The notes under the pieces are model-generated. The model was not told where the DNA came from, ran no database searches, and saw nothing but the letters and a program-made list of their open reading frames with translations. This document shows positions 1 through 64,000 of a stretch of 64,000 bases of DNA, piece by piece (within the stretch, counting starts at the first letter, position 1; every line of letters starts with the position of its first letter). A program made the position numbers and the translations under genes. The stretch comes from Antedon mediterranea (Eukaryota; Animalia; Echinodermata), in contig NC_092676.1 in NCBI RefSeq assembly GCF_964355755.1, positions 1,121,788 to 1,185,787 of the forward strand. The letters run 5' to 3'.

Positions 1-202
1 ACTTCTTGAACAGCCTGCATAACCTGTTTTAATTGAAATTGTTTATGGCATGCCAATCTATGTTTTATATATATATATATATATTTTATCTGTATTTTAT
101 TGTTAACCGTTTTTGATGTTGTATTGTTTTATGTTTCAAACCTGTTAGTGGCGGTATTTATCGCTGTTGGTTTTGATTGAATAAAATAAAATAAAAAATA
201 AA

Positions 203-335
203 AAGAGCTAGAATCATATTAAGAGCTAGAATCATATTCAGAGCTAGAATCATATTCAGAGCTAGAATCATATTCAGAGCTAGAATCATATTCAGAGTTA
301 GAATCATATTCAGAGTTAAAATCATATTCAAAGCT
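203..335 (-). repeat. 18-bp coding minisatellite (tcagagctagaatcatat; encodes SEYDSS)
   Basis: About 7 copies visible; a GAA>TAA variant in one copy supplies the stop at 221-219. Confidence 0.9.
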
Positions 336-2090
336 ATAATCACTCAAATCAGAACTGGAACAACTTTGATTAACCCATTTCGAATGTGAAACACCATCTA
401 TATCTGAAAGATTATTATCCTTTAGATTAAGCATGCCAGGTTTTAATGTCACTTTGTTTACTTCACATTCCTTCAATAAGTCTCTTATAATAGTACCTGA
501 GAGATTACAATTAACCAAGTCAAGGTTACATAATTCTGGTGAGAATTGTAATAACCAAGCTAATTTGGATACCTTAATTGCAGCTAAATGAAGACCAGTT
601 AAATCTAACCTCTTCAATGGTAACTTATGATTATGTTCATGGCAGGCATCTGCCAGACTTTCTAGATTACCAACTGACAAGCTATAATTACTCCATTTGA
701 ATAACTCATACTTGCAATCCATTAGATTTACCAACTTGGAAAGTGAAACACCATCTATATCTGAAAGATTATTATCCTTTAGATTAAGCATGCCAGGTTT
801 TAATGTCACTTTGTTTACTTCACATTCCTTCAATAAGTCTCTTATAATAGTACCTGAGAGATTACAATTAACCAAGTCAAGGTTACATAATTCTGGTGAG
901 AATTGTAATAACCAAGCTAATTTGGATACCTTAATTGCAGCTAAATGAAGACCTGTTAAATCTAACCTCTTCAATGGTAACTTATGATTATGTTCATGGC
1001 AGGCATCTGCCAGACTTTCTAGATTACCAACTGAAAAGCTATAATTACTCCATTTGAATAACCCATACTTGCAATCCATTAGATTTACCAACTTGGAAAG
1101 TGAAACACCATCTATATCTGAAAGATTATTATCCTTTAGATTAAGCATGCCAGGTTTTAATGTCACTTTGTTTACTTCACATTCCTTCAATAAGTCTCTT
1201 ATAATAGTACCCGAGAGATTACAATTAACCAAGTCAAGGTTACATAATTCTGGTGAGAATTGTAATAACCAAGCTAATTTGGATACCTTAATTGCAGCTA
1301 AATGAAGACCAGTTAAATCTAACCTCTTCAATGGTAACTTATGATTATGTTCATGGCAGGCATCTGCCAGACTTTCTAGATTACCAACTGAAAAGCTATA
1401 ATTACTCCATTTGAATAACCCATACTTGCAATTCATTAGATTTACCAACTTGGAAAGTGAAACACCATCTATATCTGAAAGATTATTATCCTTTAGATTA
1501 AGCATGCCAGGTTTTAATGTCACTTCGTTTACTTCACATTCCTTCAATAAGTCTCTTATAATAGTACCTGAGAGATTACAATTAACCAAGTCAAGGTTAA
1601 ATAATTCTGGTGAGAATTGTAATAACCAAGCTAATTTGGATCCTTTAATTGCAGCTAAATGAAGACCAGTTAGATCTAACCTCTTCAATGGTAACTTATG
1701 ATTATGTTCATGGCAGGCATCTGCCAGACTTTCTAGATTACCAACTGAAAAGCTATAATTACTCCATTTGAATAACCCATACTTGCAATCCATTAGATTT
1801 ACCAACTTGGAAAGTGAAACACCATCTATATCTGAAAGATTATTATCCTTTAGATTAAGCATGCCAGGTTTTAATGTCACTTTGTTTACTTCACATTCCT
1901 TCAATAAGTCTCTTATAATAGTACCTGAGAGATTACAATTAACCAAGTCAAGGTTACATAATTCTGGTGAGAATTGTAATAACCAAGCTAATTTGGATAC
2001 CTTAATTGCAGCTAAATGAAGACCAGTTAAATCTAACCTCTTCAATGGTAACTTATGATTATGTTCATGGCAGGCATCTGCCAGACTTTC
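219..2090 (-). pseudogene. Out-of-frame continuation of the NLR LRR region (about 5 more 119-aa LRR modules plus acidic SEYDSS tail)
   Basis: ORF 219..2117 holds the same 119-aa module as the end of ORF 2065..4692. The repeat period drops from 357 to 337 bp at ~2090 because tagattaccaactgaaaagc is missing. Confidence 0.75.
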
Positions 2091-5000
2091 TATAATTACT
2101 CCATTTGAATAACCCATACTTGCAATCCATTAGATTTACCAACTTGGAAAGTGAAACACCATCTATATCTGAAAGATTATTATCCTTTAGATTAAGCATG
2201 CCAGGTTTTAATGTCACTTTGTTTACTTCACATTCCTTCAATAAGTCTCTTATAATAGTACCTGAGAGATTACAATTAACCAAGTCAAGGTTAAATAATT
2301 CTGGTGAGAATTGTAATAACCAAGCTAATTTGGATCCTTTAATTGCAGCTAAATGAAGACCAGTTAAATCTAACCTCTTCAATGGTAACTTATGATTATG
2401 TTCATGGCAGGCATCTGCCAGACTTTCTAGATTACCAACTGAAAAGCTATAATTACTCCATTTGAATAACCCATACTTGCAATCCATTAGATTTACCAAC
2501 TTGGAAAGTGAAACACCATCTATACCTGAAAGATCATTTCCCTTTAGACAAAGCTGCTTTATGACATTCGATAGCACCTTACCTTTCTTATTGAATAATG
2601 CATTGAATACTTCACCAGATAATTGACAATTACTCAAATTTATGTCATGAGTTATGTTAATCAAAATTGTCAGTGAACCTACAGAAATGCTACTTAGATC
2701 ATTATCACTGAGATCAATCTGTTCAAATTCTAAGGAGATATCATTTACTTGATCAATAACATGATTCAATACATCACCAGTAATACTACCAGGTTTGAAA
2801 TTCAGACACAGAGTAGAAAAAGAAAACGTCAACAAATGAATCAAGAATTTAGGATTTGTTGATGTTGTAAAATGAATATTCCTAAATCTGTATTTAAATT
2901 GAAAACTGTCCATTTCAGCTGACAGGGTATCAATCTCACTGTCTTCTAACAATAACAATGAGTGCAATTTAAACAAACTGCCATCTTTATAATTTTTATA
3001 TTGATCACTTAATAGTCCATGTACAATGATATAGATATGAACTAGCATAGAACAAAACGTTTTTGTTGCTTTAGTGTCTTTTGTTTTTGTGATATTTTTT
3101 AGTGTATCTACAATATCTTCCCAATTTTCCTTAAACCTTTCATAACAAATGTTCATAAGTTGTACCAAATGTTTGTTTTCAATTGTTTTATCATAAGGAA
3201 GAACATTCCTTATCTCACACACAGCATCAGTTGATATGTTTGGTAACTCACGTATTACATGTATTTCATGTTCTGGTTTTACATAGCTGAAATATTTAGC
3301 TAGTGAATAGTAGTTTGCAGCTGTTTTCACCTTTAACCAATGTTTTATCATTTTACCAGCATCTTTACCTAGGAATTCTATAGTGAATATGATTGTCATG
3401 TGTAGATATGGATTTAACAGCATCTTTTTACACTCTTCTTCTTTCATATCATTTGACAAACATGCATTAGCAAGGTAAAACCCTGCTAACGCCTCTGAAA
3501 CTAGCTTGTGTGGTGGTGCAAACACTGCCTTTCTATCGGTTTTAATACTAGATGCTTTTTTGTAAACAAATCCAAGTTTAAGTGCTAGTTCTACTGTATC
3601 CTTGTCAATCATACCATCAAACTCATTTTTGTGGATGTAGAGTTTGTTTTCCTTCAGGCCGTTAAACATACATTGACCTAGTGCAAGTATAGCCTTTTTA
3701 TATGGAGCTTGAATTTCGCATATTTCTGCAATCTTATTTTCCTCAACCTTTGTATGTTGATTTAAAGTACAGCAAATAAATTCTTTAAAAAAATCTGACA
3801 TGGTAATTGGAAGTATTTCATCTGCCATTGGCTTAGAAGTGGATTGTTCACACATGCTACAAATTATAAGTAATAACAATGGAGATGAACACAGTTCTTT
3901 TAAGTGTTTTGTTTCATTTTCAATTCGCCATGATCGTTCAAAGTTTAATTTAGTAATCAACTTTTCTCCCAATTCAGGATTATGTTTAAAATATTTCTCA
4001 ATATAAAGCTTCTTGCTTTCTTTACTAAATCCATTGACCTGAACATGCACATCACAGTTTTCAACAAATGTACTAATGTTTACAGGTCGAGATGTTATTA
4101 ATGTGGTATTATTGTCATTTGATCTAAAATATAACAGGTTTAATGGATTTTCAGCACCTTTGTTTAACTCATCTAATCCATCTAATAGTATCACTATTTC
4201 ATCCTCATTTTCTGTTATGAAATTTGCAATCTGATCTACAGAATCTTCGGATTTGAATATGTTTTTCATACGGTTAGCAAATTTTCTAAGGTTAATTTGT
4301 TTAACAATACTATCTATGATTGTCTTTCCTACTTCTATGTCTCTGATATTTATTAGAAACAATATTTTGTCCGAAAATGTATCATCTTTAACCTCAGCCC
4401 AGTTGTAAGCAATGTATCTGAGAAGGGTTGTCTTTCCCATCCCTCCTTCACCTGTTAATAGAACTTTACATGACCTGTTAGATTTTATAATCTCCAATAC
4501 TTCCTCCAAACATGTAGGTTTAGCTTCTTGCTGCCTCGTTGCCTGGTCAACCTGTTTTTGTTTTGTAGATTGAAGTAATGTGAGATCTGTGAAGACATCT
4601 GCAATATCAACTTTGTGTTCTTCATCAAAAACTGCTGTTCCCATTAGGTTCATATTTTTGTATAATTCTTGTAGTTCTTCCTTCAGAAACATTTTGATAG
4701 CTGTTAAAAATTAATTGCATTATATAACAAATGCAATGAAAATTCAGTAAAAAAAGTAACCGCATGTAAATTTAATAGCCTTTCTCCTAGGGTCTATGAA
4801 TTCATTTCCAATCTTGTGACAGAGTTAGCGACTTTTTAAGATACGTTTATCCTTATTGTTTCATTTTTTTGAATTATAGTTTTATAGAAACAACAGAATA
4901 TATCAATTGTGTTGAAATGTTGCTTTTGTATTAAGTGAACAACAACAACCCATGGTCAATAAAATAATCATTATTTTGCATGCATCAAAAAAATTAGAAA

Positions 5001-8000
5001 ATTTCAATGTTTTGGGTGTTTTATTAATTTAAGAATGCCATTGAATCGGGTTAAAAATTACCTTTATGTGCTGGTGATAACTTACTTTCTTTAGAGTTAG
5101 AAGAGGAAGGCTTCATTACTGTTTCACCTAATGAAAAAATCAACAAAATAAAAACCAACAATCATGTTGGTAAAAGTAGTTTGAACTCAATACAAAATAA
5201 TTCATGCAGAACTAATTCAAAACATTCATTAAAATTTGAATAATTTTACCAAAATATGAAATCAATAAATAACTCTAAGGGAATATATTACTATACTTTG
5301 TGGAGAGTGTACTTTTTCTTTTGGACATTGAATCAAATGTCTTTGTAAGTAAAACAACTTTTAATACAGTATCAGAACACTGCTTTATGGATTTCATAGG
5401 CTAAGTAATATACCTATATTGTATTAAGTACTATACAGTACATTACCTTCCTGTAGAATGCAAACAGCACGTTTGAGTTCTAGTCGTTCCAATATTTCAA
5501 TAAATTCTTCCATCTTTGTTGGCGTGATCACCTGTTTATGCTCTAGATCTCTAATCATAGCCCAGCTGTCTTCATAGTCCTTCAATGGTGTGTTGTAGTT
5601 TGCATCAATCTTTGATACATCACTTGGCGTCAGACAGTATCCGAATTCAACTAATTTCTGCCTGTGGATTGTGAACCTAGTAATTGGTGTTTGCTTGTCA
5701 ATGACAGGAAATGATGCTATCTTTTCTTTAAGCTTACGCTGGAGAGAAAATTCTTCAGTTAACTTGATGACATCATGCAGGAGAGTAAGATAATTGAATT
5801 CATCAGCTGATTCCAGTACATTTAACAGATCTATCGTCTTAGCGATTCTTGACAGTTTAGATTCTTTTACACGATCTTTAAGCAGTACTTTTAACATACC
5901 AAGTTGGTTGCGAGCATCAAAATAACCGGAGATAGTTATTTTCAGAAAGTTAAAATCTTTCTCTAAAATTCATAAAAAAATTTGAAAAATATGAAATAAA
6001 ATATAAATATACAGTATTCTAAAGTCATGCCTAAGACACAATTCTTTTTTACTTATGATGGTATCCATACAGCTACAAAATTGCAATGACATAATAGCAT
6101 TTCAATGTGATTGGGTGTGTTTACTATTAATTTGAGAATGTCATTCAACCAATTCAATTTTAAATTGAAAGGAAAAACCATTCAACTGTGTGGTAACAAA
6201 ATATACGATCAGGACAGAAACATAAACTAGAAACCACCTACCACCAGTAAAGTAAGGTTTGCAGTACACCATGTGATTCCAACAAAAGTTGTTATGCTAC
6301 AACCAACTTTAAATAATTTGGAGTATGGTCAAGATATCATTTAAGTCACTTTTTTTTTTATCAATTTATTTTAAACTTTTAATACACATTGAACAGTGTT
6401 TGAACAAGTTGTATAATTTTGTTTAAATTTTTAATTTTTAACAAAAATATTGCCGAGTTCTATGGTTTACTTAATAAATATATTATTTGTGAACTAATCA
6501 TGTTTGCAAAATGTATTCAGAATCCTTTTGAACACAACATTTTAAATACAAAAACACACTTTACTTCAAAAATAAATATATATAGTTACTTACCATGGTC
6601 TAGCTTTTGTTTCTTTGTTAATTTTGAACTTTGTGAGGTTTTACCTTTGAAATAAAAGAAAACGTATAGAAATGTGCTTCAATAATGCACTGTTCTTAAA
6701 AACTATGCAGCTGTCTTTGGGAATTTGCCAAAGATATTAAACTATTATACAAATACTGGTGTTAGTTTATTTTCTTCAAAGTTAGAAGAGGAAGTCTCCA
6801 TCATTACTGTTTCTTCAATATCTAAATAAACAAATACACAATAGAATTAAATAATACTTTTAGGATACACATTGAACAGTGTGCTTGGAGAAATATACAT
6901 TTTGTTTATATTTTTAACAAAAATATTGCTGGGTTCTACGGATTAGAATTTATTTGTGAACCAATAATTGTTAACGAAATGTTTGCAGAAGAAGAAACAC
7001 AACATTTTAAATATAAAAACACCTACTTTAATACATATACTACGCTCATGCTAGCCATTCGCGTTTTCGCAAATTGCGATTGGAGCTGTCAATTTGCGAA
7101 AAAAAAATATATATCATTCGCAAAACTTGCGAAAATAATTTTTCCTTAAAAACTCATAACTTCTTCCGCCTAGGCCCTAGCTAGGCTTCAAATATTAAAG
7201 TTTTATGTACGTAACCCACAACGACTTCGCCGCTGTCGCCAGCCTATAATAAGTGACAGCGATGTAGCGTTACTTACCATCAACGATGTTTTTTTCGCGT
7301 CACTTGAATAAATTAAAAGAAGTTTTCCGCTAGGAGGCCTATTTATTGTACAGGCGAGTAGTTGTAAATCGCGTCATCTGTAAATGTACACGCGTACAGG
7401 AGAATTTATTTATGATTAGACATGCGCAATAATTGTAATTACGAACAAACAGATGTAAATATCGCGCAATAACAAACATGCTGCATGAACATTCCGACGT
7501 CGTCGTCGTAGTTCATTTGTGGTGTGTGTTACGATGTTTTCGTGAGTGAATAAGAAGCATACAACTCAAACTATTTTATTATATTGTTTGTGATGAAAAA
7601 CTTCATCCAGGCAGGCTGCATATGCTGATAATTGAAGTCAATCATACATGACTCGGCCGTGGCATAGATTATTGAGTAGACCTCCTTGGCCGTGGCGACT
7701 GGTATCGCGTCAGGCCGGTTAGGCTGCAGTAGATACACTTACACTTAATGTTTGATGGAAATAGTTTAGGCTATAGTGCCTATTAGATTCCATTTCTAGC
7801 CGAAAATAGTTGTCAAGTCTAGACTTAAAGATGTTCACTGAAGAGGCTTGTATTACATATTCAGGCAGAGAATTCCAGTGATGTATGACTCTGATGGTAA
7901 AAAAGTTGACCCTGCACATAAGATTTCCTCTAAGTTTTGGACAATATAGTTTTAAGCTGTGTCCCCTGGTTCTGATATGAGACAATTTAAATAAAACTTT

Positions 8001-11000
8001 TGGGTCAATATACTCAAAGCCTTTCAAAATTTTGAAAGCTTCAATCAAATCTCCTCATAGTCTTCTTGTCTCTAATGGTTGAAGATCAAGATATTCTAAC
8101 CTTTTTTCATATGGTAGATCACTTTACTTGACCATCTTTGTAGCTCTTCTCTGCACCTTCTCCAAGATTTCTTTGTCTTTGTTATAGTAAGGAGACCAGG
8201 ACTGTATACAGTATTCCATAGGTGGACGGATGTATGCCTTGTACATGACCTGAAAACTTTCTTTGTCAATATTTTTTAATGTTCTTTTGACAGTTCTCAT
8301 ACTATTCGTCGCTCTAGCTGCTGCTGCAGCACACTGTCGGCTTGGCTTGCAGTCGCTAGTGAAGATAACACCAAGGTCTTTTTCTTCGTTTACTGCCAAT
8401 AACGTTTCTCCATTTAGACAATATTCTGATTTCTCTGTCTTTCTGCCAACATGGAGCACTTCGAATTTCTTGGTATTGAATTTTAGCAGCCAGTCTTCTG
8501 ACCATTCCTGAGCCCTATAAAGATCAATTTGAAGTTTTCTTGAATCCGATTTTTCTTTGATGGTCTTTATAATCTTTGCCTCATCTGCAAACATGTTAAA
8601 GTCTGCGCTGATAATTTTATCTGGAAGATCGTTTATGAAGAGGATGAATAGGATTGGGCCAAGGACTGATCCTTGTGGGACTCCACTCACTACATCTACC
8701 GGCTTGGATGTTGTATTTCTTACAATTACTTTCTGTGTTCTTCCTGCCAGAAACTCAGCTATCCAATTTATAGTCTTACCAGATATTCCATAGCCTATCA
8801 GCTTGTGAATTAGTCTTCGATGTGGAACGCTATCGAACGCCTTCATATAATCAAGGTATACGATATCCACATCTTCACCACTATCTAGAGCTTCAGTGAC
8901 TGTTTCGAATGTTTGTAGCAAATTTGTTAGACAAGACCTACCACTTAGGAATCCATGTTGACACCTAGACAGCATTCTACTTCCTTTAACAAAGCCAAGC
9001 ACATTGTCTTTGATGATTGATTCAAAAACTTTACATGGTATTGATGTTAGGCTGATGGGCCGATAATTTTCAGCTTTCTTCTTGGATCCTTTCTTGAAAA
9101 TTGGTGTGACATTTGCTGTCTTCCAATCTTTTGGTAGATAGGCCTAACATTTTTTAATGTGGTCATGTTTTATTTGTATTTTAATCACAAATTTTGAATG
9201 AATAAAATAAAAACAATACAAGACAACAACCTACATATTTATTTGATGTATCTACCGTAAAATTTAGCCATTTTCATGGTTTTTAAAATTCGCGAAAGAA
9301 TTTGCAATTTTGCGGAAAAAAATCGGCGACCTTAGCAAATTTTGCAAAAGCAAATTCCACCTTAGCGTTAGCGTAGATATACATATATATTAGTGACTTA
9401 CCATGGTCTAGCTTTGGTTTCTTTGTTAATGTTGGACGTAGTAGGGCTTTACCTACGAAATAAGAAAAGGTATAGAAATGTGCTTCAACAATGCACTGTT
9501 CTTAAAAAATAAGCAGCTGTACTTGTGAATTTGCCAATGACAATAAATTATTGGGCGTCTAGAAAACTCAGATCTCAGATATATCGGAGTTTTCTAGATC
9601 TAGAAAACTCAGATATCTGACTTTTCTACATCTACAAAAATCAGATATCTGACTTTTCTACATCTAGAAAACTCAGATGTCAATATCTGAGTTTTCTAGT
9701 TCCATTTTGGAACTAGAAAACCCAGATCATCAAATGGATCGTTCCATTATTAATAGAGGGTAGCTTGTTTGAAATACTACAGTATTATACGCTACTAATA
9801 ATAATAATTATTGTAACTTGTAGTAGCAGCCTACGACTTAAATCATAAAGAAATACAGTATACCCTTTTAAAATGTAGGCTTAGCATTTAGGTCTAGCTA
9901 AGCAAACTCAATTAAAGGCTCAACGTGTAGGCACTATCGCGATGTATCGCGAAGAGTAGGCCTAGGCCTGGCCCTACTAGGCTAGAAATGGTCAACTCGT
10001 ACCCAAAATAACTCGTACCTATTCCCAACTTGGCAAACTCGTACCTTAACCAACTCGTAACCACACCAACTCGTACATAACTAATTTTTAAGCCTACATT
10101 TTAACTGTAACGTGCACTGTATTTTCTTTATGATTTAAGCTGTAGGCCGCTTCTACATGTTATAATATTAGTAAGAAAACGTATAAGCCTACAGTAATCA
10201 GTTTTAATAATACTCTAGTATTTCAAATGACCTACCTTCTGATTTATAATGGAATGATCCAAATGACCTATCAACTAATCATTTGATGATTTGAGTTTTC
10301 TAGTTCCATTTTGGAACTAGAAAAGTCAGATATTGATATCTGAGTTTTATAGATCTAGAAAAGTCATATATCTGAGATCTGAGTTTTCTAGATCTGAGTT
10401 TTCTAGACACCCTAAATTATTATACAAATTATTGCCAATGGTATTAAATTATTATACTAATTATGGCGTTTGCCAAAGATACTATACAAATTATGGCATT
10501 TGACTAGATAGAATCAGCTGAAAATCTTACGTTTTATTGATGTCTTGACTATCTGCTGAAGGTTCATACTTTCATTAATTTGATCATATGGAACTTCTGA
10601 AAGAAAAACACCTTTAGTTCCCGACAACAGATACAATACAAAATTCATTTATTTCATAATAATAAGTACAACATACCAATCAAAGGCTAACAAACCAAAC
10701 AACATTACAAACAGAAAGCCAAAATTGTAGTATTTAAAGATCAAAGTCATTTATTATTTGTAATTAAACTTTTTCTTTACTTCACTTACCTTTATCTGTT
10801 GGTGTTAAGTTACACTCTTCAGTGTTATAAGAGGAAGTCTCCATTACTGATTCATGCAATTCTACATCTAAAATAGACAAAGTACAAATAATATGTAAAT
10901 AAACACCACCACTTATAATAATATTAACTAAACAAATAATAGGCATGTATACAATGTTTAGCTTGTATAATGTTATAATATATTTTTAATTTTACACAAT

Positions 11001-14000
11001 TGTTTTTACTGTAGGCCTTGAATTTAAATTGGTCAATTCAGACTCAGTATAGTAACATGCATGCAGTAGTGTTAAACACAGAACTTAGTACAATGTTTTC
11101 TTCATTTAAAATTTTTATTTTAAATACCGGTAATAAAACTAAATAAAACAAAAGTTCATTGTACATTTGAATCTGTCTCTGTTACTGGTTACAGGCTTTG
11201 ATTGTTTCCAGTAAATATGTAATATTAGGACTGAACCATGATGTTATCAAGAATATAAAAATAAATATAAAACCAACCATCCATGAAAATTTTCAAAGCC
11301 CAGTTCATTTGATTGGCTTTTAAAGCTGTAAGAAATCTGTCCATCTTTGTCACATCCTCATCAATGATCCCTCTGTGCTCAAAGTCCATAATCAAACTCC
11401 AGCTGTCCTGATATCTCTTTACTGGATTGTTATGTAAAGAATCAAGTGTAGATACTTCATCACTATTAAGTTCTGCTCCAAGCTGAAAAAGCTTTTGTCT
11501 GTAAGATGTTAACATTATTACTTTATGATCCTTTATATCTTCTGGGGGTTGATTCTTAATTTTTGATTTAAAGCCAAATTGTTTGGTTATCTTTACTGTG
11601 TCATATAGAATAGTAAGATTTGATGAGCTCAGACTTCCAGAGGCTGTTAAATCCTGTAGTAGATCCATGACACTTTTAGCTCTCTCCACATGCACGTTAG
11701 ACATAGCCAGATGGTCTTTGTATAAAAGTTTCAATGGAGTAAGGTAGTTATATCTATCATACCATTCTGCTGTATCAGTCATCAGTTGATTAAAATCATC
11801 CTCAGAGATTTCTAGAGAGAAAAGTAAAACACCATTATATTTTTAAGAGGGTTTTGTAAAGGACCAAAAGTTGATATAATCCTAATAAAACAAGATAACA
11901 TAAGTAGAGTTGAAAGATGTACAAATCCACCAATCATGAAGTGTGGGACATGTAGTGGGATCGTGAAGTGTGGGACATGTGTGGGATCGTGAAGTGTGGG
12001 ACATGTGTGGGATCGTGAAGTGTGGGACATGTGTGGGATCGTGAAGTGTGGGACATGTGTGGGATCGTGAAGTGTGGGACATGTGTGGGATCGTGAAGTG
12101 TGGGATATGTGTGGGATCGTGAAGTGTGGGACATGTGTTGGATCGTGAAGTGTGGGACATGTGTGGGATCGTGAAGAGCTAGTTTTTACAAGCATAGCCA
12201 TAGACTTAAAACAAGACTATATATCATTGCATTGAAGATAATCATGACTGACATATGACGTAGCTCAATAACAAAGGTTTGGGTTGGTGTCCGGTGGGGC
12301 TTAGTTTACCTTTTAAATGACGTAGCTCAATAACAAAGGTTTGGGTTGGTGTCCGCTTAGTTTACCTTTTAAATGACGTAGCTCAATAACAAAGGTTTGG
12401 GTTGGTGTCAGGTGGGGCTTAGTTTACCTTTTAAATGACGTAGCTCAATAACAAAGGTTTGGGTTGGTGTCCGGTGAGGCTTAGTTTACCTTTTAAATGA
12501 CGTAGCTCAATAACAAAGGTTTGGGTTGGTGTCAGGTGGGGCTTAGTTTACCTTTTAAATGACGTAGCTCAATAACAAAGGTTTGGGTTGGTGTCAGGTG
12601 GGGCTTAGTTTACCTTTTAAATGACGTAGCTCAATAACAAAGGTTTGGGTTGGTGTCCGGTGAGGCTTAGTTTACCTTTTAAATGACGTAGCTCAATAAC
12701 AAAGGTTTGGGTTGGTGTCCGGTGGGACTTAGTTTACCTTTTAAATGACGTAGCTCAATAACAAAGGTTTGGGTTGGTGTCAGGTGGGACTTAGTTTACC
12801 TTTTAAATGACGTAGCTCAATAACAAAGGTTTGGGTTGGTGTCCGGTGGGACTTAGTTTACCTTTTAAATGACGTAGCTCAATAACAAAGGTTTGGGTTG
12901 GTGTCCGGTGGGGCTTAGTTTACCTTTTAAATGACGTAGCTCAATAACAAAGGTTTGGGTTGGTGTCCGGTGGGACTTAGTTTACCTTTTAAATGACGTA
13001 GCTCAATAACAAAGGTTTGGGTTGGTGTCAGGTGGGCTTAGTTTACCTTTTAAATTACGTAGCTCAATAACAAAGGTTTGGGTTGGTGTCAGGTGGGACT
13101 TAGTTTACCTTTTAAATGACGTAGCTCAATAACAAAGGTTTGGGTTGGTGTCAGGTGGGACTTAGTTTACCTTTTAAATTACGTAGCTCAATAACAAAGG
13201 TTTGGGTTGGTGTCCGGTGGGACTTAGTTTACCTTTTAAATGACGTAGCTCAATAACAAAGGTTTGGGTTGGTGTCAGGTGGGCTTAGTTTACCTTTTAA
13301 ATTACGTAGCTCAATAACAAAGGTTTGGGTTGGTGTCCGGTGGGACTTAGTTTACCTTTTAAATGACGTAGCTCAATAACAAAGGTTTGGGTTGGTGTCC
13401 GGTGGGGCTTAGTTTACCTTTTAAATTACGTAGCTCAATAACAAAGGTTTGGGTTGGTGTCCGCTTAGTTTACCTTTTAAATGACGTAGCTCAATAACAA
13501 AGGTTTGGGTTGGTGTCCGGTGGGGCTTAGTTTACCTTTTAAATGACGTAGCTCAATAACAAAGGTTTGGGTTGGTGTCAGGTGGGGCTTAGTTTACCTT
13601 TTAAATGACGTAGCTCAATAACAAAGGTTTGGGTTGGTGTCCGGTGGGGCTTAGTTTACCTTTTAAATTACGTAGCTCAATAACATTAACAAAGGTTTGG
13701 GTTGGTGTCAGGTGGGGCTTAGGTTACCTTTTAAATGACGTAGCTCAATAACAAAGGTTTGGGTTGGTGTCAGGTGGGACTTAGTTTACCTTTTAAATGA
13801 CGTAGCTCAATAACAAAGGTTTGGGTTGGTGTCCGGTGGGGCTTAGTTTACCTTTTAAATGACGTAGCTCAATAACAAAGGTTTGGGTTGGTGTCAGGTG
13901 GGACTTAGTTTACCTTTTAAATTACGTAGCTCAATAACATTAACAAAGGTTTGGGTTGGTGTCCGGTGGGGCTTAGTTTACCTTTTAAATGACGTAGCTC

Positions 14001-16115
14001 AATAACAAAGGTTTGGGTTGGTGTCAGGTGGGACTTAGTTTACCTTTTAAATTACGTAGCTCAATAACATTAACAAAGGTTTGGGTTGGTGTCCGGTGGG
14101 GCTTAGTTTACCTTTTAAATGACGTAGCTCAATAACAAAGGTTTGGGTTTGTGTCCGGTGGGGCTTAGTTTACCTTTTAAATTACGTAGCTCAATAACAT
14201 TAACAAAGGTTTGGGTTGGTGTCCGGTGGGGCTTAGTTTACCTTTTAAATGACGTAGCTCAATAACAAAGGTTTGGGTTGGTGTCCGGTGGGGCTTAGTT
14301 TACCTTTTAAATGACGTAGCTCAATAACAAAGGTTTGGGTTGGTGTCAGGTGAGGCTTAGTTTACCTTTTAAATGACGTAGCTCAATAACAAAGGTTTGG
14401 GTTGGTGTCAGGTGGGGCTTAGTTTACCTTTTAAATGACGTAGCTCAATAACAAAGGTTTGGGTTGGTGTCAGGTGGGGCTTAGTTTACCTTTTAAATGA
14501 CGTAGCTCAATAACAAAGGTTTGGGTTGGTGTCCGGTGGGGCTTAGTTTACCTTTTAAATTACGTAGCTCAATAACAAAGGTTTGGGTTGGTGTCAGGTG
14601 GGGCTTAGTTTACCTTTTAAATTACGTAGCTCAATAACAAAGGTTTGGGTTGGTGTCAGGTGGGGCTTAGTTTACCTTTTAAATGACGTAGCTCAATAAC
14701 AAAGGTTTGGGTTGGTGTCAGGTGGGGCTTAGTTTACCTTTTAAATGACGTAGCTCAATAACAAAGGTTTGGGTTGGTGTCCGGTGGGGCTTAGTTTACC
14801 TTTTAAATGACGTAGCTCAATAACAAAGGTTTGGGTTGGTGTCAGGTGGGACTTAGTTTACCTTTTAAATGACGTAGCTCAATAACAAAGGTTTGGGTTG
14901 GTGTCAGGTGGGGCTTAGTTTACCTTTTAAATGACGTAGCTCAATAACAAAGGTTTGGGTTGGTGTCCGGTGGGACTTAGTTTACCTTTTAAATTACGTA
15001 GCTCAATAACAAAGGTTTGGGTTGGTGTCAGGTGAGGCTTAGTTTACCTTTTAAATGACGTAGCTCAATAACAAAGGTTTGGGTTGGTGTCAGGTGGGGC
15101 TTAGTTTACCTTTTAAATGACGTAGCTCAATAACAAAGGTTTGGGTTGGTGTCCGGTGGGACTTAGTTTACCTTTTAAATGACGTAGCTCAATAACAAAG
15201 GTTTGGGTTGGTGTCCGGTGGGGCTTAGTTTACCTTTTAAATGACGTAGCTCAATAACAAAGGTTTGGGTTGGTGTCCGGTGGGGCTTAGTTTACCTTTT
15301 AAATGACGTAGCTCAATAACAAAGGTTTGGGTTGGTGTCAGGTGGGACTTAGTTTACCTTTTAAATGACGTAGCTCAATAACAAAGGTTTGGGTTGGTGT
15401 CAGGTGGGGCTTAGTTTACCTTTAAATTACGTAGCTCAATAACAAAGGTTTGGGTTGGTGTCAGGTGGGACTTAGTTTACCTTTTAAATTACGTAGCTCA
15501 ATAACAAAGGTTTGGGTTGGTGTCCGGTGGGGCTTAGTTTACCTTTTAAATTACGTAGCTCAATAACAAAGGTTTGGGTTGGTGTCCGGTGGGGCTTGGT
15601 TTACCTTTTAAATGACGTAGCTCAATAACAAAGGTTTGGGTTGGTGTCCGGTGGGGCTTAGTTTACCTTTTAAATGACGTAGCTCAATAACAAAGGTTTG
15701 GGTTGGTGTCAGGTGAGGCTTAGTTTACCTTTTAAATGACGTAGCTCAATAACAAAGGTTTGGGTTGGTGTCCGCTTAGTTTACCTTTTAAATGACGTAG
15801 CTTAATAACAAAGGTTTGGGTTGGTGTCCGGTGGGGCTTAGTTTACCTTTTAAATTATGTTTTAGTTTTTTTTCTTTATGGTTACGTTCATGTTCATTTT
15901 GTTTTTTACAATGTGTGGCCTTGCACCCTTGGGTGAATCAAATGTTGTCCATGAGAAAATAAAGTATTTTATTACAGTAATACTATAATGCAGTGACTTT
16001 TTGGGGGTCAACTAAAAGAATCTAACTGCACAATATTCAAAGGTAAATTGAGATTGACTCCAGGTGTATTATAAATACTCTTTAAATGTGAAAACTTACC
16101 TTTAGAGGATGCCAT
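219..16115 (-). CDS. NLR-type immune receptor (DED-DED-linker-DED-DED-NACHT-LRR), multi-exon; frameshift at ~2090 in this haplotype
   Basis: Manually spliced phase-1 GT-AG exons stay in frame: 16115-16100 (MASSK), 11811-11278, 10867-10790, 10596-10531, 9452-9402, 6644-6594, 5962-5447, 5127-5062, 4700-219. NACHT and LRR motifs are in the last exon. Inclusion of the small linker exons is inferred. Confidence 0.8.
370..2530 (-). repeat. 357-bp coding tandem repeat (~6 copies; 119-aa LRR module)
   Basis: Near-identical blocks; antisense ORF starts at 697, 1054, 1411, 1768 and 2105 mark the period. Confidence 0.95.
2065..4700 (-). CDS. NACHT NTPase plus helical domains and first LRRs of the NLR (5' part of terminal exon)
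   Basis: Walker A GEGGMGKTT, Walker B ILLDGLDEL, sensor LITSRP, GFS, PLLL, winged-helix HKLVSEALAGFYL, then LxxLxLxxN repeats. Acceptor ttaacag at 4702-4701. Confidence 0.92.
5447..5962 (-). CDS. NLR exon encoding second tandem death-effector-domain (DED) pair
   Basis: ORF 5424..5897 extends to an acceptor at 5964-5963; donor GAAG|gtaatg. Helical death-fold pattern HRQKLVEFGYCLTPSDV...WAMIRDLEHKQVIT; paralogous to the exon at 11278-11811. Confidence 0.75.
7040..9376. mobile_element. Putative non-autonomous DNA transposon containing a nested LINE fragment
   Basis: Imperfect TIR ctacgctcatgcta / tagcgttagcgtag (12/14), flanked by atata on both sides. It interrupts one copy of a duplicated intron segment (compare 6540-6600). 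Confidence 0.55.
7719..9140 (-). mobile_element. 5'-truncated CR1-clade LINE ORF2 (reverse transcriptase), decayed
   Basis: Motifs WKTANVTPIFKKG, NYRPISLTS, QHGFLSGRSCLTNLL, YLDYMKAFDSVPH, SGVPQGSVLGPILF, FADE (degenerate Y/FADD), RTRGHSLKL, HWNSLPE; stops between segments. Confidence 0.92.
9553..10412. mobile_element. Mutator/foldback-like MITE (860 bp) with long inverted arms
   Basis: Termini gggcgtctagaaaactcagatct / agatctgagttttctagacaccc; perfect 9-bp TSD TAAATTATT (9544-9552, 10413-10421); subterminal tctagaaaactcagat repeats. Confidence 0.88.
11278..11811 (-). CDS. NLR exon encoding first tandem DED pair
   Basis: Acceptor ctctctag|AAATC, in frame with the MASSK exon. YRQKLFQLGAELNSDEVSTL...WSLIMDFEHRGII resembles the DED consensus. 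Confidence 0.75.
11937..12176. repeat. 26-bp minisatellite (tgaagtgtgggacatgtgtgggatcg), ~9 copies
   Basis: Directly visible; intronic. Confidence 0.95.
12256..15857. repeat. 62-bp minisatellite array (~58 copies) in the first coding intron of the NLR
   Basis: Unit tgacgtagctcaataacaaaggtttgggttggtgtccggtggggcttagtttaccttttaaa with a few recurrent variants. Confidence 0.97.
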
Positions 16116-16531
16116 GTTGTTAACTAAATCTTTTAGCTTTGTAAAGATGTTTCAGACAAATTTTTTCTACAAACGGAAGAAATGTGTTACAAACAAACCA
16201 AAAATTAAAATTAATTATCATTTGTATTATTATACATTAAGTCAGTAAGAGGACTAAAAATTGTAAAAACTTTAAAAGTTACGGAGGCCATAAAAGGACA
16301 TTATGTAAATGAACCCATTAATTTGAGGGAATGAAATACTGTACTAATAAAAATCATTTTGTTTCTTCAAAATATTCCAACTTTTCTGAAAGTTTATAAA
16401 ATTACATAATACAAAGATATTCTGTGAAAAGGAAAATTAAACACAAACATTGTGGAAAGGAAACAAAATAAAATGTTGAAGGAATGAAAAAGTATTTTGA
16501 GGAAGTTCAAGTTCTTTCTTAACCTTATTAA

Positions 16532-17260
16532 CACTTTCACCGCCAGGCATTCAATACAGGAAGTACCTCTCACCGCCAGCCATTTGAGATAAATTTACCT
16601 GTTTTTCAAAGCTCATAGCAAAGGTGTTTGTAATCAGAATAACATGCAATATACACTCAAATAATGAGATAGAAATAAACTTTCCAATGGTACCAAACAC
16701 TTTATTGAAATAAAACTGTAATACCACATAATTGTACAAAGAACTTGGCTCACTTTTAGCACTTTAGGCTCAATCGGAGAACAAAGCAGAGATAATGAGG
16801 ATTTTAGCCTGGCTGCACCGTCTGTCAGTGTCACGATTCTCAACCTATCCTACAAACTAGCCTAGGCCAGGCTAGCTAAATTATCTCCAATTATTTATTA
16901 CATTTTATAAACCAGATTTAGGTACAAATATACCTTCATCATCCGGGGATAATAAATACTCATTTTCAGAGTCAGAGTCGGCAAATATTTCTGCAATTGC
17001 TTCATCCGCAGTAAGCACATTATGTTGTTTACGGATAGGACGCGATGTAGGCCAGCTGGGGTCAATGGCACTAGGGGTTAATAAAGTATCAAAATATTTG
17101 CAGTCCAGATCGATTTGGATGTTGAAATTTCTACATGCGGTCCATATATACCTGATCTAACAAATTGTGCAATAAAAAGCCAAAGACGTAAATTTCCGTC
17201 TTTGGCGGTCTGGCGCTGGGCATTGAAAGACGGAGATTTCCGTCTTTGGCGGTGAAAGTG
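16532..17260 (-). mobile_element. Non-autonomous piggyBac-like element
   Basis: 14-bp TIR cactttcaccgcca / tggcggtgaaagtg with TTAA on both sides. Minus-strand remnant LTADEAIAEIFADSDSENEY (~16950-17030) resembles acidic piggyBac transposase N-termini. Confidence 0.8.
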
Positions 17261-17918
17261 TTAAAGACTTTTCACTATAATTTTTCGATCTAATTTAAGG
17301 TTACAAACTGCATTTTATGCAAATATGAAATACTCCATGGACCTATTGCGATAATTGTTTCCGTCTTTAAACAGTTAAAAATGTGAAAAATAGTAGATTC
17401 TAATAATTTAGATTCTTGCTATAAATACCAGAATGCATTGTTTGCACGTGGATTGATATTTTCGTTTTGCTTTTGTGATGTACTCACTTTCGATTAATCG
17501 TGAAAACAAATGGAAGATCCACAAGATATCAAAAATTGCATCAAGTCTCAAAGCTCAAATTACTGATCACCTGATTTCATCATACTAACTTTATGATAAT
17601 TTCATTTTTTCGTTTTTCAATGTAACTCATTTATATTCTTTTGTATATCTAATTTGTATATTTGTATAGTTTTTTTTCATGTCATTTCAACTAAATTAAA
17701 TTGTTTCATTTAATGCCTATGCCTATTGTTTGCTCCTGGCAAGATATTGCTTGATAACATGCCGAATACTATTATCATATTAATTTAAAAAAGCTTCAAA
17801 ATTTCTTTTAAAAACGAAGTGGCTACGTCGACACCTAGGCGTAAATACAATCCCCATTCTATATTATGCCTACTACTATTGAGACGATCGGGCCTCCGGT
17901 AATCTAACCAAAAATTAA

Positions 17919-18544
17919 AGCCCCATTCCCTACGTTTTTTAGATCTAATTTAAGATCACAAACTATATTTAATGTAAAAATAATACTATATGGTCTTATT
18001 GCGATAACTTTTTTCGTCTTTAAACGGTTAAAAATGTGAAAAATAAATCGATTCTAATAATTATAGCGGCCCGCTATAAATCCCAAAATGCATTGCGCGC
18101 GGATTGATATTTTTGTTTTTCACCTGTAATTCGCCCACTTTTCGATCGATCGTGAAGCCAAAACAAATGGAAGACTCCTAACTTTTCAGCGAAAATACCG
18201 GGTTTTCCCCAATTTGTATCAACGGAGTCTGGCAAAAATAGAAAGACAATTAATGCAGCAACTATACAACGTCAGGCTAGGTATATAGCTAGCGTACGAT
18301 GTTCGTACGTTATCGATGTTTACCAGCTAGGCCTACAAAACTAAGCCTAGCTAGGCTAGGCCTAAGACCGTCCACGAGAGGTCGATCGCCGCGAGCTACT
18401 TAGGTAGTGCATTGTTTCTCACTTTTTATCATAATTTACCATAAAACGTACATTTAAGACAAGGAATGACATGGTTTAATGTTTTTAAAGTGATATATAT
18501 GTATTATTTTCCAAAAAACGTCCAAAATTGCAGGGAAGGGGTCT
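17919..18544. mobile_element. Kolobok-like MITE (TTAA TSD, AG...CT ends); truncated sister copy at ~17265-17520
   Basis: ttaa|agccccattccctacg ... tgcagggaaggggtct|ttaa; 17265-17520 is a diverged copy of 17919-18175. Confidence 0.65.
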
Positions 18545-18674
18545 TTAAGACAAATAAAAATATTTAAAAAAATACTATATTGGGTGAAAATTCTATTAAA
18601 ATGCATTTACTTACAATTCACCAATGTAACTTGTAGCATTCACATGCAAAGGAGGCTCAGGTATCTTAATGTAC

Positions 18675-21600
18675 GCTTGTGTCAAGCTAGCCAACAATAA
18701 GCCAGCCAACAATAAGCCAGCCCACTTTTATTTTTTCCAGCCAACAATAACTATGAAACGCCGTTTGTGCATTCTTTACATTTTCATTGTTACTTATGGC
18801 TTTTATGGTATTAGGAATTAAATATTTGTGAGAAAAACGGCGGATTGTTCCTGGGATTCACTTGGTGGGATTATACTAGGGTACCCCCTTAGTCGTCCAG
18901 TATAAGTTAGAGTGGGACCACTGGTCCCGTTTACTCAGCCCTCATCTTTAAAATTTGAGTGTAACTCAATTACGATTTTTAAAATATAGTTAAATTTGAA
19001 ACTGTATTTGTGAGAAAATGGCGGATTGTTCCTGGGAGTCACTTGGTGGGATTATACTAGGGTACCCCCTTAGTCGTTCAGTATAAGTTAGAGTGCGACC
19101 ACTGGTTCCGTTTACTCAGCCCTCATCTTTTAAATTTGAGTGTAACTCAATTACGATAAAATTTTTAAAATATAGTGAAAATTGATACTGTATTTGTGAG
19201 AAAATGGCGGATTGTTCCTGGGATTCACTTGGTGGGATTATATTAGGGTACCCCATTAGTCGTCCAGTATAAGTTAGAGTGCGACCACTGGTCCCGTTTA
19301 CTCAGCCCTCATCTTTAACGTTTGAGTGTAACTCAATTACGATTAATATTTTAAAATATAGTGAAAATTGATACTGTATTTGTGAGAAAATGGCGGATTG
19401 TTCCTTGGAGTCACTTGGTGGGATTATACTAGGGTACCTCCTTAGTTGTCCAGTATAAGTTAGAGTGGGACCACTGGTCCCGTTTACTCAGCCCTCATCT
19501 TTAACGTTTGAGTGTAACTCAATTACGATTAATATTTTAAAATATAGTGAAATTTGATACTGTATTTGTGAGAAAATGGCGGATTGTTCCTGGGAGTCAC
19601 TTGGTGGGATTATACTAGGTTACCCCCTTAGTCGTCCAGTATAAGTTAGAGTGGGACCACTGGTCCCGTTTACTCAGCCCTCATCTTTAACGTTTGAGTG
19701 TAACTCAATTACGATTAATATTTTAAAATATAGTGAAATTTGATACTGTATTTGTGAGAAAATGGCGGATTGTTCCTGGGAGTCACTTGGTGGGATTATA
19801 CTAGGTTACCCCCTTAGTCGTCCAGTATAAGTTAGAGTGGGACCACTGGTCCGGTTTACTCAGCACTCATCTTTAACATTTGAGTGTAACTCATTTACGA
19901 TTTTTAAAATATAGTGAAATTTGATACTGTATTTGTGAAAAAATGGCGGATTGTTCCTGGGAGTCACTTGGTGGGATTATACTAGGGTACCCCCTTAGTC
20001 GTCCAGTATAAGTTAGAGTGGGACCACTGGTCTCATTTACTCAGCCCTCATCTTTAAAATTTGAGTGTAACTCATTTACAATTTTTAAAATATAGTGAAA
20101 TTTGAAACTGTATTTGTGAGAAAACGGCGGATTGTTCCTGAGAGTCACTTGGTGGGATTATACTAGGGTACCTTCTTAGTCGTACAGTATAAGTTAGAGT
20201 GGGACCACTGGTACTGTTTACTCAGCCCTCATCTTTTAAATTTGAGTGTAACTCATTTACGATTAAAAAAATATAGTGAAATTTGATACTGTATTTGTGA
20301 GAAAATGGCGGATTGTTCCTGGGAGTCACTTGGTGGGATTATACTAGGTTACCCCCTTAGTCGTCCAGTATAAGTTAGAGTGGGACCACTGGTCCGGTTT
20401 ACTCAGCCCTCATCTTTAAAATTTGAGTGTAACTCATTTACGATTTTTAAAATATAGTTAAATTTGATACTGTATTTGTGAGAAAATGGAGGATTGTTCC
20501 TGGGAGTCACTTGGTGGGATTATACTAGGGTACCTCCTTAGTTGTCCAGTATAAGTTAGAGTGGGACCACTGGTCCCGTTTACTCAGCCCTCATCTTTAA
20601 CGTTTGAGTGTAACTCAATTACGATTAATATTTTAAAATAAAGTGAAATTTGATACTGTATTTGTGAGAAAATGGCGGATTGTTCCTGGGAGTCACTTGG
20701 TGGGATTATACTAGGTTACCCCTTTAGTCGTCCAGTATAAGTTAGAGTGGGACCACTGGTCCGGTTTACTCAGCCCTCATCTTTAAAATTTGAGTGTAAC
20801 TCATTTACGATTTTTAAAATATAGTGAAATTTGATACTGTATTTGTGAGAAAATGGCGGATTGTTCCTGGGAGTCACTTGGTGGGATTATACTAGGGTAC
20901 CTCCTTAGTTGTCCAGTATAAGTTAGAGTGGGACCACTGGTCCCGTTTACTCAGCCCTCATCTTTAACGTTTGAGTGTAACTCAATTACGATTAATATTT
21001 TAAAATATAGTGAAATTTGATACTGTATTTGTGAGAAAATGGCGGATTGTTCCTGGGAGTCACTTGGTGGGATTATACTAGGTTACCCCCTTAGTCGTCC
21101 AGTATAAGTTAGAGTGGGACCACTGGTCCGGTTTACTCAGCCCTCATCTTTAACATTTGAGTGTAACTCATTTACGATTTTTAAAATATAGTGAAATTTG
21201 ATACTGTATTTGTGAAAAAATGGCGGATTGTTCCTCCTGGGAGTCACTTGGTGGGATTATACTAGGGTACCCCCTTAGTCGTCCAGTATAAGTTAGAGTG
21301 GGACCACTGGTCCCATTTACTCAGCCCTCATCTTTATAATTTGAGTGTAACTCATTTACAATTTTTAAAATATAGTGAAATTTGAAACTGTATTTGTGAG
21401 AAAACGGCGGATTGTTCCTGAGAGTCACTTGGTGGGATTATACTAGGGTACGTCCTTAGTCGTCCAGTATAAGTTAGAGTGGGACCACTGGTCCGGTTTA
21501 CTCAGCCCTCATCTTTAAAATTTGAGTGTAACTCATTTACGATTTTTAAAATATAGTGAAATTTGATACTGTATTTGTGAGAAAATGGCGGATTGTTCCT

Positions 21601-24600
21601 GGGAGTCACTTGGTGGGATTATACTAGGGTACCTCCTTAGTCGTACAGTATAAGTTAGAGTGGGACCACTGGTACTGTTTACTCAGCCCTCATCTTTTAA
21701 ATTTGAGTGTAACTCATTTACGATTAAAAAAATATAGTGAAATTTGATACTGTATTTGTGAGAAAATGGCGGATTGTTCCTGGGAGTCACTTGGTGGGAT
21801 TATACTAGGTTACCCCCTTAGTCGTCCAGTATAAGTTAGAGTGGGACCACTGGTCCGGTTTACTCAGCCCTCATCTTTAAAATTTGAGTGTAACTCATTT
21901 ACGATTTTTAAAATATAGGGAAATTTGATACTGTATTTTTGAGAAAATGGCGGATTGTTCCTGGGAGTCACTTGGTGGGATTATACTAGGGTACCTCCTT
22001 AGTTGTCCAGTATAAGTTAGAGTGGGACCACTGGTCCCGTTTACTCAGCCCTCATCTTTAACATTTGAGTGTAACTCAATTACGATTAATATTTTAAAAT
22101 ATAGTGAAATTTGATACTGTATTTGTGAGAAAATGGCGGATTGTTCCTGGGAGTCACTTGGTGGGATTATACTAGGTTACCCCCTTAGTCGTCCAGTATA
22201 AGTTAGAGTGGGACCACTGGTCCGGTTTACTCAGCCCTCATCTTTAAAATTTGAGTGTAACTCATTTACGATTTTTAAAATATAGTGAAATTTGATACTG
22301 TATTTGTGAAAAAATGGCGGATTGTTCCTGGGAGTCACTTGGTGGGATTATACTAGGGTACCTCCTTAGTCGTCCAGTATAAGTTAGAGTAGGACCACTG
22401 GTCCCGTTTACTCAGCCCTCATCTTTAAAATTTGAGTGTAACTCATTTACGATTTTTAAAATATAGTGAAATTTGAAACTGTATTTGTGAGAAAACGGCG
22501 GATTGTTCCTGAGAGTCACTTGGTGGGATTATACTAGGGTACCTCCTTAGTCGTACAGTATAAGTTAGAGTGGGACCACTGGTACTGTTTACTCAGCCCT
22601 CATCTTTTAAATTTGAGTGTAACTCATTTACGATTAAAAAAATATAGTGAAATTTGATACTGTATTTGTGAGAAAATGGCGGATTGTTCCTGGGAGTCAC
22701 TTTGTGGGATTATACTAGGGTACCTCCTTAGTTGTCCAGTAGAAGTTAGAGTGGGACCACTGGTCCCGTTTACTCAGCCCTCATCTTTAACGTTTGAGTG
22801 TAACTCAATTACGATTAATATTTTAAAATATAGTGAAATTTGATACTGTATTTGTGAGAAAACGGCGGATTGTTCCTCGGAGTCACATGGTGGGGTTATA
22901 CTAAGGTACGTCCTTAGTCGTCCAGTATAAGTTAGAGTGCGACCACTGGTCCCGTTTACTCAGCCCTCATCTTTTAATTTGCGTGTAACTCAATTACGAT
23001 AAAATTTTATAAATATAGTGAAAATTGATACTGTATTTGTGAGAAAATGGCGGATTGTTCCTGGGAGTCACTTGGTGGGATTATACTAGGGTACCTCCTC
23101 AGTTGTCCAGTATAAGTTAGAGTGGGACCACTGGTCCCGTTTACTCAGCCCTCATCTTTAACGTTTGAGTGTAACTCAATTACGATTAATATTTTAAAAT
23201 ATAGTGAAATTTGATACTGTATTTGTGAGAAAATGGCGGATTGTTCCTGGGAGTCACTTAGTGGGATTATACTAGGTTACCCCCTTAGTCGTCCAGTATC
23301 AGTTAGAGTGGGACCACTGGTCCGGTTTACTCAGCCCTCATCTTTAACGTTTGAGTGTAACTCAATTACGATTAATATTTTAAAATATAGTGAAATTTGA
23401 TACTGTATTTGTGAGAAAACAGCGGATTGTTCCTGAGAGTCACTTGGTGGGATTATACTACGGTGCCTCCCTAGTCGTCCAGTATAAGTTAGAGTGGGAC
23501 CACTGGTCCCGTTTACTAAGCCCTCATTTTTTAAATTTGAGTGTAACTCATTTACGATTTTAAAAATATAGTGAAATTAGATACTGTATTTGTAAGAAAA
23601 CGGCGGATTGTTCCTCGGAGTCACATGGTGGGGTTATACTAAGGTACGTCCTTAGTCGTCCAGTATAAGTTAGAGTGAGACCACTGGTCCCGTTTACTCA
23701 GCCCTCATCTTTTAAATTTGAGTGTAACTCAATTACGATAAAATTTTTAAAATATAGTGAAATTTGATACTGTATTTGTGAGAAAATGGCGGATTGTTCC
23801 TGGGAGTCACTTGGTGGGATTATACTAGGGTACCCTCTTAGTTGTCCAGTATAAGTTAGAGTGGGACTACTGGTCCCGTTTACTCAGCCCTCATCTTTCA
23901 AATTTGAGTGTAACTCATTTACGATTTTTAAAATATAGTGAAATTTGAAACTGTATTTGTGAGAAAACGGCGGATTGTTCCTGAGAGTCACTTGGTGGGA
24001 TTATACTAGGGTACACCCTTAGTCGTCCAGTATAAGTTAGAGTGGGACCACTGGTCCCGTTTACTCAGCCCTCATCTTTAAAATTTGAGTGTAACTCATT
24101 TACGATTTTTAAAATATAGTGAAATTTGATACTGTATTTGTGAGAAAACGGCGTATTGTTCCTGAGAGTCACTTGGTGGGATTATACTAGAGTACCTCTT
24201 TAGTCATCCTGTATAAGTTAGAGTGGGACCACTGGTCCCGTTTACTCAGCCCTCTTCTTTAACATTTGAGTGTAACTCAATTACGATTAATATTTTAAAA
24301 TATAGTGAAATTTGATACTGTATTTGTGTAAAAATGGCGGATTGTTCCTGGGAGTCACTTGGTGGGATTATACTAGGTTACCCCCTTAGTCGTCCAGTAT
24401 AAGTTAGAGTGGGACCACTGGTCCGGTTTACTCAGCCCTCATCTTTAAAATTTGAGTGTAACTCATTTACGATTTTTAAAATATAGTGAAATTTGATACT
24501 GTATTTGTGAAAAATGGCGGATTGTTCCTGGGAGTCACTTGGTGGGATTATACTAGGGTACCCCCTTAGTCGTCCAGTATAAGTTAGAGTGGGACCACTA

Positions 24601-27600
24601 GTCCCGTTTACTCAGCCCTCATCTTTAAAATTTGAGTGTAACTCATTTACGATTTTTAAAATATAGTGAAATTTGAAACTGTATTTGTGAGAAAACGGCG
24701 GATTGTTCCTAAGAGTCACTTGGTGGGATTATACTAGGGTACCTCCTTAGTCGTACAGTATAAGTTAGAGTGGGACCACTGGTACTGTTTACTCAGCCCT
24801 CATCTTTTAAATTTGAGTGTAACTCATTTACGATTAAAAAAATATAGTGAAATTTGATACTGTATTTGTGAGAAAATGGCGGATTGTTCCTGGGAGTCAC
24901 TTGGTGGGATTATACTAGGGTACCTCCTTAGTTGTCCAGTATAAATTAGAGTAGGACCACTGGTCCCGTTTACTCAGCCCTCATCTTTAAAATTTGAGTT
25001 TAACTCATTTATGATCTTTAAAATATAGTGAAATGTGAAACTGTATTTGTGAGAAAACGGCGGATTGTTCCTGAGAGTCACTTGGTGGGATTATACTAGG
25101 GTACCTCCTTAGTTGTCCAGTATAAGTTAGAGTGGGACTACTGGTCCCGTTTACTCAGCCCTCATCTTTAACATTTGAGTGTAACTCAATTACGATTTTA
25201 AAAATATAGTGAAATTAGATACTGTATTTGTGAGAAAACGGCGGATTGTTCCTGGGAGTCACATGGTGGGATTATACTAAGGTACGTCCTTAGTTGTCCA
25301 GTATAAGTTAGAGTGCGACCACTGGTTTCGTTTACTCAGCCCTCATCTTTTAAATTTGAGTGTAACTCAATTACGATAAAAAATTTTAAAATATAGTGAA
25401 AATTGATACTGTATTTGTGAGAAAATGGCGGATTGTTCCTGGGAGTCACTTTGTGGGATTATACTAGGGTACCTCCTTAGTTGTCCAGTAGAAGTTAGAG
25501 TGGGACCACTGGTCCCGTTTACTCAGCCCTCATCTTTAACGTTTGAGTGTAACTCAATTACGATTAATATTTCAAAATATAGTGAAATTTGATACTGTAT
25601 TTGTGAGAAAACGGCGGATTGTTCCTCGGAGTCACATGGTGGGGTTCTACTAGGGTACGTCCTTAGTCGTCCAGTATAAGTTAGAGTGCGACCACTGGTC
25701 CCGTTTACTCAGCCCTCATCTTTTAATTTGAGTGTAACTCAATTACGATAACATTTTTAAAATATAGTGAAAATTGATACTGTATTTATGAGAAAATGGC
25801 GGATTGTTCCTGGGAGTCACTTGGTGGGATTATACTAGGGTACCTCCTCAGTTATCCAGTATAAGTTAGAGTGGGACCACTGGTCCCGTTTACTCAGCCC
25901 TCATCTTTAACGTTTGAGTGTAACTCAATTACGATTAATATTTTAAAATATAGTGAAATTTGATACTGTATTTGTGAGAAAATGGCGGATTGTTCCTGGG
26001 AGTCACTTAGTGGGATTATACTAGGTTACCCCCTTAGTCGTCCAGTATCAGTTAGAGTGGGACCACTGGTCCGGTTTACTCAGCCCTCATCTTTAACGTT
26101 TGAGTGTAACTCAATTACGATTAATATTTTAAAATATAGTGAAATTTGATACTGTATTTGTGAGAAAACGGCGGATTGTTCCTGAGAGTCACTTGGTGGG
26201 ATTATACTACGGTGCCTCCCTAGTCGTCCAGTATAAGTTAGAGTGGGACCACTGGTCCCGTTTACTAAGTCCTCATCTTTTAAATTTGAGTGTAACTCAT
26301 TTACGATTTTAAAAATATAGTGAACTTTGATACTGTATTTGTAAGAAAACGGCGGATTGTTCCTCGGAGTCACATGGTGGGGTTATACTAAGGTACGTCC
26401 TTAGTCGTCCAGTATAAGTTAGAGTGCGACCACTGGTCCCGTTTACTCAGCCCTCATCTTTTAAATTTGAGTGTAACTCAATTACGATAAAATTTTTAAA
26501 ATATAGTGAAATTTGATACTGTATTTGTGAGAAAATGGCGGATTGTTCCTGGGAGTCACTTGGTGGGATTATACTAAGGTACCCTCTTAGTTGTCCAGTA
26601 TAAGTTAGAGTGGGACCACTGGTCCCGTTTACTCAGCCCTCATCTTTAAAATTTGAGTGTAACTCATTTACGATTTTTAAAATATAGTGAAATTTGAAAC
26701 TGTATTTGTGAGAAAACGGCGGATTGTTCCTGAGAGTCACTTGGTGGGATTATACTAGGGTACACCCTTAGTCGTCCAGTATAAGTTAGAGTGGGACCAC
26801 TGGTCCCGTTTACTCAGCCCTCATCTTTAAAATTTGAGTGTAACTCATTTACGATTTTTAAAATATAGTGAAATTTGATACTGTATTTGTGAGAAAACGG
26901 CGTATTGTTCCTGAGAGTCACTTGGTGGGATTATACTAGAGTACCTCTTTAGTCATCCTGTATGAGTTAGAGTGGGACCACTGGTCCCGTTTACTCAGCC
27001 CTCATCTTTAAAATATTAATCGTAATTGAGTTACACTCAAATTTTAAAGATAAGGGCTGAGTAAACGGGACCAGTGGTCCCACTCTAACTTAAACTGGAC
27101 AACTAAGGAGGTACGCTATTATAATCCCACCAAGTGACTCTCGGGAACAATCCGCCATTTTCTCACAAATACAGTATCAAATTTCACTATATTTTAAAAT
27201 ATTAATCGTAATTGAGTTACACTCAAACGTTAAAGATGAGGGCTGAGTAAACGGGACCAGTGGTCCAACTCTAACTTCTACTGGAGAACTAAGGAGGTAC
27301 CCTAGTATAATCCCACCAAGTGACTCCTAGGAACAATCCGCCATTTTCTCACAAATACAGTATCAATTTTCACTATATTTTAAATTTTTTTACCGTAATT
27401 GAGTTACACTCAAATTTAAAAGATGAGGGCTGAGTAAATGGAACCAGTGGTCGCACTCTAACTTATACTGGACGACTAAGGACGTACCTTAGTATAATCC
27501 CACCATGTGACTCCCAGGAACAATCCGCCGTTTTCTCACAAATACAGTATCTAATTTCACTATATTTTTAAAATCGTAAATGAGTTACACTCAAATTTAA

Positions 27601-30600
27601 AAGATGAGGGCTGAGTAAACAAGACAAGTGGTCCCACTCTAACTTATACTGGACGACTAAGGATGCACCCTAGTATAATCCCACCAAGTGACTCTCAGGA
27701 ACAATCCGCCGTTTTCTCACAAATACAGTATCAAATTTCACTATATTTTAAAAATCGTAAATGAGTTACACTCAAATTTAAAAGATGAGGGCTGAGTAAA
27801 CGGGACCAGTGGTCCCACTCTAACTTATACTGGACGACTAAGGGGGTACCCTAGTATAATCCCACCAAGTGACTCTCAGGAACAATCCGCCGTTTTCTCA
27901 CAAATACAGTATCAAATTTCACTATATTTTAAAAATCGTAAATGAGTTACACTCAAATTTTAAAGATGAGGGCTGAGTAAACGGGACCAGTGGTCCCACT
28001 CTAACTTATACTGGACAACTAAAGAGGTACCCTAGTATAATCCCACCAAGTGACTCCCATGAACAATCCGCCATTTTCTCACAAATACAGTATCAAATTT
28101 CACTATATTTTTTAAATCGTAAATGAGTTACATTCATATTTAAAAGATGAGGGCTGAGTAAACGGGACCAGTGGTCCCACTCTAACTTCTACTGGACAAC
28201 TAAGGAGGTACCCTAGTATAATCCCACCAAGTGACTCCCAGGAACAATCCGCCATTTTCTCACAAATACAGTATCAATTTTCACTATATTTTAAATTTTT
28301 TTTACCGTAATTGAGTTACACTCAAATTTAAAAGATGAGGGCTGAGTAAACGGAACCAGTGGTCGCACTCTAACTTATACTGGACGGCTAAGGACGTACC
28401 TTAGTATAATCCCACCATGTGACTCCCAGGAACAATCCGCCGTTTTCTCACAAATACAGTATCTAATTTCACTATATTTTTTAAATCGTAAATGAGTTAC
28501 ATTCATATTTAAAAGATGAAGGCTGAGTAAACGGGACCAGTGGTCCCACTCTAACTTCTACTGGACAACTAAGGAGGTACCCTAGTATAATCCCACCAAG
28601 TGACTCCCAGGAACAATCCGCCATTTTCTCACAAATACAGTATCAATTTTCACTATATTTTAAAATTTTTTTACCGTAATTGAGTTACACTCAAATTTAA
28701 AAGATGAGGACTGAGTAAACGGAACCAGTGGTCGCACTCTAACTTATACTGGACGACTAAGGACGTACCTTAGTATAATCCCACCATGTGACTCCCAGGA
28801 ACAATCCGCCGTTTTCTCACAAATACAGTATCTAATTTCACTATATTTTTAAAATCGTAAATGAGTTACACTCAAATTTAAAAGATGAGGGCTGAGTAAA
28901 CGGGACCAGTGGTCCCACTCTAACTTATACTCGACGACTAAGGATGCACCCTAGTATAATCCCACCAAGTGACTCCCATGAACAATCCGCCATTTTCTCA
29001 CAAATACAGTATCAAATTTCACTATATTTTTTAAATCGTAAATGAGTTACATTCATATTTAAAAGATGAGGGCTGAGTAAACGGGACCAGTGGTCCCACT
29101 CTAACTTCTACTGGACAACTAAGGAGGTACCCTAGTATAATCCCACCAAGTGACTCCCAGGAACAATCCGCCATTTTCTCACAAATACAGTGTCAATTTT
29201 CACTATATTTTAAAATTTTTTTACCGTAATTGAGTTACACTCAAATTTAAAAGATGAGGGCTGAGTAAACGGAACCAGTGGTCGCACTCTAACTTATACT
29301 GGACGGCTAAGGACGTACCTTAGTATAATCTCACCATGTGACTCCCAGGAACAATCCGCCGTTTTCTCACAAATACAGTATCTAATTTCACTATATTTTT
29401 TAAATCGTAAATGAGTTACATTCATATTTAAAAGATGAAGGCTGAGTAAACGGGACCAGTGGTCCCACTCTAACTTCTACTGGACAACTAAGGAGGTACC
29501 CTAGTATAATCCCACCAAGTGACTCCCAGGAACAATCCGCCATTTTCTCACAAATACAGTATCAATTTTCACTATATTTTAAAATTTTTTTACCGTAATT
29601 GAGTTACACTCAAATTTAAAAGATGAGGACTGAGTAAACGGAACCAGTGGTCGCACTCTAACTTATACTGGACGACTAAGGACGTACCTTAGTATAATCC
29701 CACCATGTGACTCCCAGGAACAATCCGCCATTTTCTCACAAATACAGTATCAAATTTCACTATATTTTTTAAATCGTAAATGAGTTACATTCATATTTAA
29801 AAGATGAGGGCTGAGTAAACGGGACCAGTGGTCCCACTCTAACTTCTACTGGACAACTAAGGAGGTACCCTAGTATAATCCCACCAAGTGACTCCTAGGA
29901 ACAATCCGCCATTTTCTCACAAATACAGTATCAATTTTCACTATATTTTAAATTTTTTTACCGTAATTGAGTTACACTCAAATTTAAAAGATGAGGGCTG
30001 AGTAAATGGAACCAGTGGTCGCACTCTAACTTATACTGGACGACTAAGGACGTACCTTAGTATAATCCCACCATGTGACTCCCAGGAACAATCGGCCGTT
30101 TTCTCACAAATACAGTATCTAATTTCACTATATTTTTAAAATCGTAAATGAGTTACACTCAAATTTAAAAGATGAGGGCTGAGTAAACAGGACAAGTGGT
30201 CCCACTCTAACTTATACTGGACGACTAAGGATGCACCCTAGTATAATCCCACCAAGTGACTCTCAGGAACAATCCGCCGTTTTCTCACAAATACAGTATC
30301 AAATTTCACTATATTTTAAAAATCGTAAATGAGTTACACTCAAATTTAAAAGATGAGGGCTGAGTAAACGGGACCAGTGGTCCCACTCTAACTTATACTG
30401 GACGACTAAGGGGGTACCCTAGTATAATCCCACCAAGTGACTCTCAGGAACAATCCGCCGTTTTCTCACAAATACAGTATCAAATTTCACTATATTTTAA
30501 AAATCGTAAATGAGTTACACTCAAATTTTAAAGATGAGGGCTGAGTAAACGGGACCAGTGGTCCCACTCTAACTTATACTGGACAACTAAGGAGGTACCC

Positions 30601-33600
30601 TAGTATAATCCCACCAAGTGACTCCCATGAACAATCCGCCATTTTCTCACAAATACAGTATCAAATTTCACTATATTTTTTAAATCGTAAATGAGTTACA
30701 TTCATATTTAAAAGATGAGGGCTGAGTAAACGGGACCAGTGGTCCCACTCTAACTTCTACTGGACAACTAAGGAGGTACCCTAGTATAATCCCACCAAGT
30801 GACTCCCAGGAACAATCCGCCATTTTCTCACAAATACAGTATCAATTTTCACTATATTTTAAAATTTTTTTACCGTAATTGAGTTACACTCAAATTTAAA
30901 AGATGAGGGCTGAGTAAACGGAACCAATGGTCGCACTCTAACTTATACTTGACGGCTAAGGACGTACCTTAGTATAATCCCACCATGTGACTCCCAGGAA
31001 CAATCCGCCGTTTTCTCACAAATACAGTATCTAATTTCACTATATTTTTTAAATCGTAAATGAGTTACATTCATATTTAAAAGATGAAGGCTGAGTAAAC
31101 GGGACCAGTGGTCCCACTCTAACTTCTACTGGACAACTAAGGAGGTACCCTAGTATAATCCCACCAAGTGACTCCCAGGAACAATCCGCCATTTTCTCAC
31201 AAATACAGTATCAATTTTCACTATATTTTAAATTTTTTTTACCGTAATTGAGTTACACTCAAATTTAAAAGATGAGGACTGAGTAAACGGAACCAGTGGT
31301 CGCACTCTAACTTATACTGGACGACTAAGGACGTACCTTAGTATAATCCCACCATGTGACTCCCAGGAACAATCCGCCGTTTTCTCACAAATACAGTATC
31401 TAATTTCACTATATTTTTAAAATCGTAAATGAGTTACACTCAAATTTAAAAGATGAGGGCTGAGTAAACGGGACCAGTGGTCCCACTCTAACTTATACTC
31501 GACGACTAAGGATGCACCCTAGTATAATCCCACCAAGTGACTCTATGGAACAATCCGCCGTTTTCTCACAAATACAGTTTCAAATTTCACTATATTTTAA
31601 AAATCGTAAATGAGTTACACTCAAATTTAAAAGATGAGGGCTGAGTAAACGGGACCAGTGGTCCCACTCTAACTTATACTGGACGACTAAGGGGGTACCC
31701 TAGTATAATCCTACCAAGTGACTCTCAGGAACAATCCGCTGTTTTCTCACAAATACAGTATCAAATTTCACTATATTTTAAAAATCGTAAATGAGTTACA
31801 CTCAAATTTTAAAGATGAGGGCTGAGTAAACGGGACCAGTGGTCCCACTCTAACTTATACTGGACAACTAAGGAGGTACCCTAGTATAATCCCACCAAGT
31901 GACTCCCAGGAACAATCCGCCATTTTCTCATAAATACAGTATCAAATTTCACTATATTTTTTAAATCGTAAATGAGTTACACTCAAATTTAAAAGGTGAG
32001 GGCTGAGTAAACGGTACCAGTGGTCCCACTCTAACTTATACTGGACGACTAAGGAGGTACCCTAGTATAATCCCACCAAGTGACTCCCAGGAACAATCCG
32101 CTATTTTCTCACGAATACAGTTTCAAATTTAACTATATTTTAAAAATTGTAATTGAGTTACACTCAAATTTTTAAGATGAGGGCTGAGTAAACAGGACCA
32201 GTGGTCGCACTCTAACTTATACTGGACGACTAAGGGGGTACCCTAGTATAATCCCACCAAGTGACTCCCAGGAACAATCCGCCATTTTCTCACAAATACA
32301 GTATCAATTTTCACTATATTTTAAATTTTTTTTACCGTAATTGAGTTACACTCAAATTTAAAAGATGAGGACTGAGTAAACGGAACCAGTGGTCGCACTC
32401 TAACTTATACTGGACGACTAAGGACGTACCTTAGTATAATCCCACCATGTGACTCCCAGGAACAATCCGCCGTTTTCTCACAAATACAGTATCTAATTTC
32501 ACTATATTTTTAAAATCGTAAATGAGTTACACTCAAATTTAAAAGATGAGGGCTGAGTAAACGGGACCAGTGGTCCCACTCTAACTTATACTCGACGACT
32601 AAGGATGCACCCTAGTATAATCCCACCAAGTGACTCTATGGAACAATCCGCCGTTTTCTCACAAATACAGTTTCAAATTTCACTATATTTTAAAAATCGT
32701 AAATGAGTTACACTCAAATTTAAAAGATGAGGGCTGAGTAAACGGGACCAGTGGTCCCACTCTAACTTATACTGGACGACTAAGGGGGTACCCTAGTATA
32801 ATCCTACCAAGTGACTCTCAGGAACAATCCGCTGTTTTCTCACAAATACAGTATCAAATTTCACTATATTTTAAAAATCGTAAATGAGTTACACTCAAAT
32901 TTTAAAGATGAGGGCTGAGTAAACGGGACCAGTGGTCCCACTCTAACTTATACTGGACAACTAAGGAGGTACCCTTGTATAATCCCACCAAGTGACTCCC
33001 AGGAACAATCCGCCATTTTCTCATAAATACAGTATCAAATTTCACTATATTTTTTAAATCGTAAATGAGTTACACTCAAATTTAAAAGGTGAGGGCTGAG
33101 TAAACGGTACCAGTGGTCCCACTCTAACTTATACTGTACGACTAAGGAGGTACCCTAGTATAATCCCACCAAGTGACTCCCAGGAACAATCCGCCATTTT
33201 CTCACGAATACAGTTTCAAATTTAACTATATTTTAAAAATTGTAATTGAGTTACACTCAAATTTTTAAGATGAGGGCTGAGTAAACAGGACCAGTGGTCG
33301 CACTCTAACTTATACTGGACGACTAAGGGGGTACCCTAGTATAATCCCACCAAGTGACTCCCAGGAACAATCCGCCATTTTCTCACAAATACAGTTTCAA
33401 ATTTAACTATATTTTAAAAATCGTAATTGAGTTACACTCAAATTTTAGTGATGAGGGCTGAGTAAACGGGACCAGTGGTCCCACTCTAACTTATACTGGA
33501 CGACTAAGGGGGTACCCTAGTATAATCCCACCAAGTGAATCCCAGGAACAATCCGCCGTTTTTCTCACAAATATTTAATTCCTAATACCATAAAAGCCAT

Positions 33601-33721
33601 AAGTAACAATGAAAATGTAAAGAATGCACAAACGGCGTTTCATAGTTATTGTTGGCTGGAAAAAATAAAAGTGGGCTGGCTTATTGTTGGCTGGCTTATT
33701 GTTGGCTAGCTTGACACAAGC
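18675..33721. mobile_element. Giant foldback element, copy 1 (15.0 kb): satellite-filled inverted arms, no spacer
   Basis: ~148-bp unique TIR starting gcttgtgtcaagctagccaacaataag; ~45 forward monomers, strand switch at ~27007-27014, ~36 reverse monomers; flanks ttaatgtac / caaatgtac (7/9). Confidence 0.9.
18823..33573. repeat. 181-187-bp satellite in head-to-head orientation
   Basis: Monomer gagaaaatggcggattgttcctgggagtcacttggtgggattatactagggtacc...gggaccactggtccc...ttgagtgtaactca...tatagtgaaatttgatactgtatttgt. Confidence 0.97.
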
Positions 33722-33999
33722 CAAATGTACAGCATATACATGTTACAGCAGAGCACCTGCACAAATTCACTCCCAGGCCTCCTAACGCCTGTAAAACTGG
33801 TTTTTCCTGGTTTTATAAATAAACTCTGGCAGGGCCTGATCTGGCAAAATCGACAAAGGTTACGCCTGCTACTACTACTTGATTGAATTCTATTAAAATA
33901 AACGTGTATATATTAATGTACATAACAGGTAATATTGAGGTTTGCTTCTAATCTATAACTTTCAAAAACCAAAATGTATGTATTTACCCCAAAAATAAA

Positions 34000-34235
34000 G
34001 TGAATTCCTTCTCTACTACCTGATCGTCGAAGGATAATCTTTTCTTTAAAGCAAGCGAGCTGAGCAGCCTCTTGGTGGCGTTTGAGCACGTATTCATATT
34101 CATGATTCCATGGTTTGATTGGTTACTACATTTTCGCAAAAGTTATTACACACTGTTCATGTTCCGCCATTTTTCGCGGAAACTTCTGCAGGCTGCGCAA
34201 GATTATTTTTGCACCCTCTTTAAATTTGATTGGTA
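34000..34235. promoter_or_regulatory. Candidate (bidirectional) promoter and non-coding first exon of ATG5
   Basis: Relatively CpG-rich; reverse CCAAT box (gattgg ~34117); YY1-like ccgccatttt (~34164); plus-strand donor ttg|gtaaat (~34232); minus-strand donor CAG|gtagta at 34020/34019. Confidence 0.4.
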
Positions 34236-34715
34236 AATATATGCTGTTACTGTTACCTTTATTACTAATTAAGTTAATGCAATACTGTAGCCAGGATGAT
34301 TGTTGTAGAATCTGGGCTATGTATGGATTCTAGGCCGTATTAAATGCCACTCACTGTGCATGCACTGAACTAAACTGTCCCGTAATATTTGCTTGATTGC
34401 ACGTCCCGGTAATCCCATTATGTAGGCCTAGCTTTATAATTTTTTTATATAAGGTTTGATGAATACAAAAAGTAAACCAATGTTTCATTAGTTTGGTTAG
34501 AGTTAAAGGTTAGTTAGATTAGTCTATAGGATACTAATTTATTATGTATTCCCTTTATTTATACTGGGTGGCGGTGTATTAAAAATAATATCCTTGTTTG
34601 ATTCTTTTTTAATGATATGATGTACCACTAACTGACTGTACTCTCTCTGTATCTGTGTTTATAGTATATGATGATGTGTTCTTTTGTTTATGTTTCTCAG
34701 TGTTACAGTTATATA

Positions 34716-38615
<3,900 letters not shown>

Positions 38616-39989
38616 AAAGTACTGTATTTTTACCTTGGTGTTATCACTCTGAAATTATATGATTAAAAATTGAATAAAATGTAGATACAACCAGGTGTTA
38701 AATTGGGTGTCTAAAACAATTATTACCTAATAAATTTAAAATGGAATAAGGTTCTTAGTAAACTAAAGGTAAGGGGCGAATCGTAAGGTGGTCAGTGGTG
38801 GATCCAGGATTTAGAAATAGGGGTGGGGAAGCATAGCCTAAAACTGGTTAAATGAAGTGGTGCTGAACTGATCCTATTCTTTGTGTTATTGTTTTCTAAA
38901 TTTGGGCTGCCCAGGATACTGATGCGCCATAGGCTATGAAGCTCTGTCTACACTATCAAACTTAATGCGACAAAAAAAGCCATATATGGACACAATGATG
39001 TCGTATCACTACCATATGTGGGCATATCACTACCATATTTGTGCACATCACACTTATTTTGTCAAACTAGTTTAATAGTGTAGACAAAGCTTTATTATTT
39101 AACTATTCATGTTAAAATAGAGATTCTGAAATTGAGGTAAGTTATAGCAAATGGTTGTGCAATTCATTTGGTAATACACTAATGTTGTCAAATAAAAACC
39201 TACTGTGGGATTTTACGCGAATAATTTCTGTCCCTATTTCTCTGGTTTATACAGCACAATACAAAATGGCCGACATACCTAAGTATACTTATCTACAGTA
39301 AACAACTGTAGGTATTTAGTCTAATAGACTGAGATAGTAATCTAGTATGTATTAAGTGATCAAATATATAATTATATGTGCAATAATAGGTACATTGTTA
39401 CAATGTTGATGTAAATCTTCCACTTATTTAATAACACTATTAAATTTCACGTTATACTTTTATATTCATTGTGCCAGGAAAGAGCAAGTTCTGTCAATGG
39501 GGTTTTTCCAGATATACAGTTATTACTATGTCTATTCATATATAATTTAAATGTTATTTTTTCAACAAATTAGTATTATATTTCTTCCCATGAAACAATA
39601 ATAATGGATAACTGTAAACATGATTTAAAGTTCTGTAAACTTGTAAATAAAACTAAAATGATGGTAAAATAAAATAACTTTCACAACAATTGTGATGTGC
39701 TGTTTCATTGTTAAAAATGAGCTGTTGACTTTTAGGGATGTTGGCATACAATTTTCTGCTGAGGCAGTGCTTAGACAAACACAAAAGGATGGCGCTGTTG
39801 ACATGGTCAGTCAGGCATGTATTTGACAGTTTTCCATCGCTGCGATAGTCAATACTTAGAGTGGAGGCTATTGGAATGGCCAATCATGAACTAGGTCGCA
39901 CAGAGAACTAAGTACACAATCGACCATGTCGATAGAAAACTAGAAATTAGATGCACGGTCAACAGTGCTGACAGAAAATAAATTACGGT

Positions 39990-40245
39990 ACACGTGCCCG
40001 TCGCCTTCAAAAAATCTCCTTTCCATTCCGACTAACACTAAAACATATGGCTTAAGCACCTTCACTTCTGCTGCCTCTTGCTTATGGAATTACCTACCCG
40101 CCTCTATTAGATCATGTTCGTCTACTATCGCCTTTAAATCTGCCTTGAAAACTCATCTTTTTCATCAGATTGAGTTCTCTCATACACCGCGCCTTTGATC
40201 ACTTACTGCTGGAATTGTTGCGTTATAAATTTGTATTATTATTAT
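39990..40245 (+). mobile_element. L2/CR1-type LINE 3' end fragment
   Basis: TKTYGLSTFTSAASCLWNYLPASIRSCSSTIAFKSALKTHLF, followed by a short 3' UTR and (att)n tail. Confidence 0.75.
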
Positions 40246-40366
40246 AAAATCAAACAAGGAAGGCAAACAAATTACTCTTTTACAAATTGTAAGTGTGTAT
40301 TAATAATCTCTTTTATTAAATATAGTTCGCAAAATCTCTCCCTAAAGTTGTACGGAAAATGTTTCT

Positions 40367-46098
<5,732 letters not shown>

Positions 46099-46299
46099 AG
46101 TTTGAATGTTTTCTTTATAGAATTAGGCCTATCGTTACTTTCAAGATTTTGTTTTGATTTTGTGTGTTGTGTTTTGTGTGCTGCTAGCTGCATGTCGGTC
46201 GCGTTTTGTGAAACAAAACGCGTTAAGTTTGGACAATTTGTCTGCTGCCCTCAATTTAAGTTGCTTATTAGAATAACAAAACAATACAACGCAAGTGTG

Positions 46300-49200
46300 G
46301 CTTGTGTCAAGCTAGCCAACAATAAGCCAGCCAACAATAAGCCAGCCCACTTTTATTTTTTCCAGCCAACAATAACTATGAAACGCCGTTTGTGCATTCT
46401 TTACATTTTCATTGTTACTTATGGCTTTTATGGTATTAGGAATTAAATATTTGTGAGAAAAACGGCGGATTGTTCCTGGGATTCACTAGGTGGGATTATA
46501 CTAGGGTACCCCCTTAGTCGTCCAGTATAAGTTAGAATGGGACCAATGGTGCCGTTTACTCAGCCCTCATCTTTAAAATTTGAGTGTAACTCAATTACAA
46601 TTTTTAAAATATAGTTATATTTGAAACTGTATTTGTGAGAAAATGGCGGATTGTTCCTGGGAGTCACTTGGTGGGATTATACTAGGGTACCCCCTTAGTC
46701 GTCCAGTATAAGTTAGAGTGCGACCACTGGTCCCGTTTACTAAGCCCTCATCTTTAAAATTTGAGTGTAACTCAATTACAATTTTTAAAATATAGTTAAA
46801 TTTGAAACTGTATTGGTGAGAAAATGGCGGATTGTTCCTGGGAGTCACTTGGTGGGATTATACTAGGGTACCTCCTTAGTCGTACACTATAAGTTAGAGT
46901 GGGACCACTGGTACCGTTTTTACACAGCCCTCATCTTTTAAATTTGAGTGTAACTCATTTACGATTAAAAAAATATAGTGAAATTTGATACTGTATTTGT
47001 GAGAAAATGGCGGATTGTTCCTGGGAGTCACTTGGTGGGATTATACTAGGGTACCTCCTTAGTTGTCCAGTATAAGTTAGAGTGGGACCACTGGTTCCGT
47101 TTACTCAGCCCTCATCTTTAACATTTGAGTGTAACTCATTTACGACTTTAAAATATAGTGAAATTTGATACTGTATTTGTGAGAAAACGGCGGATTGTTC
47201 CTGAGAGTCACTTGGTGGGATTATACTAGGGTGCCTCCTTAGTCGTCCAGTATAAGTTAGAGTGGGACCACTGGTCCCGTTTACTCAGCCCTCATCTTTT
47301 AAATTTAAGTGTAACTCATTTACGATTTTAAAAATATAGTGAAATTAGATACTGTATTTTTGTGAGAAAACGGCGGATTGTTCCTGGGAGTCACATGGTG
47401 GCATTATACTAAGGTACGTCCTTAGTCGTCCAGTATAAGTTAGAGTGCGACCACTGGTTCCGTTTACTCAGCCCTCATCTTTTAAATTTGAGTGTAACTC
47501 AATTACGGTAAAAAAAGTTAAAATATAGTGAAAATTGATACTGTATTTGTGAGAAAATGGCGGATTGTTCCTTGGAGTCACTTGGTGGGATTATACTAGG
47601 GTACGTCCTTAGTTATCCAGTAGAAGTTAGAGTGGGACCACTGGTCCCGTTTACCCAGCCCTCATCTTTAACGTTTGAGTGTAACTCAATTACGATTAAT
47701 ATTTTAAAATATAGTGAAATTTGATACTGTATTTGTGAGAAAATGGCGGATTGTTCCCGAGAGTCACTTGGTGGGATTATACTAGGGTACCTCCTTAGTT
47801 GTCCAGTTTAAGTTAGAGTGGGACCACTGTTCCCGTTTACTCAGCCCTTATCTTTAAAATTTGAGTGTAACTCATTTACGATTAATATTTTAAAATATAG
47901 TGAAATTTGATACTGTATTTGTGAGAAAATGGCGGATTGTTCCTGAAAGCCACTTGGTGGGATTATACTAGGGTACCCCCTTAGTTGTGCAGTATAAGTT
48001 AGAGTGGGACCACTGGTCCCGTTTACTCAGCCCTCATCTTTAAAATTTGAGTGTAACTCATTTACGATTTTTAAAATATAGTAAAATTTGAAACTGTATT
48101 TGTGAGAAAACGGCGGATTGTTCCTGGGAGTCACATTGTGGCATTATACTAAGGTACGTCCTTAGTCGTCCAGTATAAGTTAGAGTGCGACCACTGGTTC
48201 CGTTTACTCAGCCCTCATCTTTTAAATTTGAGTGTAACTCAATTACGGTAAAAAATTTTAAAATATAGTGAAAATTGATACTGTATTTGTGAGAAAATGG
48301 CGGATTGTTCCTTGGAGTCACTTGGTGGGATTATACTAGGGTACCTCCTTAGTTGTCCAGTAGAGGTTAGAGTGGGACCACTGGTCCCGTTTACTCAGCC
48401 CTCATCTTTAACGTTTGAGTGTAACTCAATTACGATTAATATTTTAAAATATAGTGAAATTTCATACTGTATTTGTGAGAAAATGGCGGATTGTTCCTGG
48501 GAGCCACTTGGTGGGATTATACTAGGGTACCCCCTTAGTTGTGCAGTATAAGTTAGAGTGGGACCACTGGTCCCGTTTACTCAGCCCTCATCTTTAAAAT
48601 TTGAATGTAACTCATTTACGATTTTTAAAATATAGTAAAATTTGAAACTGTATTTGTGAGAAAACGGCGGATTGTTCCTGAGAGTCACTTGGTGGGATTA
48701 TACTAGGGTACCTCCTTAGTTGTCCAGTATAAGTTAGAGTGGGACCACTGGTCCCGTTTACTCAGCCCTCATCTTTAAAATTTGAGTGTAACTCATTTAC
48801 GATTTTTAAAATATAGTGAAATTTGATACTGTATTTGTGAGAAAACGGCGGATTGTTCCTTGGAGTCACTTGGTGGGATTATACTAGGGTACCTCCTTAG
48901 TTATCCAGTAGAAGTTAGAGTGGGACCACTGGTCCCGTTTACCCAGCCCTCATCTTTAACGTTTGAGTGTAACTCAATTACGATTAATATTTTAAAATAT
49001 AGTGAAATTTGATACTGTATTTGTGAGAAAATGGCGGATTGTTCCCGAGAGTCACTTGGTGGGATTATACTAGGGTACCTCCTTAGTTGTCCAGTTTAAG
49101 TTAGAGTGGGACCACTGTTCCCGTTTACTCAGCCCTTATCTTTAAAGTTTGAGTGTAACTCATTTACGATTAATATTTTAAAATATAGTGAAATTTGATA

Positions 49201-52200
49201 CTGTATTTGTGAGAAAATGGCGGATTGTTCCTGAGAGCCACTTGGTGGGATTATACTAGGGTACCCCCTTAGTTGTGCAGTATAAGTTAGAGTGGGACCA
49301 CTGGTCCCGTTTACTCAGCCCTCATCTTTAAAATTTGAGTGTAACTCATTTACGATTTTTAAAATATAGTAAAATTTGAAACTGTATTTGTGAGAAAACG
49401 GCGGATTGTTCCTGGGAGTCACATTGTGGCATTATACTAAGGTACGTCCTTAGTCGTCCAGTATAAGTTAGAGTGCGACCACTGGTTCCGTTTACTCAGC
49501 CCTCATCTTTTAAATTTGAGTGTAACTCAATTACGGTAAAAAATTTTAAAATATAGTGAAAATTGATACTGTATTTGTGAGAAAATGGCGGATTGTTCCT
49601 TGGAGTCACTTGGTGGGATTATACTAGGGTACCTCCTTAGTTGTCCAGTAGAGGTTAGAGTGGGACCACTGGTCCCGTTTACTCAGCCCTCATCTTTAAC
49701 GTTTGAGTGTAACTCAATTACGATTAATATTTTAAAATATAGTGAAATTTCATACTGTATTTGTGAGAAAATGGCGGATTGTTCCTGGGAGCCACTTGGT
49801 GGGATTATACTAGGGTACCCCCTTAGTTGTGCAGTATAAGTTAGAGTGGGACCACTGGTCCCGTTTACTCAGCCCTCATCTTTAAAATTTGAATGTAACT
49901 CATTTACGATTTTTAAAATATAGTAAAATTTGAAACTGTATTTGTGAGAAAACGGCGGATTGTTCCTGAGAGTCACTTGGTGGGATTATACTAGGGTACC
50001 TCCTTAGTTGTCCAGTATAAGTTAGAGTGGGACCACTGGTCCCGTTTACTCAGCCCTCATCTTTAAAATTTGAGTGTAACTCATTTACGATTTTTAAAAT
50101 ATAGTGAAATTTGATACTGTATTTGTGAGAAAACGGCGGATTGTTCCTGAAAGTCACTTGGTGGGATTATACTAGGGTACCCCCTTAGTCGTCCAGTATA
50201 AGTTAGAGTGGGACCACTGGTCCCGTTTACTGAGCCCTCATCTTTTAAATTTGAGTGTAACTCAATTACGGTAAAAAAATTTAAAATATAGTGAAAATTG
50301 ATACTGTATTTGTGAGAAAATGGCGGATTGTTCCTTGGAGTCACTTGGTGGGATTATACTAGGGTACCTCCTTAGTTGTCCAGTAGAAGTTAGAGTGGGA
50401 CCACTGGTCCCGTTTACCCAGCCCTCATCTTTAACGTTTGAGTGTAACTCAATTACGATTAATATTTTAAAATATAGTGAAATTTGATACTGTATTTGTG
50501 AGAAAATGGCGGATTGTTCCCGAGAGTCACTTGGTGGGATTATACTAGGGTACCTCCTTAGTTGTCCAGTTTAAGTTAGAGTGGGACCACTGTTCCCGTT
50601 TACTCAGCCCTTATCTTTAAAATTTGAGTGTAACTCATTTACGATTAATATTTTAAAATATAGTGAAATTTGATACTGTATTTGTGAGAAAATGGCGGAT
50701 TGTTCCTGAGAGCCACTTGGTGGGATTATACTAGGGTACCCCCTTAGTTGTGCAGTATAAGTTAGAGTGGGACCACTGGTCCCGTTTACTCAGCCCTCAT
50801 CTTTAAAATTTGAGTGTAACTCATTTACGATTTTTAAAATATAGTAAAATTTGAAACTGTATTTGTGAAAAAACGGCGGATTGTTCCTGGGAGTCACATT
50901 GTGGCATTATACTAAGGTACGTCCTTAGTCGTCCAGTATAAGTTAGAGTGCGACCACTGGTTCCGTTTACTCAGCCCTCATCTTTTAAATTTGAGTGTAA
51001 CTCAATTACGGTAAAAAAATTTAAAATATAGTGAAAATTGATACTGTATTTGTGAGAAAATGGCGGATTGTTCCTTGGAGTCACTTGGTGGGATTATACT
51101 AGGGTACCTCCTTAGTTGTCCAGTAAAGGTTAGAGTGGGACCACTGGTCCCGTTTACTCAGCCCTCATCTTTAACGTTTGAGTGTAACTCAATTACGATT
51201 AATATTTTAAAATATAGTGAAATTTCATACTGTATTTGTGAGAAAATGGCGGATTGTTCCTGGGAGCCACTTGGTGGGATTATACTAGGGTACCCCCTTA
51301 GTTGTGCAGTATAAGTTAGAGTGGGACCACTGGTCCCGTTTACTCAGCCCTCATCTTTAAAATTTGAATGTAACTCATTTACGATTTTTAAAATTTAGTA
51401 AAATTTGAAACTATATTTGTGAGAAAACGGCGGATTGTTCCTGAGAGTCACTTGGTGGGATTATACTAGGGTACCTCCTTAGTTGTCCAGTATAAGTTAG
51501 AGTGGGACCACTGGTCCCGTTTACTCAGCCCTCATCTTTAAAATTTGAGTGTAACTCATTTACGATTTTTAAAATATAGTAAAATTTGATACTGTATTTG
51601 TGAGAAAACGGCGGATTGTTCCTGAAAGTCACTTGGTGGGATTATACTAGGGTACCCCCTTAGTCGTCCAGTATAAGTTAGAGTGGGACCACTGGTCCCG
51701 TTTACTGAGCCCTCATCTTTTAAATTTGAGTGTAACTCATTTACGATTTTTAAAATATAGTAAAATTTGATACTGTATTTGTGAGAAAATGGCAGATTGT
51801 TCCTGGGAGCCACTTGGTGGGATTATACTAGCGTACCTCCTTAGTTGTCCAGTTTAAGTTAGAGTGGGACCACTGGTCCCGTTTACTCAACCCTTATCTT
51901 AAAAATTTGAGTGTAACTCAATTACGAATAATATTTTAAAATATAGTGAAATTTGATACTGTATTTGTGAGAAAATGGCGGATTGTTCCTGGGAGTCACT
52001 TGGTGGGATTATACTAGGGTACCCCCTTAGTCGTCCAGTATAAGTTAGAGTGCGACCAATGGTCCCGTTTACTCAGCCCTCATCTTTAAAATTTGAGTGT
52101 AACTCATTTACGATTTTTAAAATATAGTGAATTTTGAAACTGTATTTGTGAGAAAACGGCGGATTGTTCCTGAGATTCACTTGGTGGGATTATACTAGGG

Positions 52201-55200
52201 TACACCCTTAGTCGTCCAGTGTAAGTTATAGTGGAACCACTGGTCCCGTTTACTCAGCCCTCATCTTTAAAATTTGAGTGTGACTCATTTACGATTTAAA
52301 AAATATAGTGAAATTTGATACTTTATTTGTGAGAATCTGGCGGATTGTTCCTGGGAGTCACTTGGTGGGATTATACTAGGGTACCTCCTTAGTTGTCCAG
52401 TATAAGTTAGAGTGGGACCACTGGTCCCGTTTACTCAGCCCTCATCTTTAAAATTTGAGTGTAACTCATTTACGATTTTTAAAATATAGTGAAATTTGAT
52501 ACTGTATTTGTGAGAAAACGGCGGATTGTTCCTGAGAGTCACTTGGTGGGATTATACTAAAGTACCTCCTTAGTTGTCCAGTATAAGTTAGAGTTGGACC
52601 ACTGGTCCCGTTTACTCAGCCCTCATCTTTAAAATTTGAGTGTAACACATTTACGATTTTTAAAATATAGTGAAATTTGAAACTGTATTTGTGAAAAAAC
52701 GGCGGATTGTTCCTGAGAGTCACTTGGTGGGATTATACTAGGGTACCTCCTTGTTCGTCCAGTAAAGGTTAGAGTGGGACCACTGGTTCCGTTTACTCAG
52801 CCCTCATCTTTAAAATTTGAGTGTAACTCATTTACGATTTTTAAAATATAGTAAAATTTGAAACTGTATTTGTGAGAAAACGGCGGATTGTTCCTGGGAG
52901 TCACATTGTGGCATTATACTAAGGTACGTCCTTAGTCGTCCAGTATAAGTTAGAGTGCGACCACTGGTTCCGTTTACTCAGCCCTCATCTTTTAAATTTG
53001 AGTGTAACTCATTTACGATTTTTAAAATATAGTGAAATTTGTACCAGTGGTCCCACTCTAAACTATATTTTTAAAATCGTAAATGAGTTACACTCAAATT
53101 TTAAAGATGAGGGCTGAGTAAACGGGACCAGTGGTCCCACTCTAACTTATACTGGACGACTAAGGGGGTACCCTAGTATAATCCCACCAAGTGACTCCCA
53201 GGAACAATTCGCCATTTTCTCACAAATACAGTATCAATTTTCACTATATTTTAAAATGTTTATCGTAATTGAGTTACACTTAAATTAAAAGATGAGGGCT
53301 GAGTAAACGGAACCAGTGGTACCACTATAACTTTTACTGGACGACTAAGGAGGTACCCTAGTATAATCCCACCAAGTGACTCCCCGGAACAATCCGCCAT
53401 TTTCTCACAAATACAGTTTCAAATTTAACTATATTTTAAAAATTGTAATTGAGTTACACTCAAATTTTTAAGATGAGAAGGCTGAGTAAACGGAACCAGT
53501 GGTCCCACTCTAACTTATACTGGACAACTAAGGAGGTACCCTAGTATAATCCCACCAAGTGACTCCCAGGAACAATCCGCCATTTTCTCACAAATACAGT
53601 ATCAAATGTCACTATATTTTTTAAATCGTAAATGAGTTACACTCGAATTTAAAAGATGAGGGCTGAGTAAACGGGACCAGTGGTCCCACTCTAATTTATA
53701 CTGGACGACTAAGGAGGTACCTTAGTATAATCCCACCAAGTGACTCCCAGGAACAATCCGCCATTTTTTCACAAATACAGTATCAAATTTCACTATATTT
53801 TTTAAATCGTAAATGAGTTACACTCAAATTTAAAAGATGAGGGCTGAGTAAACGGTACCAGTGGTCCCACTCTAACTTATACTGTACGACTAAGGAGGCA
53901 CCCTAGTATAATCCCACCAAGTGACTGCCAGGAACAATCCGCCATTTTCTCACAAATACAGTATCAAATTTCACTATATTTTAAAATATTAATCGTAATT
54001 GAGTTACACTCAAATTTTAAAGATAAGTGCTGAGTAAACGGGACCAGTGGTCCCACTCTAACTTAAACTGGACAACTAAGGAGGTACCCTAGTATAATCC
54101 CCCACCAAGTGACTCCCGGGAACAATCCGCCATTTTCTCACAAATACAGTATCAAATTTCACTATATTTTAAAATATTAATCGTAATTGAGTTACACTCA
54201 AACGTTAAAGATGAGGGCTGAGTAAACGGAACCAGTGGTCCCACTCTAACTTCTACTGGACAACTAAGTAGGTACCCTAGTATAATCCCACCAAGTGACT
54301 CCCAGGAACAATCCGCCATTTTCTCACAAATACAGTATCAATTTTCACTATATTTTAAATATTTTTATCGTAATTGAGTTACACTCAAATTTAAAAGATG
54401 AGGGCTGAGTAAACGGGACCAGTGGTCGCACTCTAACTTATACTGGACGACTAAGGACGTACCTTAGTATAATCCCACCATGTGACTCCCAGGAAAAATC
54501 CGCCGTTTTCTCACAAATACAGTATCTAATTTCTCTATATTTTTAAAATCGTAAATGAGTTACACTCAAATTTATAAGATGAGGGCTGAGTAAACGGGAC
54601 CAGTGGTCCCACTCTAACTTATATTGGACGACTAAGGAGGCACCCTAGTATAATCCCACAAAGTGACTCTCAGGAACAATCCGCCGTTTTCTCACAAATA
54701 CAGTATCAAATTTCACTATATTTTAAAAGTCGTAAATGAGTTACACTCAAATTTAAAAGATGAGGGCTGAGTAAACGGGACCAGTGGTACCACTCTAACT
54801 TTTACTGGACGACTAAGGAGGTACCCTAGTATAATCCCACCAAGTGACTCTCAGGAACAATCCGCCGTTTTCTCACAAATACAGTATCAAATTTCACTAT
54901 ATTTTAAAAATCGTAAATGAGTTACACTCAAATTTTAAAGATTAGTGCTGAGTTAACGGGACCAGTGGTCCCACTCTAACTTATACTGGACAACTAAGGA
55001 GGTACTCTAGTATAATCCCACCAAGTGACTCCCAGGAACAATCCGCCATTTTCTCACAAATACAGTATCAAATTTCACTATATTTTTTAAATCGTAAATG
55101 AGTTACACTCAAATTTAAAAGATGAGGGCTGAGTAAACGGTACAAGTGGTCCCACTCTAACTTATACTGTACGACTAAGGAGGCACCCTAGTATAATCCC

Positions 55201-57403
55201 ACCAAGTGAATCTCAGGAACAATCCGCCGTTTTCTCCCTCACAACTACAGTTTCAAATTTCACTATATTTTAAAAATCGTAAATGAGTTACACTCAAATT
55301 TTAAAGATGAGGGCTGAGTAAACGGAAACAGTGGTCCCACTCTAACTTATACTGGACGACTAACGGGGTACCCTAGTATAATCCCACCAAGTGACTGCCA
55401 GGAACAATCCGCCATTTTCTCACAAATACAGTATCAAATTTCACTATATTTTAAAATATTAATCGTAATTGAGTTACACTCAAATTTTAAAGATAAGGGC
55501 TGAGTAAACGGGACCAGTGGTCCCACTCTAACTTAAACTGGACAACTAAGGAGGTACCCTAGTATAATCCCACCAAGTGACTCCCGGGAACAATCCGCCA
55601 TTTTCTCACAAATACAGTATCAAATTTCACTATATTTTAAAATATTAATCGTAATTGAGTTACACTCAAACGTTAAAGATGAGGGCTGAGTAAACGGGAC
55701 CAGTGGTCCCACTCTAACTTCTACTGGACAACTAAGGAGGTACCCTAGTATAATCCCACCAAGTGACTCCCAGGAACAATCCGCCATTTTCTCACAAATA
55801 CAGTATCAATTTTCACTATATTTTAAATATTTTTATCGTAATTGAGTTACACTCAAATTTAAAAGATGAGGGCTGAGTAAACGGAACCAGTGGTCCCACT
55901 CTAACTTATACTGGACAACTAAGGACGTACCTTAGTATAATCCCACCATGTGACTCCCAGGAAAAATCCGCCGTTTTCTCACAAATACAGTATCTAATTT
56001 CTCTATATTTTAAAAATCGTAAATGAGTTACACTCAAATTTAAAAGATGAGGGCTGAGTAAACGGGACCAGTGGTCCCACTCTAACTTATACTGGACGAC
56101 TAAGGAGGCACCCTAGTATAATCCCACCAAGTGACTCTCAGGAACAATCCGCCGTTTTCTCACAAATACAGTATCAAATTTCACTATATTTTAAAAATCG
56201 TAAATGAGTTACACTCAAATTTAAAAGATGAGGGCTGAGTAAACGGGACCAGTGATCCCACTCTAACTTATACTGGATGACTAATGGGGTACCCTAGTAT
56301 AATCCCACCAAGTGACTCTAAGGAACAATCCGCCGTTTTCTCACAAATACAGTATCAAATTTCACTATATTTTAAAAATCGTAAATGAGTTACACTCAAA
56401 TTTTAAAGATGAGGGCTGAGTAAACGGGACCAGTGGTCCCACTCTAACTTATACTGGACAACTAAGAAGGTACCCTAGTATAATCCCACAAAGTGACTCC
56501 CGGGAACAATCCGCCATTTTCTCACAAATACAGTATCAAATTTCACTATATTTTTTAAATCGTAAATGAGTTACACTCAAATTTAAAAGATGAGGGCTGA
56601 GTAAACGGTACCAGTGGTCCCACTCTAACTTATACTGTACGACTAAGGAGGTACCCTAGTATAATCCCACCAAGTGACTCCCAGGAACAATCCGCCATTT
56701 TCTCACCAATACAGTTTCAAATTTTACTATATTTAAAAAATTGTAATTGAGTTACACTCAAATTTTAAAGATGAGGGCTGAGTAAACGGGACCAGTGGTC
56801 GCACTCTAACTTATACTGGACGTCTAAGGGGGTACCCTAGTATAATCCCACCAAGTGACTCCCAGGAACAATCCGCCATTTTCTCACAAATACAGTTTCA
56901 AATTTAACTATATTTAAAAAATTGTAATTGAGTTACACTCAAATTTTAAAAATGAGGGCTGAGTAAACGGGACCAGTGGTCGCACTCTAACTTATACTGG
57001 ACGTCTAAGGGGGTACCCTAGTATAATCCCACCAAGTGACTCCCAGCAACAATCCGCCATTTTCTCACAAATACAGTTTCAAATTTAACTATATTTTAAA
57101 AATCGTAATTGAGTTACACTCAAATTTTAAAGATGAGGGCTGAGTAAACGGGACCAGTGGTCCCACTCTAACTTATACTGGACGACTAAGGGGGTACCCT
57201 AGTATAATCCCACCAAGTGAATCCCAGGAACAATCCGCCGTTTTTCTCACAAATATTTAATTCCTAATACCATAAAAGCCATAAGTAACAATGAAAATGT
57301 AAAGAATGCACAAACGGCGTTTCATAGTTATTGTTGGCTGGAAAAAATAAAAGTGGGCTGGCTTATTGTTGGCTGGCTTATTGTTGGCTAGCTTGACACA
57401 AGC
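46300..57403. mobile_element. Giant foldback element, copy 2 (11.1 kb)
   Basis: Same TIR as copy 1; perfect 9-bp TSD GCAAGTGTG (46291-46299, 57404-57412); ~36 forward monomers, switch at ~53041-53062, ~23 reverse monomers. Confidence 0.93.
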
Positions 57404-57879
57404 GCAAGTGTGGGTGTACATTCTCTTTTCTTTACCCCTAAAATTTTGACAGAAACAACACCTTTCTCTTTGGGATTTTCGAAGAAGTAAAGGGCTGCGG
57501 AATCGGGGTTAAACCGGAGAGAGTTTCTTATTTTGTAAGTAGACAATTAGTTCAAATTTATAGTACAGAAATTGTTATAAGGTACTGACGTTGAACTTTA
57601 GTTTTGTCAATAGTCGATGATGAGTAGGGTCTCTTCTTGTAGAATTACCCTATGCTTATTTTTGGTTTTGTGTACTGTTGTACATTGCACCTGACGTAGG
57701 TGTACTGTTAATACACTTTTGCACCTTCTGAAATTTGGTTCAATCCTGACCTCTGACTCTTACTAAGTAACTAAAGGTAATCTCACTTTTCATTCAGGAG
57801 GGGTGCGAAACAGCGCCCTTATTTTTAATATTATCCAGATTGGAATCTCAATTTTAGTTCTTTTACTTTTTCGAAGAAA

Positions 57880-60800
57880 ATGAGAAACATTGGACTGATA
57901 TCTCTAATTATATTCGTCACGTTCGTGAGTAAATCAACTGCCGAGTCGGAGCGGGTGTACCTAAACGAGTGGGCGGTGGAGGTGAAGGGGGGTGAGGGCG
58001 TTGCTCGCAGGGTGGCTGAGGAACATAACCTTCTATACGTAAGGAAGGTAAGTCTATACCTTAAGTATATACTAAAGTTAAGTCTTACAAATTCAATTCA
58101 ACAACTCAAAGTTACTCTTCTTTATTGCCTAGATTTAAGTATATAAACTGCCCCTTAATTATAAATCCATTAGAAAGCAAATAAATACTCATTGATTTGA
58201 GTTTTTTTTATAAAAAAAAAGGGGAGTAATTAAATACAATTTTAAACGAATAGCAGAAAAATGTTTTGGTTAGTATTGTACTATCTTGTGGTCCAGTCAT
58301 AAGTTTTAGAATATTTTTGTTCAACAATATTTAATCATTTAATTCAACCCAAAGAAAATGTTTCCGGTTTTCAGAAATTCTGGTATTGGGGAGTTGACTG
58401 TATAAGTGTTTAATTCAACAAAATAATGTATAAATTTAATTTAGTAATGATTTTTCAAATTTATCAACATTTTTCTTTCCATATGGTTAAAACTAGTGAC
58501 CCGTTGAGACATTTAGACATTTCTTTCATACCACTTTTAGCATCAATGAATAGCATTGTTGACATTGCTATTCACCCTTTGTATTTATTCACCCATGTCT
58601 ATTTAAACTATCTCCATCTCTACATACAATACTCAATCTACCTGTAGGAATTGAAAAGCTTCAATAAACCTCTTATGCAGTGCTAGACCAGCTTAATAAA
58701 TGACATCTCTCAATTTTTATCTAAGGTCATTGGTTTCAATTTAACAACCCTTGTTTATTTTGTCAACCTATATCCGGTAGTAATTTCTTAAATGTAAATA
58801 TAATGTGTTTGCTTATAAGATAATATTTTTCTGTTACAAACAGAAATCATCAACATGTCTGCTTTGCAATAAAACTTTAAAATTTGGGTTCTTTTTCTGA
58901 AATACCAAATGTTGTATTATTAGACTACTTTAAACAAAATACATATTTCATTATCAAGCAAGAAAACAACCACCACCATATTTCAGTAGGCCTATACATA
59001 ATACATATTATATAACACCTATATAAATTCCTGTCATTTGATTGGACGAATGTGGGTCACATGGCGTGCAATAGTACGCACTATTCAACGATCGTTAAAT
59101 AGTACTTTTTGAAACATTTTTGTGTACGAAAAAAAAACGTCTAGATGTTATATAAAACAAATAATGAATGTTTTGTATTCGTGTAATGGTACAAATAATG
59201 GCACTTGGTGAATGATGAAAGGTTATATCAACTCGGCTTTGCCTCGTTGATATAACCTTTCATCATTCACCTCGTGCCATTATTTGTACCATTGCACTCA
59301 TAAACATTCATTATTTGTATAATATAACATTCATATATTTCTTTCTCTACATAAATAATCTTTGTATTTAACAATAACATTTAAAAAATAAAATTACATT
59401 TTGTTTGAATCTTACATTTAAGGTTTCACTAAATTCACTCTTTAGGTACTAATTTCTAAGTTTATATTTTGGTTTGTTTCAGATTGGTTCTTTGAGAGAC
59501 AGATATCATTTTTCTCGCGGTGAGCAGATTGTTCGTTCAAAACGAGAAACTGGAGATGTAACGGAGAGACTGAAAGAAGATGAACGAGTAAGTGCGCCAG
59601 CGACACAATTGTTGTACTACATGTGTAGGTGTACTATATAATTAACTCAATTCACAAAGCAGCCACTAAAATGTCATTCAATGGAATACAGTAGAATCTC
59701 ATGTTATGATATATAAAGATTTAAGGCCTTATTGTTGTCTTGTAGGTGTTATGGGTGAGCCAGCAACCAGAGACAACATTAGGTAGACGCACACATAAAG
59801 CTGTTGCACCTGATGTCACGGGGGATGACTATGACATTAAGTTCAATGACCCTAGGTGGCCTAAACAGTGGTATCTGGTAAGTTATCATCTTTCTGTCAT
59901 ACTACGTTTAAAATTGATGAATGAAATTAGCGTAGATTTTAGCATGAACAATAACAACCGGGCGAAATAAGTTTCGCTCGTTTGTATAAAAGAAAAGTTT
60001 GTGCAGCTATGACATCAAGGGACAATTGAGCTCAGTTGTCAAGTCCTATTCTTCAAGGTAAATTAAAGTCCTATTCTTCAAGAAAAACTTCCTTAGAACA
60101 TTATTTAATTCACTTTATTCCAGATTTCACTCACCTATGAACAGTACAGACATGCTTGACCCATGGGACTCCAACAGCGAACTCAATCACTTAATAAATA
60201 TCCTTTGTTTTGCAGCATAATGATGGTCAACAAGGGGCAGTCCCTGGGATGGACATGAACCTAGTTCCGGCTTGGAAACTTGGATACACTGGCAAGGGAG
60301 TTGTAGTGACTGTAGTGGACGATGGTACGTAACATTCGTTTACAGCCTTGCTTCTATCTATACATCCCTTCAACGATCAATAATTAACTTTACCAAACCA
60401 GAAAACCTTGGGCTGGTGGCTACAATTTTTGGCTCTCTACCAAGTTTTTCTTTTTTTCAATTCAATTCAATTTATTCCGGATTGTACAAAACAAACAATA
60501 ACACATACATCACACATGCTAGACCCGGCGGACTCCTATACAGCGAACTCAATCGGTTCTGATGGGATGTCTCATCCAAATCTGGGCCTTTTGGAGAAAC
60601 CTTTGGAATTAGGAGAGTTTGACACAATATCTGTCTTATTGTCTTATATACCGCCTAGTACAAATGTTTCTGAATCTATCTAATAATGTTTTTAAAAAAC
60701 CGTAAATCTTTATTTGTGAAATTTATTTTTAGGTATGGACCATACACATCCTGATCTTTCTCCTAATTATGTAAGTTTAAATATAAAAAATTAACAAAAT

Positions 60801-63800
60801 CAAATATTAATTTTTTTCTAAATCTTCCGAACTTGCAGTTTGCTAAAACCTTAATATTTTCTATGTATTCACTTACCAGGACCCTGATGCCAGTTTTGAT
60901 TTTAACAACAAAAGCAAAGAAGTCGATATTGACCCCCGACCTGATGATTCTCCAGCAGCTGGAATGGAAAATGCGTAAGTAATAAAATTGAAAACATAGA
61001 AAAAGTTAAAATAACTAAATATTGTGATGACAACGTCGTCATCAAAAATCTGTTTGAATTCTACAAAAATGATTGTGTAAAAGTTGAATGATATCTGACA
61101 ATGTATTTTACAGGCATGGTACACGGTGTGCTGGTGAAATTGCCGCAGTGGCCAACAACTCAGTCTGTGGAGTGGGGGCTGCTTATCAGGCTAGCATAGG
61201 AGGTAAACTTAAAATTTAATTTAATATTAAATATCTTGATCTGCCACCAAAGGTGGCAAAGCACAAGCCTGAGGGTGGTTCCAGGGTTTGAGCGAAAACC
61301 CCCTTTTGCCACAAGTGCCATTTTCAAAATCGAGACCAACAGCCTAAGTAGTGTAACTCATGACAATTTTTACCAAAATTTTTTGAAAAACGAAACTGTA
61401 TTTAAAAGTTCTGGCTACAGGCCTGCAGCACTTATTGTTTATTTATAGAAACAAAGAACTTATAACACAAGAATCTCCTGTTCTTCAATTTGCATTCAAA
61501 ACACAGTATCGGAAGTACAGGGTTAAAAGATCAAACTGGGCGACGCCATTTCACAGCATGGAGCAGCGCCCCCTCCAAACTAGGAAGTCAATTACTCTAC
61601 CCCCCTAGAGTATTAGCAGATCCCCTCTATGATTTTGACTTTCTAATTTGATGCGGGCGCCCTACTCCTCAGTCAATTACTCTATACCCCCTAGAGCATT
61701 AGCAGATCCCCTCTATGATTTTGACTTTCTAATTTGATGCGGGCGCCCTACTCCATGGCTCACAATGGCGCCACCCATAGCTCTATTCTATCCCACAATG
61801 CCTTTCGAAATTGTTACGCGCTTCGGACGAACAGGAGATTCTTGTGTTATAAGTTCTTTGATAGAAACCAATACTTTATGAACTTCTGTATTAAAAAAAT
61901 TACCCCCTCTATGTTTTGCTATATAGTACTAGTAGGAGCTCTTTGTACAATTTCAAGATGTCTCAATGAGCAATAGGAAAACCAACAAAATGACATCAGA
62001 GTGAAATTAAAAAAAAAAGTGATACTGTAATATATAATATAATATGTGTTCAAAAATCAATATCTGTCTTTTATTTATAGTTTTCTATGTATGATATTTA
62101 TATTGTCACAAAATTGACTTTATACTAATTATTTCCCTCTCTTAAATCGCATTTTCACAGGATGTTTGAGGTAAGTACCTATGAAATGAGGACTCGCATG
62201 CTTTTCCAATAATATATCAGTTATTTTGTATGAGATTTTAAATATTAGCCTTTTTAAAACCCAAAATTAATGTTTTATAATTTATTTTTACCTTTTATTG
62301 TTCATTTTTTTTAGTTATAAATATGTTTTTTTGAATGAATTAATAATAAAATGTTTGATTTTTTGTGATGATATGTTACTCATACCAAATTGATACAATC
62401 ATGTTAGGCTAACACAATTACCGTATAATATTTTTATTTTGCATGTTACACTATTAAACAAGAATGACCCCAATACAACATTGTTTTTTTTTAATTATCA
62501 TTTTTGCATGATTTGCAACTAACTTGTTCCATTTTTAGAGTTTTCCGCTTTTGAATCACATTTTAATGCAATTTTCCTTTTTTAAATTCTTGTCATACAA
62601 CACAAATATTGAACACGTTATTTTCTGATAATTCTTTTCAAAGACATGAAATTGTAAAAAAAAATGTCTTTTTCGATTTCCGAAATGTCAACGAGTTAAT
62701 TAAGGAAACAACGATAATTTATCGTCAATAAATATTATAAATATTATAACATTTTAAAGATAATATGTTGTATATGTATGTATATCCATAGGCACTCACT
62801 GTTACAGAAATATTTCAACCACAATATTTAAAATACTATAATAAAAATGTTTAGGAACGTAACTGATCAAGTTTAAATTTTTGTTTTACTTTTGTAGTTT
62901 CCTTTATTGGAAAATATTAACTCAAAACAAATTAAATATAGATAATAACGCCTTTTCGTTCGTATCATACGACTGCGTAGCTATGGCGTCTGTCGTTCTA
63001 TGCATGGTCACTTGTCAAATGCTGCTGCATGCCATGCCGCACGGTGCATGATGAAAAAAATGAGAGATAAAGTTATAACATTGCATGCAGTTTGCGCATT
63101 CCAGGGGCCGGTTGGTGCGCCCAGACCCTGGTGCATGATAACAATAGCTTGGAGCCCTACACAGTAATGCATGAATAATGAAATAACTTTGTTAGATTGT
63201 TAGTATATTATTTTTGGGCAAGCCACCGTGATGTTTAAAATTGTAAACAAATATTAAAACTTGTAATTGTATGTTCCCAGATATCTTCTTTATAACCAAG
63301 TATCATATTTTCCTTAACCACAAATTGAACTCTTTTATTTCTAATTTTTTTAAGGTTTGCGGATCCTTGATGGTGGTGTGACTGATGCCATGCAGGCATC
63401 TGCCATCTTGTTCAACAACAGTCACATTGACATCTACAGTTGCTGCTGGGGACCTCCTGATGATGGCAAGACGTTCCAAAAACCTGGTGAACTCCTTACA
63501 GAGGCCTTTGAAACAGGAACTAAAGAGGTACTGTTTTACTATCTATTACTAAACATGCAGAAGTAAATTTATTTATTTATTTATTCAACTTTGTTTTACA
63601 ACGGTAGCTCTAACAGCTGTCTACAGCTGTACAGCTGACTTGAAGAGGCCCTCTTAAAATAATACAAAAGTATACAGTAAGACGTTCAAAGTCACAAAAG
63701 GATTGTGATTGTGGGGTGTAGCCCATGTTGAGGTGTGATTATATTCTTATGTTTAAGCCCACCATAGGATTATAAACCAACTCTCCATGAGATATCTAAC

Positions 63801-64000
63801 CTCTATCAAACATTTTAAACATTTGTTGTTTTTTTGCATAGATTTTGGTTTATCCTTTTAATAGTTTATTTATATTTATCTTTTTTTATCGTACCAATAT
63901 TTGCCAATCTTTAAGAAGAATTTTTATTGTTATTTTATTATGATAATGGACAAGTATTTCATATTATCTTTTTTCATGACAGGGTCGCAATGGTAAAGGA
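57880..64000 (+). CDS. Kexin/furin-family proprotein convertase (S8B), 5' partial
   Basis: Exons 57880-58047, 59483-59587, 59746-59877, 60216-60324, 60733-60770, 60880-60974, 61114-61202, 63355-63527, 63983 onward. Signal peptide, prodomain [19 protein letters not shown], catalytic VVDDG and [24 protein letters not shown]. Confidence 0.93.
59005..59325. mobile_element. Small non-autonomous element with a long hairpin (possibly Crypton-like)
   Basis: Arms of ~75 bp (acaaataatgaatg...ggttatatcaac / gttgatataacc...cattcattatttgt) around the loop tcggctttgcctc. Family assignment is from memory only. Confidence 0.5.
61455..61856. repeat. 29-bp inverted repeat enclosing an 85-bp direct duplication (probable TE interior)
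   Basis: agaacttataacacaagaatctcctgttc at ~61455 and its reverse complement at ~61828; agtcaattactcta...gcgccctactcc at ~61587 and ~61671. Confidence 0.7.

Follow-up and report, generated by a model that had tools for sequence, protein, structure and literature searches.

The window analysed here is a stretch of 64,000 nucleotides from the genome of Antedon mediterranea. It carries two large insertions, E1 and E2, and both of them (two of two sites, and two sites only) lie between divergent genes (Table 1). E1 is flanked on the left by an NLR gene, whose protein matches an Antedon mediterranea record at 100% identity, and on the right by ATG5. E2 is flanked by a spliced minus-strand gene, which we take to resemble CCDC174 (three of its exons gave no Pfam family), and by the first coding exon of a furin/PCSK-type gene. 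The start codons on the two sides of E2 are now separated by 11.8 kb; in an empty site the distance would be about 670 bp.

Table 1. Features of the two insertions and of their surroundings (positions in the window).
Feature	Position	Strand	Description
DED-DED-NACHT NLR gene, left of E1	219..16115	-	start codon 16115, directed away from E1
E1 left target-site copy	18666..18674	+	TTAATGTAC
E1	18675..33721		15,047 bp, insertion without genes
E1 left outer TIR domain	18675..18822	+	148 bp (BLAST)
Terminal palindrome in this domain	18675..18687		13 bp
Subterminal repeats, E1 left TIR	18689..18700, 18704..18715, 18739..18750		three exact 12-bp repeats
E1 left arm array	18823..27014	+	45 monomers, the last partial; private block duplication at offset 15
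E1 centre	27007..27014	.	arms joined directly at 8-bp microhomology TTTAAAAT
E1 right arm array	27015..33573	-	36 monomers; private duplications at offsets of 6, 5 and 14 monomers
E1 right outer TIR domain	33574..33721	-	same 148 bp (BLAST)
E1 right target-site copy	33722..33730	+	CAAATGTAC; 7/9; two terminus-adjacent bases differ; same letters in X3 contig 1
ATG5, right of E1	34066..35814	+	gene runs past 35814; spliced 5' exon 34066-34231; start codon 34716
Spliced coding gene, left of E2	44679..46098	-	start codon 46098, 201 bp from insertion
E2 left TSD	46291..46299	+	GCAAGTGTG
E2	46300..57403		11,104 bp, insertion without genes
E2 left outer TIR domain	46300..46447	+	same 148 bp (BLAST)
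E2 left arm array	46448..53041	+	36 monomers; private 7/8/15-monomer offset duplications
E2 centre	53042..53061	.	20-bp piece between arms, copied from reverse-strand monomer
E2 right arm array	53062..57255	-	23 monomers
E2 right outer TIR domain	57256..57403	-	same 148 bp (BLAST)
E2 right TSD	57404..57412	+	GCAAGTGTG
Furin/PCSK-type S8 peptidase, first coding exon, right of E2	57880..58146	+	signal peptide and pro-domain; start codon 57880

The ends of both insertions are one and the same sequence. When the 148-bp terminus of E1 (18675-18822) was used as BLAST query, exactly four matches were found in the window, 18675-18822 and 46300-46447 on the plus strand and 33721-33574 and 57403-57256 on the minus strand. 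Each is 148/148, which bears out the four apparently identical termini of the original prediction. Perfect identity between ends extends further, to 188-356 bp depending on the pair, the maximum being that of E1-left with E2-right. The outer domain holds a terminal palindrome and three subterminal repeats, and by the design of Muta1 (PMC5499845) it is predicted to be the transposase-binding region. The portion between the outer domains makes up 98% of E1 and 97% of E2, and in six frames no stop-free stretch exceeds 100 codons in E1 or 102 in E2; as had been claimed, there is no coding middle, and the two arms meet around a loop of 26-28 nt. Outside E1 and E2 the window contains neither a match to the terminus or the monomer (best E 0.059) nor a free-standing array. 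Rfam gave no match for 18500-19400 at E up to 0.1, and exact-pattern scans of metagenome contigs, collections in which the host is not expected, gave none for terminus and monomer.

The arms consist of satellite DNA. TRF detected 181-bp arrays in E1 at 18823-27014 (44.7 copies) and, on the opposite strand, at 27018-33573 (35.9), and in E2 at 46448-53041 (36.0) and, again on the opposite strand, at 53062-57255 (22.9). Splitting of the arrays, which lie in arms of 4.3-8.3 kb, yielded 140 monomers (45, 36, 36 and 23), the four innermost of them partial. The 136 full monomers measure 180-188 bp, with a pairwise identity averaging about 92.7%, and the expected tens of 181-187-bp monomers per arm are thus present (23-45). 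The description of each element as an imperfect palindrome is correct at the level of the repeat family and fails for a mirror copy: monomers of the same rank in left and right arm differ by a mean of 12.6 changes in E1 and 14.5 in E2, which is no nearer than random pairs (13.3). Identical monomer pairs fall inside one arm in 19 of 20 cases, and 101 of the 136 monomers have their closest counterpart in their own arm, against a mean of 25 and a maximum of 46 in 1000 label shuffles. Each arm carries private, very young block duplications whose copies are 0.3-1.1% different. When all four arms were compared, no two were collinear, and a sister copy of a giant element is therefore not among them; matches between arms are runs of only 3-6 monomers with 2-6 differences each, and an order of monomer types is common to E1R, E2L and E2R.

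The two centres are different end-joining scars. At the E2 centre an exact 21-mer, one flanking base included, occurs again at 53855 and 56608. The stems are about 93% paired, and perfect pairing within 1 kb of the centre runs for at most 82 bp in E1 and 43 bp in E2. "Spacerless" is right as regards a coding middle and inexact as regards the unpaired loop. An assembly or library artefact, in which either long reads folded back within a satellite array or arrays were joined wrongly, could in principle give such a structure. Fold-back artefacts in long reads do occur, reportedly in one preprint (10.1101/2025.07.15.664946), and the exact array lengths could be off. Nevertheless, we regard this explanation as the least credible of those considered, because the arms are not mirror images (their monomers are unmatched by rank, only 93% paired, with short perfect stems and different internal duplications) and because the centres differ; mirror-image arms were rejected. 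In addition, the flanks are unique, bear matching target repeats and act as a single locus in other individuals, and X3 contig 1 crosses the right junction of E1, with 26 nt on the terminus side, which is below the 31-nt rule applied.

Target-site duplications were found as predicted, a perfect 9-bp one at E2 and a 7/9 match at E1. By flank composition, a 9/9 match would arise by chance with a probability of about 1e-5, and one of 7/9 or better with a probability of 2.6e-3. The left copy TTAATGTAC is likely to be the original E1 target. We then compared the flanks with contigs in two comparisons, each covering 4 of the 11 listed runs and together six different runs; counts refer to the contig pieces listed. 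Contig 20 of organism B (1633 nt) matches the left flank of E2 up to 46300 and then continues for 621 nt off the terminus; the letter at 46300 is the one that also follows directly on the right E2 TSD, as an empty site predicts. X8 contig 24, from another individual under the same organism code, aligns from 33724, exactly where the two E1 target copies start to agree, and its 98 nt onward are unlike the terminus. A splice donor as the cause of its leaving the window at 33724 was rejected, the adjacent minus-strand bases not being GT. X5 contig 10, from a related organism, aligns from 33725 with 13 loose nt. Judged from these alignment stops, E1 is apparently absent from another individual and both sites are apparently empty in the related organism, so the proposed search for empty sites in other haplotypes gave contigs that fit empty E1 and E2 sites. 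At least three other flanks adjoin the terminus, two in X8 and one in X5/X6. These results support a recently inserted, non-autonomous, multi-locus family of foldback type with a 9-bp TSD, lying next to genes and having putative empty sites.

Each element might instead be a chimera of two insertions or satellite blocks joined by ectopic recombination or inversion. E1-left indeed shares a longer identical stretch with E2-right (356 bp) than with its own partner (272 bp), and chimeric copies with non-matching flanks are known for Galileo (PMC3573991, in part). A chimera, however, expects unrelated flanks, whereas the target repeats match (9/9 and 7/9) and the contigs fit simple empty sites, which makes this origin very unlikely.

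Our preferred reading is that E1 and E2 are two foldback-type insertions of one family, which probably move by cut-and-paste and are mobilized in trans by a transposase of Mutator/Rehavkus type. No transposase and no autonomous copy was found within E1 or E2 in the window, and the suggested Mutator assignment draws only on TSD length and end design. With no ORF above 102 codons, neither element carries the DDE transposase of a MULE, the PHD-finger transposase of Rehavkus or the THAP-domain transposase of the P superfamily. MULEs have TSDs of 8-11 bp and an insertion bias near genes (PMC6446971); at our two sites the duplication is 9 bp at E2 and imperfect at E1. The foldback shape itself does not fix the superfamily, since Galileo has the same shape with a P-type enzyme (PMC3169594; PMC3573991, both in part). 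An enzyme other than a MULE, whether of the P superfamily (Galileo-like), hAT or another kind, could have moved the same non-autonomous foldback. In Galileo the TIRs are long and internally repetitive, copies made of TIRs only occur and the TSDs are 7 bp (PMC3573991), and the E1 flanks have seven bases in common. Against this stands the exact 9-bp duplication at E2, in place of the 7 bp of the P superfamily, for which reason a clean 7-bp TSD was rejected; moreover, on the right side the seven shared bases at E1 are shifted by two, a pattern more in keeping with a damaged 9-mer than with a clean 7-mer. We consider another enzyme improbable.

Foldbacks are known from echinoderms and flies: sea-urchin TU and Drosophila FB have long repetitive inverted arms, TU being a foldback design in an echinoderm, but their arms are much shorter than those of E1 and E2 and their repeat units are short. 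Both are named in the introduction of PMC4079207. One of the closest likenesses is to the Rehavkus-type foldbacks of Tribolium, namely the TfSat06 element, Rehavkus-3_TC and Rehavkus-1_TC (PMC12581902, 10.1101/2024.12.02.626372 and PMC10218199, each in part). Their inverted termini combine a TIR with satellite monomers of 140-170 bp in varying number, some arms exceed 11 kb, the repeat number is species-specific (6-8 versus up to 50) and transposition is proposed as the route of spread (PMC12581902); Rehavkus has a 9-bp TSD (PMC6446971). By the legends of Fig. S14 and S16 of PMC12581902 the Tribolium elements keep a central part, whereas the centre of E1 and E2 is a 26-28-nt loop. The likeness is one of description only (TIR, variable subterminal tandem repeats and 9-bp TSD; PMC12581902, PMC6446971), and the reported hosts of Rehavkus, from few elements, are arthropods and annelids (PMC6446971, Table 1), while the present host is a crinoid.

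Tetris of Drosophila virilis is likewise a non-autonomous foldback with an outer unique domain followed by tandem repeats of about 220 bp, with 8-10-bp TSDs, a repeat number that differs between alleles, and expansion in one species against short arrays in its sister species. Unlike E1 and E2 it has inner and middle domains and TIRs that reach 1,735 bp, and its long arrays lie largely apart from complete elements, whereas ours lie inside intact TSD-flanked copies (all on Tetris from PMC4079207). Muta1 of Aedes aegypti, a type-2 foldback MULE, shares an end of about 145 bp, a palindromic terminal motif and an 8-9-bp TSD (PMC5499845, PMC5225508), as well as 12-bp subterminal repeats at about 15-bp spacing, a parallel in design only (PMC5499845). 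In yeast, 80% of its reinsertions fell in gene-rich regions. It differs in being 3.2 kb long and autonomous, with nine subterminal repeats and no 181-bp array (PMC5499845, PMC5225508). Galileo resembles E1 and E2 in its long, internally repetitive TIRs of variable length and in copies of two TIRs alone, and differs in its P-superfamily enzyme, 7-bp TSD and TIRs of 0.3-1.2 kb (PMC3573991, in part). As regards type 2 foldbacks, the TIRs of E1 and E2 carry internal tandem repeats (the 12-bp repeats and 23-45 monomers per arm), and dispersal is indicated by two loci, at least three other flanks and contigs fitting empty sites at both loci. The middle domain, variable in that class, is represented in E1 and E2 by the loop only; since TIR-only copies are described for Galileo (PMC3573991), this is compatible with the class. 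The statement that described arms are usually far shorter was overstated, in view of the arms above 11 kb and species-specific growth in Tribolium (PMC12581902, in part) and of TIR-only Galileo (PMC3573991, in part).

The abundance of monomers relative to termini was then estimated from contig depths. By bins, the ratio of monomer to terminus depth is 36-47 in X1 and 25-26 in X8, both of this species, 35 in the window, 1.0-1.8 in X5 (organism B) and 1.3-2.1 in X11 (organism C); at single positions it is 74-130 in X1, 14-25 in X8, 0.8-1.1 in X5 and 2.0-3.2 in X11. Summed contig depths are not copy numbers, monomers less than 85% alike were left out, X1 is possibly the window's own sample, and X11 covers no single-copy flank. 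The high monomer depth of X8 was not accepted as transcription, for DNA carry-over of a high-copy repeat would look alike. From these rough figures, arm growth looks lineage-specific. The proposed seeding of free satellite arrays is not borne out, the X1 ratio of 36-47 being about that of the arms alone; the single-position ratio of X1 leaves room for arrays beyond arms.

The idea that each insertion delivers about 60-80 monomers is likewise not borne out, since private young duplications and the lack of collinear arms indicate that growth may, partly or wholly, postdate insertion. In an extreme form of such late growth, which is possible but which we doubt, the elements jumped as small foldbacks with 1-10 monomers per arm, reached 23-45 only after insertion, and are immobile as giants. 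In favour of this, each of the young duplications (3-9 differences per 0.5-1.5 kb) is confined to a single arm, collinear arms are lacking, matches between arms are only 3-6 monomers long, and about 1-2 monomers per terminus are estimated for organisms B and C. On the other hand, all four arms are long and the species-wide ratio of 36-47 agrees, so that this reading would require separate growth of every arm, and E1 is young, missing from another individual's contig.

Returning to insertions moved in trans, the following course may be suggested. Binding of the transposase would take place at the terminal palindrome and the 12-bp repeats of the outer 148 bp, and because of this binding the domain would stay identical while the arrays drift. 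The ancestral arm likely held 1-2 monomers, the number seen in organisms B and C, and then likely grew in this species to about ten monomer types common to E1R, E2L and E2R. Later growth to 23-45 monomers likely took place inside each arm, through gap repair or recombination out of register. Break repair likely removed the middle, possibly a transposase gene, on two or more occasions, with microhomology joining in E1 and a templated join in E2. Multi-kb arms were probably already present at insertion, because long arms look typical genome-wide, and each arm would have kept changing afterwards. Open promoter DNA was likely favoured for insertion; two sites cannot establish such a preference. 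More tentatively still, a small foldback family may have become intact 11-15-kb all-satellite hairpins since this species parted from a close relative, may even now insert into bidirectional promoters as full-size copies, and may have its arms rewritten and lengthened at each jump by transposase breaks and repair, the transposon thus acting as a satellite amplifier.

The general idea is already published for beetles and flies. A literature search, its scope lying outside Dfam, Repbase and most subscription journals, gave no crinoid transposon-satellite account and no title on Antedon repeats. E1 and E2 extend satellite-armed foldbacks to crinoids in an extreme form, without a middle, with 4-8-kb arms and intact ends, and near-spacerless, 93%-paired palindromes of more than 10 kb persist here beside essential genes. 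The apparent 20-40-fold gap in monomers per terminus to a close relative offers a clean two-genome test of satellite growth, the issue being whether satellites grow inside arms and travel along or grow only after landing. Since E1 is apparently segregating, alleles could be compared for effects on ATG5, the NLR gene and the furin-type gene. If the amplifier reading is true, the transposon would separate divergent gene pairs by 11-15 kb, in alleles that segregate.

Both elements, E1 (18675-33721) and E2 (46300-57403), are bounded by the same terminal sequence. A sequence search of the window with the 148 bases at 18675-18822 recovered four copies, all 100% identical and arranged as two inward-facing pairs. 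Tandem Repeats Finder placed 181-bp arrays against the inner side of every terminus, with a switch of array strand near 27016 in E1 and near 53050 in E2. When monomers were cut out of the arrays at a fixed anchor, 140 were obtained (45 + 36 from E1, 36 + 23 from E2), of which 136 were full-length (180-188 bp), with an average identity of ~92.7%. No stop-free frame of more than 102 codons was found when both elements were scanned. E2 is flanked by a perfect 9-bp repeat (chance ~1e-5) and E1 by a 7/9 match (chance ~2.6e-3). The original prediction of two elements with four identical 148-bp termini, tens of monomers inside each terminus, a strand flip mid-element, no coding middle and these two target-site duplications (TSDs) was thus borne out. 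Its foldback assignment was also correct, and the family is almost certainly a foldback-type transposon. Within the monomers, AAAATGGCGG, which we take to be a YY1-like motif (predicted only, as many motifs could match by chance), occurs in 77 of 140 (e.g. 18823-19004) and once outside the elements; two short palindromes are intact in 68 and 122 of the 140.

Left and right monomers of the same rank differ on average by 12.6 and 14.5 changes in the two elements, and random pairs by 13.3. Therefore, the two arms of each element are not mirror copies. Of the 136 full-length monomers, 101 had their closest match within their own arm and 26 in another arm, with 9 ties; in 1000 label shuffles the same-arm count averaged 25 and never exceeded 46. 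In addition, 19 of the 20 identical monomer pairs fall inside one arm. Comparison of monomers among the four arms revealed young block duplications private to each, for example monomers 2-7 versus 8-13 in the right arm of E1 (3 differences in ~1.1 kb) and 7-13 versus 14-20 in the left arm of E2 (4 differences in ~1.3 kb). About ten monomer types follow a common order in the right arm of E1 and both arms of E2, with 2-6 differences per matching monomer, the left arm of E1 being more distinct. Perfect identity runs 188-356 bp inward from the terminus, the longest pair being E1-left/E2-right. Taken together, these results indicate that the outer domain (the 148-bp terminus) is better conserved than the arrays, and that the arms appear to have separated before their growth, which would be the younger event.

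In the centre of E1 the arms are joined at an 8-bp microhomology (27007-27014). Those of E2 meet at other monomer positions, plus a 20-bp piece that matches a reverse-strand monomer exactly. Both centres have a 26-28-nt loop and stems ~93% paired over 1 kb, and the longest perfect stem runs near them are 82 and 43 bp. Fold-back reads might produce such palindromes artificially, and should then yield exact mirrors; the unlike centres and the inexact mirroring of the arms argue against this. The two different scars would imply two separate joining events, of the kind expected when DNA is repaired following excision or a break at the palindrome centre.

The outer domain starts with a 13-bp palindrome and contains three exact 12-bp repeats, two of them spaced 15 bp. 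The terminal inverted repeat (TIR) of Muta1 is described as 145 bp long with a palindromic motif at its terminus; its 12-bp subterminal repeats are reported to be bound by the transposase and to increase excision (PMC5499845), and its TSDs are given as 8-9 bp (PMC5225508). MULE TSDs are reported as 8-11 bp, with a tendency to insert near genes, and that of Rehavkus as 9 bp (PMC6446971). Foldback shape alone is stated not to fix the superfamily (PMC3169594, PMC3573991). A MULE/Rehavkus-type enzyme, mobilising this non-autonomous family in trans, seems a probable agent. It is likely that the middle of the element was lost on more than one occasion and that out-of-register recombination or gap repair lengthened the arms.

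Genes and repeats in the window around E1 and E2
Feature	Position	Strand	Basis or remark
Six tandem 357-bp (119-codon) repeats	368-2548		
Open frame of the 357-bp repeats	219-2129	minus	
NACHT exon	2065-4710		
Reverse-transcriptase fragment	8124-9143		NLR intron; Pfam RVT_1, E 5.7e-29
NLR gene, left of E1	exons from 11818 downward; start codon 16115	minus	mapping of Antedon mediterranea protein
58 copies of 62-bp tandem repeat	12255-15855		first coding intron of NLR gene; 9 copies of a 26-bp repeat ahead of it, same intron
737-bp element	16528-17264		NLR 5' region; TTAA both sides, short inverted ends
ATG5, first exon	begins at 34066		X8 contig
ATG5, right of E1	34.7-35.8 kb		Pfam
Edge of another very high-copy repeat	~34948 onward		ATG5 intron; many flanks in all four runs compared
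Minisatellites, intronic or intergenic	36372-36832 (28 bp); 41250-42260 (68 bp); 42356-43756 (24-32 bp)		
Gene left of E2	exons ~46100 down to 44679; frame opens at 46098	minus	spliced X8 contig
S8 pro-domain gene, right of E2	57.9 kb		Pfam

The NACHT exon matches a protein record carrying the species label Antedon mediterranea at 100% identity, with crinoid proteins as the next-closest relatives. The annotated NLR protein ends at ~2068; the 357-bp-repeat frame extends the NLR C-terminal region and overlaps the NACHT exon end by a frame change. The 737-bp element is presumably a non-autonomous piggyBac-type insertion. The gene left of E2 gave no Pfam match; we take it to resemble CCDC174. Start codons and strands at both loci place each element between genes pointing away from it, and the start codons flanking E2 are 11,782 bp apart (~670 bp without E2). 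A second, weak spliced contig from run X8 (33724-34070, minus strand) is directed away from the ATG5 promoter and crosses the E1 site, with an intron at 33890-33987 and a second exon spanning the insertion point. It is possibly an NLR 5' leader or an upstream antisense RNA, either of which E1 would disrupt.

Eleven sequencing runs contain part of 44300-47300, and six were aligned as contigs on two stretches selected to avoid long arrays. In organism B (run X5, a relative), the E2 flank is ~97% alike to the window, and contig 20 matches the left flank up to 46300, the exact match end expected of an empty E2 site, before continuing 621 nt off the terminus. X8 (organism A, a different study) has a haplotype with several alleles in common with organism B; alignment of its contig 24 starts at 33724, where the two E1 target copies first agree, with a 98-nt run-on, and X5 contig 10 begins at 33725 with 13 loose nt. 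From these stop positions we infer an empty E2 site in organism B and an empty E1 site in X8 and X5. The right junction of E1 was seen in X3 on a haplotype unlike the window's, in a contig extending 26 nt into the terminus, below the 31-nt rule. Among the matches listed, further flanks join the terminus at the same boundary, at least two in X8 and at least one in X5/X6; this X5/X6 flank is a repeat in its own right (depth in X6 1003 versus ~27). A diverged family copy with a loose end before 46415 was observed in X1 and X8, two organism A samples; its terminal palindrome is similar, but ~100 bp of its outer domain are missing, the 12-bp repeats among them, and it is probably an older, immobile insertion.

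Tribolium TfSat06 arrays are described as inverted termini of Rehavkus-like elements, sometimes >11 kb (PMC12581902; 10.1101/2024.12.02.626372; PMC10218199). For Rehavkus-3_TC, repeat number is given as 6-8 in one species and as many as 50 in the sibling species (PMC12581902). These Tribolium elements are described as retaining a central part (PMC12581902), whereas E1 and E2 have no middle. TIR-only copies are reported for Galileo (PMC3573991), and the idea that foldbacks serve as satellite sources is traced to Tetris (PMC4079207). A literature search outside Repbase, Dfam and most subscription journals found no published account of the crinoid family. The family is real and extreme in combining very long arms with no middle; the foldback design was already known.

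Monomer/terminus depth ratios were taken from contig depths, one terminus bin against two monomer bins. These were 36-47 in X1, 25-26 in X8, 1.0-1.8 in X5 and 1.3-2.1 in X11 (organism C), and the window itself has 35 monomers per terminus; single-position ratios were 74-130, 14-25, 0.8-1.1 and 2.0-3.2, respectively. Against single-copy flank depth, termini number ~70-230 in X1 and ~170-460 in X5. Because adding up contig depths does not give copy numbers, monomers <85% alike are excluded and X1 may equal the window's own sample, ratios and terminus counts are good to order of magnitude only. At that level, long arms are typical of Antedon mediterranea, and its relatives have more termini with one or two monomers each. 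The balance tips slightly towards copies inserting with multi-kb arms already in place.
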